A stretch of DNA of 64,000 nt from a virus. The DNA is taken from positions 9,557-73,556 of IMG/VR virus record IMGVR_UViG_3300036715_002359, one strand, 5' to 3'. This document shows, piece by piece, positions 1 through 64,000 of the stretch (within the stretch, counting starts at the first letter, position 1; every line of letters starts with the position of its first letter). The notes beneath the pieces are model-generated. The model saw nothing but the letters and a program-made list of their open reading frames with translations, was not told where the DNA came from and searched no databases. Made by a program: the position numbers and the translations under genes.

Positions 1-309
1 GTGTTCATTCCGATGATAGAAGAAGGTCGCTTTGCAATGGATCGGGTTTCCTCTATCAAAGTAGCAGAAGGTCTCGGGCTGAGCTATCTCCAGTTTACCA
101 ATATTGTCGAACAATTCTCCATCTACTTTCAAGAAGAGGGTTTTGAAATTTTGCGACAACACTTGGTTCGTAATCCGATCACAGCTGAAACTGTGCATAT
201 GCATTTTTTCACTTTTCTACGGCATCTGTCAACTCGGGACACGTATCCAGGTCTTTTGGCATTGAAAGCCATAGGCAAGATGGAAGAAGGATTTGCTTTA
301 GCAGCATAA
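1..309 (+). CDS. 3' part of a hypothetical protein (runs off the left edge)
   Basis: Open frame from base 1 to TAA at 307-309, followed directly by a terminator hairpin. The true start is probably outside the window. Confidence 0.6.
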   Translation: MFIPMIEEGRFAMDRVSSIKVAEGLGLSYLQFTNIVEQFSIYFQEEGFEILRQHLVRNPITAETVHMHFFTFLRHLSTRDTYPGLLALKAIGKMEEGFALAA

Positions 310-340
310 AAAAAGCCCCGTATTTCAGGGGCTTTATTTT
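308..340. terminator. Bidirectional intrinsic terminator
   Basis: A-tract, GCCCC-loop-GGGGC, T-tract between convergent genes. Confidence 0.8.
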
Positions 341-2979
341 TAGATTACTAAGTACACATCTAAGTAGTTCAGAATCTTCGGTTGTAATGTTTGGATACGT
401 AATGTAACACGATCTTTATTTACTGGATTTTGTTCCAGAGTATCGATTGTGTAACCCAACAGAGGAGCACCAATACGTGGTAATTTCTTACTCATCAACA
501 ACAGAGCACTTGCGTCAACTGTTTGATGAATAACTCCAAGTGTTTCTGGAGTGATGTTCCACTTACCAATAAATGGTGAAAGTTTATCACGGAAGTAGTA
601 TGACAAGAAATCCCAGTTTTTAACAGCTTGAAGTTCACGGTATTCGTAAACACTCATATCTGTGGTCAACTCATGACGGACGTAAGGAATACCACCGCTT
701 GTCTCTTGAACAAACAACAGAGTTCCTGCTTCAGCTATAGTATCTAACTGAGCACGAGTAAAGTAGAAATTAGAATCTTTCAGATCACTAATTCCAGCAA
801 TACCAATATTTGTAAATCCTTGTTGTGCAGGGAATCCAGCAGTTAAACCTGCCAAGGCTGCACAGAGGTAATAACCTGGTTGAACCACATTACGACCACC
901 TATGTTTACAACAACCAAATCAGGCTGCACGTGGCAGATACGGTTTGATCCAAGTGTGTTACTAGTAGCAGCTACCGCAGCAGCTTTTTGAGTTTTGCTC
1001 AATGTACGACTAACGTAGAAGTTAACACCAGTAGCAACTCCAAGAGCTTGAACAACGATTTGTTGATTCGAAACAATGCTCAGAATTTGCATGCTACCAA
1101 TTGGACTTGGTGAACCCGAACCTGCTGTTACTACCAATGTATCTCCGGCTACAACACCATCAGAAATGAATGTCGAATTTGAAGAAGTAAGAACATAACT
1201 ACCAGTATTTAAAGCAATGGTGTTATTTCCGCTATTGGAGTTAACTAGAGTAGCGTTCCATGAACCGATAGCAACTGTCGATGGGATAGCTGTATTAACG
1301 TAACCTACACGCCATGATGCATTAGCAGGGGTAGACAACCCATTTACATGGATATTAATAGCTTGAGCAACTGACACACTTTGTGTCAAAGGGGCTAAAG
1401 CATACAGACGTTCACCTTCAGCTAAAGCCAAAGCAGCAAAATATCCAGTATCGTCATTAGACGAAACGGCAATTGCACGAACACGAGTTGTTGTATTTGC
1501 CAAAGCAATTTCAACACCTAGAGCCAGTGGATTCATTTCTGAAACATCACCGAAAGTTCCCAGATTATCAGCTTGGTCTGTAATAGCCATAACTGTTCCG
1601 CTCAGATCTGTACGTAAAGCACGATATCCGATGTAGATAGATCCGGAGATCAACTTACCGTAGATAATTTCTGGTCCTGCATTCAGAGTAATTGTTCCAT
1701 CAATAGCCGTATTTGTAGTTACGTAGTTAGTTCCACCAGAGATTGGTTTAGTAACTGGAATCAATTGGTTATTAAACAGTTTACGTGTTTTAAAAGCTAC
1801 GGTTGCACGTTTTTGAATAGCCACAGGTCCGGTAACAGTAGTAACAGTAGCTGGGCTTAAACCAGTAACAACTGCACCTGTTAAAGTACCAATAACAGCT
1901 TCGTGATCAGCACCACCAACACCAGCACCTTTGATAAGGATAGTGTCACCAGTTGCAAAACCTGTTGCCGAAGTAAAGGTGAATCCTACAGCACCAGCAG
2001 TAATGCTAGCGGTAGAAGTAGACGCAACTTGAACACCAACTGGAAGAACGTCAGCCAAAGTGATATTTGTAACGTTTCCAGTTGCTGAATTAATACCAAT
2101 CACTGTAGTGTTAAAACTATGAGCAACAGCACCAGTATCTGTGTAGTTAACACAAACTTGATCACCTGCTTCAATCAACAGAGTTGAAGTAGTACTGGAA
2201 ACATTGTTTAACGAAATCTTAGACATAACTGCACCAACGATAGCTATCGTAGCAGCTGTATCCAAAGTGAAAGTTGTTCCACTGATGTTTGTGATTCTAG
2301 CTACCAAATTAGCAGCAGCAACACCAGCACCAGTAATGGATACTATATCCCCTTGCACATACAGATTAGCATTAGTAACGTTGATTATCACCGCTGAACT
2401 AACACTAGTGGTACATACCCCTGAGGCAGCTGAATAAGTTAATGCATTCGAACCAACATAACCGTTGAAACCAGCCGAAACTGTTTCTACTTTTGCATTG
2501 TTAGCATAAACTTTGATTGAACTTGAATCAATGACTTGACCAGGAACTTGACCTGGTAAATTGTAAACATTGTTAACTAATGGATTAGTAAGAATACCTT
2601 GTTTACTAACAACGGAACTAGTTACAGTGATTCCAGCTGGAGTGTCTAAAGTTAAAACACTACCAAGGGCTCCTGTGACAGTAGCTGTTAATGCACCACC
2701 ACTAACATCAGCACCGGCGATCAAAATTTTATCACCGACGACGAAAGGGGGAATTGTATCAAAAGTTAAAGTATAACTACCAATAGCTATTGAACCATTG
2801 GCTGAAGCTGCACTAGTGGCTGCAGTTTTAATCAAAGCAGCTGTATTACCAGCAACGTACGTCAATACGTTATATGCTGGTCCGATAATGCAAGCTTCCA
2901 GATCTGGAGTAGTATCCGCAACTCCGCCTGCATTTTCCAGTTCCTGGTACACTTGTACACTTGGGACTATATATGACAT
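340..2979 (-). CDS. Contractile tail sheath protein with large internal beta-rich insertion
   Basis: 879 aa. N-terminal YxxPSVQVYQE and C-terminal VRHELTT...RELQAVKNWDFLSYYFRDKLSPFIGK...LNYLDVYLVI resemble myovirus sheath termini. Confidence 0.75.
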   Translation of the reverse strand: MSYIVPSVQVYQELENAGGVADTTPDLEACIIGPAYNVLTYVAGNTAALIKTAATSAASANGSIAIGSYTLTFDTIPPFVVGDKILIAGADVSGGALTATVTGALGSVLTLDTPAGITVTSSVVSKQGILTNPLVNNVYNLPGQVPGQVIDSSSIKVYANNAKVETVSAGFNGYVGSNALTYSAASGVCTTSVSSAVIINVTNANLYVQGDIVSITGAGVAAANLVARITNISGTTFTLDTAATIAIVGAVMSKISLNNVSSTTSTLLIEAGDQVCVNYTDTGAVAHSFNTTVIGINSATGNVTNITLADVLPVGVQVASTSTASITAGAVGFTFTSATGFATGDTILIKGAGVGGADHEAVIGTLTGAVVTGLSPATVTTVTGPVAIQKRATVAFKTRKLFNNQLIPVTKPISGGTNYVTTNTAIDGTITLNAGPEIIYGKLISGSIYIGYRALRTDLSGTVMAITDQADNLGTFGDVSEMNPLALGVEIALANTTTRVRAIAVSSNDDTGYFAALALAEGERLYALAPLTQSVSVAQAINIHVNGLSTPANASWRVGYVNTAIPSTVAIGSWNATLVNSNSGNNTIALNTGSYVLTSSNSTFISDGVVAGDTLVVTAGSGSPSPIGSMQILSIVSNQQIVVQALGVATGVNFYVSRTLSKTQKAAAVAATSNTLGSNRICHVQPDLVVVNIGGRNVVQPGYYLCAALAGLTAGFPAQQGFTNIGIAGISDLKDSNFYFTRAQLDTIAEAGTLLFVQETSGGIPYVRHELTTDMSVYEYRELQAVKNWDFLSYYFRDKLSPFIGKWNITPETLGVIHQTVDASALLLMSKKLPRIGAPLLGYTIDTLEQNPVNKDRVTLRIQTLQPKILNYLDVYLVI

Positions 2980-3078
2980 TTATTAATGCTCCTAATTTTA
3001 TGAATCTTAATTTTTATTTGCCTCTCGCTATTTGCGCTAGGTCGAATTTGATACCGATAGATAAATCTATCATAAGCT

Positions 3079-3085
3079 TATTTTA
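3079..3085 (-). promoter_or_regulatory. Putative late promoter motif TAAAATA (sheath gene)
   Basis: Motif recurs upstream of minus-strand structural genes. Confidence 0.5.
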
Positions 3086-3130
3086 ACAGCCAAACAGAAA
3101 TTTAAGTTGAATTCATAGGATTATATTATT

Positions 3131-3140
3131 TTGGTATAAT
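3131..3140 (+). promoter_or_regulatory. Putative early promoter (TTGGTATAAT variant)
   Basis: One mismatch to the TTGGTATAAG consensus; upstream of GGAG-led ORF 3190. Confidence 0.65.
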
Positions 3141-3189
3141 AAAGGTATATAAGCAGTTAATACTGATATTAATTTACCTTGGAGAAATC

Positions 3190-3615
3190 ATGTTGGAATT
3201 CTTATTTTTTATACTCACATTCGGTGGTGGGGGTTATGCAGGTTATTTGTATTCACATAAAATAGCTCCTTTAAGAGAAAATTCAAAGAGGAGTTTGGAA
3301 AATATAGACTTAAACTCTTGGCTAAAAAATGCAATGGATAATATTGTTCCAACGATCAGGGAAGGAGATATTCCTAATTTTGGTAAAAGTATGATATCTC
3401 TAGAAATGTTACCTATTTTTGGATACTATCTTTTCAATGTCTTTATAGTTTATCTGTGTGCTTGGTTTGGAGCGACTTTTACGGCCATTATGGTTTTAGC
3501 AGCAGGTACTTGGTTAATGAATTTGGAATTGAACGAATACCAAAGAAGGCATAAGATCTTCTGGGATGCACTAGCAGATGCAGCCCGAAGAGTAGTTGAA
3601 AAATCAACTAATTGA
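3190..3615 (+). CDS. Hypothetical membrane protein
   Basis: 141 aa, GGAG RBS, N-terminal and central hydrophobic segments. Confidence 0.7.
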   Translation: MLEFLFFILTFGGGGYAGYLYSHKIAPLRENSKRSLENIDLNSWLKNAMDNIVPTIREGDIPNFGKSMISLEMLPIFGYYLFNVFIVYLCAWFGATFTAIMVLAAGTWLMNLELNEYQRRHKIFWDALADAARRVVEKSTN

Positions 3616-3623
3616 CCTCGTTT

Positions 3624-3633
3624 TTGGTATAAG
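3624..3633 (+). promoter_or_regulatory. Putative early promoter TTGGTATAAG
   Basis: Exact copy of the conserved intergenic motif. Confidence 0.75.
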
Positions 3634-3692
3634 TATAGTATACAAGAAAAGGGTATAATCCATTTGTATTATAAATAACCTACGAGGGAATC

Positions 3693-4115
3693 ATGAACAC
3701 AAGCATAGTTTTGAACTCAGTAAACGTTTTGGAATTAGTTGGTTTGTACCAAACGGTCTTTAATAAACTCCCAGACGCAGAGGGCCTGCAGTATTGGGCC
3801 GGCCGTATGGACCAAGGTATGACTCTTCCGCAAGTTGCCCAGAGCTTTCTAGACAATCCAGTTTGGGTCGCCGCACATCCAACTCCTGCAACACAACCAA
3901 CCATGTTGACCGATATTCTGGCTCAACAAAATGCATTCACCAATGAATTCCTTGGTAATGCATTCCATGGCACCATTACAGTGAACCCACAATTCGTGGA
4001 TCACTGGACAATTATGTACTTGGACACAGTACCAAAAGCTGAAGCGGCAGCGTCAATTGCAATTCAGCTGGTAGGTGTCCCCCATAAATTCGCATCTTGG
4101 GAAATACATATCTAA
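3693..4115 (+). CDS. Stand-alone DUF4214-like (S-layer-associated) domain protein
   Basis: LYQTVFNKLPDAEGLQYWAGRMDQGMTLPQVAQSF matches the LYxxxFxRxPDxxGLxYW...G.....VAxxF pattern; GAGG RBS. Confidence 0.7.
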   Translation: MNTSIVLNSVNVLELVGLYQTVFNKLPDAEGLQYWAGRMDQGMTLPQVAQSFLDNPVWVAAHPTPATQPTMLTDILAQQNAFTNEFLGNAFHGTITVNPQFVDHWTIMYLDTVPKAEAAASIAIQLVGVPHKFASWEIHI

Positions 4116-4119
4116 AAAG

Positions 4120-4147
4120 AAAAGCCCAGTAGTTCTGGGCTTTTTTT
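4120..4147. terminator. Bidirectional intrinsic terminator
   Basis: AAAAGCCCAG-loop-CTGGGCTTTTTTT. Confidence 0.85.
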
Positions 4148-4150
4148 AGA

Positions 4151-4726
4151 TTAATTAACTGTAAGAAAGAAATCTTTTAATTTCATTGAGTCTTGTCTAA
4201 CTACCCAATCTTCTTCCATCATATAAGGAATACTAATCACAATTTTAAACTTCTCAACGTTTTCTTTATCAGGCTGACATTCACTTACTTCCATAGGAAT
4301 ACCAAATTCTTTAAAGTTTTGACTACTACATAGGAAAGGGACAGACCAAATCAAAAAATGAGATACCATATCAGCTATTAATTCACAAGTACCTTCTTTA
4401 GCAGCTTCAATAGTTATTCTAGCTTGACCGGTAATAAATACTAAATTGGTTCTATTCGACTGACCTTTGTTAGCGTAAATACCGTTACTTTCAGCAAGGT
4501 TATCTGATATACCAGTTTTGCCGATTCTAAAGCTACCTCTATTTATTAGTATACGTGGGTTTGTTTCTGTACTAATAGTGTTATAGTTATTTTCTGAATC
4601 TATTTCTATGGTGCGAATCTTTTCATCTTCGTCCCATACAAGTCCACTTTCTTTAGCGTAGTTCTCAAAGAAATAACGTAAAGGCTCAATAATTAATGAG
4701 CTTACAAGTAATGGGGAAAATCTCAT
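4151..4726 (-). CDS. Putative tail terminator/completion protein
   Basis: 191 aa, downstream of neck genes and near the sheath. Function inferred from position and PRILINRG-type strand pattern. Confidence 0.45.
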   Translation of the reverse strand: MRFSPLLVSSLIIEPLRYFFENYAKESGLVWDEDEKIRTIEIDSENNYNTISTETNPRILINRGSFRIGKTGISDNLAESNGIYANKGQSNRTNLVFITGQARITIEAAKEGTCELIADMVSHFLIWSVPFLCSSQNFKEFGIPMEVSECQPDKENVEKFKIVISIPYMMEEDWVVRQDSMKLKDFFLTVN

Positions 4727-4905
4727 TATTTTCTACCTTTTTGTTTGTGTTGTTTAGAATTGTATTGACGATTAAAACTACGAACAGTTTCTACATGTCC
4801 GCTGATATCAGCGACTGTTCCTACTAAATCATCCCCCTGGGTAGACACAACTCTATGAGCCATTCTGATCTTTCTATATGCTACTTTTTCTAAGTATTTG
4901 TTCAT
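4726..4905 (-). CDS. 59-aa protein starting MNKYLEKVA (not in ORF track); putative internal head protein
   Basis: Hand translation: MNKYLEKVAYRKIRMAHRVVSTQGDDLVGTVADISGHVETVRSFNRQYNSKQHKQKGRK*. ATGA overlap with the upstream gene and TAATG overlap with the downstream gene. Confidence 0.8.
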   Translation of the reverse strand: MNKYLEKVAYRKIRMAHRVVSTQGDDLVGTVADISGHVETVRSFNRQYNSKQHKQKGRK

Positions 4906-5804
4906 AGATACTGTATCGGGAAATCTGGTAAATTTTTTGTTACTAATTGGTTTTCTATATCGTTCTTACTTAGTTGTGTTAATTTTAAAACCTGTCTAAC
5001 AGTATTTGTTTGAAGAACAGTAGGGGTCATACCCTCAACTCTATACACATCCCAAGTACCAGTTTGAACAACTATATCATCTGGACGAATCTCTGGCAAT
5101 GAAATAGTCCAACCGGTTATTTGACTAGGTTCAAATACTCCAAAATAGGTCTTTAGATTTGAGTTAGGGTTAGTATCATAATTGATGAAACAAGGTGCTC
5201 CATCAAAATACCCACCTTTAAATCCAGTACCTATGCAAGTAGAACAATGATCTTTCATTATCTTCTCTAAACGATTATCCCAGCATTCCGGACATCTTTG
5301 TCCATAAGTTTTACGACGAAATATGTAAGATCTAGTTCCATTAAATTTACTCAAGAGCACATATTCTCGACGTTGAATTTCTATACTACGTAACTCCACA
5401 AATCTATGTTGATCAGAAGACCAACTGGTTACTTTAGACTTGATGGAGACATTACCTTTATCCAGTAAGATGGCTTCAATTACATAAAAGCCCCTATTGA
5501 ACTTACGATATTCTTGAGTACCAGTATCTATTAAAAAAGTACCTGTTACTGGTTGTGAAGTTAATTTTTGGAAATCACCATCTTCTACCTGAGAGAAGTA
5601 AACATTAAATTCACAGTTTCCCCAATCAGCTGGAATAGCCCATTCGACAGATACCTGTTTATACCAACGGGGATAAATCTTAACCTGTATATTTTCTGAG
5701 AAATTATTAGTCGCCAAAAAGGCTGACGAACGATTTTCATCAGAGTGGTTGTACACAGAATTCTGTGACAGGAAACCAAAGTTAAGGGCGAAGTTAAATG
5801 ACAT
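4902..5804 (-). CDS. Putative head-closure/neck protein with FN3-like N-domain and Zn-ribbon
   Basis: 300 aa, RCPECWD...CSTCIGTGFKGGY. Lies next to the adaptor-like gene; function inferred. Confidence 0.5.
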   Translation of the reverse strand: MSFNFALNFGFLSQNSVYNHSDENRSSAFLATNNFSENIQVKIYPRWYKQVSVEWAIPADWGNCEFNVYFSQVEDGDFQKLTSQPVTGTFLIDTGTQEYRKFNRGFYVIEAILLDKGNVSIKSKVTSWSSDQHRFVELRSIEIQRREYVLLSKFNGTRSYIFRRKTYGQRCPECWDNRLEKIMKDHCSTCIGTGFKGGYFDGAPCFINYDTNPNSNLKTYFGVFEPSQITGWTISLPEIRPDDIVVQTGTWDVYRVEGMTPTVLQTNTVRQVLKLTQLSKNDIENQLVTKNLPDFPIQYL

Positions 5805-5808
5805 GCTT

Positions 5809-5815
5809 TATTTTA
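5809..5815 (-). promoter_or_regulatory. Putative late promoter motif TAAAATA, 4 nt before ATG
   Basis: Recurrent motif; no Shine-Dalgarno between motif and start. Confidence 0.5.
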
Positions 5816-5872
5816 GTGGTAATAAAAAATCCAGGACAAGCCTGGATTGAAGTTAAAGAAGAGTGGCTGATT

Positions 5873-5882
5873 TTGGTATAAG
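5873..5882 (+). promoter_or_regulatory. Putative early promoter TTGGTATAAG driving a non-coding unit
   Basis: Exact motif with the same TATAGT extension as 3624 and 52214. Confidence 0.75.
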
Positions 5883-5889
5883 TATAGTA

Positions 5890-6078
5890 CTAAAGCACAT
5901 AACAATTAACTTTACCAGGTCACCCCTGCTCACATTCGGTTTTCCCCTAGGTACAAAGTAGTCATTCATATTGTTTGTTGAAGTCCCAATCTTCAACAGA
6001 CATCTCCTGTGGGAATGGCTAGTAATCTTTGTACTTTTCGACCGAGTGAGTGTGTGTTCCTCCTCGGTCTTTTTTTTT
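5890..6078 (+). ncRNA. Candidate structured small RNA (~190 nt, rod-like)
   Basis: Bounded by the promoter motif and a terminator, with no RBS-led ORF. Nested helices: 5972-5983/5991-6002, 5959-5967/6013-6021, 5951-5958/6027-6034, 5933-5940/6041-6048. Confidence 0.65.
6040..6078 (+). terminator. Intrinsic terminator
   Basis: GACCGAG...CTCGGTC followed by T9. Confidence 0.75.
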
Positions 6079-6082
6079 GTAA

Positions 6083-6517
6083 TTACCAAATAGGAAAGTA
6101 AGCTGCATCTCCACCAAGCCCGCCCCAACCAGATTCCATATTCGTTTGAATTTTTAAAGCACGAGCTTGGGAATCAAAGTTAGCATGATACCCAGCGGCT
6201 AAATTTTTATATAACTCAAAGCGTTCTTCAATAGGAATTTGAAGGCCACCATCAGAATAGTTCATGGTATTACGAGCTAGAAGAGCTGCCTTGCCTTCAT
6301 ACATCTGCCATAAAGTACCCCATAATAAAATACTCTTAGAAGGAAAGTTATCAGGACTTAATCTCGAAACTGGGGTCATGTTATTGTAAACGTCAACTCC
6401 AAGTCCGATACACATTTTGATAAAAGTGTTAGTCATCTCCTCACCATCGATGAGGTAATTGTTCGGAGTATAATCGCTTATGAATTCACGAACTTCGTCA
6501 ACAGTGAGGATTGCCAT
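6083..6517 (-). CDS. Putative head-tail adaptor protein
   Basis: 144 aa, LTVDEVREFISD...NYSDGGLQI. Size and pattern typical of adaptors; inferred. Confidence 0.55.
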   Translation of the reverse strand: MAILTVDEVREFISDYTPNNYLIDGEEMTNTFIKMCIGLGVDVYNNMTPVSRLSPDNFPSKSILLWGTLWQMYEGKAALLARNTMNYSDGGLQIPIEERFELYKNLAAGYHANFDSQARALKIQTNMESGWGGLGGDAAYFPIW

Positions 6518-6519
6518 AA

Positions 6520-6918
6520 TTATTTAGCTTTTTTAGATTTTGTTGCTGATGCTTCTGGGTCTTCTACGACTGGGGTTGAGTTAACACCTTGTTCACCTTG
6601 ACCAAGAGCAGTACTAGTAGCTCCTGAACTTGGACTTACTTCGGGCTCAATCAATTTAGAAGCTTGTAGTTCATCAGCAGACATACCGGAGTAAGGAGTG
6701 GTTACTTCAATTTCTACTTCTGGAACAATTGTAGGAACACCCTCAGGTTTGATGTCAGTGATACGAGCCCAGTTTCGGCCAAGAGCCCATTCAATTGTTT
6801 GTTCGGTTTTATCATTTTCACTGATAGGAGCAAATCCTCCAGCTGGGATATCCATATATCCTGTTTTCAGTACTAGGTTAGTAGCTGTAAGATTTACGAT
6901 GTAATTTTGAGTTGTCAT
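6520..6918 (-). CDS. Hypothetical virion-associated protein
   Basis: 132 aa, coupled to the adaptor gene; low-complexity C-terminus. Confidence 0.6.
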   Translation of the reverse strand: MTTQNYIVNLTATNLVLKTGYMDIPAGGFAPISENDKTEQTIEWALGRNWARITDIKPEGVPTIVPEVEIEVTTPYSGMSADELQASKLIEPEVSPSSGATSTALGQGEQGVNSTPVVEDPEASATKSKKAK

Positions 6919-6962
6919 TTTATATTAAGGTTAGGTTAGATCCCAATTGGGAATACCTGAGT

Positions 6963-7292
6963 TTACTTCTTTTCGTATTGTTTGTCAATTCTAGCTAGGA
7001 TTTTATTATCTTTATGTTGATGATACTTATGTAGTCCCAGGAATCCAGCTGTGGTAGCTGTAGCAACGCCTAGACCTGTTTTAACTCTAGTTTGAGTTGA
7101 ACGACCTCTAGCTACATTAGCAAGGCGATCAGTCTTAGTGAGAGCTCTTTGTTCAATACCTTTGACTCTCATTTCTTTAGCCAGGTGAACGCCATCAGTC
7201 ATACTTTTTAATTTACGAGCAGAATGACCTATGAGTCTATCCCCATATTTTTCAACTTTGGATAGAATTTGGTTAGAGGTAAAGATTGGCAT
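6963..7292 (-). CDS. Basic protein with glycine/alanine hydrophobic segment; putative internal head protein
   Basis: 109 aa, GLGVATATTAGFLGL; TAAAATA at 7321-7327 upstream. Confidence 0.6.
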   Translation of the reverse strand: MPIFTSNQILSKVEKYGDRLIGHSARKLKSMTDGVHLAKEMRVKGIEQRALTKTDRLANVARGRSTQTRVKTGLGVATATTAGFLGLHKYHQHKDNKILARIDKQYEKK

Positions 7293-7342
7293 AGTTTATG
7301 TCTTTTCGTTAGATAATACCTATTTTAACAAATCACAAAAAC

Positions 7343-7352
7343 TTGGTATAAG
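7343..7352 (+). promoter_or_regulatory. Putative early promoter TTGGTATAAG
   Basis: Exact motif, back-to-back with the late motif at 7321-7327. Confidence 0.75.
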
Positions 7353-7390
7353 GAATGGTAGCACAATCTTATCTAATTTAGGAGAAAAGA

Positions 7391-7642
7391 ATGCCAGGAC
7401 CAACTAAACCAAAATGGCCGTACAAAGAAAATATGGTTTCAGTAGAAATCACCACCAGTAGAGGATTAACGTTTACTGGGTATTTGCATCGTGGTAACCA
7501 TAACACGTTAATCATGGGTTGGCTCAAAGGTCATGCAGTTCTTCCACTGCTAAATTTTGACGAGTCACCTGCTTACTTTTTAGGTATAGATCTCGGTACC
7601 ACCGCTGCAGTTCGTTTATTTAACTTGGTGAAACCATCATGA
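7391..7642 (+). CDS. Hypothetical protein
   Basis: 83 aa, AGGAG RBS, ATGA overlap with the next gene. Confidence 0.65.
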   Translation: MPGPTKPKWPYKENMVSVEITTSRGLTFTGYLHRGNHNTLIMGWLKGHAVLPLLNFDESPAYFLGIDLGTTAAVRLFNLVKPS

Positions 7643-8178
7643 TTGTTACCAAAGTAGAAAGTGATTTACTCACCTTGGAAAAAGGTATTCTTGTACATGG
7701 CTGTAACTGTATGGGTATAATGGGTGGTGGCATTGCTTGGAGCATTCGTGAAAAGTGGCCTGGTGTTTTTGCTGCTTACTCCAATCATGAAGCTGCAGTA
7801 GGTCTGCATCTTGGCGACATAGTTGCTGTTTCCAAACATGGTGTTGTTACTCAAACTGATTCAGAAGGTAAAATTTTCACCGCTGATACTGAATATAGAG
7901 ATAACAATCTACCTCCAGAGTTAATCGTAGTAAATGCAATGACTCAATTTAATTTTGGGGGAAATACGGACGTTATCTACGTAGACTACGATGCTATCTC
8001 TGCCTGCTTTGCAAGGGTCAAAATTTTAGCCAGACAAAGTGGCTTAGCAGTACACTTCCCTCTCATTGGCTGCGGCTTAGCGAATGGAGATTGGGAAGAA
8101 GTTTCAAACCGGATAGAACAAGCATTAGGTCCGGATATCAAAACCCAATTGTGGTTATTACCTCCAACCTCGAAATAA
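7639..8178 (+). CDS. Macrodomain (Appr-1''-p processing / ADP-ribose hydrolase-like) protein
   Basis: SDLL...ILVHGCNCMGIMGGGIA...IVVNAMTQ...FPLIGCGLANGDW macrodomain motifs. Confidence 0.9.
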   Translation: MIVTKVESDLLTLEKGILVHGCNCMGIMGGGIAWSIREKWPGVFAAYSNHEAAVGLHLGDIVAVSKHGVVTQTDSEGKIFTADTEYRDNNLPPELIVVNAMTQFNFGGNTDVIYVDYDAISACFARVKILARQSGLAVHFPLIGCGLANGDWEEVSNRIEQALGPDIKTQLWLLPPTSK

Positions 8179-8189
8179 GAAAGTATTAA

Positions 8190-8690
8190 ATGAATCACAA
8201 ACAAGTCACTAACATCATTTCCGCCCATGGTTTTCTTTTGCCTAATGGCCAGTTTCAACTGCATAAACCAATGAAGGTTTTTAAGAAGGTTTATTCCACC
8301 GACCATAATAATCGAGTAACTGCTAAGGCTATTGCAAATCTTATCCTTCCGGTAGGAGCGATTATTAATCCTCCACAAGGTAATAGTAATAAATGCCGTG
8401 CTAGTGAAGCATTCTGTTGGTCTATTGTTGAAATTAAAAAGCATACCCAATTGACAATGGCATCTTCTGGTCATACTGCTAATTTTAAATATCGTTCTGC
8501 CAGAGCTTTGGGTATGGATATTAAAACGTTGTTTACTGTTAATCCTCGAACAATTAATGCATATCCAATCCATATTGCTAGTATGTTACATCAAGTAATG
8601 TGCAAACCTGATGCCTTTAGCTATCATCGTCGTGAATGTGATCCTGGCATTCATTTCTTTGTTGAACACACTGATGCAATTGCCTGGTAA
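8190..8690 (+). CDS. DUF5758-like hypothetical protein (paralog 1)
   Basis: KCRASEA...ECDPGIHFF motif. Confidence 0.65.
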   Translation: MNHKQVTNIISAHGFLLPNGQFQLHKPMKVFKKVYSTDHNNRVTAKAIANLILPVGAIINPPQGNSNKCRASEAFCWSIVEIKKHTQLTMASSGHTANFKYRSARALGMDIKTLFTVNPRTINAYPIHIASMLHQVMCKPDAFSYHRRECDPGIHFFVEHTDAIAW

Positions 8691-8696
8691 TTAAAT

Positions 8697-8987
8697 ATGG
8701 ACCCCCATAAAATTAAAAGCTATGTTTTACAGCACGAGTATAAACTACCTAATGATCAAGTCCAACTTACAAAGCCTATGAAGGTTTTTAAAAAGGTTCT
8801 GGTTTTAAAAGATTTGTTTCTGTATAACGCTAATAATATTAAAGCATATAATCATACAGAAGCAGGTAGACGTCTTCGTAGATCATTAGCTAAACCGACA
8901 GGCGGATTTTGTTTTGATTGGACTACATGTGAAGCAGGTATTCATTTCTTTGTGGATGTAGGATCTGCAATACACTATCGTGGCTAA
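8697..8987 (+). CDS. DUF5758-like hypothetical protein (shortened paralog 2)
   Basis: Shares LPNxQxQLxKPMKVFKKV and CxxGIHFFV with 8190..8690. Confidence 0.6.
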   Translation: MDPHKIKSYVLQHEYKLPNDQVQLTKPMKVFKKVLVLKDLFLYNANNIKAYNHTEAGRRLRRSLAKPTGGFCFDWTTCEAGIHFFVDVGSAIHYRG

Positions 8988-9510
8988 ATGGGTTCTAGTT
9001 GATGTAGAATCTGATGGTCCTTGTCCAGGCATAGATATGTACTCAATGGTTTGTTTTGGAGCTGTTGTTCTAGGAGATAAACTAGACAACAGTTTTTATG
9101 GACAAACATCACCGATCAGTGAAAAGTACATTCCCGATGCCTTGGCAATATCAGGATTCACAAGAACCCAACACGAAAAGTTTGATGATCCGAAACTAAC
9201 TATGGATAAATTTGCTGAATGGCTAAAAAGTATTAACGAACCCATAGTTTTAGTTTCTGATAATCCAGCTTTTGATTGGCAATTCGTTAATTATTATCTC
9301 CATAAGTACACTGGCAATAATCCTTTTGGATTTTCAGCTCGTCGTATAGGGGATATGTACGCAGGTATTATGCGTAATTCAGGTGCAGCAAATAACTGGA
9401 AGAAGTATCGTAAGACCAAACACACTCATAACCCTGTTGACGATGCTAAAGGCAATGCTGAAGCATTGTTGGTGTTTAGGGATAAATATAATTTTAAGGT
9501 ACCAACATGA
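8980..9510 (+). CDS. DEDDh 3'-5' exonuclease (Rv2179c/RNase AS-like)
   Basis: VDVESDGP (ExoI), DNPAFDWQF (ExoII), HTHNPVDDA (ExoIII). Confidence 0.85.
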   Translation: MAKWVLVDVESDGPCPGIDMYSMVCFGAVVLGDKLDNSFYGQTSPISEKYIPDALAISGFTRTQHEKFDDPKLTMDKFAEWLKSINEPIVLVSDNPAFDWQFVNYYLHKYTGNNPFGFSARRIGDMYAGIMRNSGAANNWKKYRKTKHTHNPVDDAKGNAEALLVFRDKYNFKVPT

Positions 9511-9890
9511 ACCAAACAAAAATAGATTTACTAAAAACTCAAATAGCTAACCAAAATTCGCTTATTAGAGCACAAGAGAATACCCTCATGGCTATCGAAG
9601 TTTTATGTCGCAGCCAAGCAGGGCTTCCAGCTCCAACTGATTACAACAAATATGTAACTAATAAGCATGCGGCAAATTCGACTTTAAATGAATACAAAAA
9701 TAAGTTGACTGATCTTAAAACTGCCCTTAAAGCAGCTGAAACTCCTCCTATGCTTCAACGCATTAATCACACACCTACAGCTAGTGTTTACGCATCTCAA
9801 ACAAATGTAGCTCCGGCTTGGCCTTACCCAACTCCACCAGCATTACAACCTATTCCTAAGGCTGTACGAACTGAGGTTCGATTCGGATAA
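9507..9890 (+). CDS. Hypothetical coiled-coil protein
   Basis: 127 aa, overlaps both neighbours. Confidence 0.65.
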   Translation: MNQTKIDLLKTQIANQNSLIRAQENTLMAIEVLCRSQAGLPAPTDYNKYVTNKHAANSTLNEYKNKLTDLKTALKAAETPPMLQRINHTPTASVYASQTNVAPAWPYPTPPALQPIPKAVRTEVRFG

Positions 9891-11065
9891 TGTCTGATTA
9901 TAAGAGGAATATACAGCCAGGTATACCTACCTCAGTACCTAGAGTAGGTAACATACTACAACCAGATGTTTTTGATAGAGTAGTGGACACTATCCTTAAG
10001 GCCCGTCGTTCCAGAAAAGCTAAACATAATGTAACACTTACAGAAGGAAAAAATTTGAGTACTGAACTTGATCCCTCCGAAACCGAAGTACTTTACTCAG
10101 CAAGTGATTTTGCTGAGTATTTACTTCATTCTTTTCTTAAACGTAATCTGTTACAGAAGGTAGATGTCCGTAGACATCAAAAGAAATCCATCTGGGTACG
10201 AGCAGAAAATGCTTCAGAGATGTTGGATCTCCTGGCTAAAAAATACTCGTTAAACATCACTCAAGATAGTTCCAAAACGTTCCTGATAAACGATGTAGTA
10301 TTCATTTGTTTGAATGCTACTAAAGGTGAATTTATCGGCATTAGAATCTATTCAGTTAGTAAAGAACTTTCTGAAGAGATTATCAAAGATGTGGACTCTT
10401 TTTCATGCACAGCTAATCAATTGTCCTTTGAATGGATTTATTCTCCAGAAGGTCATAGCATGACTATTACTGAAGAATGGGATGAAACTGTGGATGCCAG
10501 TTTGTATCCTAATATTCAAGACTTTGATACATTCACAAAACGATTCATTGAGTCGAAAAGTAATATACTTATTCTTCAAGGTCCACCAGGTACAGGTAAG
10601 ACGACTTTGATTAAGCATTTAATGTTAGCCATGAACAACAAGGCTTATGTTACTTATGACTCCAGAGTTTTAAGTAATGATGGCTCATTTGCTCGTTACA
10701 TGGAAGATAGTAGTGCGGGTGCTTTCATCATTGAAGATGCTGATACTTTTCTTAAATCTCGTGCTGAGGGTAACGAAATGGTTTCTCGTTTCCTTAACGT
10801 TGGCGATGGTTTGATTAAGTTGAAGAACAAGAAGTTGATCTTCTCCACTAACTTACCAAATCTTAATGATATCGATTCTGCCTTGATTCGCCCAGGTCGT
10901 TGTTTTGGTATTATTAACTTCAGAGCGTTGACTCGTGATGAAGCTCAAGTAGTGGCTGATAAACGTGGCTTTACTTTGGAAGCTGATAAAAAGACTTTTA
11001 CTGTAGCTGAAATTTTCAATTCTCCAGTTCTTAAAAAGGAAGAAGCCAAGTTCGGTTTTTGTTAG
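9890..11065 (+). CDS. AAA+ ATPase
   Basis: Walker A GPPGTGKT, Walker B FIIEDAD, FSTN...IDSALIRPGR second region of homology. Confidence 0.9.
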   Translation: MSDYKRNIQPGIPTSVPRVGNILQPDVFDRVVDTILKARRSRKAKHNVTLTEGKNLSTELDPSETEVLYSASDFAEYLLHSFLKRNLLQKVDVRRHQKKSIWVRAENASEMLDLLAKKYSLNITQDSSKTFLINDVVFICLNATKGEFIGIRIYSVSKELSEEIIKDVDSFSCTANQLSFEWIYSPEGHSMTITEEWDETVDASLYPNIQDFDTFTKRFIESKSNILILQGPPGTGKTTLIKHLMLAMNNKAYVTYDSRVLSNDGSFARYMEDSSAGAFIIEDADTFLKSRAEGNEMVSRFLNVGDGLIKLKNKKLIFSTNLPNLNDIDSALIRPGRCFGIINFRALTRDEAQVVADKRGFTLEADKKTFTVAEIFNSPVLKKEEAKFGFC

Positions 11066-11066
11066 T

Positions 11067-11264
11067 ATGAAAAGAGAAGACGCTCTCAAAATTGCTCGAT
11101 CTCCTGAAGGTGGAGCATGGGCTGCTTGTGATCCAGATAAGGTAACCAGATTACTTATGCTGATTAACGAAGTTGAGAAAACTACTTGGGGCAAGGCTAA
11201 TGAAACTATCCAAAAATTAACCAAAGGGTATGATCCTCGTTTAGAAGATATGCCTCCGAGTTAA
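11067..11264 (+). CDS. Hypothetical protein
   Basis: 65 aa, directly follows the ATPase. Confidence 0.6.
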   Translation: MKREDALKIARSPEGGAWAACDPDKVTRLLMLINEVEKTTWGKANETIQKLTKGYDPRLEDMPPS

Positions 11265-11280
11265 ATCTCGATGCCTCTTC

Positions 11281-11290
11281 TTGGTATAAG
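11281..11290 (+). promoter_or_regulatory. Putative early promoter TTGGTATAAG
   Basis: Exact motif. Confidence 0.75.
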
Positions 11291-11331
11291 AAAAATGTAG
11301 TAAATATTAACTTAACTTTTGAAAGAAGATC

Positions 11332-11724
11332 ATGAAGACGAATTCACGTTTACTCGGTACCATCGGTGCCATTATCATTATGGTTGTGCTCGTTTTTACA
11401 TTCAAAGACGCAAGGGCTGATTGCTACTCGGACGGTGTTAGAAAAGGAGAAATACAAAAGTTCTCAGCCAAGGGTCTGATCAATAAAAGCTGGGAAGGTG
11501 AAATGGTTCAAGACGGTGTTCGTGGTAAGCAAGTGGGTCAGTCAGCCGCTGTCACTAACATCTGGAAATTTTCTGTTACCGACCCTGCTGTAGCAAAGAA
11601 AGTTGAAGCAGCAATGTTTGAAGGTGGTCGAGTAGCAGTTAAGTATTGCCAATCTGCCTTTACCAATTCTTTGATGCAGAACACTTCCTACACCGTTACT
11701 GACGTCAAGGTTATACCAAAATGA
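11332..11724 (+). CDS. Membrane-anchored/exported hypothetical protein
   Basis: N-terminal TM or signal; YSDGVRKGEIQKFSAKG...KSWEG conserved-looking periplasmic domain. Confidence 0.7.
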   Translation: MKTNSRLLGTIGAIIIMVVLVFTFKDARADCYSDGVRKGEIQKFSAKGLINKSWEGEMVQDGVRGKQVGQSAAVTNIWKFSVTDPAVAKKVEAAMFEGGRVAVKYCQSAFTNSLMQNTSYTVTDVKVIPK

Positions 11725-11954
11725 AATCTTGGTTAATAATCTTTTTGGTCACGATTCTTTTAATTGCGTGTGCTCCAAAAGACTTCGTAACTACTGGCGG
11801 CAAAGCTGTACCTCTAGCTTACGCTGCATCAGAATTTTGTTATGACGGGGTAGTATATGTGGAATTTGGTACTGGTAATTCTGCTACTGGTAGTGTCAAA
11901 TTTACTCCAGACGATAAAGTTGTTACTTGTACGTATTCCCCTCAAAAGAAATAA
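11721..11954 (+). CDS. Putative lipoprotein
   Basis: Signal peptide with lipobox LIAC; CYDGVVYVEF. Confidence 0.7.
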   Translation: MKSWLIIFLVTILLIACAPKDFVTTGGKAVPLAYAASEFCYDGVVYVEFGTGNSATGSVKFTPDDKVVTCTYSPQKK

Positions 11955-11957
11955 ACT

Positions 11958-11985
11958 AAAGCCGGACTAACACCCGGCTTTTTTT
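11958..11985 (+). terminator. Intrinsic terminator
   Basis: AAAGCCGG-loop-CCGGCTTTTTTT. Confidence 0.85.
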
Positions 11986-12032
11986 AGCTGATTTAAGACG
12001 TTTTTAAATTAGCAAGTCCCACCCTATTAAAA

Positions 12033-12290
12033 ATGTTTAAACGTGGCTCCAAGAGCCTATACGAAAGAAATAGAATGACACGAGAACTAATCATAGATGG
12101 TGTTGTACGAGGTTTGATTATTGAGAATCAACCTGATGGTGTTTGCACTGATTGTGGTGCTATTGAAGAAACTAGACCATATGGTAAATATGGAGCTGAA
12201 ATTTGTTTTACTTGTGGTATGAAAGATAAAGATCAAACTAATGCTATGTTTGAAAAACGTTTAGAAGCCATGGGAAGTAAAGTTCACTAA
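12033..12290 (+). CDS. Small Zn-finger protein
   Basis: CTDCG...TRPYG...EICFTCG. True start may be 12075. Confidence 0.7.
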   Translation: MFKRGSKSLYERNRMTRELIIDGVVRGLIIENQPDGVCTDCGAIEETRPYGKYGAEICFTCGMKDKDQTNAMFEKRLEAMGSKVH

Positions 12291-12296
12291 GCCAAT

Positions 12297-12306
12297 TTGG
12301 TATAAG
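12297..12306 (+). promoter_or_regulatory. Putative early promoter TTGGTATAAG
   Basis: Exact motif. Confidence 0.75.
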
Positions 12307-12336
12307 TAGAGTGGATAATAACTAAAGGAATTTTCC

Positions 12337-12546
12337 ATGAATACCTTAAATATTAACACTGAACTTGTAATTGGTTTCTTTGTCGTGCTCTTTACTGGAT
12401 ATTTGGCACAAGTAGCATTTGTTGATGCTCCAGTAAAAGAGTTGGAACGTAATTCGTTTCGACTTGGTTGCATTCAAGTGGGTATCGATCCCCACGATGT
12501 ATGTGACAAAAAAGCAATTGAATATATACGCAGTAAGCACAAATAA
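12337..12546 (+). CDS. Small membrane protein
   Basis: 69 aa, AAGGA RBS, one TM segment. Confidence 0.65.
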   Translation: MNTLNINTELVIGFFVVLFTGYLAQVAFVDAPVKELERNSFRLGCIQVGIDPHDVCDKKAIEYIRSKHK

Positions 12547-12557
12547 AGGGTAGGATC

Positions 12558-12788
12558 ATTCCAATTTACCAGGAACGATACGTCAGAGATATCGATGCTC
12601 AAAAAGGTCGAAACAGGCATTACCAACGAATCGATAAGTTGATCAAGAAAAAGTATAATCTCTCTGATGACATGATTTTGGAAATCAATGGGGTAAAGTA
12701 TGTAATGGATGCCGAAATAGAAGTAGTCAATCCTATGGCATCTGATCAGTCTGCCTACAAGTCTATGAAGTTGAATTTGATGTTGTAA
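12558..12788 (+). CDS. Hypothetical 76-aa protein, possibly ATT-initiated (not in ORF track)
   Basis: Stop-free frame IPIYQERYVRDIDAQKGR...KLNLML* fills the gap up to the terminator; AGGGTAGGA upstream. Confidence 0.45.
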   Translation: MPIYQERYVRDIDAQKGRNRHYQRIDKLIKKKYNLSDDMILEINGVKYVMDAEIEVVNPMASDQSAYKSMKLNLML

Positions 12789-12797
12789 CAGACAAAG

Positions 12798-12826
12798 AAA
12801 AAGCCCAGATAAACTGGGCTTTTTTT
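12798..12826. terminator. Bidirectional intrinsic terminator
   Basis: AAAAAGCCCAG-loop-CTGGGCTTTTTTT between convergent units. Confidence 0.85.
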
Positions 12827-12844
12827 AGCTTTGCTAAGTTTAGA

Positions 12845-13738
12845 TTAGAAATCGCAGACGATTGCGCCGTCAACGTTACCAATACCAGAACCGATTGCTT
12901 CGTATGTTTCGAATTCGATCATATCAGCTTCAGTCTTCAAGAACACAGTAGCGTCTTGCAAGCTGTAGAATTGACCAAGGTACTCTTGCGGAGCAAAAAC
13001 GATACAACGGTTAGTAGGCAGAATATCTGATTTGTTAGTTGTAATGATTTTGTAACCGAAGAAGTTATCCAACGATGCTTGACCACGGAACAGTTCTGAA
13101 GCAGCAGGAGAACCGATATCTGTAGCAGCGAAAGTTAACAGATCAGCATACATAGCCTGAGTCATCAGGATACAACCGACTGGTAATTTTTTAGCTAACA
13201 GTTTCTTCACAGCAGCCATCAGGTTCACTTTAGTAAATCCACCAGAGATGGTAGAAATGTTCGAGTTCGCAGTTGCGATAGAAACGATGTTGTTGTAGAA
13301 GTTTACGTCTTCTTGTGCTTGCAAATCTTTGACCGAGTTTTCTTGCAGAATCGTACGGATGTCTGTACGGTATGTAGCAAGTTCAAACTTCGATTTTTTG
13401 AAACGATTCGAAGTGATCTTTTGGAAAGTCACTGGGTAACGTGTACCTTTGAAGTAACGAATCTCTGCACGGCCAAGGAAAGGCATGTTTGCAGCAACGC
13501 TGTCAGGCTCTTTCTCAACGATAACAGTTGGTTCTTCAGTCAGTTGACGATCCAACTCGCTAACAGTGATCTGAACTGGGTTCAGAATCTTACGAGTAAA
13601 ACCATCTTCACGCAGTTTTTGACGGACGAATGCGGACATTGCTGCACCGGCTTCTTTTTCCATCCCGCCGTCGATCTTGTCTAAGAACGACTTGTTCAAA
13701 AATTGAACATTAATTGTTTCTGTATTATATCCGCTCAT
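12845..13738 (-). CDS. Major capsid protein (HK97-fold, inferred)
   Basis: 297 aa with codon bias typical of high expression. DLQAQEDVNF backbone-helix-like segment and C-terminal YEAIGSGIGN; follows protease, scaffold and decoration genes. Confidence 0.75.
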   Translation of the reverse strand: MSGYNTETINVQFLNKSFLDKIDGGMEKEAGAAMSAFVRQKLREDGFTRKILNPVQITVSELDRQLTEEPTVIVEKEPDSVAANMPFLGRAEIRYFKGTRYPVTFQKITSNRFKKSKFELATYRTDIRTILQENSVKDLQAQEDVNFYNNIVSIATANSNISTISGGFTKVNLMAAVKKLLAKKLPVGCILMTQAMYADLLTFAATDIGSPAASELFRGQASLDNFFGYKIITTNKSDILPTNRCIVFAPQEYLGQFYSLQDATVFLKTEADMIEFETYEAIGSGIGNVDGAIVCDF

Positions 13739-13749
13739 TATTTTCTCTC

Positions 13750-14193
13750 TTATTTCACAAGAACAGTTAAGTGGGCGGTTTCGGTTGTGCTAACAGCTAT
13801 CACATCCAGAACAACTGCCACGATTGGATCAGTACCTTGAACACCAAGAGTTAACACTCCAGGGTTTGCGGTTTTGATTGTCAGTGGGCTACCAGGTGCA
13901 TATGTGGGCACAGCGTCATAGTTAGAAACGTCAACAATGAAACCACTCCACAGTACAACTGCTTTGTTAGTATTCAGAGATGATGCTGAATCACCATTAC
14001 CTACCATTACTAGACCAGCTGGGGCACCAGCGGACAGATTGACTGTCAGAGTTTTCGCTACAGTACCATCGGTCTGCTTTGAAACCCAGTCACCATTTAC
14101 TAAGGTAGTCGAGGCTTTGATGAGTTCTGCACGCTCTACAGCGCCATCATTCGGCCAACCACGACGGACCATTGCTACGGCTTCCATCTTCAT
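13750..14193 (-). CDS. Putative capsid decoration/cement protein
   Basis: 147 aa, beta-rich, immediately upstream of the MCP; YAPGSPLT pattern. Confidence 0.6.
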   Translation of the reverse strand: MKMEAVAMVRRGWPNDGAVERAELIKASTTLVNGDWVSKQTDGTVAKTLTVNLSAGAPAGLVMVGNGDSASSLNTNKAVVLWSGFIVDVSNYDAVPTYAPGSPLTIKTANPGVLTLGVQGTDPIVAVVLDVIAVSTTETAHLTVLVK

Positions 14194-14277
14194 TTTATAA
14201 TTCCTTATGTTTGTTTTTACTTACCCCAGCCAAGGCTGAAGCTATTATCTTTTCGTTACATTGCTGTAACTAATTCT

Positions 14278-14284
14278 TATTTTA
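14278..14284 (-). promoter_or_regulatory. Putative late promoter motif TAAAATA (decoration/MCP unit)
   Basis: Recurrent motif; small hairpins in the leader. Confidence 0.5.
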
Positions 14285-14310
14285 ATGCCTAAATCAAATT
14301 ACGTCGGAAT

Positions 14311-14775
14311 TTAGTATCCGTTGTTATCATCTTGTCTGTTACTTTTTAAAGCCATTCCTGCACCAAGTCCCACAGCACCAGCAGCTACAGCACCTTTACC
14401 AACTTGAGCTTGAGCACGGCGCATATTTAATTCTGCGTTATTAGCTTTACCTTGAAGGTCTTTAATTTTTCCACCTAAGCGGTTAACTGCTTTATTATGA
14501 GCATCAACGTGAGGTTTAGCACTCATAGCTCCGCCAATTTCATTGACTCTAGCAGCAGCACTACCTTGGACCATGCCAGGAGTTCTATTACCAATAGATC
14601 CGATAGCAGCAGCTCTTGCACTATGTTCGGCTTGTAGACCACTAAGTTTTTGAGCACGGGCTACTAAAGGTTTGTAATCCTTACCCATAGCAGTACTAAC
14701 GGTCCTAACACCAGTTTTGATGGCGTTACCAATACCGCTTAATCCTGCAATTTTTTCTAAGTATTTGTTTGTCAT
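14311..14775 (-). CDS. Putative internal head/ejection protein (MTNKYLEKIA tag, C-terminal glycine zipper)
   Basis: N-terminal tag; GKGAVAAGAVGLGAGMAL. Confidence 0.7.
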   Translation of the reverse strand: MTNKYLEKIAGLSGIGNAIKTGVRTVSTAMGKDYKPLVARAQKLSGLQAEHSARAAAIGSIGNRTPGMVQGSAAARVNEIGGAMSAKPHVDAHNKAVNRLGGKIKDLQGKANNAELNMRRAQAQVGKGAVAAGAVGLGAGMALKSNRQDDNNGY

Positions 14776-14778
14776 GGC

Positions 14779-15360
14779 TTAGCTCAGCATGAACTCAAGC
14801 AAAGCGTCAGTCTGTGGTCTAGCAAATCCATCTCCACGGCCCATTTCCCAAGGCTCATCCATTACAGACGCAACTTTAGTCAGCAATGCTGGATCCATAG
14901 TTTTTAATTGTTCTAAATCTTCGAAAGTAAAAGCACCTGATCCAGCCATTTTAGTAAATTGTTCTGGTAATTTGATTTCTTCTACTTGAGTAAAATTAGC
15001 AGCTTTTTCCAGAGTTTCTGTAGCTTCGTCTAATTTTGTTTCTAGCTCATCGATATAAGCAGCAGCTTTTTGTAGAAGACCCACGGTTGGATCCACATCA
15101 GCTTCTGGTGCAAAAGAAACTAAATCTTTCAAATTTACCTTAGCAGCTTTAACTAGAGCAACAGCTTGGTCAAGATCAATACCACTCATAGCCATAAGCT
15201 CTTGAGCAGCCACTTTTTCCATAGTATGTTGAGCAACTGTTAAACGAGCATCTTTATCAGAATACCCAGCTTGTTTTAAAAGACCAATTGCTACTTCTTC
15301 AGGCGAACCCAAACGAAGTTCTTCAGCATGGTTTAATAGAGTTTGTGAAATTTGAGCCAT
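14779..15360 (-). CDS. Putative scaffold/head-core protein rich in K-x-A motifs
   Basis: LLKQAG, MEKVAA, LQKAAA, LEKAAN, FTKMAG, LTKVAS. Confidence 0.6.
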   Translation of the reverse strand: MAQISQTLLNHAEELRLGSPEEVAIGLLKQAGYSDKDARLTVAQHTMEKVAAQELMAMSGIDLDQAVALVKAAKVNLKDLVSFAPEADVDPTVGLLQKAAAYIDELETKLDEATETLEKAANFTQVEEIKLPEQFTKMAGSGAFTFEDLEQLKTMDPALLTKVASVMDEPWEMGRGDGFARPQTDALLEFMLS

Positions 15361-15944
15361 TATTTGTAATCTTCCTTGAGTAAATCTAATATGTACGGAT
15401 GAGCTACGTTTATTGATTCTAATGCATTGTCCCTAGCTGCGATACGACCTGTATGTGCTCCTACACCTAATCCAGCAATAGCTCCTAATGCTCCTATTTG
15501 TAATGCTTTACCAGTAAAAGGTAATCCCCATAGTGCTCCTAGTGCTCCCCCAGCTAAAGCTCCACCACTCATGTATTTAAGTTGAGTGCTAAAACCTTTA
15601 TTTTCAATATGGTTAGCATATTCATGATATTGAGGGCGTTCTAAAGTTACTTGACCAGTTGCAAGATTTTTATTTCCCCAACCAGAATGTCCTGGTATTT
15701 GGTAATTTTCAGCAATCTTTTCTAAATATATATTATTCATGGCTTCTTTATCTAAATGTTTATTAAGTTTAACCGCAGCGTAATCAGTAGCTAAGGCTGT
15801 ACCTGTACCTAAGGCTGTCATCTTCTTGACACTAGTAGACCAACCAAGTTTTTTACCTAGCACATTAGCCCCTAATGTACCTAGAGCACCAGCACCAAAA
15901 ATAGTGGCTGTGTGTTTAATGTCTTTTTTAGATTGGTCGTTCAT
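15360..15944 (-). CDS. Putative internal head/ejection protein with glycine zippers
   Basis: Internal MNNIYLEKIA; GGALAGGALGALWG and GALGAIAGLGVG. Confidence 0.65.
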   Translation of the reverse strand: MNDQSKKDIKHTATIFGAGALGTLGANVLGKKLGWSTSVKKMTALGTGTALATDYAAVKLNKHLDKEAMNNIYLEKIAENYQIPGHSGWGNKNLATGQVTLERPQYHEYANHIENKGFSTQLKYMSGGALAGGALGALWGLPFTGKALQIGALGAIAGLGVGAHTGRIAARDNALESINVAHPYILDLLKEDYK

Positions 15945-16061
15945 TTGAACCTTTAATTTTGTTATATAAACTAGGTGATAAAGTCCGCTCTGTTTGCCGG
16001 TATATTAGAGCCAATTTATATAAAAAAATGGCCGAGCCGAAGCTCAGCCAAATTTGTAAGA

Positions 16062-17381
16062 TTAATAACCGTACAGTTCGTCAGCTTTTGCGTTAACCAG
16101 ATTAACTGCAGTGTCAAAATCAACACCAGCATCAATCAAGCCATCAACAGCAGCTTTTTTCTCACGGCCTAAAGCGTAACCAGCAGCACCTCCAAGGCCA
16201 GTAGCGCCCACACCGGCAGCAATACCGAATGTTTTAGGATTGGACTTAACGATTCTAGCAGCGTTAGAACCAGTAGCTTTAGCCATTTCTTTAGCAGCAG
16301 TACCGTATGCATGGGCAGTACCATAAGCATCACCAGCTTTACGAGCGATGTTAGAACCAGTAGCTTTAGCCATTTCTTTAGCAGCAGTACCGTATGCATG
16401 GGCAGTACCAACAGCATCACCAGCTTTACGAGCGATGTTAGAACCAGTAGCTTTAGCCATTTCTTTAGCAGCAGTACCGTATGCATGGGCAGTACCATAA
16501 GCTTTACCTACAGCAGCTTTAGCAGCTTGCATTTTGCTTGCTGATTTGATCAGAGCAACGGCAAAGTCAAAATCAACACCCGAATCCAACAGTTCGTTGA
16601 ATGCAGCTTGCTTAACTTGTTCTTCGTGTTCTTCTTCCAATTCATCAGAAGCTTGCTTAACCAGATTAACAGCTTCATCAAAATCCAGACCAGAATTAAC
16701 CAGAGCTATAACAGCTGCAGTTTTCTCTTGGTCTGTGCCGTTCAGACCAGCAGGACCAACGATACCAACTTGAGCTGGAACTTGGTCATTAATAGCACCT
16801 TCAGCATGAGCAGTATTACCAGTTTCTTGTTCGTCTTTAGCACTTGTTGAAGCCATAGCGTCAGAAACGATAGCATCGAAGATTTGGTTAATGGTACCAC
16901 CATTGCCTAGACCATCAGTTCCAGGAGTTGCTTGGAACGACATGTCGTGTTCAGCACGTTGTTGAGCCAGATCAACTTGAGTCTTGTTTGGCACAACCCC
17001 AGCAGGGATACCATTTGAAGTGCTCTCGTCGCCTACACCGGCTTGTTTCAGTAATGCTTGAGCTAGTGCTTTACCAGCGTAAGAAGCTTGTTTGTTCATT
17101 TCTTCACCTTTGTTAGTTTGTTCAGTTGTTTTGGAAGCAGCTACTTTTTCCATGATTTCTTTTGCAAGATCTGATCCAGCTTTGAAAGCCGCTGATGCAG
17201 TTTTTTCTTGATCTTTCTTACCGGCCAAAGTTACGCTTTTGTCGCCGTCTTCTTCTTCTTCATCTTTAGCAGTAACTTTAGCAGCAGCTGCAGCTTTGTC
17301 TTCCGCTTCTTTATCGGAGGCATCGCTAGCAGATTTTTCTAAGTCTTGCAAAAGACTATCAAGAGTATATAATTGGTTCAT
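16062..17381 (-). CDS. Putative prohead scaffold/core protein
   Basis: 439 aa between protease and MCP. About 10 K-x-A motifs, repeated LxxSGxDFDxAVxLVK modules, 29-aa tandem repeat. Confidence 0.6.
   Translation of the reverse strand: MNQLYTLDSLLQDLEKSASDASDKEAEDKAAAAAKVTAKDEEEEDGDKSVTLAGKKDQEKTASAAFKAGSDLAKEIMEKVAASKTTEQTNKGEEMNKQASYAGKALAQALLKQAGVGDESTSNGIPAGVVPNKTQVDLAQQRAEHDMSFQATPGTDGLGNGGTINQIFDAIVSDAMASTSAKDEQETGNTAHAEGAINDQVPAQVGIVGPAGLNGTDQEKTAAVIALVNSGLDFDEAVNLVKQASDELEEEHEEQVKQAAFNELLDSGVDFDFAVALIKSASKMQAAKAAVGKAYGTAHAYGTAAKEMAKATGSNIARKAGDAVGTAHAYGTAAKEMAKATGSNIARKAGDAYGTAHAYGTAAKEMAKATGSNAARIVKSNPKTFGIAAGVGATGLGGAAGYALGREKKAAVDGLIDAGVDFDTAVNLVNAKADELYGY
16263..16500. repeat. 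87-bp near-perfect tandem repeat (about 2.7 copies) within CDS
   Basis: GTTAGAACCAGTAGCTTTAGCCATTTC... starts at 16263, 16350 and 16437. Confidence 0.9.
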
Positions 17382-17454
17382 TTTTGATTAGTCCTTTTAA
17401 CTATATTTTTAAGGTAGCTTAATTCTACCTAGTTGGGTGTTCCTTGTCAAATCT

Positions 17455-18921
17455 TTATTGATTCTTTATAATCTTAACCATAGCCGCTTTAGCCAGTTGG
17501 TATGTAAGTTTATAATCAGATGCTGACTTAACTAGAATTATTTTAACCGGTGAATTACCGTTAGTGTTTACAGATTCTTTCATTCTTGCTTCGATGGCAC
17601 GAGTGATGTACCATTTTGCTGCAACTGCTGCACTACCTATTGATAGTATAGTGTGGATTATTCTAATCAAACCTTCTTTACCTTCTGGTTGAAGGTTGAC
17701 TGCTTTGAATCTTTCATAATTAGTTGGTTCGATATGAGGGCCGTTACCAATGTATCCAACGTTACTATATTCAGATGCTCTTTTTTCTACAAATTCTGGG
17801 AGTAAAGAACATTCAGGAATAGATGATTTTAAAGTTGTTGCAATATCAAAACTAGGATCATGTGAGGTATACTCTTCTTCAGAGAAGGTCATGTTTTTAG
17901 CACCGGTTTCGTGTACCACTGAGGCAACGAGCGAACCAATTCCTTCTGCACTTGGTCCCATAGTTTTACGGGCTATAAGTTCTGATAAAAAAGTAATAGA
18001 AGGACTAATTCCTAAATCTGCCATAGTGGCAAAGATTTCAGGTAATTTGAAGTGTTGTAACATACCAATAACTTTTAAATCAGGATCTTTAACCTTATTT
18101 AACATAGGTTCAAGACTCTCTGAGTAATCAGCTATGTCTCCATCCACTTCTTTGATAAATTCTGATAATTTTTTAAACGCAGCTCGTTTTTCTCCATCAA
18201 CGATTTCGTCTGCTGATGCAGCATCGACTGATCCAATGATTCTACCGTTTTCACTTGCTACTTTTTGTAGCACTGAACTGGTAACATCAGCGGGACGAAT
18301 GACAATACTCATATCGAAGAACTTAAGAGGAGCAACATTTAATGCCATAACCTTACGTCCATCAGGATAAACTTTACCTAAATTTTCACTTAGATGCTCA
18401 CAATACTCTTGACGAGTATGAGCTTTGTTTCCACAGATCGAACATACGTCATATGGTGTGCGGCAGGCCATCGAAGTAGCTGGAAAGTCTCCAGTTTCTA
18501 TACGAGCAACAACGTCACTACCTTTGTCTTTATCAATCCATGCTATGATTTCCACACGATGCATACGTTCGTTATAAATAGCGAAGATAACCTGACCAAT
18601 AGCAATAGCTGGATTTTTGTTTATATGGTTACGGAATATATGAGCAGGACTAGTTTCAAAAGTTTTGTAACAATCAATTAGATTATGCTCTGGAAAATAA
18701 TCGGCGTTACGATTAGCTCCATACCATTCACCAGCACCCATAGCCAAGATGTGTACATATACCTTGTTTGGTTCTGGTTTAATTTGTGATGTGAAATCAC
18801 GAATGCGAATATCTGCAGACGCTTGTTTTAAAAGGCCTCTTGAGCTATTAAAATCCAAGATAGTAACTTGTGGTTCATCTTTGAAAATAGATGAATTATC
18901 TATAAGTTTAGTTAAGGCCAT
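17455..18921 (-). CDS. Putative prohead maturation protease with Zn-binding insert
   Basis: ANRNADYFP...HIFRNH...AIGQV...ATSMACRTPYDVCSICGN...YCEHL...FFDMSIVIRPAD resembles HK97/herpes-fold His-Ser phage prohead proteases. Confidence 0.7.
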   Translation of the reverse strand: MALTKLIDNSSIFKDEPQVTILDFNSSRGLLKQASADIRIRDFTSQIKPEPNKVYVHILAMGAGEWYGANRNADYFPEHNLIDCYKTFETSPAHIFRNHINKNPAIAIGQVIFAIYNERMHRVEIIAWIDKDKGSDVVARIETGDFPATSMACRTPYDVCSICGNKAHTRQEYCEHLSENLGKVYPDGRKVMALNVAPLKFFDMSIVIRPADVTSSVLQKVASENGRIIGSVDAASADEIVDGEKRAAFKKLSEFIKEVDGDIADYSESLEPMLNKVKDPDLKVIGMLQHFKLPEIFATMADLGISPSITFLSELIARKTMGPSAEGIGSLVASVVHETGAKNMTFSEEEYTSHDPSFDIATTLKSSIPECSLLPEFVEKRASEYSNVGYIGNGPHIEPTNYERFKAVNLQPEGKEGLIRIIHTILSIGSAAVAAKWYITRAIEARMKESVNTNGNSPVKIILVKSASDYKLTYQLAKAAMVKIIKNQ

Positions 18922-19349
18922 TATCTTGTAGGGTTATTAAACTTTGGTCTAGTAACAGCCACAGGAGAAGGGGCCAGAGTAGAAGTACTCAAAGTTTTAT
19001 TGATGTTGTTTAATGCAGTTAAGGACTTACGTTCTATATTAGATTTATCTTCAGTAATTTTAGTAGCAGCTCTAGAATTATGATAATTAGCTAAGCCAAG
19101 GCCCAAACTAACTGAAGAGATCCCCACTCCTAGCTTTCCTGTTCTATCAAGATTCTTGCTCATAGCAATTTTCTCTAGGTATCTATTCACGCTTGCCCCT
19201 TTACTCATTTCTTGATACGGTCCGTCATCGCTTTGATTATATTTAAACTGTGAGTTTAAATTACCAGTAACGTCTGCGTTCGAACGAATTTCTTCAGCGT
19301 AAGAACCTAACGCTAATTTAGTAGAAGTTTCTGGTAGTTCTGTTTTCAT
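18921..19349 (-). CDS. Putative internal head protein
   Basis: Internal VNRYLEKIA followed by hydrophobic GVGISSVSLGLGL. Confidence 0.65.
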   Translation of the reverse strand: MKTELPETSTKLALGSYAEEIRSNADVTGNLNSQFKYNQSDDGPYQEMSKGASVNRYLEKIAMSKNLDRTGKLGVGISSVSLGLGLANYHNSRAATKITEDKSNIERKSLTALNNINKTLSTSTLAPSPVAVTRPKFNNPTR

Positions 19350-19363
19350 CTGTCAATTATATA

Positions 19364-19894
19364 TTATGTATACGATTTTGGCGAGAACGTTGTGTTATCT
19401 TTGTAACGACCTTCTAACTCAGTAAGAGTTTTGATAGTCATTGGGTCAATACTTTCCCCCTGAATAGCATTAGCTAAAACTGAACTTAACAAATTAGGAT
19501 CAGTTGCAACGTTAGGAGCAAATTTGAACATTGTTTCGGCGTATTCACGAACTTTGTTTTTATTAGCTTCTTTAACAATACGGTTAGTGGCTATAACTTT
19601 TTCTAGTGAAATTAAGAATTTAGTGTGTAGATTATTGTTGTTAACAATTCCAGCCAAGCTCCCAACACTTTGAATACCTGCAGCCATAAGAATACCACCA
19701 ACTCCCTCACCCAGAGCTTTACCAAAACCTACTTGTAAAGAAGTCCCTATAGTGCGAGTACCTCCACCTGTAGGAGTAGAATTTCTAGCTCTTGTAGTCA
19801 TAGCGGCCTTAACAAAGCCTACTACAAAATCTGCTTGAGCTTGGGCATCATCAACATATTTCTCTGCTGCGACTGCGTGTAATTTTTCTAACAT
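19364..19894 (-). CDS. Putative internal head protein
   Basis: Likely start MLEKLH at 19894 (AAGG upstream). FVKAAM, glycine-rich hydrophobic segment, FAPNVATDP. Confidence 0.65.
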   Translation of the reverse strand: MLEKLHAVAAEKYVDDAQAQADFVVGFVKAAMTTRARNSTPTGGGTRTIGTSLQVGFGKALGEGVGGILMAAGIQSVGSLAGIVNNNNLHTKFLISLEKVIATNRIVKEANKNKVREYAETMFKFAPNVATDPNLLSSVLANAIQGESIDPMTIKTLTELEGRYKDNTTFSPKSYT

Positions 19895-19905
19895 TATTTT
19901 ACCTT

Positions 19906-20979
19906 TTAGTTTTGACGTTGTAGAGTGTCCCAAGCATCTCTGCTTCCACCCGTGTCTTTATTTTTTCCTGGAGAATAAACGGCAGCATCAGTAGCAGCCA
20001 AAAGTCCAGTTCCTAGAACAGCACCTACACCAACTTTTTTAGCAGTTGGGGATAAAGGAATTTTACCTAATCCTTCTCGAATTTTGTTAGTAGTAGGCAA
20101 GACTTTGTTAACCATATTGCTACTGGTATTTTTAATGGCTTGGCCCATTGTTTTAGCTACAGCACTCACAGGAGTACTTATAGTTTTACCTATGCCAGTG
20201 CCAAACATTTGAACACCTTTACCAATGATACTAGCAATACCTGCTTGCTTAACTAAATTGGCTCGGGTTTGTAATTCTTCTTTTTCTTTGATACCTGCTG
20301 AAACTTCTTGAGCTTCTTTAACCAGTGCTTGAACTTTCTTTACAGATTGTAATTCAGCTTCTTTAAAGATACCAGTATTAGATTGATTAATAACTTCGCC
20401 ATAAACCAATTTGGTCAGTAAAGCTAAATCACGACCCTCAAATGCAGCAGCTAATTTTTCTAATCCTTGAGGATCAGCTTTAATAACACCAGCAGCTTTA
20501 AATAGTTCAGGAACAATAGTAATACTACGATCTTTTAGCTGCTCTAACTGCAGGGCATTTTCAGAAGCCATTTTCAAAAAGTAAACTTGTTGTTCAGCAG
20601 CGACTAAATCTTTTGCCATCTTACAAGCTTCTTCTTGGGAATTAAGAGGCAATCTACCATCTTCTTGTAGAGGTGCAGCGATTCTAGCAGCTGTGGCAAT
20701 TTTACTCATACTGAAATCTTCAGGAAGTGCTACTGCTCTCATGACCTCAGCATATTTACACAATGGAAATTCCACTGTACGATCAGCTGACATTTCTAAT
20801 ACTTTTAAATATGCAATAGAGTTAGTTGCCTCTACTGCACGATGAATTTGTTCTGAGTTCATTTCGTAAGCAGCAGCTTGTTTAGCAAGACCTTGGCTTA
20901 ATGGAATTTTGTCATTTAGAAATGACTCAACGCTTTTAACGGAGATATCTCTAATTTGATCGCTTGAAATTAATGGCAT
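19906..20979 (-). CDS. Putative head/core protein with many K-x-A motifs
   Basis: LAKQAA, MSKIAT, FLKMAS, LEKLAA, LVKQAG; C-terminal GVGAVLGTGLLAA. Confidence 0.65.
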   Translation of the reverse strand: MPLISSDQIRDISVKSVESFLNDKIPLSQGLAKQAAAYEMNSEQIHRAVEATNSIAYLKVLEMSADRTVEFPLCKYAEVMRAVALPEDFSMSKIATAARIAAPLQEDGRLPLNSQEEACKMAKDLVAAEQQVYFLKMASENALQLEQLKDRSITIVPELFKAAGVIKADPQGLEKLAAAFEGRDLALLTKLVYGEVINQSNTGIFKEAELQSVKKVQALVKEAQEVSAGIKEKEELQTRANLVKQAGIASIIGKGVQMFGTGIGKTISTPVSAVAKTMGQAIKNTSSNMVNKVLPTTNKIREGLGKIPLSPTAKKVGVGAVLGTGLLAATDAAVYSPGKNKDTGGSRDAWDTLQRQN

Positions 20980-20987
20980 GTCTAATC

Positions 20988-21191
20988 CTATTTATAATTC
21001 TTATGATTTATTTTAGCCGTGAATTTACGCAGTTTAGGCTTCTTGATCCGTTTAGGACGATGAACCGATCTTTCACTTCTTGGAGATTCCGGTGGACGTA
21101 ACAACATACAAACTTTAGTTAAATATCTGTTTTCCGTTGGTTCATCCAATTCTTCTCTTAGTTCCGAAATTTTCTCTAATAATTTACTCAT
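20988..21191 (-). CDS. Small basic protein with degenerate tag (MSKLLEKIS; NRYLTKV)
   Basis: 67-aa ORF within the head operon. Confidence 0.55.
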   Translation of the reverse strand: MSKLLEKISELREELDEPTENRYLTKVCMLLRPPESPRSERSVHRPKRIKKPKLRKFTAKINHKNYK

Positions 21192-21196
21192 AATAT

Positions 21197-21547
21197 TCAG
21201 GTAGGTATTATATGGTCATTATGTACTTCTTCATTTAATTCTAAAGATAATTTATAACAAAATTCATAACTTTGTTTTATCTTTATTAAATCTGCCCATA
21301 ATGGTGTTCTTTGTTTTATGTAATCAGTTCTTAATTTATATTTATGATGATAATAGGGTTTATTATTAAGGTAATGATTTCTAAATAATATTTTTGCTTT
21401 TTCAGTATTTTCTTTATGTTTATTTTTAGATCTAAGATTTACACATTGTATACCTGATATACCACTAAGGTATCTTTCACAAATATGACCATTGGGGCAA
21501 GGTGTTCCTGTGAAATATTTTTTATTCCTTTGGTTTTAGCTTCTTCT
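21197..21547 (-). pseudogene. Degraded HNH homing endonuclease remnant
   Basis: Hand translation: ...KKYFTGTPCPNGHICERY...QRTPLWAD...EVHNDHIIPT*. No start codon, 5' frameshift, truncated at the first HNH strand. Confidence 0.75.
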
Positions 21548-22186
21548 TTAGTTATTAACATCTAGACTATCTAACCCCTCAAAATCAGGAACTACTTCAC
21601 TAAGAGCGATTTCTAAATCCTTACGAGCAGCTGCATTATCTAGAACCCAAAGTTTAAGAAGACGAGCGATGTCAAGTGATAACTTAACCCATTTAGTGCT
21701 TTCTTTACTAGCTTCTGAAACATTGCCATTAAACATAGCTTCTTTGGCTTTATAATGACAAGTAGTAAATAGGTTTTGTAATCCGTCAATAGGAGAAATG
21801 TTTACTTCTTTTCCTAAACGCCAGGCAATAAAATCTAAGCCTTGAGACAAAGCCCATAGCTTTAGTAAACCTTCATTTTTATCGTGACAGTTTAACAACT
21901 CCATTTTAGAAAGCTTATCTAATCCAGTTACTTCGTAGAATACATCTCTGTACATCGTTAGGACATCCAGAGGTATTTCTATAAGATCAGATATTTTCTG
22001 TAGGTCACCAGAAGTCAAAAGGGAACTTTCAACGTAACCCTTTTTCAGTGGACTTTCATTTATCTTCTTCGCTGCTGCATAGAGGATAGCCTCGGCACAG
22101 GTCTCATCTTTTAGAATTTTATCTACTAGTGGATCCTGGCCAAGGGTCTTTTTACGTAAAAGAATTCCTCTAGCATTTACAGGCAT
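21548..22186 (-). CDS. Hypothetical protein (morphogenesis operon)
   Basis: 212-aa ORF, 9 nt after the previous stop. Confidence 0.7.
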   Translation of the reverse strand: MPVNARGILLRKKTLGQDPLVDKILKDETCAEAILYAAAKKINESPLKKGYVESSLLTSGDLQKISDLIEIPLDVLTMYRDVFYEVTGLDKLSKMELLNCHDKNEGLLKLWALSQGLDFIAWRLGKEVNISPIDGLQNLFTTCHYKAKEAMFNGNVSEASKESTKWVKLSLDIARLLKLWVLDNAAARKDLEIALSEVVPDFEGLDSLDVNN

Positions 22187-22195
22187 TTCGTTCTA

Positions 22196-24064
22196 TTATT
22201 TCTTTTCTGGTTTAATAGCTAACATTTCTTGTAATTTTAAGAAGTTGTCACCTAGCATACGATACACTGCTTTCAACGAAGCCAAGAATGCGAACACTCC
22301 GTCTGCATCATTATTTTCAGCAAGTTCACTTATATTAACACGAGCTAAGAAAAGAGTACGACCTAGTTTATCCATACATTCTTCGATATCTGGTAGGTAT
22401 TCTTCTATCAACTCGTACATGTCTGGTGTTTGTAACAATTCAGAAATGATAGTGACTTCAGCCGTTTGTGCATCACCAAGTTTTAAAGCATTGGTAACGT
22501 TAGGCATGAAAGAACCATTTAATCCAACCTTAGGAGCAGGATTCATTTCTTGGCCATACTTAGGAATTTCTGCTGGTTTAAAGCTAGTATCTCCTGCACG
22601 TTTAGTTAGGTAAATTTTTGTGTATCCACGTTCAGCTGCTTGTTTAATAAACGTTTTAGCCAGACTAGGATCAATACCTTCTTCTGCTGCGAGTTTGTTC
22701 ATCATAGCATGTTCACCACCAATTGGTAATCCATTAACAGAATATTCGATACCATCAAATCCGATATCAAGTTGTTCACCAAGTATACCGGCTTCAGTAA
22801 TTTCACGAGTTTTAGCAGCTGAGTTTACTGAACGTTCCAGCAGACCTGTTATAGAATCTTTAAGTTTTAACACTAAAGATGAGTACGGCATGTAAATTGT
22901 TTTACCCTGAGCTTGAGGACGTAATCCATAATTACGATATGCTAATAGTGTGTAAGAACCATAAGGAATACCTCCACGAGCTGAGGCTTGGATTTCAATG
23001 CCTAAATTAGTGATAGTAACTCTATGTGCATTGAAAACGCCCAATAGTTCAGCGTCACCACTAATAACAGCAAAAGTGTCACCAACGCTTACATCTGCTG
23101 GAAGTACTGGAGGTAGATTACCAAAGATACTTTCTAGCACTTCTGTGCGATCGAGTTTGGCACCTACAGTTACAAATGAATCAGAAATAGCGTAATCACC
23201 ATTAGCGAATAGAGCAACACTATCACGCTTAGCAGCACCATTAACCCCAACATCCATAGCTTTTGGAATAAATGCTTCACGGCTAGAACCATTTGAAAAC
23301 ATAACTTCATGATCACTATTACCGTCAATTTCAGTTACAGAAGTAAATTTATTGTCATCATACGATTGTGACGATATGGCAATACGACGAGTAGGCTGAG
23401 TTCCAGAAACGTGGAAACCATCGTTTAGAATAGACGAAATTTGTTCTGCTGATAGATTAGTAGCGGCACCAGTAACAATAGAGATCGGTGAGGCGTTAGT
23501 AACTGCAGCTAAAGATTGTACTTTAGGAGTTAGGGCTGCAAAAATATCTTGAAGTGAAAATAGTTTGTGTAATTTTTCATACACTGATTTTTCTTCAGCA
23601 ATTTTTTCAAGAGTAAATGTTTTCAGATAATTAGGCATTGATTCCAAAAAATCACCTAAACGAGAAGCCGAAGCGTACACGAATTTACCTGTACGTGGCG
23701 GATTAATCATCTTAGTTACATCAGGGTTTTGATTAACTATTGCTGGAATTTTACTTGGCTTACCTTGAGTTAACTTACTAGACGTGATAATCATGTCTGT
23801 AGTTTTTTTAGTAATAGGGAAGAATTTGCCCTTTGAAGCAAAGAAAATAGAATCTACTGGATAGACATTATCCATTTTAGAAATCACAGGAACATAAAAA
23901 ATTTCGTTGCCGACACGTAGCACGAAAACTCCGACTTTAATATCAGATTCATTTTTCAAATCTTCTGTAACATCTTTGAAAGTTACGATAGAGCTACCTA
24001 GTTCAGGCACGGTCTGAAGTAGTTTTGCCAGTGCTACTGAATAGAAATCGAATTCTTGTTCCAC
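22196..24064 (-). CDS. Large putative head/virion protein
   Basis: 622 aa, GTG start with AAGGA RBS; LEKIAE, FIKQAA, LTKRAG motifs; TAAAATA at 24091 and 24119. Confidence 0.65.
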   Translation of the reverse strand: MEQEFDFYSVALAKLLQTVPELGSSIVTFKDVTEDLKNESDIKVGVFVLRVGNEIFYVPVISKMDNVYPVDSIFFASKGKFFPITKKTTDMIITSSKLTQGKPSKIPAIVNQNPDVTKMINPPRTGKFVYASASRLGDFLESMPNYLKTFTLEKIAEEKSVYEKLHKLFSLQDIFAALTPKVQSLAAVTNASPISIVTGAATNLSAEQISSILNDGFHVSGTQPTRRIAISSQSYDDNKFTSVTEIDGNSDHEVMFSNGSSREAFIPKAMDVGVNGAAKRDSVALFANGDYAISDSFVTVGAKLDRTEVLESIFGNLPPVLPADVSVGDTFAVISGDAELLGVFNAHRVTITNLGIEIQASARGGIPYGSYTLLAYRNYGLRPQAQGKTIYMPYSSLVLKLKDSITGLLERSVNSAAKTREITEAGILGEQLDIGFDGIEYSVNGLPIGGEHAMMNKLAAEEGIDPSLAKTFIKQAAERGYTKIYLTKRAGDTSFKPAEIPKYGQEMNPAPKVGLNGSFMPNVTNALKLGDAQTAEVTIISELLQTPDMYELIEEYLPDIEECMDKLGRTLFLARVNISELAENNDADGVFAFLASLKAVYRMLGDNFLKLQEMLAIKPEKK

Positions 24065-24144
24065 GTAAATTAATCCTTAAAGTATAGAAGTATTTTAATC
24101 TCCGTATCGAAGATTACTTATTTTACTATATAAACTGAAAACTA

Positions 24145-24945
24145 TCAACAACCAGCTATTGATAAGTTATTTCCGCTTGCTATAGTTTGTGCCGGTCCTG
24201 TTGGAGAAGCGTTATTAGCTACAGCCTGTCCACTGCTTTCTGTTACTGGTAATCCTGTGGGTCCTTGCCCGTTATTAGCTATTTTATACGCCTCTCCTCT
24301 AATTATAGAATTAGCGTAAGCCTCTGGAGTAGTACCAGGTTTATCAGATGCTCCTAATCCTAAGTAGGCAGCAACAGCAGCGGTTAATTTATTAGAGTAT
24401 GTTCCAGTTTTTACTAAACCAGGAGCAAGTTCTTTATATTTGCCTTCTAACACCACTAAAGCACATTTAATTTGTTTCTCGTACGTGTCATCCCCTAGTA
24501 GAATTGTTTCTACAGACTCTCCTGGATTCACTAAACAATCAGAAGTTATATCAGGACGTAATCGTTCCATCTCAGATTTACCACTAGGCCCAGCACCTTT
24601 TATAACATACCAACCAGTAACTTGGCCAAGCCCAAAAGCAGCGTTAGCATTAACTATATTGGTTTTTTCTAAAGCCGTTCCAGAATTATATTTGCTAGAT
24701 ATGGCAGAAAGTTTTAATAGTTTTTTTAAAGCGTCATCTGAGTAGCTAATTCCTCGCTTAGAAACAAAAGAACTTTCCCTGTAAATCATAGCCATCACAA
24801 CATTAACTATATCTGGAGCTTGGCCTAAAGTATTAGCAAAGTTTGCTTTTAGTTGGTCAACCACTAGTTGTCTAATTATCTGCCTATTAGCAGGAGATGA
24901 CACAACTTGTTTAGCCATACCATTAGAGGTATTAGTACTTACCAT
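24145..24945 (-). CDS. Lysozyme-fold (lytic transglycosylase-like) protein, possibly virion-associated
   Basis: AMIYRESSF (catalytic Glu), AFGLGQV, AVAAYLG motifs. Confidence 0.65.
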   Translation of the reverse strand: MVSTNTSNGMAKQVVSSPANRQIIRQLVVDQLKANFANTLGQAPDIVNVVMAMIYRESSFVSKRGISYSDDALKKLLKLSAISSKYNSGTALEKTNIVNANAAFGLGQVTGWYVIKGAGPSGKSEMERLRPDITSDCLVNPGESVETILLGDDTYEKQIKCALVVLEGKYKELAPGLVKTGTYSNKLTAAVAAYLGLGASDKPGTTPEAYANSIIRGEAYKIANNGQGPTGLPVTESSGQAVANNASPTGPAQTIASGNNLSIAGC

Positions 24946-26758
24946 CTGTAGGATCTCCGAATTCTGTACCCATCATATAAGAAGCAATAGGATCAGTTGA
25001 ATGAATTGCACTCTCTTCGTTATAAGCGGCGGCATTTTCAATCGTGTCTTTAAGTTTATTAAATGACAGTTTAGATACCCAATTTTTATCTAGTAACTTA
25101 GCAGTTTGTAAACCAGGAACAATAGGAGTTACTCTAAGTTTAGATGAGGATACATCTACTTTAGTAATACCTTTTTCTTTTAATTCCTGAACGTGGTTAT
25201 AGTCTAATAGAGTACCTGGAGTTAAATCCAATACTCCTTTAGCTAAAACTTTGCCTTCAGCATCGTCAATATCGACTACCTTTTGATGCCCAATAAGATA
25301 TTTAGCAATAACATCCACATTAAGTTTATCGCCTGGTAGAAATCCAGTTTCACCCGGATCTATCACTTGTACGTATTTGATAAGGTTACGTGCAATCAAT
25401 TCAAAGTGACGAGGGTCTAATCCTCCACCATAAATGTGACGCAGTTCGTCAGCCATGTATTTACGGCCAGCACCCATACCACGTAGATGTACTAGTTTAC
25501 GAGGATTTATAACTCCAGTAGATATGCGATCACCTTGTTTAACATGGTCACCAGCTTTAACTACCAATTCTTGATTAATGGGAACGAAGTGTTTTTGTCC
25601 TTCGATGTATACGTTATGATCACCTAGAGGGGTTTTAACAATTGACTCAACAAGGCCATTAACATTAGAAATAGTAGCTTCATCTTTAAAATTCTCAGAT
25701 GGATTCATAAGAATATTAGAAGCTTGTTCGTAAGCATTACCCTTACGTTCACCAACTGTGGCTCTGTGTTTGGTTGATAACATAGCCTGTGTCAAAACTT
25801 CAGTTACATATTGAGCGGCTATGACCCCAACGTTTTCACCAATATTAGGCATTTTACCATTAGCCATTAGTCCGAAACATTTTTTACAAACTCCGTCTGG
25901 AGCTTCACAAGTCATAGAACTACGGACTTTAACTTCTTTCTTTCCAGAGTTTGCAAGTTCAGCTTGATAGTCTTGTGTAATTTCTCTATTAGTTCCAGCC
26001 TCAAATCTTCCTGTAACAGATTTTTTATCTGAAACATCTTTCATGATACCGTTCTTAGTTCCACAATCATCTATTGTAATGGTTTCGTGAAATACGGTTG
26101 GAGATAACTTCTTGAACAAGGCACCAGGAAGGGCTGTGGAGAGCTGTGCTAACACTGTTGAGGCCCTACCCATGTAACTCATGGCAAGATGCTCAGCGGG
26201 GCTCATACCCTCTGCAAATGAATGTTTGATAACAATAGGGAGTAACTCACCTTTAATGTTTGAAGACATCAATGGAGTTGAAGTACCAACGGCTAATTGT
26301 TTAGGATTACCACGAGCACCAGTGTTAGCCATCATAGCTGCAACTGATCCTTTACCTAATAAATAGTCCAGATTTTGTTTTTCAATCATACCATTATACT
26401 TACCGGTAAGATTTGTCAAAGCATTATTAAGTTCAACTTTATTTTTTGTTTTTTCTTTTAAGTCTTTAACTTTATAGTCGAATTCTTTAATGATAGCTTG
26501 ACGTTCATCAGAGTCATTCATGTAATCCGAAAGAGGGGTACTCGCTCCAATTTCGGTAGCTTTATTAAAGAATTGCTGGCCAAGATTATTAATATGTTCG
26601 TGAGCTTCGTCTCCCCCATGCTCTAACAACATATTGACGAGGTTGGACATTCCACCTTTATCTAAACGACGATGGATATCAAATCGGTTTTTCGATTCTT
26701 CGGTAGGCATTCCATGCTTTAAAAGCAATGCACCGGCAGTAGTTAGTTTTTCGCTCAT
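24932..26758 (-). CDS. rpoC: RNA polymerase beta' subunit, C-terminal part
   Basis: MANTGARG, IKHSFAEGM, bridge helix GRASTVLAQLSTALPGALFKKL, DDCGT, VRSSMTC...GVCKKCFG, trigger loop GENVGVIAAQ...TQAMLSTKH, DPRHFELIAR. Confidence 0.92.
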   Translation of the reverse strand: MSEKLTTAGALLLKHGMPTEESKNRFDIHRRLDKGGMSNLVNMLLEHGGDEAHEHINNLGQQFFNKATEIGASTPLSDYMNDSDERQAIIKEFDYKVKDLKEKTKNKVELNNALTNLTGKYNGMIEKQNLDYLLGKGSVAAMMANTGARGNPKQLAVGTSTPLMSSNIKGELLPIVIKHSFAEGMSPAEHLAMSYMGRASTVLAQLSTALPGALFKKLSPTVFHETITIDDCGTKNGIMKDVSDKKSVTGRFEAGTNREITQDYQAELANSGKKEVKVRSSMTCEAPDGVCKKCFGLMANGKMPNIGENVGVIAAQYVTEVLTQAMLSTKHRATVGERKGNAYEQASNILMNPSENFKDEATISNVNGLVESIVKTPLGDHNVYIEGQKHFVPINQELVVKAGDHVKQGDRISTGVINPRKLVHLRGMGAGRKYMADELRHIYGGGLDPRHFELIARNLIKYVQVIDPGETGFLPGDKLNVDVIAKYLIGHQKVVDIDDAEGKVLAKGVLDLTPGTLLDYNHVQELKEKGITKVDVSSSKLRVTPIVPGLQTAKLLDKNWVSKLSFNKLKDTIENAAAYNEESAIHSTDPIASYMMGTEFGDPTDGKY

Positions 26759-26762
26759 GTTA

Positions 26763-27214
26763 CTATTTTAGAAGTTGTTGTTTGGAATTTCTTGGCTTAC
26801 CCATTTTTGGTATAGATACTTTTCTTTTATGTTCCTCTGAATGTTTTCTACCTTTATTACCATTTTCTTTTTTAGGTCCTATAATTTTTTCTTTTTTGAG
26901 GTATACTCTTCCAGATTTTAGTAAAGATTCAGAAATTTTTAGCTTTTGTTCCTCTGACTATTATTATATGCTTTATTTCCTCCGGACATAACTGTAGCAG
27001 CAAAAATTATTCCTAAATGACTAGGATATAATTTTATTAATAATTGATGTGCCACGTAATGTTCTTCAGTAGTTAATGAAACTAAATTTTCTAAATCATT
27101 AGACCCTCTTAGGCATTTAGGAATGGTATGATATTTTTCAGTGTCAACTTCTTTTGACAAATTTCTATTTTTTGCTTTAACTATTAATCTGTCGTATATA
27201 ATTTTATAATTCAT
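26763..27214 (-). pseudogene. Frameshifted HNH/NUMOD3 homing endonuclease
   Basis: MNYKIIYDRLI...EKYHTIPKCLRGSNDLENLVSLTTEEHYVAH stops at 26939. A second frame continues SEEQKLKISES...GRKHSEEHKRKVS (NUMOD3-like) to TAG at 26763. Confidence 0.75.
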
Positions 27215-27243
27215 ATTTCAATTTTACACTATCGTAGACGTTT

Positions 27244-27253
27244 ATGGTATAAG
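27244..27253 (+). promoter_or_regulatory. Putative early promoter (ATGGTATAAG variant)
   Basis: One mismatch to consensus; TAAAGTG extension as at 59340. Confidence 0.7.
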
Positions 27254-27306
27254 TAAAGTGGGAGAAAACGTTGTATCCCGATTTTACAATCCACAGGAGA
27301 AGTAAC

Positions 27307-27462
27307 ATGACGGTAGATGAATTTAACAATCAGCCCAGGCCAACTTTTGATCAACGAGTAAAATTTCCTATAAAACAGGAGATGATTCGTTCATCCAATG
27401 TTAAGCCTCGTCCATTTGTCCCGCAACTTATGACATTACTCGGTAATGCTCGAAGGGGATAA
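27307..27462 (+). CDS. Small hypothetical protein
   Basis: AGGAG RBS before ATG at 27307, within ORF 27271..27462. Confidence 0.55.
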   Translation: MTVDEFNNQPRPTFDQRVKFPIKQEMIRSSNVKPRPFVPQLMTLLGNARRG

Positions 27463-27464
27463 AA

Positions 27465-27746
27465 ATGAGCCACTCCAATCAATCAGCATCAGAATTAAAG
27501 ACTTTTGCTTTCAGATGTGAGTGGATTGACAAATCCAATAATCCTGACGGATTTACCTATGCAATAACAGGTAAGGATTTGGAGGAAGAAATAATTCGTC
27601 GTCAGAACCGATGCGGCGGTAAAGCTATTAAAAGAAAAGTAGTTCTGGTGCGATATCCATTCTGGGAAATGATAAAGTCCAGGAAAGTACCGGTATATTC
27701 CACAGTCGAGGGTAAACACCCCGACGATGTAGAAAAGTTCATTTAA
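27465..27746 (+). CDS. Hypothetical protein
   Basis: 93 aa, GGGG RBS. Confidence 0.65.
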   Translation: MSHSNQSASELKTFAFRCEWIDKSNNPDGFTYAITGKDLEEEIIRRQNRCGGKAIKRKVVLVRYPFWEMIKSRKVPVYSTVEGKHPDDVEKFI

Positions 27747-27774
27747 TAACCTGTAATATAACTTGGAGTAAAGT

Positions 27775-28362
27775 ATGACTAACAAAACCAAACCTTTGCA
27801 AAGCATTCGTGCTCGTATCTTTCTCGTACTTTCCTCTCAGCCATTGAAAGAATGGGGAATTTCCGAAATTAAAACGGTGCTGGCCGCAGAAGGTTATAAC
27901 CCATCTTCTGTAAAACCAGCAATCATGAAGATGTACAACGAAAACCTCGTCACTATCGCTTCTGGCGGTGGCCGTGGTAATCCGTACTTGTTCAAACCAG
28001 TACATGGTGCCCCGGTTCCTATCGATGACAAAGGTTACAAACCACGTGCTAATCGCAAGACCAAGCACATCACCAAGGTCAGCAAAATGGCTCGTAAGGT
28101 TAAGGCTGAAGTTGCCAAAACCAACAAAACAATCCGTGAAGGCAAGGCACCAGTGCTGACACCTATTATAAAGTCTGTACCAATTGATAAAAAAGTGCAT
28201 TCTCAAATAATTGGTATCTTGGCTGATGGTGTGGTTTCGGTGAAGGACATTAACCCTAACGTCCCGTACCTGTTGTACCATGGCAAAATAATGCCGTTGG
28301 CCGAAGTCAAAGAAATCCTCAAACAATGGGAAGTTCTGACCGAGGCATTGAAAGGCTTGTAA
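27775..28362 (+). CDS. Putative winged-helix DNA-binding protein with lysine-rich linker
   Basis: IFLVLS...GISEIKTVL...SSVKPAIMKMYNENLV...GRGNPYLF wHTH-like pattern; GGAG RBS. Confidence 0.6.
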   Translation: MTNKTKPLQSIRARIFLVLSSQPLKEWGISEIKTVLAAEGYNPSSVKPAIMKMYNENLVTIASGGGRGNPYLFKPVHGAPVPIDDKGYKPRANRKTKHITKVSKMARKVKAEVAKTNKTIREGKAPVLTPIIKSVPIDKKVHSQIIGILADGVVSVKDINPNVPYLLYHGKIMPLAEVKEILKQWEVLTEALKGL

Positions 28363-28377
28363 CTTAACGAGGTAATC

Positions 28378-28566
28378 ATGGCCAAAAAAGACATTCGGTA
28401 TCAACTTGGTGAAGTATGTAAGTGGTCAAGAGACCACCAGGTAGTGTTCCGCTATGTGGACATTTATCAGTCTAACCAAACAACTTCTAGTTTGAGTCAT
28501 CAGACTATTTCCCTTCCAGAAGAAGAGGCTCGTAAGTTAGTTAATTACATGGCCAATTCTCGTTGA
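28378..28566 (+). CDS. Hypothetical protein
   Basis: 62 aa, GAGGT RBS, followed by a terminator. Confidence 0.65.
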   Translation: MAKKDIRYQLGEVCKWSRDHQVVFRYVDIYQSNQTTSSLSHQTISLPEEEARKLVNYMANSR

Positions 28567-28569
28567 ATT

Positions 28570-28598
28570 AAAACGGCGCTCTTATAGGCCGTTTTTTT
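28570..28598 (+). terminator. Intrinsic terminator
   Basis: AAAACGGC...GCCGTTTTTTT. Confidence 0.8.
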
Positions 28599-28620
28599 AG
28601 TTTCATTAAATCGTTTGTAT

Positions 28621-28630
28621 TTGGTAAAAG
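28621..28630 (+). promoter_or_regulatory. Putative early promoter (TTGGTAAAAG variant)
   Basis: One mismatch; lies just after a terminator and before an AGGA-led ORF. Confidence 0.55.
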
Positions 28631-28660
28631 ATTGATAGATACAACCTATTTAGGAAAAAC

Positions 28661-28927
28661 ATGGAAGATGAAATCACAGAAATAACCGAAGAGTCTTCGG
28701 TGTTTATGAAACTTATGCCAGTCATTGATATATCTTTTTTAGATACTAATGTCGTGGGTAACGCTTTATTTTACTCAGGATATGATGAAGACGATGATTT
28801 ATTATCCGATCAGTACTTTGAATGGCACATGGGTTGGAATGGAAATGAATTCGCAAAAGCATTGAACATAGCTTTATTGGCTAAACAGGTTCCAGAAAAT
28901 TCTGTTATCCTGCTGAAAATGTATTAA
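28661..28927 (+). CDS. Acidic hypothetical protein
   Basis: 88 aa, AGGA RBS. Confidence 0.65.
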   Translation: MEDEITEITEESSVFMKLMPVIDISFLDTNVVGNALFYSGYDEDDDLLSDQYFEWHMGWNGNEFAKALNIALLAKQVPENSVILLKMY

Positions 28928-28943
28928 TTATTAAGGAATATTT

Positions 28944-30332
28944 ATGGGCGGAAAAGCTCTGTTAGAAAAACATCCGGGCATTAAACGCTTGACCCGTGAT
29001 GAATTTGCTATGATATCAAACGAACTTGTTCAGAAGTTTCGTGGGTTATTCAGAAATTACAATACTGAAATTCGAGTCCTTCCCACTTATTCAGATAAGA
29101 CGAGTTTTGGAGATGTAGACTTTATTGTAGATGCTAGTAGACTACCTCAAGGTATAGATGGTGATAATTGGAAACAGATGATTATCCAGCATTTCAAACC
29201 TAAAGCTGTTGTAGAAAATGGAAATATATTCTCGTTTGAATATAAAAATCATCAGATAGATATTATCTCCGTGATTTCTAATAACTACGCATTTTCATTT
29301 CAGTATTATTCATATAATGGAATGGGTAGTTTGATGGGTAATGTGGCTAAGGCCATGGGGTTGAAACTAACTGAAACTGGATTGTATCTTCCAGTTTACC
29401 AAGGTCAACAAAAAATTGAAGATATCCTAATCACTAATGATTGGGGTCAAATGTCCAGCGTTTTAGGTTACGGTAGTAACCGATATGGGTACTCTTTTGA
29501 TCGTCTTTCTTCAATCCTTTCTTATTTATCTTCGTGTGTCTACTTCTCTCAGGAGTTATACAACGTAGAAACTATGAATGCTGATGAAAGAGGGTCTTAC
29601 GGTAATCTACCTATATACAAAGATTTTGTAGAGTACATAACGGCACACAAAGCTACTTTGAAAAACTATAATTTTGAGTCCAGTCCTAAGCCTTGGATGT
29701 CTTTGATTAAAACAAGTTTTCCACAAGTGGTTGATCGTAGTAAAGAACTGATGGAAATTCTAGCTAAAGAAAGAATTTTTAAGCAGAAATTCAACGGTGA
29801 AGTTATTATGGCTGCTACCGGTATTACAGAAGGTAAAGGTCTTGGTAAATTCATCGAAGCTTTTAAGAAATCCTTTCCCGGACCTTTAGAGTTTGATATT
29901 TTTATTATGAGCTCTTTGCCTTCCACAATTGAAGAAAAACTGAAGGCTTTTCAGGAAGAATATGTTAAGACTTTGAAAGTGGAAACCAGTATTGGTAAAT
30001 TAACTGCTGTTAAAGATTTATCTAAAGAACCGAGATTAGATAAAAACCCTAATTTTAGAATTGATTCCAATCCCGTATCTGAAAGTGATCATATTCGAGA
30101 AATACTCCTTGAACAAATAACTCTAGAGTACGAAGATGAACGAGCATCTACTTTACAAGCTCGGCAGTTAGTTGAAGTAGTTACAGAACTACCATCCTCT
30201 CCTCCTCCACCTTTGGCTGCTATTCCACGAGCCCCTAGACCTCCACGGCCTATGGTAGCTTTAGAAGCTATTGATGTTCCTAGCCAAGAAGAAGCTGAAG
30301 AAATAGTTCGAGAACTACAGTCTCGATCGTAG
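28944..30332 (+). CDS. Pol beta/PolX-superfamily nucleotidyltransferase
   Basis: KTSFGDVDFIV (DxD), QIDII third Asp, AKAMGLKLTETGLY PolX-thumb-like segment; proline-rich disordered tail. Confidence 0.75.
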   Translation: MGGKALLEKHPGIKRLTRDEFAMISNELVQKFRGLFRNYNTEIRVLPTYSDKTSFGDVDFIVDASRLPQGIDGDNWKQMIIQHFKPKAVVENGNIFSFEYKNHQIDIISVISNNYAFSFQYYSYNGMGSLMGNVAKAMGLKLTETGLYLPVYQGQQKIEDILITNDWGQMSSVLGYGSNRYGYSFDRLSSILSYLSSCVYFSQELYNVETMNADERGSYGNLPIYKDFVEYITAHKATLKNYNFESSPKPWMSLIKTSFPQVVDRSKELMEILAKERIFKQKFNGEVIMAATGITEGKGLGKFIEAFKKSFPGPLEFDIFIMSSLPSTIEEKLKAFQEEYVKTLKVETSIGKLTAVKDLSKEPRLDKNPNFRIDSNPVSESDHIREILLEQITLEYEDERASTLQARQLVEVVTELPSSPPPPLAAIPRAPRPPRPMVALEAIDVPSQEEAEEIVRELQSRS

Positions 30333-30338
30333 TATAAT

Positions 30339-30365
30339 AGACGGTGCTGTATGGCCGTCTTTTTT
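30339..30365 (+). terminator. Intrinsic terminator
   Basis: AGACGG...CCGTCT plus T-tract. Confidence 0.75.
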
Positions 30366-30380
30366 AGCCTTAACAAGTCT

Positions 30381-30387
30381 TAAAATA
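30381..30387 (+). promoter_or_regulatory. Putative late promoter motif TAAAATA on the plus strand
   Basis: 8 nt before the ATG of the phosphoesterase gene, just after a terminator. Confidence 0.5.
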
Positions 30388-30395
30388 GAAATACC

Positions 30396-31097
30396 ATGTT
30401 CAAAGATAATACTCCAATTTTACTCACTCGACAACTACACTTAGCTGATAGAGCAGGTAGACACTATGACATTCGTTTAGTGTTGGGAGACAAAGCTTAT
30501 TCCTGGGCTACTCGTAAGGATATGCCAGCAGTGGGAGAAGCTATAGCTTTGTACGAACAGCCAGTTCACACTGCAGAATATGCCATGCGTAGACGTATAG
30601 TTATCCCTAGAGGAAACTATGGTAGTGGAATAACCACTTTAGATTTTGTTAGAAAAGCATTAGCCACTAACAGTGATGGTGGTAAAGATAAGTTTGTACT
30701 TACGGTTCCAGAATCTGGTGAACGTTATTTGTTTAAGAAATTTGGTGGACAGAACGGGAATACTTGGATGTTAAAGAACCTAGGTGAAAGAAAAATAGAA
30801 GAGACTCCAGTGACTAATAAATACTTAGAAAAAATAGCGTCATTTAGACCAAAAAAGAATAATGAACCTAACGGTAAATTTGAAGACCGAGCAGGGTTTA
30901 AGAGTCGCTTTGCTGAAATGTTTGATGCTTCAGTTAAAAGTCGTAAGATGAACAAAGATAAAGTAAAGAATTATAAGTGGGGTAAAGCTGTCGGGATTGC
31001 CAACAAGGATGGACATTTGGTGAAATTAATGGTACCATCTAAGACTGAGCCTGGTAAACATTTCACTCTTAAACATCCTGATTATAAAGGTAAATAA
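30396..31097 (+). CDS. LigD-type 3'-phosphoesterase domain protein fused to a VTNKYLEKIA-tagged basic tail
   Basis: QLHLADRAGRHYDIRL, YSWA, VHTAEYA, IPRGNYGSG match the LigD PE motifs (HxxxxxHYDxR, H..Y, IPxGxYGxG). Confidence 0.85.
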   Translation: MFKDNTPILLTRQLHLADRAGRHYDIRLVLGDKAYSWATRKDMPAVGEAIALYEQPVHTAEYAMRRRIVIPRGNYGSGITTLDFVRKALATNSDGGKDKFVLTVPESGERYLFKKFGGQNGNTWMLKNLGERKIEETPVTNKYLEKIASFRPKKNNEPNGKFEDRAGFKSRFAEMFDASVKSRKMNKDKVKNYKWGKAVGIANKDGHLVKLMVPSKTEPGKHFTLKHPDYKGK

Positions 31098-31136
31098 TAA
31101 ATAGGTATCTTGAGAAAATAGAAAGCAAGTAAGTGC

Positions 31137-31331
31137 TTGACTCCTAATGCCATTTATCAATTATCTGTTAACCCTATCGAAAATAGTATTGGAGTTAAAG
31201 TTTTGCTTCCAAAACATATAATCATCCCTTCTGAGCATAATTCTAAATTAAAAATGGAAATGCATGATTCGCTAGAATCGATATTAGCCAAGTATTTTAT
31301 AAAAACAAAATTAAATGTACCCACGTCATAA
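31137..31331 (+). CDS. Possible small hypothetical protein
   Basis: 64-aa TTG-start ORF filling the gap between the PE and ligase genes. Confidence 0.4.
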   Translation: MTPNAIYQLSVNPIENSIGVKVLLPKHIIIPSEHNSKLKMEMHDSLESILAKYFIKTKLNVPTS

Positions 31332-32202
31332 ATATGTAGAACCTAATAAATTAGCTTGGCAGGATGTTAAAAATCCTCATGCTACACTTAAGTATGATGG
31401 CGGGCACTACTATTTATGTGTAACTTCAGATGGAACTCTCAAATACTACTCACGTCGAGAATCTGTAAAAGGGGGATATCCAGAACGCTCTGAGAAAATT
31501 CCACATCTCGCAGATAAAAAAATGCCTGAATACGCAGGGCAAACCTTTGCTGTGGAATTGATCCATAGTGGCTTTAAAAAAGGTGCTAAAGAATCTCACT
31601 CTGCTGCTGGAGGTATTATTAACTCATTAGCTCCTAGGGCTATTCAAACTCAAAAAGACACTGGACCAATCCGTGCTGTACTTTTGGATGTTATTAACCC
31701 CCCTTTAAAAACGTATGGTGCCAAGGTTGCACATATGGAGAAATTCGAAAAAGACTTCGGTAAGTCCGATGTTCTATGGGTTCCTCCAGCAGCTAGAACT
31801 AAGGAAGAAATCGTTAAACTTATTAATACAAGTAAATTAGAAAATCGTGAAGGAGTTGTAATCACAAGTGCTACAGATCCTGAAGAGAATAATCCTCGTA
31901 TTAAAATTAAGCACTACGATACGTATAATCTTCGTCCAGTAAAAATGTACGAAGAAGTTGATATTCGTGGCAAACCTAAAGGTGCAATGGGAGCCGTGGA
32001 TATGGTTGACGGTTCTGGTCGTGTTGTAGCTACAGTTGGTAGTGGTTGGAATAGAGAACAACGAAATGCTGCTTGGAAGAATTTTTCTGAGTGGAGTAAA
32101 GATCTGCAACAAGTTAAGACTATGGGCTGGGGCTCTGTTGATGGTAAGTTACGTCAACCGGTGTATAACGGTCCTGCTGATGGTGAGTTAGATACAATTT
32201 AG
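31315..32202 (+). CDS. Minimal ATP-dependent DNA ligase
   Basis: KYDG adenylation motif, YSR, AVEL, LLDV, EGVVI, KIK, then OB-domain VGSGW and LRQPVY. Confidence 0.9.
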   Translation: MYPRHKYVEPNKLAWQDVKNPHATLKYDGGHYYLCVTSDGTLKYYSRRESVKGGYPERSEKIPHLADKKMPEYAGQTFAVELIHSGFKKGAKESHSAAGGIINSLAPRAIQTQKDTGPIRAVLLDVINPPLKTYGAKVAHMEKFEKDFGKSDVLWVPPAARTKEEIVKLINTSKLENREGVVITSATDPEENNPRIKIKHYDTYNLRPVKMYEEVDIRGKPKGAMGAVDMVDGSGRVVATVGSGWNREQRNAAWKNFSEWSKDLQQVKTMGWGSVDGKLRQPVYNGPADGELDTI

Positions 32203-32212
32203 AGTTAAAAAT

Positions 32213-32222
32213 TTGGTATAAG
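32213..32222 (+). promoter_or_regulatory. Putative early promoter TTGGTATAAG
   Basis: Exact motif. Confidence 0.75.
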
Positions 32223-32289
32223 TAAGATGTGAGGATAATAAAACAAACCCACAAATCCAACTCAATAATTCCACCACAGGAGTTTACAC

Positions 32290-32688
32290 ATGGAACTTAC
32301 AGCATCCAATGTTCATACCGTTTTAGTCGATTGCTTGCGTCCAGGATTGACCAATGAAACAACTACCGTCGAAGGCATTATTAACAGCTTTCGATTTTCA
32401 GTTGACAAATTGAAGTACTATTCCAAAAGCATTAACAAAATGCTCGATCAACTCCCGTTTGAATTCCGTGAAGACAAAGGCGGTGGATGGTCATTTCTGC
32501 AAGCTGGCATTACAAACAAAGGTATTCAATGGGGAGACCAACGTGAGATGGAAATTCTCTTCGCTCTCGGCCTTGCCATTGGATCAGTCATCACTACTGT
32601 TCCAAGAAAAGAATGGAAAACCCTTCCTGGCGGCATGCCTTATTATGCTGTTCTGAATGAAGAACACCGTCATCCAATTCCCGATTAA
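32290..32688 (+). CDS. Conserved-looking hypothetical protein (GGGWSFL...WG...LPGGMPY)
   Basis: 132 aa, AGGAG RBS. Confidence 0.75.
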   Translation: MELTASNVHTVLVDCLRPGLTNETTTVEGIINSFRFSVDKLKYYSKSINKMLDQLPFEFREDKGGGWSFLQAGITNKGIQWGDQREMEILFALGLAIGSVITTVPRKEWKTLPGGMPYYAVLNEEHRHPIPD

Positions 32689-32701
32689 CGAGGAGAACAA
32701 T

Positions 32702-33085
32702 ATGTACGCTTATCCAATACTCAACATCGTATTTACCTGGTTGCTTGCCGGGTATTTACAATATCTGTTTACTGTTAACAAAACAAATGATTTCAACCGA
32801 AAAGTACTTCAAGTTTTGGAGATAGGTGCAAATATGTATCTATTGACTTTACTTGACATGCGTACTCGTAAACTTCATATTTACGGCAAAATAACAGTTG
32901 TTCTAGTAGTATTGCAATACGCTGGTATAGCGTATTGGCAAACAACAGAAGTTTACAAATACTTAAATTCCTGGTGGTGTGTGTTTGCGTACGTCCTCGG
33001 CTGTATAGTATTGTTCAGTGCGGCTAAACATTTATACACCAATACGTACTTATCGATACGGGATGACAAACCAATTCCAATGTAA
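32702..33085 (+). CDS. Multi-pass membrane protein
   Basis: GAGGAG RBS before ATG 32702; 3-4 hydrophobic segments. Confidence 0.7.
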   Translation: MYAYPILNIVFTWLLAGYLQYLFTVNKTNDFNRKVLQVLEIGANMYLLTLLDMRTRKLHIYGKITVVLVVLQYAGIAYWQTTEVYKYLNSWWCVFAYVLGCIVLFSAAKHLYTNTYLSIRDDKPIPM

Positions 33086-33086
33086 C

Positions 33087-33121
33087 AAAAAGCCCCGGTT
33101 TTACTCGGGGCTTTCTTTTTT
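33087..33121. terminator. Bidirectional intrinsic terminator
   Basis: AAAAGCCCCG...CGGGGCTTTCTTTTT. Confidence 0.8.
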
Positions 33122-33128
33122 AGCTTAA

Positions 33129-33650
33129 CTAAAAATTAGTTAAATACAACGAAACTAAGAGAAGAGTGGTCAAACCACCGTTAACAGATTCTAACGAAAC
33201 TAGCACAGTGCTTGAAGCAGTTACTAAATTATTAGTAACAACAACAGACGATGCACCAACAGCAATAGCTACACGGCCACGAACGGCATGGATAGTTGCA
33301 GCACCAGGGGTACCACTTGTATCAACTACGCCGTTACTATTTTTTGCCAATTAGCCATGATTAGTTCCCCGATGAGCGCCTAGCGGAAGACCTTTTGGAG
33401 CTGTGTAATCAGCAGATGAACTATACAGAGTTACAAATGGAGCATCAGGCGTAGCTTGAGCTTGGATCGAAAACGCTGTCAGAGCAGCTGAAGTACCACT
33501 GGAAACAACTTGAACGAAAGTTTTAAGTGTACCTGCAGTTTTAAATTGGATGACTACTGTTGGTGTTGATCCAACTAAAGTAGTAGCGTCCCCGCTTTGT
33601 TATTTAAACGCACCTGGTACTACCGAGGTGACTGTTGCTGGATTTGCCAT
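33129..33650 (-). pseudogene. Fragmented virion accessory gene(s)
   Basis: AAGGA-led ATG at 33650 reads MANPATVTSVVPGAFK* and then continues in another frame (DATTLVGSTPTVVIQFK...). A following fragment reads DTSGTPGAATIHAVRGRVAIAVGASSVVVTNNLVTASS. Confidence 0.55.
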
Positions 33651-33737
33651 TATTTATTTCCTTTTAAAAGTATTTAATTACAAACTTCACGGGTGTAGTA
33701 TTACCCGTGAATGATATCAGTTAATATTTCAACTTAC

Positions 33738-36700
33738 TTAAAAACCCTTAATCAAGGTGTACCCTGCTGTAACACCGGTACCAGCAGTAGATACACGGCC
33801 TCTTAGAAACTGAGTGTTAACATTGGTTACTTGTAACTGGACAGTACTTGACGCTACTGCTGTTAAAGGTGAACCGATGCTATACCAAGTAGTACCAAAA
33901 TCGTCCGAACCTTCTAATTGAATAGCATTAGCAGTAGTAGAAATAGCTCCACTATTAACAATTACTTGAACGTTACGGCAAGACTGAACAGTCAAACTAG
34001 GAGTTACTGAGTTCAAAGTATTAGGTAAAATTGTACGATCGATAATTTGACGAGTAGCAATTACACTATCACTACTTTGTAATCTATTAATAGCACGAGT
34101 AAATGACGGAGTTGTACCAGATACAGTTTGTACATAACGAATACGATTACCAGTCAATGGAAGCTTGGGACTACGATACATACCAGTAGCAATGATACGG
34201 GGAAAATCATACACCCGGAACCAGTTAGTACCAGTATCATCAGATTCTTCAATACCAACGTCTAAAGTAGGAGTTGTACCAGAAACAACAGTTACTGGAA
34301 TATTAACTTCATAACTTGTCCCAAAAGTAGGGGCAGGCGCAGCAGTAGTTGTAGTTGTTGTTAACGCAGCAGAAGCTATATCAGCTATAGTACCTGGAAT
34401 ACCTAAGTTACCAGAAGTAACTGCACCTACAGTTGTAACAGTACCAGAACCTATAACTACTGTACCAATACTATTAGCTCCGGTAGGGAGTGCAGCTGCA
34501 ACTGTAACAGGTAAAGAAGCTTGAGCTGTTTGAGACTTAACAGAAGTAACAGCAACTGTCTGTGGAGAATAATTATCTACAGCCACAAAACCTACTGTCC
34601 AAGTTGTAGTAGAGGCAGGAGCTGTAGAACCATTTAACGAACGAATTTGTAAGAATAGTGGGTAAGTAGAATCAGCAACGTTAGATACACGAGAAGCTCT
34701 TACCACAGCTTGTTGAGTTGTAGAAGAAGCAATCAATTGATCTAATAGGGAAACAGTATCATCTTCAACTGATAGTAATCCCATATGGCCGGGTGATGCT
34801 GTAGTGTTGATAGTGGCAGCAGTAAAACCAGAGTTCCAACCACGACGTTGACAATCAAAGTTTAAGTTGGTAGCAGTAGCTCCTGTGTATTGAATTTGAT
34901 GATAATTCCAACCAAATAAAGACACGGTTCCGGTACCTGAAGCTGGCCAACCAGCAACAGTAAATGTAATGTTATTTCCAGATACTGATGCGATGGTGTA
35001 ACGACCAGGTATAGCACCTGCAACACTGGTAATACCACCAACATATATAGACTGACCAACGTTCGCCGCTGTGAAAGAGCTACTTGGAACTGTAACTGTA
35101 ATGGAAGTAGCAGAATTAACTGTTAAAGTTAAAGCATCTCCGATGACGTCAACCATCTCAATAAATAAGTTGGCATTAACAATACGTTGAGAAGCAATGA
35201 CTTGCCATTTAACAAGCATAGAATCTTTAAAACTAACTAATGATCTAACAATTGTTTCTGAGTTGGTAGTAGTACCAGTAGTCATTACTAAGTTACCACC
35301 AGTTTGTAAGATAGTTTGACCAGATCCAGTAAACATGGTATTAAAAAATGTGGAATCAGCAGCAGCAGCTACAGCAGCAGCAAAAGTTACTCTCCATTTT
35401 TGTGCTGGTAATGTACGAACAGGTATGAAAGTATCAGTACCTAAAGGAACTGCAGTATTACCATTACTAGGAGTTATCTTAGTTAAAAAAGAAAACCAGT
35501 TGGTTAGACCACGTTTAATAGCAGAAATTATAGAATAGTTACCAGTACCATCAGCACCAGCAATAGTGTCTGTTATGGCTCCTTGGCTTGTATCCATATT
35601 ACCTAGACTAGCATTAGTCACCGCAACAGTACCACTAATTGGAACTGTAGAGGCTCTCAATTGAGTATCAGTTAAAGGCTGTGATAAACCAGTATTGGCA
35701 GTAACTGTTCCAGAAATAGGAACAACAGCTGCACGTAATTGAGTATCAGTTAAAGGTTGAGTTAAACCTGTATCTGCTGTGACTGTTCCAGAGATAGGAA
35801 CTGGTGACGCACGAAGTTGAGCATCAGACAAATCACCCGTAGTAACACTACCACTAATAGGAATAGTTGAAGCTCTTAATTGAGCATCAGTTAATCCACC
35901 AGTAGTTACGCTACCACTAATAGGTACGGGAGTTGCACGTAATTGGGTATCAGTTAATCCATTAGTAGAAACCGTTCCACTAATAGGAATAGGGGTAGCA
36001 CGCATTTGTGCATCAGTAGCTGGTTGAGTTAAACCTGTATTAGCAGTAACTGTCCCAGAAACAGGTACAGGAGTTGCTCTTAGTTGAGTATCAGTTAATG
36101 GTTGAGATAAACCAGTACTTATAGTACCACTAACTGGTAACGGAGTAGCACGAATCTGAGTATCAGTAATTCCACCGGTGGATACTGTACCACTAATAGG
36201 AATTGGGGTAGCACGCATTTGTGCGTCTGTAGCGGCTTGAGCTAATCCAGTATTAGCAGTAACAGTTCCTGAAATAGGTACAGGAGTTGCACGTAACTGA
36301 GTATCTGTTAGCCCACCAGTAACAACAGTACCACTAATAGGTAATGCAGATGCACGTAATTGAGTATCAGTTAAAGGTTGTGACAGACCGGTGTTAGCAG
36401 TAACTGTTCCAGAGATAGGAACTGGTGATGCACGAAGTTGAGCATCTGTTAAATTAGTAGAACCTAAAAGTTCTAGATTATTAAAAGAAGGAGCAGTTCC
36501 AAAGTCAGCACCAGTAGTAGTATTGTGCCAAATATATACTAAAGTGGTAGGAGAATCAGTAACGTCTAGTACTTGAGTATAACTGATAATATCATTGACA
36601 CTAGCCCCTGAAAACGCAGTTTTACAACGATACATAGTCGTGATTAATTCACGATCATATAAAGCTCCGCCACCGCCGCTTCCACCTCCGCCAGTTATCG

Positions 36701-36887
36701 TAGGGAGAGTAGAATCTACCCAACCACTGACAGTTAATTTACCAGCAGACACTGCCGGTTCAAAAGCATCGTAGTATAAATCTTTATTAGAGATAGTAAC
36801 TGAATCTCCTGGGTTTAAATCCCAGGCTTTTCCCTGACGGTCTATAACCGTTACTATGTTGCTATCTATGTTTGTAATTAACGCCAT
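33738..36887 (-). CDS. Tail fibre/spike-like protein with internal repeats
   Basis: 1049 aa, T/S/G/V-rich; about 13 repeats of LTDTQLRATPVPISGTV; beta-rich C-terminal domains. Confidence 0.75.
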   Translation of the reverse strand: MALITNIDSNIVTVIDRQGKAWDLNPGDSVTISNKDLYYDAFEPAVSAGKLTVSGWVDSTLPTITGGGGSGGGGALYDRELITTMYRCKTAFSGASVNDIISYTQVLDVTDSPTTLVYIWHNTTTGADFGTAPSFNNLELLGSTNLTDAQLRASPVPISGTVTANTGLSQPLTDTQLRASALPISGTVVTGGLTDTQLRATPVPISGTVTANTGLAQAATDAQMRATPIPISGTVSTGGITDTQIRATPLPVSGTISTGLSQPLTDTQLRATPVPVSGTVTANTGLTQPATDAQMRATPIPISGTVSTNGLTDTQLRATPVPISGSVTTGGLTDAQLRASTIPISGSVTTGDLSDAQLRASPVPISGTVTADTGLTQPLTDTQLRAAVVPISGTVTANTGLSQPLTDTQLRASTVPISGTVAVTNASLGNMDTSQGAITDTIAGADGTGNYSIISAIKRGLTNWFSFLTKITPSNGNTAVPLGTDTFIPVRTLPAQKWRVTFAAAVAAAADSTFFNTMFTGSGQTILQTGGNLVMTTGTTTNSETIVRSLVSFKDSMLVKWQVIASQRIVNANLFIEMVDVIGDALTLTVNSATSITVTVPSSSFTAANVGQSIYVGGITSVAGAIPGRYTIASVSGNNITFTVAGWPASGTGTVSLFGWNYHQIQYTGATATNLNFDCQRRGWNSGFTAATINTTASPGHMGLLSVEDDTVSLLDQLIASSTTQQAVVRASRVSNVADSTYPLFLQIRSLNGSTAPASTTTWTVGFVAVDNYSPQTVAVTSVKSQTAQASLPVTVAAALPTGANSIGTVVIGSGTVTTVGAVTSGNLGIPGTIADIASAALTTTTTTAAPAPTFGTSYEVNIPVTVVSGTTPTLDVGIEESDDTGTNWFRVYDFPRIIATGMYRSPKLPLTGNRIRYVQTVSGTTPSFTRAINRLQSSDSVIATRQIIDRTILPNTLNSVTPSLTVQSCRNVQVIVNSGAISTTANAIQLEGSDDFGTTWYSIGSPLTAVASSTVQLQVTNVNTQFLRGRVSTAGTGVTAGYTLIKGF
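35630..36455. repeat. Degenerate coding tandem repeats (LTDxQLRAxPVPISGTV, 21-26 aa units)
   Basis: Visible in both the translation and the DNA. Confidence 0.85.
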
Positions 36888-36932
36888 CTTTATCCTTGAG
36901 TAAAAAGTGTTAATTAATAATTGACACTATAA

Positions 36933-38102
36933 TTATTTTAGAATGCGGAGAGGTGTATTTTCTTTAATAGTTCCAGCCTTCAACGCAGCTAATGCTTGTT
37001 CCTCTGTACCAAATTGGACGGTTTTTTGGGTCTCATCGGGTTCAGTCATATGCACACTACCAATAATAGCTTCATGTCCAGGAGCTACCATTGAGTTACC
37101 AACTCCACGACGATAATCATGAATGTGATGCTCTGGTAATAATTTTTGTCTAGCTTCAACTATAGCTTCCGGGGTCATGGGAACCTGAATAGTTAAAGCA
37201 TCTCCATCATAATCACCTGCGTATAGTGGAAGGTGTAACGGATTTAATCCTATAGTTTTACCCTTAATAGGAACAGGGTAATGCGCAGTAATATTTGTAC
37301 GCATTAATGTTGGGGCACGATTTAACAATACTGGTATTTGTTTAATCAGTTTATTAAATGATGCTTGTGCAGCAGGGTTACGTGCTTCTATTGCTTTTTT
37401 AGCTGATACGAAGTCAAAACCTTGCTTAACTAAATCACGAAGAATATGGAAATTATAAGTAGTCCAGATCATATCTTCTGGAATAGCAGCTTCGTTAAAT
37501 CCAAGATTAGGCTCGGCGTAAATAGTTCCACGACCAGAAAAGTCTAATTTCTTACTTAGTATTTTAGAATGGAACAATCCGTACTTAGGCCCATTAGTAC
37601 CACTAATTTGACGAACGTAGCCTTTAAGAGTTTTACCACGTGAAGCACCAGTGATAGCATCCCCTAAACCAAAAATAGCTTTGGCACCGCCGTAGAAATC
37701 TTTACGTGCTCCTACCAATTGATCATTAGGTAACAAATCTTTAACATCCCTGAAAGTATTGTTAGCCAACATGTGATCTTTATATAAATCGTTAACGTCA
37801 GCATATTCAATCTTGTTGTTACCCATAACCATAACAGGTCTAACAACTGGAGGAGCTACTGGAATATTACGCAATAGATAGGCGTGTTGAGGCTTAAGCT
37901 CAGCTCTACGTAATCCTTCAAGATACTTCAATTTTTTAACTAAACTATCTTTCTTGCTTGGACTTTTAGTTGTTTGAATTTCTTGTTTGATACCGTTGAA
38001 CTGCTTATCTACGTCTACTTTGCTTAGTAGCATTTCGAATGCTGGACCACCGACAACTAGGTCATCGGTGTCCACATCTTCTCTTTGTTTTTCTTTAGCC
38101 AT
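36933..38102 (-). CDS. rpoC: RNA polymerase beta' subunit, catalytic middle part
   Basis: IPVAPPVVRP, DVNDLY, KYGLFHSKILSKKLDFSGRGTI, VLLNRAPTL, YAGDYDGDAL (DxDGD triad). Confidence 0.93.
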   Translation of the reverse strand: MAKEKQREDVDTDDLVVGGPAFEMLLSKVDVDKQFNGIKQEIQTTKSPSKKDSLVKKLKYLEGLRRAELKPQHAYLLRNIPVAPPVVRPVMVMGNNKIEYADVNDLYKDHMLANNTFRDVKDLLPNDQLVGARKDFYGGAKAIFGLGDAITGASRGKTLKGYVRQISGTNGPKYGLFHSKILSKKLDFSGRGTIYAEPNLGFNEAAIPEDMIWTTYNFHILRDLVKQGFDFVSAKKAIEARNPAAQASFNKLIKQIPVLLNRAPTLMRTNITAHYPVPIKGKTIGLNPLHLPLYAGDYDGDALTIQVPMTPEAIVEARQKLLPEHHIHDYRRGVGNSMVAPGHEAIIGSVHMTEPDETQKTVQFGTEEQALAALKAGTIKENTPLRILK

Positions 38103-38123
38103 GGTTATATTATACGTTATTTC

Positions 38124-39254
38124 TTATGCAAAGATAACTAATAATATTAGACCAATAATTAATGCTACTATCCCAATAGTTTTATAGGTAGTACTTTCTG
38201 GCACAACTGGTACGACCGGAGTCGGTACTGGAGGAACAGGAGTAGGTGGAACTACTGGAACAGGGTCAGGAATAGGTGGAACAGGAGTTGGATCTACTGG
38301 TGGCACAGGTACTGGAACCGGATCAGGTACAGGTGTTGGAGTAGGAGGAACCACTGGAACTACTACGGGTGCATGTAGAATAAAATCGGGATTGATAGTG
38401 TTTTTAATTTCGGCAAATTCTCTAATAGCAAAGAAATCAAAACCATTATCAAGAATGACTGAAGTACGAATAGCAGCGTAGCCTTTATCACCCCAATTTG
38501 GTCCCCAGGAATTTTCAATAATAATATAATCATTTTCTTCATCGTATCCAACCATAAAAATAGCATGACGGCCAACAACCCCAGGACTGTTATCTAATAA
38601 CTGCCCAGGATTATACTGAGCACGATGAGTACTCAATGGACCTGAAATTTTAAAGAAGTCTTCATGCAAAATCATCCCAAAGTTAACTGGAATATTAGAA
38701 GCCAAAGCTACTTTGATATCTGTTAGTTTATCACGATCTACGAATGATCCACCAATATAGGCCTGCATTCCTAGAGTTTCATAACGACCAACTAAACGAG
38801 TCTTTCCATCAGTATACGCTGCATCAGAGGGCTTGTCATTAACTGGTTGATCGTATGACCATAAATCTTCAGTACATACTCCATTCTTAGTCATTTCTCC
38901 TAAAGCTAAAAAGATAGAAGTTCCTGAATCAGTAACTGGATCTGTGGATTGACGAACAGCTAAAACACGAGCACGAGCATTGTAATAGACATACAAACGA
39001 GAAAGGCTAAGACTGATATTATTCAGTTTTAAATTCATTTCCCCAGCAGCTACTAAAGAATTACCAACACAAGAACCGTAGTTCAGTTGGTTTTCCATTT
39101 CTAGAGTGTCCGCTCTCATATCTGCAGACTTGGGAATTTTTGAAGTATCCCAAGTATACATTGTTGTGTTATCAGGAGCTATAGATCCAAAGACATAGTT
39201 ACGTACGTCCTGTGGAGTTTGCTGTACTGTTGTTAGTAAGGTTGAATAATCCAT
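38124..39254 (-). CDS. Papain-family (C1A) cysteine peptidase with Pro/Val linker and C-terminal TM anchor
   Basis: NQLNYGSCVGN (Gln/Cys), GRHAIFMVGYD (His), IENSWGPNWGDKGY (Asn). Confidence 0.9.
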   Translation of the reverse strand: MDYSTLLTTVQQTPQDVRNYVFGSIAPDNTTMYTWDTSKIPKSADMRADTLEMENQLNYGSCVGNSLVAAGEMNLKLNNISLSLSRLYVYYNARARVLAVRQSTDPVTDSGTSIFLALGEMTKNGVCTEDLWSYDQPVNDKPSDAAYTDGKTRLVGRYETLGMQAYIGGSFVDRDKLTDIKVALASNIPVNFGMILHEDFFKISGPLSTHRAQYNPGQLLDNSPGVVGRHAIFMVGYDEENDYIIIENSWGPNWGDKGYAAIRTSVILDNGFDFFAIREFAEIKNTINPDFILHAPVVVPVVPPTPTPVPDPVPVPVPPVDPTPVPPIPDPVPVVPPTPVPPVPTPVVPVVPESTTYKTIGIVALIIGLILLVIFA

Positions 39255-39255
39255 T

Positions 39256-42200
39256 TTATGCTGCCTTAATGTAAGTTGTAAGACCTGTACGAAGTGCTGT
39301 TACGGAAGGTAAAGTAACTGAAGCATAGCCATTTGTTATATCACTGTTTAATACGACTGCTGTTGCACCAGAATCAGTACCACCGAAATAAACTCCTGGA
39401 GTACCAACGTAGAAAAGTTTAGCTGCTGTTGAGCCCAATTCATTAGAAGCTTTCCATGTTACAGCTGAATCACTCGTAGTGAAATATGTAGAACCAGTAC
39501 CAGCAGAAACCATAACTGATGAAGATGAAGCTGCAGCAATTTCAGCAGCTATACCTGGGTAATTAGTTGATAATGGTAATAATCTACGAGTCCAAGTAGA
39601 ACCATCTGTTGAAGTAATTACTTCACCTTGATTACTAAAGATGTACATACGAGTTGCATCAGAAAGAACCGAAGTGACTACCCCGGTAAGACCAGTAAGA
39701 GTGTATACTGCGAAAGTAACTCCATCATCTGTTGAACGATATAATCTTCCACCTGTTTGTACTGCAAGAATGACAGAGCTGAAATATGCTGCACAAGTAA
39801 TAGGTACACTAGTAGAATTAGCTACAATGGTTTTATCTACTGTAACGTAATGATAAGATTTTAAATTATCAGTAGATACAATTACTCCACCTATTAAATT
39901 ATTATATAAAACAGATTTTTGAATAGTATTTCCATTTTGACGACGAATTAGTGAGAAAGAGGCTATGTCTGTACCAGTAATATTCAAAGCACTCCAACTA
40001 TATCCATCACAGCGAGACATAATTGCTCCGGTCATTATCGAAAAATATCCATTTACGTATTTAGGCCAGCTGGAGCCAGCAATTAAAGTACCAGGAAGCA
40101 AATTATTTAAGTTTTTAATAGTTGCTCCATTATCATAAGACATTTGGCTTACTCCTATCATCACTTGGCCACCAGACCCTGCAACTATTTGTCCTGTGTT
40201 GTATCCTGAGTAGTTAGTGTTGGTAGCAAAAGTTATACCATCAGCACTAGTTTTTGGGTTACTAGCATTAGTGTTATCAAAAGCCCAAAATAATCCGTTA
40301 TAAAAAGCAACATATATCATACCAGCACCTGACCCCGTACAGTTAGTCCAAGTTGTTCCGTTAGAAGAATACGCTAATGTACTAGCAGTATAAGGAATAA
40401 CGTATTTACCAGCACCGAAAGCTATAGATTGTCCTTTAGAATCTCCTGGTGTTTGTGAACCAGGATAAGTTCCAGAATTCCAAGTAATACCATCAGAAGA
40501 TGAATACATCTGAGTCGAGGAGTTTGTAGATATAAAAAATAAAGTTCCCCCTGGAGCAAAATCTAAACGGTTAACTGTTGTAGAAGGTATTGTTCTGTTA
40601 GTCCAAGTTATTCCATCAGAAGACGTCATAACAAGAGTAGAAGTTACAGTAGTAGCAGCAACAAATAATGTACCTGAAGATGTTATTAACTTAGGTTCTA
40701 TACCCTGTACGTTATAAGTACGAATTGTCCAATTTACAGAATCAGTAGAAGTGGCATAGGTATTACCATATATTAATGCTACATAAATACCATTAGCATA
40801 AGCATATTGATCATTAATGCTAAGAGGAGCAGCAAAATTATCAGTAGGAGCAACCGCCGTGGTATTAGTCCAAGCTGTACCATTAGAGGAAGTTGACATT
40901 TGAAAGCCACTATAATTAGATGGTAGTATGGCAAAACTACTACTAGCGGTATTATAAGGATACGCAGCAAACAAAGTTGGTGTCGCTACTATAATAACTG
41001 TAGCAGCAGTAGAACCAGTAAAGGTTCTGTTAGTCCAAGTAACTCCATCTGGAGATGTATACATAGAACCTCCAGATACTGCAGCAAATAATCCTGGGGT
41101 TGAAGCATACGTTAAAGATCGGGCTGTATTAGTTACCCCACTATGAGTGCGAGTAGTCCATCCGTTAGTTGTAGCAGTATAGTAATTAGCACCAGCACTA
41201 AGAACAACGAAAGTTGTACCAGATACTGCAAATGCTGGATAAGATGATGGAGCAGAAGGCGTAGTTGGGAGAGCCGTATCCACATTCCAAGTTTTACCAT
41301 CAGCTGAATAATGACAGGTAGTAGTGTTGCCACTTACAGTTTTGAAATATCCTGATCCAGGATTAAATAAAATTTGACCCAAAGTAATTCCAGCTCCACC
41401 TGGTTGGCCGACTCCAACTGTCCAATTAATTCCATCCGGAGAATTGAAGTATACATTAGAAGTACCATTATAAGTGCTAGCTACGAATAAACCATTTCCA
41501 AACGCAATATAATTTTGCTGGTTAGCGCCTAGGGATATTGAATTATTATAAGTTTGAACACCTAAAACCTGTTTAGATTTCCAATTAATACCATCAACAG
41601 AATAAGAAATCATCCAAGTAGTACCATACCATAAGTTAGTTACATATAGACCATTACCATAGGCTATGTGGTATATTCCTGAAGCTCCCACAACGGGATA
41701 GGTATTCCAGTTAACTCCATCAGTGGAAATAGAAATAGCGTAACCACCTAGGGCAGAACCCCCAAAAGCAAAAAATTTACCGTTAGCAGTATAAGACATG
41801 ATTTGTCCGACATTAGCCACTCCTATACCACGTGCTGCGTTAGGGTTACTCCAGGTAATTCCTCCGTCAGTAGAATTGCGAGTATAGATTACATTAGCGA
41901 TAGTGTCTCTTAAAACAACCGAAGTTGAAGTAGAATTTACATTTATAGATGTAACATTAATACGCCAGTATCCAGCTCCACTAGCAGATCCTGCTCCACC
42001 AAAAAAAGTAGATTCACAAGGAGTCCAAGTTATACCGTCCGAAGAAGAAGACGCAGATTGTCCGTAAGAAGTCGCAGTACCAACGTTAGATGCTAAAGTA
42101 TCAGGAGCAAAAGATTCATTTTCTCCTCCAAATGCAATCCAACGAGCCCCCATCCAAACAACTCCGCAAGTAGCAGTAGTGTCACGAATAGCTCCATTTG

Positions 42201-42780
42201 ATACTGCACTATTTTTACGGTATATAGTGCTTGCACCAGTATTACCGTCAGTAATTTTAAGTTTAGGAAAATTAGTAAGAGCCTGGTATGTCCAAATACG
42301 ACCGTCAGTTGATACCATGCAAGAATCTAACAATGAAACGACTGAAGCTCCACTAGAATAAAATGCACGAAACTTCGTACCATCCCAACAAGGAGAAGTT
42401 ACATATTGTGAAGCAACAGGAAAAATACCTTGAAGAACAGAAGTTCCACTGGAATCCATAACTGTAATACCAGCAACAGTTCCGCCCGTGAACAGCATAA
42501 CTGTTACAGTGCCAGCTGTATTGGTAGCAGCACTACCAACATAGTTACTAGCAGAGCCTAATGGATTACTAGAAGTTGTAGGTAAAGTATTACCTCCAGC
42601 TTGCAAACTATTTGCAAACGAGTTAAATGTACCTTGAGCTGGAAATTGAGTAGCCAGAATTTTAGTTCCTGTCTGAGCCCAAGTTCCATTACTATTTGAT
42701 ATTACTGGTGAGATTGCAACGATGTCAATGATATCGCCAAAACCATATTTTGATCCACTACTAGATGTCGAACGACCCAT
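39256..42780 (-). CDS. Large beta-propeller (Asp-box/BNR repeat) receptor-binding or tail-fibre protein
   Basis: 1174 aa with more than 15 SxDGxxW repeats. Confidence 0.8.
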   Translation of the reverse strand: MGRSTSSSGSKYGFGDIIDIVAISPVISNSNGTWAQTGTKILATQFPAQGTFNSFANSLQAGGNTLPTTSSNPLGSASNYVGSAATNTAGTVTVMLFTGGTVAGITVMDSSGTSVLQGIFPVASQYVTSPCWDGTKFRAFYSSGASVVSLLDSCMVSTDGRIWTYQALTNFPKLKITDGNTGASTIYRKNSAVSNGAIRDTTATCGVVWMGARWIAFGGENESFAPDTLASNVGTATSYGQSASSSSDGITWTPCESTFFGGAGSASGAGYWRINVTSINVNSTSTSVVLRDTIANVIYTRNSTDGGITWSNPNAARGIGVANVGQIMSYTANGKFFAFGGSALGGYAISISTDGVNWNTYPVVGASGIYHIAYGNGLYVTNLWYGTTWMISYSVDGINWKSKQVLGVQTYNNSISLGANQQNYIAFGNGLFVASTYNGTSNVYFNSPDGINWTVGVGQPGGAGITLGQILFNPGSGYFKTVSGNTTTCHYSADGKTWNVDTALPTTPSAPSSYPAFAVSGTTFVVLSAGANYYTATTNGWTTRTHSGVTNTARSLTYASTPGLFAAVSGGSMYTSPDGVTWTNRTFTGSTAATVIIVATPTLFAAYPYNTASSSFAILPSNYSGFQMSTSSNGTAWTNTTAVAPTDNFAAPLSINDQYAYANGIYVALIYGNTYATSTDSVNWTIRTYNVQGIEPKLITSSGTLFVAATTVTSTLVMTSSDGITWTNRTIPSTTVNRLDFAPGGTLFFISTNSSTQMYSSSDGITWNSGTYPGSQTPGDSKGQSIAFGAGKYVIPYTASTLAYSSNGTTWTNCTGSGAGMIYVAFYNGLFWAFDNTNASNPKTSADGITFATNTNYSGYNTGQIVAGSGGQVMIGVSQMSYDNGATIKNLNNLLPGTLIAGSSWPKYVNGYFSIMTGAIMSRCDGYSWSALNITGTDIASFSLIRRQNGNTIQKSVLYNNLIGGVIVSTDNLKSYHYVTVDKTIVANSTSVPITCAAYFSSVILAVQTGGRLYRSTDDGVTFAVYTLTGLTGVVTSVLSDATRMYIFSNQGEVITSTDGSTWTRRLLPLSTNYPGIAAEIAAASSSSVMVSAGTGSTYFTTSDSAVTWKASNELGSTAAKLFYVGTPGVYFGGTDSGATAVVLNSDITNGYASVTLPSVTALRTGLTTYIKAA

Positions 42781-42782
42781 TA

Positions 42783-43094
42783 TTATTCCTCGTAACCGTA
42801 AACATTAACTGATACACCAGTCGAGTTTGAGTAAGCAACAATGTTATGTGTCGCTGCTATCACTAAACCAGAATCCTCTATAATTCCATTTCCATCTACT
42901 AATACATCGTACTCAATCCATTCGGAGAGCGCTGGTGTACCAGTCACAGACAATGCTAAACGCACAGTTACTGCTGAACTATTTCTATTTGTTATTCTAA
43001 CAGTACACGATGTGGTTTTACCAAAAGGTACAGTATACACTGTAGTATTGGTAAGTGCTGCAAGATCAGCAGTGCCTAATTTTCCGTTTGCCAT
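42783..43094 (-). CDS. Small virion structural protein
   Basis: TNTTVYTVP...VRITNRNSSAVTVRLA; paralogous pattern to 43781..44116. Confidence 0.7.
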   Translation of the reverse strand: MANGKLGTADLAALTNTTVYTVPFGKTTSCTVRITNRNSSAVTVRLALSVTGTPALSEWIEYDVLVDGNGIIEDSGLVIAATHNIVAYSNSTGVSVNVYGYEE

Positions 43095-43103
43095 ATTTGT
43101 TCC

Positions 43104-43520
43104 TTAAGAGTTAATGCCGAAGAGTAAACGACCTCTAGAGACACCATCTGTAATTCCGTATCCTGCTGTAGTTGTTGGAGTATTTAGTATCTTTGCCCAA
43201 GCAACTGAAACCATTTTTGCATCGGTAATTGTACCATCTGAGGGTATACCGATAGTCATAACGTCTCCTAATAGTACCACAAAACAAGATTGGGAAATAG
43301 TAGGAGCGGTGGTAAAAATAATAGTATTTAAAGAGACGGTATAATCCACACCTGGATTTTGCCATACACCAGCTAAAGATACTAAAAGATTTTGAGCTGA
43401 ACCTGGAGTTACTGCTGTTCCTCCAACTTGGCAGGTAAAAGTCGTTGTCACTCCGTTAAACGTGAATGCGTCTAACTTTGAATAGCTTCCGTATTGAGGT
43501 TGTTTACCAATATATGACAT
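43104..43520 (-). CDS. Virion structural/tail-fibre-associated protein
   Basis: MSYIGKQP...FNGVTTTF...QNLLVSLAGVWQNPGVDYTV...IIFTTAP; TAAAATA 4 nt upstream. Confidence 0.7.
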   Translation of the reverse strand: MSYIGKQPQYGSYSKLDAFTFNGVTTTFTCQVGGTAVTPGSAQNLLVSLAGVWQNPGVDYTVSLNTIIFTTAPTISQSCFVVLLGDVMTIGIPSDGTITDAKMVSVAWAKILNTPTTTAGYGITDGVSRGRLLFGINS

Positions 43521-43548
43521 GACTTATTTTACCTTAATGGTTCTGTTT

Positions 43549-43779
43549 TTACGCAAACGCTGTAATGATTTCACCAGCTTTTGCTAGCGCCCCAAGGCTA
43601 GTCAGTGCTCCACCAGCAGTAGCGGCATTAGTACCACCTTGTGTAACACCGACTTGTCCAGTTAGTACAGAAGCAGGGACAGGTATAGCAATAGTTCCAG
43701 TTAATTTGGAAGCATCTACCGATACAATATCCGTGTTTTGTAGTGGTACAGCAGTGGGTTTATTACCTACATAACTCAT
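43549..43779 (-). CDS. Short, probably truncated tail-fibre-like protein
   Basis: MSYVGNKP...VGVTQGGTNAATAGGALTSLGALAKAG then ends abruptly. Confidence 0.5.
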   Translation of the reverse strand: MSYVGNKPTAVPLQNTDIVSVDASKLTGTIAIPVPASVLTGQVGVTQGGTNAATAGGALTSLGALAKAGEIITAFA

Positions 43780-43780
43780 A

Positions 43781-44116
43781 TTAGCTCAGCTCTAAAATAC
43801 TAATTATAACATCAGCAGAAGATGCGACAGTAGAAATAACTTGAATATAATCGGTTGTTTCTAATACGACTTTTTGTTCGCCACCAACTATAACTAAAGA
43901 ACCCCCTACGGGTATAGGAGCGTTTTTTATTAAATAGACTGTCTTGGTTCCTGAAACGTCAGTAGCAGTTACATCAACGTTAATTTGAGTAGATGGCAAA
44001 CGATTGGAAACCGATAGTCCGATGATCGTACTTGTTGTTGCGGCAGGAGTTGTGTACGCTGTTGTAAGCGAAGTACCTACAGCCACTGTAAAACTATTTT
44101 TAAATGTATTTGCCAT
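43781..44116 (-). CDS. Small virion structural protein
   Basis: MANTFKN...YTTPAATTSTIIGLSVSN...LIKNAPIPVGGSLVIVGGEQKVVLE...SADVIISILE. Confidence 0.75.
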   Translation of the reverse strand: MANTFKNSFTVAVGTSLTTAYTTPAATTSTIIGLSVSNRLPSTQINVDVTATDVSGTKTVYLIKNAPIPVGGSLVIVGGEQKVVLETTDYIQVISTVASSADVIISILELS

Positions 44117-44134
44117 CGTAGTTCCTTTTAATTA

Positions 44135-44381
44135 TTACCAGTATTCTATTCTTATTCCACCAGCGCCGCCATTACCTCCACTACCGGCACCGGCTGCACC
44201 TCCATTAGAACTTGAAGGGTATGTACTATCTCCGCCACTATTCCACCAAATAGTTTGAGTAAGCTGATGCAATGTTAGCACCATGAGAGGCATTAAGAAC
44301 TCCCGTACCATCAGATAACAAACCTGAAGTAGCGATAGTTGATAACCCTGTTACTACTGTTGCTGGAACTTTAGTAGTCAT
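44135..44381 (-). pseudogene. Internally deleted tail-fibre gene remnant
   Basis: ATG 44381 MTTKVPATVVTGLSTIATSG...* joined out of frame to a Gly-rich C-terminus GGAAGAGSGGNGGAGGIRIEYW*. Confidence 0.6.
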
Positions 44382-44384
44382 TTA

Positions 44385-44684
44385 TTACCCCAGTGCGATA
44401 GCTAAAGCTAAAGCATTACTATTAGCGACTGATACACTATGTGCAGTAGCAGCTTGTGTTGTTGATGACGAAACTCCAGTATCTTCAAGTTGAACAATAC
44501 CTGGCACCGAGGTAGTAGCAGAAGGTACTGAAACTCCAGCCCATTTAGTACCATCCCAAGACAAAGTAGAGTTAGTGGTAGTTGACCAAATTAAAGAACC
44601 TTGACCATCAGCAGGAGTAGGCGTAGTAGCGTTTAACGCTACAGCCATGTTGGAGAGCGTTAAATAATCAAGCTCTTTTGACAT
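44385..44684 (-). CDS. Small tail-fibre-associated protein
   Basis: ATTSVPGIVQL...SSTTQAATAHSV fibre repeat; ends ALALAIALG. Confidence 0.7.
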   Translation of the reverse strand: MSKELDYLTLSNMAVALNATTPTPADGQGSLIWSTTTNSTLSWDGTKWAGVSVPSATTSVPGIVQLEDTGVSSSTTQAATAHSVSVANSNALALAIALG

Positions 44685-45811
44685 TATGCTACCCAGTCTA
44701 CTGTGTAGTTTGTGCTGGTTGGGGGTGCAACATTAAATATAACTTTAAAAGTATTAACAGTATCATACTGAATACTTGGACGAACCAAAGCAAAAGGTGA
44801 GCCTTGTTGCGTAACAAAGACTGGGAATCCTTTTTTGTTCTGATTATGAGTAACAGTAAACACAGTAGTTGTACTATCACCAACAATAGTAGTTGCTGTA
44901 GCTGTACGAGCAACTGTACCGTCAACTGAAACACCACCTGGAGCAACGGAGACACCCCCACCAGAAGCTGGGTTAATAATAACTTGATTTCCGGTAATAG
45001 TAATACCGTTACCAGCAGTGTAAATAGACGATGCTGAGAATTGATTAAACACCAAGACTGTAGTACCAACCACAATTGGATTAACTGTAGCAAGAATCCA
45101 GGAAGTTGTTTGAGCAGTTGTACCTTCTTCAATAACGCAGAACATACCAGTGGTTACATTGCTACCTGAATTGGCATCACTACGACGAGCCCAAGCCCCA
45201 GCAGCTGCGACCCAAATACCATTCTGTGAACCAGTAGTCTGATTCTTAACCAAAATAGCATCCCCGGAAGTCAGAGTACCTGGCCAATCTCCACCTGTCT
45301 GATAGGTTAAACCCGTTAAGTTTACGTTACCAATAGTAGTGTAACGAACCGAAGGTTTAGCATCAATACCTGCTGCTGATTGTTGTACTTGGCTGATAAC
45401 CCATTGACGAGTAGCTGCATCGGAGTTAGAAACTGGATCAGCAACGTTAGTGAGTAATTGATTGCCCATACTTACTGAAGCGGTAGGAGCAGTTAATTGA
45501 TCCAATCTATTAGTACGAACTTGGGTATCAAAGTTGCTAATAGTACTAGCAGTTTGAGTACCTGTATGATTACTACGATTAAGTGGATCTACTGCTAAAG
45601 CACTAAGAGGAATACCCGAAGCTTTAACAGGGTCCATCGTAATCCAAACTGTATTAGCTTGGTTACGCATACGAGGAGCGTCAAGTGTAGTATCATAGTA
45701 CATTTGACGTGGTAATGGTGATCCTGGTGCTGAAGCTAGTGCCTCCAGTGACGCTCTGATTAGCGAGTTACCCGCTAAGTCAATATCTACTAAGATTAAT
45801 TCATTTGACAC
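44684..45811 (-). CDS. Tail-fibre/virion structural protein
   Basis: GTG start with AAGGA RBS; RSNHTGTQTASTISNF, DAATRQWV, ILVKNQTTGSQNGIWV...WARRSDA modules. Confidence 0.75.
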   Translation of the reverse strand: MSNELILVDIDLAGNSLIRASLEALASAPGSPLPRQMYYDTTLDAPRMRNQANTVWITMDPVKASGIPLSALAVDPLNRSNHTGTQTASTISNFDTQVRTNRLDQLTAPTASVSMGNQLLTNVADPVSNSDAATRQWVISQVQQSAAGIDAKPSVRYTTIGNVNLTGLTYQTGGDWPGTLTSGDAILVKNQTTGSQNGIWVAAAGAWARRSDANSGSNVTTGMFCVIEEGTTAQTTSWILATVNPIVVGTTVLVFNQFSASSIYTAGNGITITGNQVIINPASGGGVSVAPGGVSVDGTVARTATATTIVGDSTTTVFTVTHNQNKKGFPVFVTQQGSPFALVRPSIQYDTVNTFKVIFNVAPPTSTNYTVDWVA

Positions 45812-45823
45812 TTTGTTTGTCCT

Positions 45824-46180
45824 TTAATTTAAATATGCTGTCCCAGCAAACGCTGCTGAGAATGTTAATATGATTTGATTTGCATTAGTATAACTAACTG
45901 CACTTCTAACTTTACGACCAGTAGAATCAATTACTGAAACACTTGGAAATTTTCCTAAGCTATGGTCAATAACCCACAAAGTTGAAGCAACAGGTTGAGA
46001 AAATGGATAAGTAGCTCCTTGAGAACCAGGAATTCCTTGATCTCCTTTAGTGCCAGGAACTCCTTGATCCCCTTTAGGGCCGGGATCTCCGGGCAAGCCT
46101 TTAACACCGATATCCTCGTTTGTGTTAACGATTTGACCGGGTTGATTATTAGCGAATCTGGCAGGATCTCTTGAGCCCAT
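45824..46180 (-). CDS. Collagen-like (G-X-Y) virion protein
   Basis: GLPGDPGPKGDQGVPGTKGDQGIPGSQG plus a WVIDHSLGKFPSVSVID domain. Confidence 0.75.
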   Translation of the reverse strand: MGSRDPARFANNQPGQIVNTNEDIGVKGLPGDPGPKGDQGVPGTKGDQGIPGSQGATYPFSQPVASTLWVIDHSLGKFPSVSVIDSTGRKVRSAVSYTNANQIILTFSAAFAGTAYLN

Positions 46181-46218
46181 GTTTTACCTTTGTTAATTAT
46201 TTTAAGTCAGTGTCTTTA

Positions 46219-49200
46219 TTAATTGATCAAATCATCATCTTCAATTTCTTCTGGCTCTTGTTCTTCTTCTACTAAGTTAGAAGCGTGAGTATTAATGGTT
46301 TTTAGATATTTACCAGTTGAAGTGTCATGCACATGGAAGATACCATCTTTCTCATGAACAAGACCCATAGTGCCAGTAGCTAAAGCATCAAACTCAGAAC
46401 TTTTTAAACCTAACAAAGATTTTACAGGACGTTCAAATACAGGATTAACAATTGATTCAGCTAACTTATAGTGAGTCCACTTTGTGCCTTTAACACCACC
46501 AGTTAAAGCTGCATCAAATAGACCACCTTTTTCTGGCTCCAGATTTTTAGCCGATAAACGTAATGGTTCTTTTAAAGCACCATTAGACTGAGCAAGAATA
46601 TCTGCATCAGTCATAGGACTAGCCGTAATAATACCATTATCAATTGAAGTTTTAACTCCAGATGCATTCAGGTAATTAAGGAATTTTTCTGTAGCAAAGG
46701 TTTGACGTGGCTTAGGCAATGGCTGACCAGTAACGAACTTTCTCCAGTAATCAGAATTTTCTTGACTCTTAAGCGTTGCAATTTCTTTCAAATTTTTACG
46801 GGCATCAGATCCCATTAGGCCCAACATTTCCATATACCCAACGGACTTAGAACCTTCTTCACCACCTTTAGTTGGCTGAAGGTTATTATCGTATCCACCA
46901 ACGTTACGAGCTGAATAGTTTTGATCAGAGGTTTTGTACAGTTTAGTAAAGTACTGTGGCCCTGTTAATACTTTGCCGAGATCTTTACCAGTCTTTGGAT
47001 CAACAAACATTTCACTATCGGGAATACCATGCTTTTGTAATTCAGCATGTAACTCACCAATGTTAGAAGTCTTCGAGAAATTATGGATAAGATAAGGCTT
47101 ACCTGTTTTCAAAGCAATTTTACCTGCAACAGTTTCCATCAACTGACCAAGATTAATACGTGAAGTAACAGAGGCTGGGTTCAAAACGATATCAGCTGGC
47201 TTACCTGTTTCTTTGTTGTAAGGCATTTCATTATCATTTAGAATTAACGACACAATACCTTTGTTACCGTGAAAACCAGTCAGTTTATCCCCAACTTCTA
47301 AATCTTTGACGGAACGCATAAGAATACGAATAGCCTTACCAGCTGTATGCGCATCGACTACTTCACCTGGTTCATCGTGTGACCAAATTTCAGATACTGG
47401 ACGATATGGTAAAACCAAGGTCTTATGTAAACGACCAAGCATTTTATCTTCTGGTGTTGGCTCACGTTTTTCTAAGACAATATATACTGGATCACCTTTT
47501 TTGAATATGGCTCCGATGTTAGGAAAGCCACGATCATCTAGCTTATCCAATTGTTCTCTTGTCCACTTACCAGGAAAATAACGTGGTAATAGAGATTTTT
47601 TTAATACAGTAGATGCTTGAATATCGTAATCAACTTTATAAGCATGATGACTTGCCAGGCTATCGGCGCAAGTCTTACTGATGACTAATCCATCTTCGTG
47701 ATTGTAGCCCTTGTAAGGCATGTAAGCGACGTTTAAATTCTTTCCTAATGCCAGCCCACCATCCTTGGTGTAATTGTTATCTACAAGTACTTGGAAGCGT
47801 TTAACAGTGTCTCCAACTTTGACCAAAGGAGCGTCATCGTCATAAAAACCCTTCATGTTAAAAGGAAGATTTTTAACCAATGTTATAGTATGGTTTTTAC
47901 CGTCGTCCGTTCCTTTGATAACTATTTTTTCTTTGGAAATAGAAACAACAACTCCGTCAACTGGAGAAGCTGTAGCGGAAATAGTTTTAGCCAATTGCAT
48001 AATAAATGGAACCCCATTAGAATCAACTGTTTGAACCAATGGTTGTTCACGATTCACTAAAGACAATGCTTGAGGAATAGCTTTACCTGCCATAGTTAAA
48101 CGGCCAGGATGATTAGAATTTAAGAAAGGCACAAGGTTAGTTGTAACAGTGTACATGTCAGTAGTATCGGCAAGCCAATAGTCAATGTCCTTAACGTCAC
48201 AATCCCCAAGTACACCTTTGACTTGAGCTTGAACTATTTTCTTACCTTTTTGATGAGGAAATCCAATAGTAGAAGTCATCATTTCGTGTACCGATAGGAA
48301 ATGTTCTTTACCTGCTTTATCTAATACTCGGCAATAGGTATTACCTTCTTTGTCACGACGAGCAGAGATAGTGAAACGTTGATCAATACCGGCATGGCCT
48401 GATTCTGGAGTACGACTAGGGTCAATGATACCTAAATGAGACGGATCAATATCACGGGCACTCATAGGAACGCCACGCTCATTACCAATACCACCTTCAA
48501 GTCCACCGAGAATAGTTACTTTACCAACGTTCTCTAAAGATTCGATTGGATTAGTTTCACTCGGAGTAGTAACCAAGTTAGATTCAAGTATATATGATGA
48601 GAATAGTTTATTAAAAGGCTTTGATACAACTGTGTTTTTAATCTTAATTGGTTCACCGGTTTTTTCAGCACGATCCAAAGAATACGCAATACGACTCTTC
48701 AAAGTACCAGTCAGAAGTTTTTCCTTTTTGAAACGAGTCTCTAGAAAGTCAGGTAAGTTCTGAACGCTTTTAAATTGTAAAGAGTCACGATTATCTTCTG
48801 GCTTTTTACCAGCATGAACTTCAACCAGATTACGTAAACTAAGCAGCAAGGCTTCATGAGTAACCGAAGCTATAGGTTTACCCAAAGTAACTTTAGTAGT
48901 AGCAACCGAAAGTTGGGAATTCTCTAAAGCTAAACGTAATGCAAGGATCTTATCTTCTTCACTAGCAGAAGGATCTTTTTTAAATACTAGTTTTTGGTAA
49001 AGATCATTGATGATCTTACCTTCTTTACCAGCAGAAGCCGTTAGATTTTCATGCCATACTTCACCGGGAACGTACGCCATAATTTCTTTAGGGCCAACAT
49101 TAAATACTCTACTTAACAACGGAGCTAAAAGAATACGTGAACTTTTAACTTCTAAGTAGAACAACATAGACTGAGGATCAAGTGTAAGCGAAAAAGAACT

Positions 49201-49641
49201 ACCACTACCAGTATTGTAGTGAGCCTCTAACTCTCCAGTTTCTCTTGAACGAGTATATACTCCTGGACGTAATTGTAATTGATTGGCAATAGCGTAGTTA
49301 TTACCACGGTAAAGCATAGTGTGCTTACCAGTAATATGAAATGCGTCCATAAGATTGAAATCTTTTTGAACGTCTACTACCTTACCAGTTTGATTTTCAG
49401 TTAAAGTCAATGTTCCACGAATAGGATACACCAAACTCTTACTAGTTAAAATGGCTTCTTTCTCATCTGCGGCTGTAAAATGCTTAGGCTCAGGTCTAAT
49501 ATCAGAAACACTCAGAGTATAATTCTTAGTAACGATAGGGAATTGGGAAGTCACACCCGCAACTAGAGCAGCGTCAACATTGTGACTAATTTCTTCTGGA
49601 GATGAGAATATGCGTTGTAGGTCTTGGGCTTGTTTAGGCAT
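46219..49641 (-). CDS. rpoB: RNA polymerase beta subunit fused to beta' N-terminal segment
   Basis: QLQLRPGVY, RDIDPSHLGIIDPSRTPES, GYNHEDG, GDKLTGFHGNKGIVS, LNPASVTSRINLGQ, QPTKGG. The C-terminal PEKGGLFD...WTHYKLAESIVNP resembles the beta' N-terminus. Confidence 0.92.
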   Translation of the reverse strand: MPKQAQDLQRIFSSPEEISHNVDAALVAGVTSQFPIVTKNYTLSVSDIRPEPKHFTAADEKEAILTSKSLVYPIRGTLTLTENQTGKVVDVQKDFNLMDAFHITGKHTMLYRGNNYAIANQLQLRPGVYTRSRETGELEAHYNTGSGSSFSLTLDPQSMLFYLEVKSSRILLAPLLSRVFNVGPKEIMAYVPGEVWHENLTASAGKEGKIINDLYQKLVFKKDPSASEEDKILALRLALENSQLSVATTKVTLGKPIASVTHEALLLSLRNLVEVHAGKKPEDNRDSLQFKSVQNLPDFLETRFKKEKLLTGTLKSRIAYSLDRAEKTGEPIKIKNTVVSKPFNKLFSSYILESNLVTTPSETNPIESLENVGKVTILGGLEGGIGNERGVPMSARDIDPSHLGIIDPSRTPESGHAGIDQRFTISARRDKEGNTYCRVLDKAGKEHFLSVHEMMTSTIGFPHQKGKKIVQAQVKGVLGDCDVKDIDYWLADTTDMYTVTTNLVPFLNSNHPGRLTMAGKAIPQALSLVNREQPLVQTVDSNGVPFIMQLAKTISATASPVDGVVVSISKEKIVIKGTDDGKNHTITLVKNLPFNMKGFYDDDAPLVKVGDTVKRFQVLVDNNYTKDGGLALGKNLNVAYMPYKGYNHEDGLVISKTCADSLASHHAYKVDYDIQASTVLKKSLLPRYFPGKWTREQLDKLDDRGFPNIGAIFKKGDPVYIVLEKREPTPEDKMLGRLHKTLVLPYRPVSEIWSHDEPGEVVDAHTAGKAIRILMRSVKDLEVGDKLTGFHGNKGIVSLILNDNEMPYNKETGKPADIVLNPASVTSRINLGQLMETVAGKIALKTGKPYLIHNFSKTSNIGELHAELQKHGIPDSEMFVDPKTGKDLGKVLTGPQYFTKLYKTSDQNYSARNVGGYDNNLQPTKGGEEGSKSVGYMEMLGLMGSDARKNLKEIATLKSQENSDYWRKFVTGQPLPKPRQTFATEKFLNYLNASGVKTSIDNGIITASPMTDADILAQSNGALKEPLRLSAKNLEPEKGGLFDAALTGGVKGTKWTHYKLAESIVNPVFERPVKSLLGLKSSEFDALATGTMGLVHEKDGIFHVHDTSTGKYLKTINTHASNLVEEEQEPEEIEDDDLIN

Positions 49642-49667
49642 TTTATTATTCGGTTAGATTACTAATT

Positions 49668-49964
49668 TTAAACAGTTTGGACTAATTCTAGATAAGTTAC
49701 TACTAAAAAGAATTGTTGCATAAACGTAAATTTTTCTTTTTGTAGCACAACTATCTCTTTTCCTTGAAGCCCAGCAGTCTCTAATAGTTCAAGCTCTGCT
49801 ACGGCTCCGCTATCATCTAAATCATATTTTCCGTAGCGTACTCTATACTTTGTTAGATCGAATTTATTTGTGTTTTGACCACCAAATCCAGGCATAGAAA
49901 TATTTTCTACCTTCATTGGTTGGGATGCTAACATTGCTGCGCTATTGTTTCCTGACTCTGCCAT
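49668..49964 (-). CDS. Hypothetical protein between portal and RNAP beta
   Basis: 98-aa ORF, operonic spacing. Confidence 0.65.
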   Translation of the reverse strand: MAESGNNSAAMLASQPMKVENISMPGFGGQNTNKFDLTKYRVRYGKYDLDDSGAVAELELLETAGLQGKEIVVLQKEKFTFMQQFFLVVTYLELVQTV

Positions 49965-49966
49965 TT

Positions 49967-51799
49967 TTAATCTTCTTTTTTAGGTGTTGGTTTTTTATCT
50001 GGAGTTGGTTTGCTGGAAGATTTAGAATCTCCACCTTTATTATCAGCTCCACTACCACCTGGTTTCCCAGGTTGAGGCTGTTCATCATTCATACCTGGTT
50101 CTGCTGCTGTTTGTTGACTTGCTTGAAATTCTTCTAAAAGTCTAGATACTAGAATAAACATTGGGAAATCAGTAACTTGTAAGTTATTAAGAATTTGAAC
50201 GACTTCCATTTCATCGCCTTGGTACAATTGCTGAGCAATTGCTTGTGCCTTAGTCAAACTAGAACGGTAATCGTTATCTTTATCAAACTTATCCACAATC
50301 TCTTTGGATGCTAAGAATACTGCTTGATCAACAACAAACTTAGTTTCCACATCTTTAATAGATTGAGTAATTGTATCACGTTGTTTAGCTTCCAGTTCTT
50401 TTTCGAAGTCCATACCAAATGCTTCAAATAAAGTAGATGGTGCTCCTTGTCCTTCTTTAACCATTTCTAATAGCATATTACGTAATGCATCGTCATCAGT
50501 AAGTTTGAAAGGAATGAAATCAACTCTGCAAGTCTCAATACCTAAATACTTACTAACGTGTAACATAACCCAGTTAACTAAATCCACAATTTGGGAAGTG
50601 TAAGTCAACATGGTATTCTCTAACAAACGTAATCCAGTAGTAGAACTTTGCCAATTAGTGACACCAGATAATAGTTCTTTGGAAACACCTAAAGCTAATA
50701 GAATTGATTCTTCAGCTTGAGCAATTTCCTGTGATACCAATAGGTTTTTGCCTTCTCCACTAATAGCTTGATACCCAATAGGTACTGGAGCAATAAGAAT
50801 ATGGTTCTTATCTTTACGATGTTGTGACAATGCCGCCGTCATGTTACCTACAAAGTTCTTCATAGAAATAGACACTACAGGATCTGACTGGCCAGTTTGA
50901 GCAGTAGGGTAAACAACTCTCAACGGATTCATAAAGTCGGTAGAAATCGATTCATTAGCCTTGCGTAGTGTGGCTTGGTAATATACTAATGGGAACAACG
51001 AAATCAGCGGTGGAATAGCAATACCATTAATGGAATGACCAGCACTAACATTCTTTAAATGGAAGATATGATTGTCATCGAATTTGAAATCTTGATTATT
51101 CTTAATAGCTTCAATTAGACCCCAAGGTACTGAGTTAACAAAAAGCTTGTCACCTTGTTGTACACGTTTCTTAATTTCATTAGGAATTTTATAATAGAAC
51201 TCTGACTCTCCAGTGATGGGGTTGTGGTTCATAGCTATATGTGTTGGATCCCATTTAATTAGATTCATATCGGGGACGTGAACACTCTTAGCGTCCATAC
51301 GCTTGAATTCTCCAACAAATTTACAAGCAGGGCAAGTACCATGCCATCCAAATTTCTTGAAAGTAGTAAAGATAGCTTTCTTAGCGTTGTACACTGTGGC
51401 ACATCCTGGACATACCAATGAACGCTGAATAGGAAAATACACGGAAACGAAAACGTTACCAACTGTGTAGTATTCAAAGCCAATATCATGTAATAGGGGC
51501 TTTAGTTTAAAACTAGTAAAGACTTCTTTATACTTCTCTTTTACTCGTTCACTTTTAGAGTCAACGACAAAATCAGTAATAGGATAGGTAGATAGTTTAC
51601 GAATAACCTCAGTAGTAACTGGGCTTTGCATAGTAATGTATCTCGACCATCTGATAACGTCATGTAAATTACGAGGTAGGAACTGATTCGCTACTGTAAA
51701 GAATGGACTCGTTGCTGCAGCATAGTTACCCTGTGTAGAGCTTAGGCCAGATGCACCGTTTGTGCCTGGGATTATAGGTGGTTGAAAGTTGCTATCCAT
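49967..51799 (-). CDS. Putative portal protein with Zn-ribbon insertion
   Basis: 610 aa; EYYTVGNVFV, IFHLKN...GIAIPPL...LRKAN, ILLALGVSKELL portal-like motifs; CPGC...CPAC insert. Confidence 0.7.
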   Translation of the reverse strand: MDSNFQPPIIPGTNGASGLSSTQGNYAAATSPFFTVANQFLPRNLHDVIRWSRYITMQSPVTTEVIRKLSTYPITDFVVDSKSERVKEKYKEVFTSFKLKPLLHDIGFEYYTVGNVFVSVYFPIQRSLVCPGCATVYNAKKAIFTTFKKFGWHGTCPACKFVGEFKRMDAKSVHVPDMNLIKWDPTHIAMNHNPITGESEFYYKIPNEIKKRVQQGDKLFVNSVPWGLIEAIKNNQDFKFDDNHIFHLKNVSAGHSINGIAIPPLISLFPLVYYQATLRKANESISTDFMNPLRVVYPTAQTGQSDPVVSISMKNFVGNMTAALSQHRKDKNHILIAPVPIGYQAISGEGKNLLVSQEIAQAEESILLALGVSKELLSGVTNWQSSTTGLRLLENTMLTYTSQIVDLVNWVMLHVSKYLGIETCRVDFIPFKLTDDDALRNMLLEMVKEGQGAPSTLFEAFGMDFEKELEAKQRDTITQSIKDVETKFVVDQAVFLASKEIVDKFDKDNDYRSSLTKAQAIAQQLYQGDEMEVVQILNNLQVTDFPMFILVSRLLEEFQASQQTAAEPGMNDEQPQPGKPGGSGADNKGGDSKSSSKPTPDKKPTPKKED

Positions 51800-51836
51800 A
51801 TGGAAGTTAGAGTCTTTATTAAAATAATTACTTTCC

Positions 51837-51843
51837 TATTTTA
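51837..51843 (-). promoter_or_regulatory. Putative late promoter motif TAAAATA (portal-RNAP unit)
   Basis: Recurrent motif, back-to-back with the early motif at 51883. Confidence 0.5.
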
Positions 51844-51882
51844 AAGGAAATATATTCATAAGTCAATTCACCAAGTAAGTAT

Positions 51883-51892
51883 TTGGTATAAG
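51883..51892 (+). promoter_or_regulatory. Putative early promoter TTGGTATAAG
   Basis: Exact motif. Confidence 0.75.
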
Positions 51893-51936
51893 TAAAATAT
51901 CGTGAGCAATTATGCTTACGTACCACAGGAGAAATC

Positions 51937-52200
51937 ATGTTCGAACACAATGTCTTTATTAATCCCCCTGATGTAAAACAAAGAGTCAGAAAACACGATC
52001 TGGCAGTATTTAACAAGCGTATGGAAAAGCGAGCACTGCGGAATAGCAAACATGCTCGTCGGGCTTGTCGCACTATGATGACTCGAATCCATATGGGTAT
52101 TGCTCGTGAAGATTTATTCGCACATGACACTGGGGTGGTGGAAAAAATTCAGTCAGCAGCAAAAATACTCTGGTTAAATATCAAGGCAATATTTCAATAA
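51937..52200 (+). CDS. Basic hypothetical protein
   Basis: 87 aa, AGGAG RBS. Confidence 0.7.
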   Translation: MFEHNVFINPPDVKQRVRKHDLAVFNKRMEKRALRNSKHARRACRTMMTRIHMGIAREDLFAHDTGVVEKIQSAAKILWLNIKAIFQ

Positions 52201-52213
52201 TATGGGTATGTAT

Positions 52214-52223
52214 TTGGTATAAG
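52214..52223 (+). promoter_or_regulatory. Putative early promoter TTGGTATAAG
   Basis: Exact motif. Confidence 0.75.
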
Positions 52224-52296
52224 TATAGTGTAGAGGAAATAACCGTATCAACAATATATCTTCTACACACCTCAATATCACCACATGGAGAAAACG

Positions 52297-52575
52297 ATGT
52301 CGAATACTCATAACAAAGTTAGCAAAGAAAATACCGAAGTCGGAACCAATAACGAAAGTACGTTGGCCGCATTGTTGGGCATTATGCAGGCACAGCTGGA
52401 CCAGAAAGATGCAGACCTGGCAGCAATACGTGCAACAGCGGCAACAAAAACTGAAATCAAATCGACCTGGGTTGATCACGTTGTTTCCGGTATCTCGATC
52501 CTCGGTATCGCCGGTGGTCTGGCAGCTGGCGGCACAATGTTGTACAGTCTGTTCAGTTCGAGCGACCAGAACTAA
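52297..52575 (+). CDS. Coiled-coil protein with C-terminal TM anchor
   Basis: GGAG RBS before ATG 52297, within ORF 52285..52575. Confidence 0.65.
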   Translation: MSNTHNKVSKENTEVGTNNESTLAALLGIMQAQLDQKDADLAAIRATAATKTEIKSTWVDHVVSGISILGIAGGLAAGGTMLYSLFSSSDQN

Positions 52576-52593
52576 CGGTCAGGTAATAGTGTA

Positions 52594-52626
52594 GGAGAAG
52601 GAGGGCGGAACACACGCCCTTCTTCT
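52594..52626 (+). terminator. Hairpin/terminator
   Basis: GAGAAGGAGGGCG...CGCCCTTCTTCTT. Confidence 0.55.
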
Positions 52627-52627
52627 T

Positions 52628-53086
52628 ATGTTTTTCAATCCTAAACTTTACCTTGAAAGAATCATGAGCAAATCAATACAAGAGCAATTAGCTCTAATTA
52701 TGGAGCAGCTGCCAGCACCGGGAAATAAGAAATCGAGAGAGGTCATAAACCTACAAGATTTTTCTGTTGAACACCAGGCACAAACAGCACGAGACAAGGG
52801 GCACGATAAATCATCCCCTAATTACCTAAACAATGTAACTAAATTTGAAAAGAAAGACCCACAGGTTTCGACATGTATCGAGAATCCTACTCTCTCAGAT
52901 ATACTTCATCTGTTACCTAACGCCAAAGTAGAAGAGATTTACAAGTTGATTTACGAGATCGAACGAGCCAGATTGGCTGCAATAAAGAGTGAAGAATTAA
53001 ATAGTCGGATTTTCACAGTGTCTATCTGTGTTACTCTGCTGGCTGGTGTAATAAGTATAGGGGTTCTTATTTTACGTAGCTTTTAG
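52628..53086 (+). CDS. Hypothetical protein with C-terminal TM anchor
   Basis: 152 aa; start may be 52664. Confidence 0.6.
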   Translation: MFFNPKLYLERIMSKSIQEQLALIMEQLPAPGNKKSREVINLQDFSVEHQAQTARDKGHDKSSPNYLNNVTKFEKKDPQVSTCIENPTLSDILHLLPNAKVEEIYKLIYEIERARLAAIKSEELNSRIFTVSICVTLLAGVISIGVLILRSF

Positions 53087-53138
53087 GGGTAATAACTAAA
53101 TGAAGGCTGTAAAATAAGCGCTAAGATAGACAAGCAAC

Positions 53139-53170
53139 AAGACCTCAGTTATACTGGGGTTTTGTTTTTT
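53139..53170 (+). terminator. Intrinsic terminator
   Basis: AAGACCTCAGT-loop-ACTGGGGTTTT plus T-tract. Confidence 0.7.
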
Positions 53171-53186
53171 AGCTTAAGGAAGCCAA

Positions 53187-53504
53187 ATGAATTTTACTTT
53201 TGAAAATACTTTGATTAAAAACTACTTTGAAGGTAGTGATGAGTACATTCCAGTTTCAGAATTGATATATCTGCACGAACACCCCCTTATCAAGGATTCG
53301 TTCTTAATAGAAATTGAAAGATTAATAAACGTTACAACTGAGTTGATGATTGCTAAAAAAATGCAAGGTGTTATTGTTCAAAAATTTGTTGATGTCACAA
53401 TGAAACTTGGGGCAGAATTACCAAGTATCACTCAGCAAAACGCCCCAATAATTTTAGAACACTTACGAACTATTTATAAACTTTGTAATTCTTTATTGAA
53501 CTAA
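53187..53504 (+). CDS. Hypothetical protein
   Basis: 105 aa, AAGGA RBS. Confidence 0.65.
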   Translation: MNFTFENTLIKNYFEGSDEYIPVSELIYLHEHPLIKDSFLIEIERLINVTTELMIAKKMQGVIVQKFVDVTMKLGAELPSITQQNAPIILEHLRTIYKLCNSLLN

Positions 53505-54686
53505 GAAAGTATTAATTAATACTAAGCTTCCAGTGTTAGTATCAGAAGCATCTGCTCCAATACGTTCTAGAATAACATTTAGTTTTTCTTTATTCAAAGT
53601 CCAAACTCCTCCAACAAATCCAGCAAATTGTGTGTTAGGAACAATTGCAGTTGCAGTGATGTTTGTTTGAATAGCATTAGCTGCACCTGTTACAGTGATA
53701 GTTTCATTGCTTGTAGTTATTGTAGTTGCACTAGTCAAATCTCCTACTGCGAATCCTTTATGACGTAAGCGAACAACAAAGTTACCGCTAGAAGCAGTAG
53801 AAGCAAATGTCATTTTTACACGAATAGCTTTAAAAGGATTAGTAGTTAATGCTGATCCAGCTAGTTGTAGAATTACTCCGCTCGTAGCTGCATCTGCAAA
53901 AGTTGCACTAGGAATCTCATTAGTAACGCCAATTGTTGCACCACCCGAAGTTAATGCAATAGGAGTAACGTGTTGGTAAATACCTTTTAAATAAGGAGCA
54001 CTAGCGTGTAAGGCAACTACTGGATTAGTAGTACCTTGAATATAAGTGATGTTAAATAATGGAAATTTACCAGAAGTAGTAGAGGCAGGAACTTCAGTAC
54101 CTGTGGTTGCGGCTGTACCAGCTACTGTGCTTAACACTAATTCACCATGAGTAAGCGTTGATGGTAAATAAAGATTAGCTGAATCAAGATTAGGTAAAGT
54201 AGAAGTAGAAATGTTACTAGTAGTTAACTCATTAAAGGTACCTTCAATAGTATATACAATTGATGTACCAGCAGTTACTGGAGGAGTAAATGTGAAATCA
54301 GTGGTTTTAGTAATTAAAGCTTGCTTCATAATTACGTCTGTAATTGAAGTGCTTACAGCACGAGCTTCATACACTACACCTGGAGCAACTCTAATAACGT
54401 TAGTACTTGGAGTTGAAATTCCCAATCCCGCCATGGAACGAACTGCGCTACTAATAGAAGTAGGAATACCATAAGTATCACTTGCTAATGCTGCTAAATT
54501 CAATGCACCTAACAAAGCTGCTCTACGGGCAGCATCAGATCCACCAGTTCTATCAGCTTTTAAATTGGTTTCGATATCTTGAAGTGGTCGATTATCAATC
54601 GTATAGAAATAAGGATCGGACGCAGTGTAATAGCGAATAGCCGTGAAGTTACTATCATTTTGCGGTAAGAAATCTGGGGTTGCCAT
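53493..54686 (-). CDS. Putative baseplate/tail structural protein
   Basis: 397 aa, T/S/G-rich; IRYYTASDPYFYTIDNRPLQD N-terminus; AGGA RBS. Confidence 0.6.
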   Translation of the reverse strand: MATPDFLPQNDSNFTAIRYYTASDPYFYTIDNRPLQDIETNLKADRTGGSDAARRAALLGALNLAALASDTYGIPTSISSAVRSMAGLGISTPSTNVIRVAPGVVYEARAVSTSITDVIMKQALITKTTDFTFTPPVTAGTSIVYTIEGTFNELTTSNISTSTLPNLDSANLYLPSTLTHGELVLSTVAGTAATTGTEVPASTTSGKFPLFNITYIQGTTNPVVALHASAPYLKGIYQHVTPIALTSGGATIGVTNEIPSATFADAATSGVILQLAGSALTTNPFKAIRVKMTFASTASSGNFVVRLRHKGFAVGDLTSATTITTSNETITVTGAANAIQTNITATAIVPNTQFAGFVGGVWTLNKEKLNVILERIGADASDTNTGSLVLINTFLVQ

Positions 54687-54774
54687 TTATAAAAGTTTCC
54701 TGTATTTGAAAATTGGTGGTATAATTAATATACACTAGTTTAATGTATTTATCAGCTTTTAGTCAAGGAATATA

Positions 54775-55206
54775 ATGAATTTGGTTTCATTAGTAAAACA
54801 AGCAAAAACAAAAGTTATCTCTTTGGTAGAGGCGTTTCATATCTACTTTATAGAATTGTATGTTCATTTTAGATACCCTACTAAACCTACGGGGTCTTCT
54901 GTTGCCTTATCTAAAAAACTGTCTGGTTTTTACTATCATGACATTTTTTCAGAATGGGTAATTCAAAAATTTAAATTCGAACATGTGATTATTTTAACGA
55001 ACATTAATGTCGAAGCTAAAAATATTCAATTTTGGGCAAAAGTCCCACAAACACACGCAACAGAATTTCTCAAAGATATTGTTTTACTCAAATGTAAAGA
55101 CAGAACAGAGTTAGAACGACTCGTTCAAAATATGGGTGTAGATTTTGCTGAAGCTTACGGATACTCTGCTGGAGTCTGCGTAATAACAAATAAGGATATC
55201 CTATGA
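54775..55206 (+). CDS. Hypothetical protein
   Basis: 143 aa, AAGGA RBS; TGGTATAAT at 54717-54725 upstream. Confidence 0.65.
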   Translation: MNLVSLVKQAKTKVISLVEAFHIYFIELYVHFRYPTKPTGSSVALSKKLSGFYYHDIFSEWVIQKFKFEHVIILTNINVEAKNIQFWAKVPQTHATEFLKDIVLLKCKDRTELERLVQNMGVDFAEAYGYSAGVCVITNKDIL

Positions 55207-55469
55207 AAGGATACGCAGTACTAGATTTAGATGGTAATTTTACAGTAAAAAGCTATGATTATATAAATTCGGATAACCCAGGATTTTTTACACAAAACAA
55301 ACACTTACTCATTAAGTATTGGTTATTTAACTCAGAAGATACAGAATCTATAACTAACATGCTAAGAGACTTTGATCGTATGGGTCTTCCAAGTCCAAAG
55401 ATCATGGAACTTCTAAAAACTATTAAATTTGATATAACTACTCTAAAAAAAGATGCAAATAAAATTTAA
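55203..55469 (+). CDS. Hypothetical protein
   Basis: 88 aa, ATGA overlap. Confidence 0.65.
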   Translation: MKGYAVLDLDGNFTVKSYDYINSDNPGFFTQNKHLLIKYWLFNSEDTESITNMLRDFDRMGLPSPKIMELLKTIKFDITTLKKDANKI

Positions 55470-57195
55470 TATTCCAAAAACAAGAGTAATGTTTATTCAT
55501 GAAAACGCTCTTGAATATAAATCATTAGCTAGATTCCCGGCCTTTCTTACTGAAGGGCCTCATTTTTTTGTACCTGCCAAAATATCAATAGTGTATAACG
55601 TAGTTAGTAGACTACAAGCTTCATTTAAGAAAATTAAAGTAGACAAAGAAGTGATGGACTTCATGAATCAAGAAATGAAGCTCTTACCATTACCTGAAGA
55701 TTTTAAATTTCATACTAAACCTATGATCTTCCAAGAAATTGCTTTACGATATCTATACACTATGGGATCAGCTGGACTGCTATTAGATCCTGGGATGGGT
55801 AAAAGTAAAGTTGTTTTGGACTATATAAAACTTAAGGGATTTAAACGAACTTTGCTTGTATGTCCTTTACCTCTTTTGTTTGTGTGGGAAGATGAAGTCT
55901 TCACTCATAGACCAGATTTAACTATACATTTAGTTAAAACAACTGACTGGGAATCTGAATGGGAGCAAGCTAAAGATAAAGATATTATCTGTATGAACTA
56001 CACTAAAGCAGTAATATTTAAAGACCAAATTCGAAAACAACAATTTGATTTTGTACACCTTGATGAATTTCTTATTAAAGACCCGTCTAGTCTTAGAACT
56101 CAAGGTATTACCCAAATAGCTAAACATATTCCTTACAGATGTGGGGGATCCGGTACTCTGATTAATAACTCTATACTAGATGTGTTTTCTCCCGTTAGAT
56201 TTATTGAACCTTCTTTAGTGGGGTGGTCATACACTAACTTCCTTAACAAACACACTATCAGAAATCCTCATCAGTTACGAATGATAGTTGGTACTAAAGG
56301 TAATGATGAAGCTAGATCAATTCTGGATTCGTGCTGTATAGTAATGAGTAAAGATGAATGGCTGAAATTACCCAATAAAACCTTCCACGATATATATGTT
56401 CAACCGGGTGAAACTCAACGTGAGTTTTACTATAATCTACAGCGTAACTTCATAGCTACTATTCAAGGAGAAACCGTTGAAATTGATAACGCTTTAGTTA
56501 TGATGAGTAAGCTTTATCAAGTGTCGAATGGATTTGTGTATGTTTCCGATAAAAAAGAATCTGAAGCGGAAGTCATTGAATTACTTGCAGAAGAAACCAC
56601 GACTAAGAAAAAGAAATCTACTAGGCGTACTGTATTTTTCCCTGAACAACCAAAGATAAAAGCTTTAATCAAACTTATAAAAGAAACTACTAAAGAGAAA
56701 CGAGCAATTATCTGGTTTAATATGGGAGCCGAATATACTCTTATAAAACAGATGATGGACGATAATGGTTGGAGTTATTTAACTATTAAAGGGGGTACTA
56801 AGGAACTTGGGAAAATCGTTCGTGAGTATAACAACAATCCTAATATTCAGTTTCTTATATGTCAAGCTAAAAGTGTTAATTATGGAGTAACCGTACTAGG
56901 GACAACTAAAGACAAGATGGATGATTCTGATATTGAATTTATGCCTGGGGTGAGCCCTTCTGTGTTTACTCAAATCTTTTACTCTTGTAATTATTCTTTA
57001 GAAGTGTACCTTCAACAACAAGACCGTATTCATCGTATAGGTCAAATACACGAATGTACATATTATAGATTATGGCTTAACACTTCTGTGGAAATAGCTA
57101 TTAAGGCAGCCTTAGAAAACAAGATGTATATTCGTAAAGACATGCTTATTGACATTGCAGAGAAACTTAAAGAAGCACCAAGTTATTTGGTATAA
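55453..57195 (+). CDS. SNF2-family helicase/translocase
   Basis: DPGMGKS (I), LVCP (Ia), LDEF (II), SGTL (III), QQQDRIHRIGQ (VI). Confidence 0.85.
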   Translation: MQIKFNIPKTRVMFIHENALEYKSLARFPAFLTEGPHFFVPAKISIVYNVVSRLQASFKKIKVDKEVMDFMNQEMKLLPLPEDFKFHTKPMIFQEIALRYLYTMGSAGLLLDPGMGKSKVVLDYIKLKGFKRTLLVCPLPLLFVWEDEVFTHRPDLTIHLVKTTDWESEWEQAKDKDIICMNYTKAVIFKDQIRKQQFDFVHLDEFLIKDPSSLRTQGITQIAKHIPYRCGGSGTLINNSILDVFSPVRFIEPSLVGWSYTNFLNKHTIRNPHQLRMIVGTKGNDEARSILDSCCIVMSKDEWLKLPNKTFHDIYVQPGETQREFYYNLQRNFIATIQGETVEIDNALVMMSKLYQVSNGFVYVSDKKESEAEVIELLAEETTTKKKKSTRRTVFFPEQPKIKALIKLIKETTKEKRAIIWFNMGAEYTLIKQMMDDNGWSYLTIKGGTKELGKIVREYNNNPNIQFLICQAKSVNYGVTVLGTTKDKMDDSDIEFMPGVSPSVFTQIFYSCNYSLEVYLQQQDRIHRIGQIHECTYYRLWLNTSVEIAIKAALENKMYIRKDMLIDIAEKLKEAPSYLV

Positions 57196-57196
57196 G
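57187..57196 (+). promoter_or_regulatory. Putative early promoter TTGGTATAAG overlapping the helicase stop codon
   Basis: Exact motif. Confidence 0.7.
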
Positions 57197-57263
57197 ACAA
57201 TTGCTAGGAGAAATCATAGCAATTTGAATACTTCTTTTTTATTAATGTTATCGGAGATTGATC

Positions 57264-57503
57264 ATGGCTTTGAACTGTCACACCTGCAAGAATAAACCTG
57301 AAGTCAATGCGAGTTCAGATACAGATGCTCTATACTGTTCCGAATTCAAAGTGATGCCACAACTGGACGCTTGTGGTTCCCACACTCCAGTAGCAGTACA
57401 TGCTTCCCCAATTCGTATTGTTCCAAAAAATGAACCTACCGGAGAATACCTCGGTTTGTCCCGTTTCAGCAATGACGAAACACAACCTCCTGCCCGAGCT
57501 TAA
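57264..57503 (+). CDS. Small Cys-rich protein
   Basis: GGAG RBS; CHTC...C...C. Confidence 0.55.
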   Translation: MALNCHTCKNKPEVNASSDTDALYCSEFKVMPQLDACGSHTPVAVHASPIRIVPKNEPTGEYLGLSRFSNDETQPPARA

Positions 57504-57563
57504 TTTATTGGTGCAGGGTAACAACAAGTAATAACCCTTTTTATATTCAACAGAAAGAATCAA

Positions 57564-58223
57564 ATGACCTCCATTATTGAATCTGAACAAAACATCGCCC
57601 AGGCGAAGATTCGTCCAGTGGTTACTTTGGAAGCACAAATCCAAACAGCCGTCGACAGCTATAAAGCTGCTCATTCTGACGCCTCGGAACAAGCTATTGC
57701 TGACTTCCGCAGTTCCCTTGAAGTGAAAATTCAAGAATCGTATTCCAAAGCAAAACAAGCTGATCCTCGTCCAGATCGTGAAAAACGTGCTGGCCAAGTT
57801 CAAGCTGTAGCTTCGGCACAGAACATTCAATTCAAGAATGTTCGTAAATTGGAACGAGTTCCGGCTAAGCTGGTCCTGGTCCATAAAGATGGTACCGAAC
57901 TTACAGGTACAATGGATGGTATCTTCGTGGACCGCATTGCCAATAAAGGTGGTGCAACCTTTGCGTATTTCTATCGCACCAACGAAACCAATACCTTATA
58001 CGCTCATTACGCTCTCGGAGTATGTCGTAGCGATGAGAACTTCGATGCCCTGTATGGTCGTGAAGTTGCTCTTGAACGCCTGCTGGCTGGCAAAGTGTTA
58101 CAAGTTGAAGTCGGTCATTCCGGTTTCAGCACTGGTAAATTCTCTGACAAAGAACTCGCTGACCAGATAAGTAATTACTCGGAAGCATTCTTCCCATCAA
58201 AAGAAGCCACCACCAAGGCTTAA
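57564..58223 (+). CDS. Hypothetical protein with CxxxExFDxxxGRxxA motif
   Basis: 219 aa with strong codon bias; GVCRSDENFDALYGREVALERL. Confidence 0.75.
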   Translation: MTSIIESEQNIAQAKIRPVVTLEAQIQTAVDSYKAAHSDASEQAIADFRSSLEVKIQESYSKAKQADPRPDREKRAGQVQAVASAQNIQFKNVRKLERVPAKLVLVHKDGTELTGTMDGIFVDRIANKGGATFAYFYRTNETNTLYAHYALGVCRSDENFDALYGREVALERLLAGKVLQVEVGHSGFSTGKFSDKELADQISNYSEAFFPSKEATTKA

Positions 58224-58242
58224 TACGCAAGGAACAGTAGTA

Positions 58243-58563
58243 ATGAATATTCTCTTTAAACTCGTGCATGGTGTTTATGCTTGGCTTAACGCTGGTGCTG
58301 AGGACAACTATGTTGAACTCGGTCACTCTCCTGTGAAAGAACAATTTGAAACAGCTGATCTTGTTGCATCGGAAAACCTCCTTGCTGCTGTTCCTGAGCT
58401 TGGTCCCGATCAACAGGATCTAATTAACCGTGCTATTCAACTTTATCCTACAGATGATAACCGTATCAAATGGTTGAATTCAATCGCTTCTTTGCGTAAC
58501 AGTAAAAAGGGATGGGTGTTGGACCGTCGAATTCTAAGCAGCCCAATAGGCATAGTTACATAA
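58243..58563 (+). CDS. Hypothetical protein
   Basis: 106 aa, AAGGA RBS. Confidence 0.7.
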   Translation: MNILFKLVHGVYAWLNAGAEDNYVELGHSPVKEQFETADLVASENLLAAVPELGPDQQDLINRAIQLYPTDDNRIKWLNSIASLRNSKKGWVLDRRILSSPIGIVT

Positions 58564-58601
58564 TTGCGCATAACTCTGTTATGTGCTAAACTGAATAATG
58601 A

Positions 58602-58633
58602 AGGCCGAGGTAGTTCACTCGGCTTTCTTTTTT
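58602..58633 (+). terminator. Intrinsic terminator
   Basis: AGGCCGAG...CTCGGCTT plus T-tract. Confidence 0.75.
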
Positions 58634-58650
58634 CTAAATAGGAGACTTAA

Positions 58651-59334
58651 ATGGTCAATCTGACTATGACACTAATCCGACGATGTTTGTTATCAGTAAT
58701 CATATGTGCAATATCGGCATGTGCTAGCGTTAAACAACAAATGCCTTCGACCTCTCAATCGAGCGAAGCAGTAACAAAGGTTTCAAAAGCTGAAACCATT
58801 TCGATTGAACCAGTAACATTTGAGGGATACACGTTCGACCCACCCTCTAAATACGTAAACACTGCAGACTTGATTAAGGATGTGGTTTTGGAAAGCAGTA
58901 ATAGAGATACTCGCCTTATTGATTACATAGCTGAAAAGTTCAAAGTATCTAAGGATGTGAGTAAACAAGTTGTTGAGCAATCAGCTCAATACGCTCGTAA
59001 GACTTTCCCAAGCCAAATGGACATCCTTGCTATAATCGCCATTGAATCAAAGTTTAATCCCAAAGCAGAATCTCATGGTAATTTTGGCTTGATGCAAATT
59101 CAATCAAAATCTCATAGAGATAAGTCTAAAGGTCGCAGCTTGTTTAATATTAGTGCTAATATCCAGATAGGAGCCGAAATCCTCAATGAATATTATGTGC
59201 TGATGGGAAACAATATCCGAGCAGCAACATCGTCTTACAATGTTGGACCTGGCACCTTTTTAAAGCGAAAAGTTGTTAGCACTTACTACGATAAATACCG
59301 AGCTAGATTGCAAGAATTTTCAAAGATCCAGTAG
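58651..59334 (+). CDS. SLT-domain lytic transglycosylase with N-terminal (lipo)signal
   Basis: AIIAIESKFNPKA, GLMQI, NIQIGAEIL, SYNVGP; ISAC lipobox-like. Confidence 0.9.
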   Translation: MVNLTMTLIRRCLLSVIICAISACASVKQQMPSTSQSSEAVTKVSKAETISIEPVTFEGYTFDPPSKYVNTADLIKDVVLESSNRDTRLIDYIAEKFKVSKDVSKQVVEQSAQYARKTFPSQMDILAIIAIESKFNPKAESHGNFGLMQIQSKSHRDKSKGRSLFNISANIQIGAEILNEYYVLMGNNIRAATSSYNVGPGTFLKRKVVSTYYDKYRARLQEFSKIQ

Positions 59335-59339
59335 GTAAA

Positions 59340-59349
59340 TTGGTATAAG
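59340..59349 (+). promoter_or_regulatory. Putative early promoter TTGGTATAAG
   Basis: Exact motif. Confidence 0.75.
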
Positions 59350-59386
59350 TAAAGTGGCGAATAACAACATATAAAAGGTCGATATT

Positions 59387-59578
59387 ATGTCACAAGTTAA
59401 ATTTGATAGATACATGACGATTGGGATGTTCTTAGTCATGGTAGTTGGTTGTGCTTGGGCTTTTGCTAATGCTATAGATGGCTCTGGAAAACTCCAGTGT
59501 ACAAAAGCAAAAACTGAAAAAGTCCAATTGTCTGGTAACGCAATGAGGGTCAACAAAGTTTGTATTCCACGAACTTAA
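59387..59578 (+). CDS. Small membrane/exported protein
   Basis: 63 aa, AAGGT RBS, one TM segment. Confidence 0.6.
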   Translation: MSQVKFDRYMTIGMFLVMVVGCAWAFANAIDGSGKLQCTKAKTEKVQLSGNAMRVNKVCIPRT

Positions 59579-59588
59579 GGAGTAATTC

Positions 59589-59720
59589 ATGGGTGTCATA
59601 CTGGGATTTGTGTTTAGTGTACTTGGCATTACACTTTTGGGAGTCGTGGCAGTATGTGCATTCTTTGGATTCATATTCGTGCTATTGGCATATGTGCTTG
59701 GAATAAAAGTTGAGAAATAA
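59589..59720 (+). CDS. 43-aa hydrophobic membrane peptide (below ORF-track cutoff)
   Basis: AAGGAG RBS; MGVILGFVFSVLGITLLGVVAVCAFFGFIFVLLAYVLGIKVEK*. Confidence 0.65.
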   Translation: MGVILGFVFSVLGITLLGVVAVCAFFGFIFVLLAYVLGIKVEK

Positions 59721-59721
59721 A

Positions 59722-59755
59722 GAAAAGACCAGGAGTTATGCCCTGGTCTTTTTTT
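59722..59755 (+). terminator. Intrinsic terminator
   Basis: AAAAGACCAGG...CCTGGTCTTTTTTTT. Confidence 0.85.
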
Positions 59756-59820
59756 AGTTGTAAGTTGTAAAGTTATTGCTAAAATCTTCGTAGTACGATA
59801 AACTAACCCTAGGAGTAAAT

Positions 59821-60153
59821 ATGAATACAAATGCATCTGAACCAAAAAATGAAGGTATGCCCCCTGAAATGATAGACGTTTTAGGCAAGAGTTTTAATGT
59901 AAAGATATTAGCTCCTGATGAATCAGAAGGGAATGATGGCTATATGGATTTGTCTATCTACGAAATAGGCGTTCGTATGCATCCCAGTAATGATTATAAT
60001 AAAGACACAGTGTTTCATGAGTTAACCCATGCCATTGATGAAGTTATGGCTCTTAAATTAAAAGAACATCAAGTACATCAATTAGCAGTAGGTTGGATGG
60101 CAGTACTCAAACACAACCCAAAATTAGCTAAATGGTTACTCAATGACAAATAA
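59821..60153 (+). CDS. HExxH zinc-metallopeptidase-like protein
   Basis: DTVFHELTHAI...EHQV; AGGAG RBS. Confidence 0.7.
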   Translation: MNTNASEPKNEGMPPEMIDVLGKSFNVKILAPDESEGNDGYMDLSIYEIGVRMHPSNDYNKDTVFHELTHAIDEVMALKLKEHQVHQLAVGWMAVLKHNPKLAKWLLNDK

Positions 60154-60796
60154 AACAGAAGTTACAAAAATAGATCGAGGATTCACCAAAGAAGTTTGGT
60201 TTATACATGGAGCTAACGCAAGTCCTGCATCCTTTAATCACATTAAAAAAGAATTAGAGTTAGACCCTGAGCTTAATGACTATAATTTCGTAGATATCAC
60301 ATACGATTGTCAAGAAGACCTTAAATCCATAGTATCTGTTTTGGCTGCTTCGGCACCTAAAAATAAACAGTTCTATATGGTTGGACACTCGCTAGGGGGT
60401 GTTTTGGCAGCAGCGGTTAGCCAAAAAATAAAACAATTTGAATTACCAGTTAGTTTACGTGGCGTAGTTTCTTTAGCTAGCCCTTTTGGTGGAAGCGAAT
60501 CAGCAGATTATTTGAGATGGATGTATCCTCATTACTATTTGTTTAGATCTATATCGACTCAATCGAGAATTATTACAGATGTTAAAGCTGTTGGTGCAGT
60601 AGTCCCTACTCTATCTATAGTTACAACCTCCGGTAACAATCCTTTATTTCCATCGGCTAATGATGGAGTAGTAACAGTCGCTTCACAAAGAGCCCTACCT
60701 AAAGCAACATACATCGAAATGCCTTACAATCATTTTGAAATTTTAGTCAGCAAAGAAACAGTAGATCACATCAAATTGTTTCTTAAAAGTAAGTAA
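60143..60796 (+). CDS. Alpha/beta hydrolase (lipase/esterase-like)
   Basis: FIHGA, GHSLGG nucleophile elbow, SPFGGS, NDGVV, NHFEIL. Confidence 0.88.
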   Translation: MTNKTEVTKIDRGFTKEVWFIHGANASPASFNHIKKELELDPELNDYNFVDITYDCQEDLKSIVSVLAASAPKNKQFYMVGHSLGGVLAAAVSQKIKQFELPVSLRGVVSLASPFGGSESADYLRWMYPHYYLFRSISTQSRIITDVKAVGAVVPTLSIVTTSGNNPLFPSANDGVVTVASQRALPKATYIEMPYNHFEILVSKETVDHIKLFLKSK

Positions 60797-60820
60797 TCAA
60801 ACAATACTATAAATTATGGT

Positions 60821-60847
60821 AAAAGCCTAGTATATCTAGGCTTTTTT
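60821..60847 (+). terminator. Intrinsic terminator overlapping an ATGGTAAAAG promoter-like variant
   Basis: AAAAGCCTAG-loop-CTAGGCTTTTTT. Confidence 0.7.
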
Positions 60848-60857
60848 ATTTAGGACA

Positions 60858-61724
60858 ATGATGGAGCATTACACAGAAGAAGAACTTTCTAAAAGACCAT
60901 TGTTAAGTATTATGGTCAATAGAAGTAATATGAATTGGGGGGAAGCCCCAAATTATAATGCAGAATATCGAAGAATACGTTGGCCAGCAAACTCTCAAAA
61001 AGTTTCTATCGAACGTGAGTTGACTACCGAAGAAATGATACAACGAGAAGATCAAGTTCGTGGTAGATTAGGAACTTTATCATTTTGGGATAATAGACGA
61101 ACCACAATATTGGAAGAAACTAATAGAAGATGTACCCCTGCATGGAAATCTGTAATTAGACATCAGTTAGAACGAAAATGTAGAGGTATTTGGAATAGTA
61201 CATCCATTAGAAATTTACATCCAGGATTTTGGAGGTATAAAGATACTAGAAGTAATCTACGAGTAGATATAAGATTCTGTATGAGGAAGAATATTCCTTT
61301 TAAAACGAAAACTGTAGAATACCGTCCTTCTGATACTACGTTGTACATATGTGGACGACCAGTAGTGAAATACTCTTTATCTCAAGGGAAAATAGAATCT
61401 TTTAGTTATTGTGGAGTCTATGAGAAACGTGTAGCATTGATACTTCGAATTTTAGAAATACCAGTAATGCTTAGAAATCGTAAATTAGTTTGGGCTAAAT
61501 ACCATGGCACTACTCAATATTACAGACTTATAGATGAAGAACGAAAAGAAGAAGAAATCTCTATAAACTTAACGGACACTTATGTTCTACCTATAAATTT
61601 GGGTATGATAAATGATTTGTTATCTCATGAGCATAGTATTTATAGAGATAACTTGGTTTGGGTTGCAAACACTACTCCTCCTCCAGTAGAACAAGTTTCT
61701 GGATATCAAGTAGGTACTACTTAG
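60858..61724 (+). CDS. Hypothetical Arg-rich protein
   Basis: 288-aa ORF, AGGA RBS. Confidence 0.65.
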   Translation: MMEHYTEEELSKRPLLSIMVNRSNMNWGEAPNYNAEYRRIRWPANSQKVSIERELTTEEMIQREDQVRGRLGTLSFWDNRRTTILEETNRRCTPAWKSVIRHQLERKCRGIWNSTSIRNLHPGFWRYKDTRSNLRVDIRFCMRKNIPFKTKTVEYRPSDTTLYICGRPVVKYSLSQGKIESFSYCGVYEKRVALILRILEIPVMLRNRKLVWAKYHGTTQYYRLIDEERKEEEISINLTDTYVLPINLGMINDLLSHEHSIYRDNLVWVANTTPPPVEQVSGYQVGTT

Positions 61725-61881
61725 GTTAATACTATAATTAACGGAAATGTATTAACTTCATCAAATGTATATACTTGGAATACTCCTTCTGTAATACCCA
61801 TAAGTTCCATTTTATAGGTTACTAGATTTACTGGTAATGGACAACAAATAACAATTCCTTTAGATAACACAACAAATTAAT

Positions 61882-62403
61882 ATGTCTAACACAAATATAA
61901 AAACATTACTAGACGTTCAAATTGCAACCAAAGCTCAAGTAGAAGGAATCTACGACGAAAATGATATGATTAAACTTAGCCTCTCAGTGATGACAATTCA
62001 TTTGGCTAAGTTAATTCCCATCTTCACCATGGCTTCTATTACTAAAGTCAAAATCTCTGATGTGGAACTAATCATTGATGATTTGGCTATGGTTTTAGAA
62101 TACCTGTTTATTCTTTGTAATTCTTGCAACTATGATATTCCAAATGATGAATACCTAACACGCTTTGAAGAAACGATTCCTCTTGAAATTAAACATGATT
62201 CTATTCTAAATCTACAATCAATGATGAGGGCTATCTCAGAATTGTCATATATGATATTTGTAGAAATGGATGGAGAAGCTTGGGATCAAGAAAATGCTCA
62301 TAGTGATTTCGATCAAGAAGTATCAACACTTATTGTCGGGATGAAAAATCTCGGTATAAGACACGGATTTAAAATGAAAGACATTTATTTAAAAGTGTCT
62401 TAA
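61882..62403 (+). CDS. Acidic all-helical hypothetical protein (weak MazG-like resemblance)
   Basis: IDDLAMVLEYLFILCN loosely resembles MazG ELxDVLxY, but the acidic ligands are incomplete. Confidence 0.55.
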   Translation: MSNTNIKTLLDVQIATKAQVEGIYDENDMIKLSLSVMTIHLAKLIPIFTMASITKVKISDVELIIDDLAMVLEYLFILCNSCNYDIPNDEYLTRFEETIPLEIKHDSILNLQSMMRAISELSYMIFVEMDGEAWDQENAHSDFDQEVSTLIVGMKNLGIRHGFKMKDIYLKVS

Positions 62404-62441
62404 TAATAACATAATTTGGTGAAACACCCAGAAAGGCCCTA

Positions 62442-64000
62442 ATGTACGATGGTAACATTATGGATTACTTCCCGTTAGAATCAGCACGTGCTGGTCAACG
62501 GGCAGTTATAACAGAAATAGACAAAGTTTTTAAAGCTGGTAAGAAATTTATCATTCTTGAAGGTCCAGTAGGTTGTGGTAAATCAGCAATTGGTATGACC
62601 TTTGCTAAAGCGTTTGGTGACGCTCATATGATTACTCCACGTAAATCTTTACAAAATCAATACTACGATGACTTTGCTGAAGATATCGTTTTAATGAAGG
62701 GTAGAAGTTCTTACCCTTGTACGTACCAAAACATCAATACTTCTAGGTATTCTCAAATTATCCGATTAATTAAAGAAGGAAGTATTACCGCACCTAGAAC
62801 TGGTGAAGATAACTGCTCAAATGCACCATGTAGAGAAGACAAAGATCTATACAAACGATGTACAGAGTACAATGGTAAAACGGGGGAAGAGAGTCATCCT
62901 TGTCCTTACACTGCAGCAATCAAAACTGCACAGGATAGTCCGTGTGTTATTCATAATCTACACTCATTTATATTTCAGACAAACTTTACCAGTCGTTTTG
63001 AAAAACGAAATATTCTCATCGTGGATGAGGCTCATGAAGTTGAAGGTGTGATACGAGAGTTCATATCTAAAAAAATGGTGGTTGAGGGTTTTACTGAAGA
63101 TGATCTTATTCCTGAAGGATCAACTTCTATGGATGAATGGACTGAGTTCTTACTCACAGATAAGTGCTTACCAACGGTAACTGAATTAGAAAAGCTAGCT
63201 CGAATCAAAGATCCATACTATAAAAATAATCGAGATCTTTATATTGAACGAGTAACTTATTTAAAAGAACAATTTTCTGAACGATTTTGTGTAAGGGTAA
63301 TACCAAACATTCGTCATGGTAAGAGAATGTCCACCTCATTTGAATTTATTCCTGAATCTTTAGGTAGCTCTGCTAAGCAACTAATTTTTGACTTTGGTGA
63401 GTACGTTATTTTGATGAGTGGTACTATTTATGATAAGAGCGTGTTTTGTCGTAACCTGGGTATCAATCCAGAAGAAGCTCACTTCATTAGAATACCGTCA
63501 ACGTTTCCAATTGAAATGCGTCCTATATATGTTAAACCTGAGTATCAAGTTGATACTAGTTTTGCCATGTGGAACGAAAACTTTGATGAGATGATCGAGA
63601 AGATCAGTAAGATCATGGGGATATTTCATGATGCTAAAGGATTGATACATGCACCTAGTTATGAAGCTGCTCAGCAAATGGCTTTAGCAATTCCGGGTAA
63701 CAGAATAATTCTGCATAGTTCACAAGATCTTCAGGAAAAGCTTTTACAGTTTTATGAGTCTAAAGAACCAGTCGTATTTATTAGTCCAGTTTGTCAACAA
63801 GGTGTAGATTTTAAAGATGATAGGGCCAGGTTTCAGATTGTAACTAGAATTCCTTACACAAATACAAATGATGCGTTTATGAATCATAAAGTTAAGACTG
63901 ATTTCATGTGGTACAATTATCAGAGTCTTATTGTATTCGGTCAACAACTCGGACGTATTAATCGTTCGGAGGATGACTACGGTGCTACTTTCCTATTGGA
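62442..64000 (+). CDS. DinG/XPD-family Fe-S helicase, 3'-truncated by the window edge (not in ORF track)
   Basis: Hand translation: MYDGNIMDYFPLESARAGQ, EGPVGCGKS, LQNQY, KGRSSYPC...C...CPY, IVDEAH, LMSGT, QGVDFKDD, QQLGRINRSEDD. Confidence 0.9.
   Translation, partial: MYDGNIMDYFPLESARAGQRAVITEIDKVFKAGKKFIILEGPVGCGKSAIGMTFAKAFGDAHMITPRKSLQNQYYDDFAEDIVLMKGRSSYPCTYQNINTSRYSQIIRLIKEGSITAPRTGEDNCSNAPCREDKDLYKRCTEYNGKTGEESHPCPYTAAIKTAQDSPCVIHNLHSFIFQTNFTSRFEKRNILIVDEAHEVEGVIREFISKKMVVEGFTEDDLIPEGSTSMDEWTEFLLTDKCLPTVTELEKLARIKDPYYKNNRDLYIERVTYLKEQFSERFCVRVIPNIRHGKRMSTSFEFIPESLGSSAKQLIFDFGEYVILMSGTIYDKSVFCRNLGINPEEAHFIRIPSTFPIEMRPIYVKPEYQVDTSFAMWNENFDEMIEKISKIMGIFHDAKGLIHAPSYEAAQQMALAIPGNRIILHSSQDLQEKLLQFYESKEPVVFISPVCQQGVDFKDDRARFQIVTRIPYTNTNDAFMNHKVKTDFMWYNYQSLIVFGQQLGRINRSEDDYGATFLL

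Follow-up and report, generated by a model that had tools for sequence, protein, structure and literature searches.

An RNA polymerase of bacterial type in three genes of an uncultured large phage, probably re-cut from a beta–beta' fusion

The three polymerase genes and their neighbours

We analysed a window of 64,000 nucleotides that is part of the genome of an uncultured large phage related to Salmonella phage Arash (OQ632216); its contig (73.6 kb) represents ~42% of an estimated genome of roughly 175–185 kb. Three genes of the window, all on the minus strand, encode an RNA polymerase of bacterial type: piece 1 at 46219–49641 (1140 aa), piece 2 at 36933–38102 (389 aa) and piece 3 at 24932–26758 (608 aa). 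The core amounts to 2,137 aa in three proteins, with 8,116 nt between the genes of pieces 1 and 2 and 10,174 nt between those of pieces 2 and 3. The features of the locus are the following.

46636–49641, minus strand: piece 1 residues 1 to ~1002, complete unsplit beta (Pfam, PDB, alignment of the E. coli beta C-terminus)
46282–46635, minus strand: piece 1 residues ~1003–1120, beta' N-terminal stub, aligned to E. coli beta' ~17–140 (tail profile, hhalign, continuity in Arash)
46222–46281, minus strand: acidic tail, last ~20 residues of piece 1, new at the cut (net charge)
36933–38102, minus strand: piece 2, beta' middle with clamp helices and catalytic double-psi barrel (Pfam, PDB, motif)
24932–26758, minus strand: piece 3, remainder of beta' beginning at TTAGA, which includes the bridge helix, the trigger loop and the second Zn site (Pfam, PDB)
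38124–46180, minus strand: 8-kb cassette separating piece 1 from piece 2, with collagen-like, head-decoration-like and tail-fibre-like genes, a DUF6242 protein of 1174 aa and a papain-like peptidase (PHROG, Pfam)
26939–27214, minus strand: homing endonuclease gene, truncated, located 180 nt upstream of piece 3 (phrog_655, E 2.5e-31, profile positions 27–112 of 343)
49668–49964, minus strand: conserved 98-aa ORF between portal and beta (homologues in relatives)
49967–51799, minus strand: portal protein, first in the string portal / small ORF / beta (phrog_2739, E 2.3e-13)
55453–57195, plus strand: SNF2-family helicase, conserved in the neighbourhood of the polymerase (Pfam SNF2-rel_dom, E 3.6e-14)

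The beta barrel, the beta' DxDGD barrel and the bridge helix/trigger loop region are all present in the three pieces. Piece 1 carries Pfam Rpb2_6 (PF00562) on residues 562–926 (E 4.9e-57) and the beta barrel motif region GDK...GNKG of Rpb2 domain 6 (...VGDKLTGFHGNKG...). Solved PDB beta chains cover its residues 80 to ~1000 (best E 1.4e-60), and the C-terminus of E. coli beta (…INIELEDE) falls opposite residues ~991–1003. At this point beta joins the beta' stub without any linker, and the stub itself is devoid of the Zn-finger segment. Taken as a single sequence, the tail of piece 1 gives weak matches (PDB E 0.0075, Pfam E 0.19), which would suit a lineage-specific extension of beta with no relation to beta'. 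We regard such an extension as very improbable, because a profile of the C-terminal ~130 aa alone (7 sequences) matched 39 PDB sequences at E<=1 (best E 0.0034), of which 36 are beta' chains, all hit at the same position, at about residues 12–77 and mostly 15–55, the other three being unrelated small proteins. In addition, in Arash gp206 the stub segment continues without a stop into piece-2 sequence, with a single stretch of Pfam Rpb1_1 (positions 11–261) running unbroken across the junction on residues 1022–1260 (E 6.5e-7), and the predicted pairing partner of the segment is the beta' middle (see below). With hhalign, residues 1013–1079 of piece 1 align to E. coli beta' 28–126 with a 32-aa gap at the Zn finger (E 7e-4), at a low probability of 26%. 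These alignments identify the C-terminal ~130 aa of piece 1 as the beta' N-terminus, residues ~17–140. The last 24 residues have a net charge of -10, and an acidic tail (net charge <= -7) was found in 17 of the 20 split relatives examined and is absent from the other three.

Piece 2 matches Pfam Rpb1_2 (PF00623, E 9e-17) and positions 159–261 of Rpb1_1, and its residues 11–354 align to E. coli beta' 174–515 (E 5e-46), with GGPAF opposite GAEAI and the active-site motif YAGDYDGD opposite NADFDGD. It also aligns to residues 177–549 of cyanobacterial gamma, which extends 75 residues beyond the last aligned residue of piece 2, where piece 2 has 10 left. Piece 3 starts with TTAGA, opposite TTVGR (572–576) in E. 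coli, carries Pfam Rpb1_5 (PF04998) on residues 184–473 (E 5.4e-16) and matches PDB beta' chains (E 2e-41; E. coli 722–982). Since residues 31–335 of piece 3 align to 13–344 of cyanobacterial beta' (RpoC2), the phage cut lies ~18 residues upstream of the cyanobacterial one. An earlier note on this DNA had described three genes about 8–10 kb apart on the structural strand, an unsplit beta followed by a beta' N-terminal-like segment and an acidic tail, and a second junction near but not at the cyanobacterial split. All of this is borne out by the measured gaps and strand, by the Pfam, PDB and tail-profile matches and the charge of piece 1, and by the mapping of both junctions on E. coli beta and beta', which puts them at the GAEAI and TTxGR equivalents that it had named; the three-gene polymerase of the window is a confirmed observation.

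As for the neighbouring genes, the portal protein is 46% identical to the Arash portal gp204, and the helicase shares 39% identity with the sequence found at the gp198c locus of Arash and 64% with that of G001, a relative with a complete genome. The 98-aa ORF is 61% identical to its homologue in L006, 55% in L011, 39% in L010 and 30% in Arash (gp205); it matched no Pfam or PHROG family, and its Atlas model has a pLDDT of 0.39.

Fused relatives and the origin of the split

Arash gp206 (1525 aa) corresponds to piece 1 (53% identity over residues 1–1117) followed by piece 2 (53%), and the same is true of Vibrio phage D69. We surveyed the family through the best 150 of 9,540 matches among 1.84 billion representatives: 76 are single chains of about 2000 aa or more in the order beta, stub, middle and C-part, 67 are beta-stub-middle proteins and seven are beta-stub proteins like that of the window, and in all 150 the stub directly follows beta. 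A complete beta::beta' fusion of 2041 aa was confirmed by Pfam, and a single fused ORF of 2119 aa lies on a 163-kb viral contig. Placed end to end, the three pieces tile these single-chain proteins. The window lacks a beta-stub-middle chain, as a stop codon closes the stub and the middle has a gene of its own (389 aa) 8.1 kb away, and it is for this reason a further-split variant of the Arash-like fused clade.

In trees, the split forms branch from within the fused ones, and the AU test does not reject a single origin (p 0.178). At the fission site of G001, the end of beta is followed by a hairpin and a T-run, then by the new ATG of piece 2 ~70 nt further on. Pieces 1 and 2 are adjacent in the close relatives G001 and G005, which do not have the 8-kb cassette at this place, so that their scatter in the window is a local insertion of tail-fibre-like genes. 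From these sequence comparisons, the layout arose by cutting of an ancestral fused gene, before TTxGR first and inside the beta' N-terminus later, and a cassette of virion genes was subsequently inserted between pieces 1 and 2 in the window phage. The earlier note had taken the layout for a distinct phage architecture. This part of its reading needs to be modified: the layout does not stand by itself but is a secondary re-cut of a beta::beta' fusion, the hallmark of a very large clade of phages, and the three-piece pattern is common in metagenomes. Our literature search found no paper describing a three-gene layout of beta-stub, middle and C-part, and the very large family of beta::beta' fused phage polymerases itself is barely described.

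Two other explanations of the split were weighed. Intein-like insertions are frequent in the family: 147 representatives contain 94 that exceed 150 aa, two of them confirmed by Pfam, and split inteins could in principle rejoin the pieces after translation, making the working enzyme one chain again. We give this very little credence, because the pieces tile the single-chain relatives with ~15–25 extra residues per cut, too few for intein halves, because Pfam gave no intein domain in any of the three proteins (E<=0.01), and because no insertion hot spot is resolved at either cut. Two insertions (P0287 and P0379) do span the stub-to-piece-2 junction. Still harder to believe is that the gene is decaying, or that a frameshift or faulty assembly has produced the split as an artefact. 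The contig was assembled from a metagenome at low coverage, and the independent contigs matched to it are short, none among those listed spanning the junctions; but among the matches listed, 116 of 119 other clusters have the same ~1140-aa form (1100–1185 aa) with the same end, in relatives the cut is marked by a hairpin resembling a terminator and by a new start codon, the three ORFs are intact and 60–80% identical to their counterparts in relatives, and the spacing of the genes differs among G001, G002, G003 and G005.

Partners, assembly and use of the polymerase

The earlier note had recognised no alpha, omega or sigma in the window, and this stands for the whole 73.6-kb contig, in which neither sigma-70 region 2 nor alpha (PF01000) nor omega (PF01192) was matched by Pfam at E<=1. 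Alpha and omega were likewise found in none of four (near-)complete genomes of relatives, at Pfam-level sensitivity, while controls matched in 14 of 14 cases; a divergent functional analogue, for example the 98-aa ORF, may exist. Sigma is probably missing from the window only because the contig ends: sigma-70 region 2 is present in three of five relatives' records (G001, G002 and G003) and region 4 in three of four relatives (one over the cut-off), and synteny with G001 puts the putative sigma gene ~2.5–3.4 kb past the end of the window and contig. The family would be without alpha and omega genes, in which case the covalent beta–beta' link may replace the alpha dimer as assembly platform, and the core would work with phage-encoded factors of the sigma-70 type.

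The predicted complex of the stub with piece 2 has a score of 0.87 (best control 0.00), although the prediction may merely reproduce RNA polymerase structures that are already solved; among reference pairs, 58 of 80 solved complexes attain this mark, as do 2 of 110 mismatched pairs. Contacts agree between runs by at least 84% and the partner pLDDT is at least 74. Once the enzyme is in three pieces, the beta' strand that remains on beta (WTHYKLAE, residues 1055–1066) would insert beside residues 76–84 of piece 2, and beta would stay latched to beta' through this interdigitated fold.

A promoter-like motif is found on the strand opposite to the polymerase genes.

3624–59349, plus strand: ten exact TTGGTATAAG sites, promoter-like, at 3624, 5873, 7343, 11281, 12297, 32213, 51883, 52214, 57187 and 59340

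All ten exact sites are on the plus strand, mostly 50–80 nt upstream of non-structural plus-strand genes, with the extended consensus tTGGTATAAGTAnAGTg; with at most one mismatch there are 17 sites versus 6.8 expected, a number reached in none of 100 shuffles. Enrichment and strand bias of TGGTATAAG are seen in the window, G001, G002 and Arash, in each case on the strand that does not carry the polymerase genes (forward/reverse counts of 1/37 in G001, 17/1 in G002 and 0/18 in Arash, with 0–1 for controls). It is weakly present in D69 (3 sites), and G006, a single-chain phage, shows no enrichment (2 versus 2 control sites). The conservation of TGGTATAAG between Arash and the clade of the window, the polymerases of which are only ~50% identical, suggests co-inheritance with the phage machinery, and it is plausible, as the earlier note inferred, that the phage polymerase reads the putative TTGGTATAAG promoters. 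The motif also resembles TGnTATAAT, the extended -10 consensus of the host sigma-70, and the host polymerase could read TGGTATAAG, at least in enterobacterial hosts.

We propose, by analogy and in line with the earlier note, that the phage enzyme is a virion RNA polymerase, from the position of its genes, inside structural strings and beside the portal gene, and from mass spectrometry of Arash virions. In Arash, gp206 has the most spectra (3516), with 1210 for gp216 and 467 for the sigma factor gp10, at 100% coverage (PMC10585845). The polymerase would be made late with virion proteins and then packaged, as in Arash, and at the next infection would transcribe the opposite-strand non-structural genes from the TGGTATAAG extended -10-like promoters. 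The Arash paper lists 116 'virion' proteins, including ribonucleotide reductases, with carry-over of abundant proteins raised by the authors, and its virion table does not contain the Arash sigma gp196 (PMC10585845). These points, together with the resemblance to the host consensus and the near absence of the motif from D69 and G006, favour a scheme in which the polymerase is not virion-delivered, the host enzyme with its main sigma reading TGGTATAAG early and the phage enzyme with its own sigma acting in the middle or late stage. We hold this scheme to be unlikely, but worth keeping in mind, given the gene position, the top spectral count of gp206 with full coverage of gp10, and the motif kept across clades in spite of the divergence of the polymerase. 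In the alignment of the rifampicin pocket, ...SNLVTTPSETNPIESLENVGKVT... stands opposite a 23-residue segment, and since the pocket residues are replaced the polymerase may be insensitive to rifampicin.

In conclusion, the explanation that best fits the observations as a whole, and that we consider probable, is that of a re-cut fused core in three pieces, used with a phage sigma, packaged and reading TGGTATAAG promoters. A more ambitious version, which we put forward only tentatively and think somewhat doubtful, is a self-contained minimal system, in which a ~2,100-aa core can dispense with alpha and omega because beta and beta' are interlocked, covalently or, after the re-cut, topologically through a beta' clamp strand borne by beta, and in which this core is packaged with its own sigma, injected and reads TGGTATAAG. 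If this were true, the three-piece form would be a natural experiment, in which the tether proves reducible to ~120 beta' residues on beta.

Comparison with known polymerases

The mReC polymerases come from uncultured tailed phages of IMG/VR and metagenomes and have deep-branching bacterial-like beta and beta' (Weinheimer and Aylward, 2020; PMC7481178). Compared by description, the family of the window probably belongs to the same broad clade. Selection of mReC required beta and beta' matches of at least 800 aa and the motif NADxDGD, a filter that the window would fail because its beta' pieces have 389 and 608 aa and its motif is AGDYDGD; NADxDGD is present in 55 of 147 relatives, as NADFDGD in 39 of these. 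The main text of PMC7481178 uses 'fused' or 'fusion' only for crAssphage and 'split' not at all, and the mReC polymerase is described there as neither fused nor split.

With the multisubunit polymerases of jumbo phages of the phiKZ/AR9 type (PMC7598289) the window family shares phage homologues of beta and beta', no alpha or omega, a beta' cut after the catalytic barrel, and possibly the packaging, as a virion-packaged form exists there. In phiKZ/AR9, beta is cut in two, a virion and a non-virion polymerase set exist side by side, the genomes encode no homologue of sigma, and beta' is cut at the same place as in cyanobacteria (PMC7598289). In contrast, beta of the window is whole (a single 1,000-aa stretch) and fused to beta', the beta' cut is ~18 residues upstream, and the complete relative G001 has one polymerase set (a single match each for beta and the beta' C-part, besides a weak one in a 286-aa ORF) and sigma genes (regions 2 and 4), so that the contrast with phiKZ/AR9 drawn in the earlier note is upheld. 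The window proteins are also much closer to bacterial polymerases, no phiKZ/AR9 chain being among the PDB matches listed. The crAss-like phage polymerase is a phage-encoded single chain with both barrels, like the single-chain relatives, but it has no recognisable homology to beta/beta' models (PMC7481178), whereas bacterial beta and beta' are easily aligned with the proteins of the window family.

In cyanobacteria and plastids, beta' is split into gamma (RpoC1) and beta' (RpoC2) shortly after the catalytic barrel, as in the window; however, the N-terminus of gamma is not carried on beta, and the window cut lies before TTxGR. These enzymes keep alpha, omega and the Zn finger. Natural rpoB–rpoC fusions in Helicobacter and Wolbachia, and the engineered E. 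coli beta::beta', join the C-terminus of beta to the N-terminus of beta' in a functional enzyme, but these cellular enzymes contain alpha2 and omega, keep the whole beta' N-terminus including its Zn finger, and are not cut a second time.

The closest systems are those of Arash (gp206 and gp216; PMC10585845) and of Vibrio phages D69, D148 and D181, which belong to the same clade, with 50–53% identity across the three pieces. The part of the Arash paper used here names gp206 'subunit beta' and makes no mention of a fusion. These phages share with the window the order portal / small ORF / beta, the seamless beta–beta' join, the loss of the Zn finger, the cut before TTxGR and, at Pfam level, the absence of alpha and omega genes; Arash also has the same TGGTATAAG motif on the opposite strand. 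They differ in that pieces 1 and 2 form one protein of 1525–1527 aa, that is, a two-piece enzyme, to which the window phage has added a further cut and the 8-kb insertion.

Three polymerase genes and the junctions between beta and beta'

The RNA polymerase of the window is encoded by three intact ORFs, all on the minus strand:

46219-49641, minus strand, P0001, 1140 aa: beta, a beta' N-terminal stub and an acidic tail (Pfam Rpb2_6 at 562-926, E 4.9e-57)
36933-38102, minus strand, P0002, 389 aa: beta' middle (Pfam Rpb1_1 positions 159-261; Rpb1_2, E 9e-17)
24932-26758, minus strand, P0003, 608 aa: beta' C-part (Pfam Rpb1_5, E 5.4e-16)

The genes are separated by 8,116 nt (P0001/P0002) and 10,174 nt (P0002/P0003), and Pfam detected no polymerase domain in the other large ORFs of the region. 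The intact ORFs and their domains bear out the earlier note, which had read three scattered polymerase genes on the structural strand. The catalytic residues are kept (DYDGD in P0002, GDK...GNKG in P0001), and P0003 holds the trigger-loop and bridge regions. In an alignment with PDB beta chains, the P0001 residues that face the rifampicin cluster of bacterial beta are replaced; judging from these residues, the polymerases of the family are probably rifampicin-insensitive. Three metagenomic DNA runs, from microbial mat and sediment, contain parts of the window sequence, and no RNA dataset was among the runs listed as matching. Contigs from two of these runs aligned to 33001-52000 only as short, low-depth pieces, and none of those listed crosses a piece junction.

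PDB beta chains match P0001 from residue 80 to ~1000 (best E 1.4e-60). When P0001 is aligned (MAFFT) with E. coli RpoB and RpoC and with single-chain relatives, the C-terminus of E. coli beta falls at P0001 ~991-1003 and the alignment goes straight on with E. coli beta' residue ~17; the Zn-finger segment of the E. coli protein (about 66-97) is missing from P0001. The tail of P0001 gives weak matches as a single sequence (E 0.0075 in PDB, E 0.19 in Pfam), and hhalign aligns it with E. coli beta' at E 7e-4 and a probability of 26%. A tail-only profile (7 sequences, 142 positions) searched against PDB at E<=1 yielded 39 matches, of which 36 were beta' chains (best E 0.0034), all at ~residues 12-77 and most at 15-55; the other three were unrelated small proteins. 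The profile matches and the continuity of the MAFFT alignment identify the C-terminal part of P0001 as the beta' N-terminus. P0002 11-354 is the counterpart of residues 174-515 of E. coli beta', GGPAF facing GAEAI, and its end faces E. coli beta' ~552; the first residues of P0003, TTAGA, face E. coli TTVGR (572-576). The earlier note had called the junctions correctly. P0003 31-335 matches cyanobacterial RpoC2 13-344 and P0002 7-379 matches cyanobacterial gamma 177-549 (gamma being 624 aa long), therefore the phage P0002/P0003 cut lies ~18 residues upstream of the boundary in the split cyanobacterial beta'.

The fused family and the origin of the three-piece form

Among named phages, Salmonella phage Arash and Vibrio phages D69, D148 and D181 come closest (51-53% identity). 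The 1525 aa of Arash gp206 comprise, in one frame, the equivalents of P0001 1-1117 and P0002 8-387; Pfam Rpb1_1 aligns to gp206 over positions 11-261 of the model as a single stretch, and Arash gp216 is equivalent to P0003; D69 has the same layout. In D148 and D181 the beta gene region contains a homing endonuclease. A database search with the ~1140-aa form gave 301 matches at E<=1e-3; among the matches listed, 116 of 119 non-query clusters measured 1100-1185 aa. The fused ~1500-aa form is represented by at least 71 clusters of >=1440 aa. Run exhaustively over 1.84 billion representatives, phmmer returned 9,540 matches. The best 150 of these (E<1e-165, 33-65% identity), which may include fragments, were classified by the four parts of the window enzyme: 76 are single beta-stub-middle-C chains (about 1,985-2,090 aa, chains above this length having insertions), 67 are beta-stub-middle chains and 7 contain beta and stub only. 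The stub comes after beta in 150/150. Pfam confirmed a complete 2,041-aa beta::beta' fusion, which as a single query found no match among viral contigs. Scanning IMG/VR by alignment revealed at least 553 related stretches, one example being a single 2,119-aa polymerase ORF on a 163-kb contig. Family contigs of 160-205 kb were recovered from many samples. On a 205-kb viral contig (L062, 8001-13997) a full-length match is split into ORFs of 175, 598 and 1026 aa (table 11), possibly through frameshifts, an altered genetic code or cuts at other sites.

In a FastTree phylogeny of 114 beta regions rooted on E. coli beta, fused forms are basal and 37 of the 40 sampled split forms make up one clade (support 1.0). 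Several separate origins were considered for the three-piece form, as the best IQ-TREE tree (37 rows) requires three state changes; yet its well-supported branches force only one, and a single origin is not rejected (AU test, p 0.178). The window enzyme belongs to a large family of phage polymerases with fused beta::beta', of which it is the variant cut into the most pieces, here also dispersed: the layout described in the earlier note stands, its reading as a distinct architecture gives way to that of a variant.

Pieces 1 and 2 were separated by a genuine fission of the gene. In G001, the complete 184,920-bp genome of a relative, the ORF of beta plus stub terminates with an acidic tail; 3' of it come a GC-rich hairpin and T-run, and ~70 nt further on a new ATG opens a middle piece of 390 aa. 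The distance between the two pieces varies among the window and four relatives.

Spacing of pieces 1 and 2
G001: adjacent
G005: adjacent
G003: 3.5 kb
Window: 8.1 kb
G002: 11.6 kb

In the window this interval encodes collagen-like, head-decoration-like, tail-fibre-like and DUF6242 proteins and a papain-like peptidase. One truncated gene lies 180 nt upstream of P0003:

26939-27214, minus strand, truncated homing endonuclease (phrog_655, E 2.5e-31, profile positions 27-112 of 343)

This gives no more than a hint that mobile endonucleases helped to fragment and disperse the polymerase genes. Outside the window, 147 representatives of the fused family (P0243-P0389) contain 94 intein-like insertions of >150 aa, with hot spots at catalytic motifs, at the equivalents of P0001 ~414, ~576-590, ~788 and ~1055, of P0002 ~301-303 (directly after DYDGD) and of P0003 ~293 and ~331-343. 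In two longer fused proteins, Pfam confirmed domains of the LAGLIDADG and intein-splicing types. The idea that the cuts are former intein sites was not retained: no insertion hot spot is resolved at either cut, and the insertions in P0287 and P0379 that cross the first junction are ambiguous in their exact placement.

Assembly, promoters and neighbouring genes

The fused family has its own sigma factors and appears devoid of alpha and omega genes. The Pfam models of alpha (PF01000) and omega (PF01192), positive in 14/14 control genomes, found no match at E<=1 in the window contig and none in G001, in the single-chain phage G006, in Arash or in D69. G001, G002 and G003 all contain sigma-70 region 2, and region 4 occurs in three of four relatives, one above cut-off; region 2 has no match in the parent contig of the window (73,556 bp, 42% complete by CheckV), of which the window is bases 9557-73556. 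That alpha, omega and sigma go unrecognised in the window, as noted earlier, holds for the contig. Window and G001 run collinear from ~12.1 kb on, and the G001 sigma lies at 8.7-9.6 kb, just past the position where the window contig ends. This sigma-70-like gene (L013, G001:7240-10440) consists of two ORFs ~190 nt apart, 1366-1755 (129 aa, region 2) and 1947-2372 (141 aa, region 4); sigma is one ORF in G002 (295 aa) and G003 (278 aa). G001 contains one beta and one beta' C-part, plus a weak match in a 286-aa ORF. This ORF, also seen in G004, resembles the Zn-site region of P0003 (222-325) weakly (G001:96060-96374, E 2.7e-6; G004:59680-59976, E 9.6e-4) and may, from this similarity, represent a small paralogue of this part of beta'.

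To our knowledge, cellular RNA polymerases all assemble on an alpha-type platform. How alpha-less phage enzymes are held together is a question raised for phiKZ/AR9 (PMC7598289), to which the fused and re-cut family would offer a simple, testable answer. Beta and beta' would first be joined in one chain; a re-cut placed inside beta' would then move the boundary, so that the chains would interdigitate. The predicted complex of P0001 930-1140 (alignment of 20) with P0002 (alignment of 7) scored 0.87 in three runs, the best of three controls scoring 0.00; of 80 solved complexes 58 attain this mark, as do 2 of 110 mismatched pairs. Contact agreement among runs was >=84% and partner pLDDT >=74, the closest predicted contacts being P0001 1055-1066 with P0002 76-84. 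Because RNA polymerase structures are solved, the pass may reflect fold memory, and the prediction shows likeness, not binding.

A plus-strand promoter-like motif (TGGTATAAGTAnAGTG, also used as TGGTATAAG and TTGGTATAAG) recurs in the window. At <=1 mismatch, TTGGTATAAG has 17 sites vs 6.8 expected, a count reached by 0/100 shuffles; plus-strand sites make up 10/10 of the exact and 15/17 of all sites, mostly 50-80 nt upstream of plus-strand non-structural ORFs, with a common longer consensus tTGGTATAAGTAnAGTg.

Sites of the 9-mer TGGTATAAG in relatives (control, reversed pattern)
G001: forward 1, reverse 37, control 0-1
G002: forward 17, reverse 1, control 0
Arash: forward 0, reverse 18, control 0-1
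D69: forward 0, reverse 3, control 0
G006 (single-chain): forward 2, reverse 0, control 2

In the window, G001, G002 and Arash, the polymerase and structural genes occupy the strand opposite to the motif-rich one; single-chain G006 shows no enrichment (2 sites vs 2 control). We infer that the phage polymerase uses these promoters. TAAAATAAG / TTAAAATAA occurs upstream of structural-strand genes (e.g. 3077, 14276, 24117, 43523, 53066), with six window sites, 5/6 on the minus strand, vs 2.3 expected; as a late promoter it is a weak candidate only, since 3/100 shuffles match this count and TAAAATAAG is not enriched in relatives.

In the mass spectrometry of Arash virions, gp206 gave the most spectra (3,516), with 1,210 for gp216 and 467 for sigma gp10, in a list of 116 proteins for which the authors flag possible carry-over; gp196 and gp205 do not appear in the accessible text and table of that paper (PMC10585845). 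By analogy, the window polymerase may be packaged in the virion. Other genes lie close to the polymerase genes or between them:

49668-49964, minus strand, 98-aa ORF between portal and beta
55453-57195, plus strand, SNF2-family helicase
62442-63998 (open end), plus strand, XPD-like (DEAD_2 / Helicase_C_2) helicase
28944-32202, plus strand, block between pieces 2 and 3, also in G001

The 98-aa ORF shares 61%, 55% and 39% identity with its counterparts in relatives and 30% with Arash gp205. The searches gave no evidence for a role as a polymerase accessory: the ORF has no Pfam or PHROG family and no usable Atlas feature match, and its Atlas model is poor (TM <=0.5, to unrelated folds). The placing of both helicases close to the polymerase genes is shared with Arash and G001, and a Swi2/Snf2 helicase is linked to RNA polymerase genes in phiKZ-type phages according to a review. 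The block encodes DNA-polymerase-like (phrog_24943), LigD-type phosphoesterase-like and ligase OB-like proteins.

Comparison with known polymerases

We found no description of a phage beta-beta' fusion in the literature, including the main texts, as available, of PMC7598289, PMC7824862, PMC13282480, PMC7481178 and PMC12153180, whose supplements may hold relevant lists. The accessible text of PMC7481178, where mReC is defined, mentions fusion for crAssphage only; mReC is probably the same broad clade as the window family. The combination of a phage core with phage sigma factors is not described in the available parts of the jumbo-phage reviews PMC7598289, PMC7824862 and PMC13282480. The family is large (at least 553 IMG/VR stretches) and has cultured members, namely Arash, D69, D148 and D181; it might provide a compact, sigma-dependent polymerase for structural work and orthogonal expression, and its naturally occurring range of fused, split and intein-bearing forms lends itself to the study of how subunit boundaries evolve. 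In phiKZ/AR9-type enzymes, as PMC7598289, PMC7824862 and PMC13282480 describe them, beta is cut, there are two sets and no sigma, whereas in the window family beta is whole, sigma is present in relatives, and G001 has one set.
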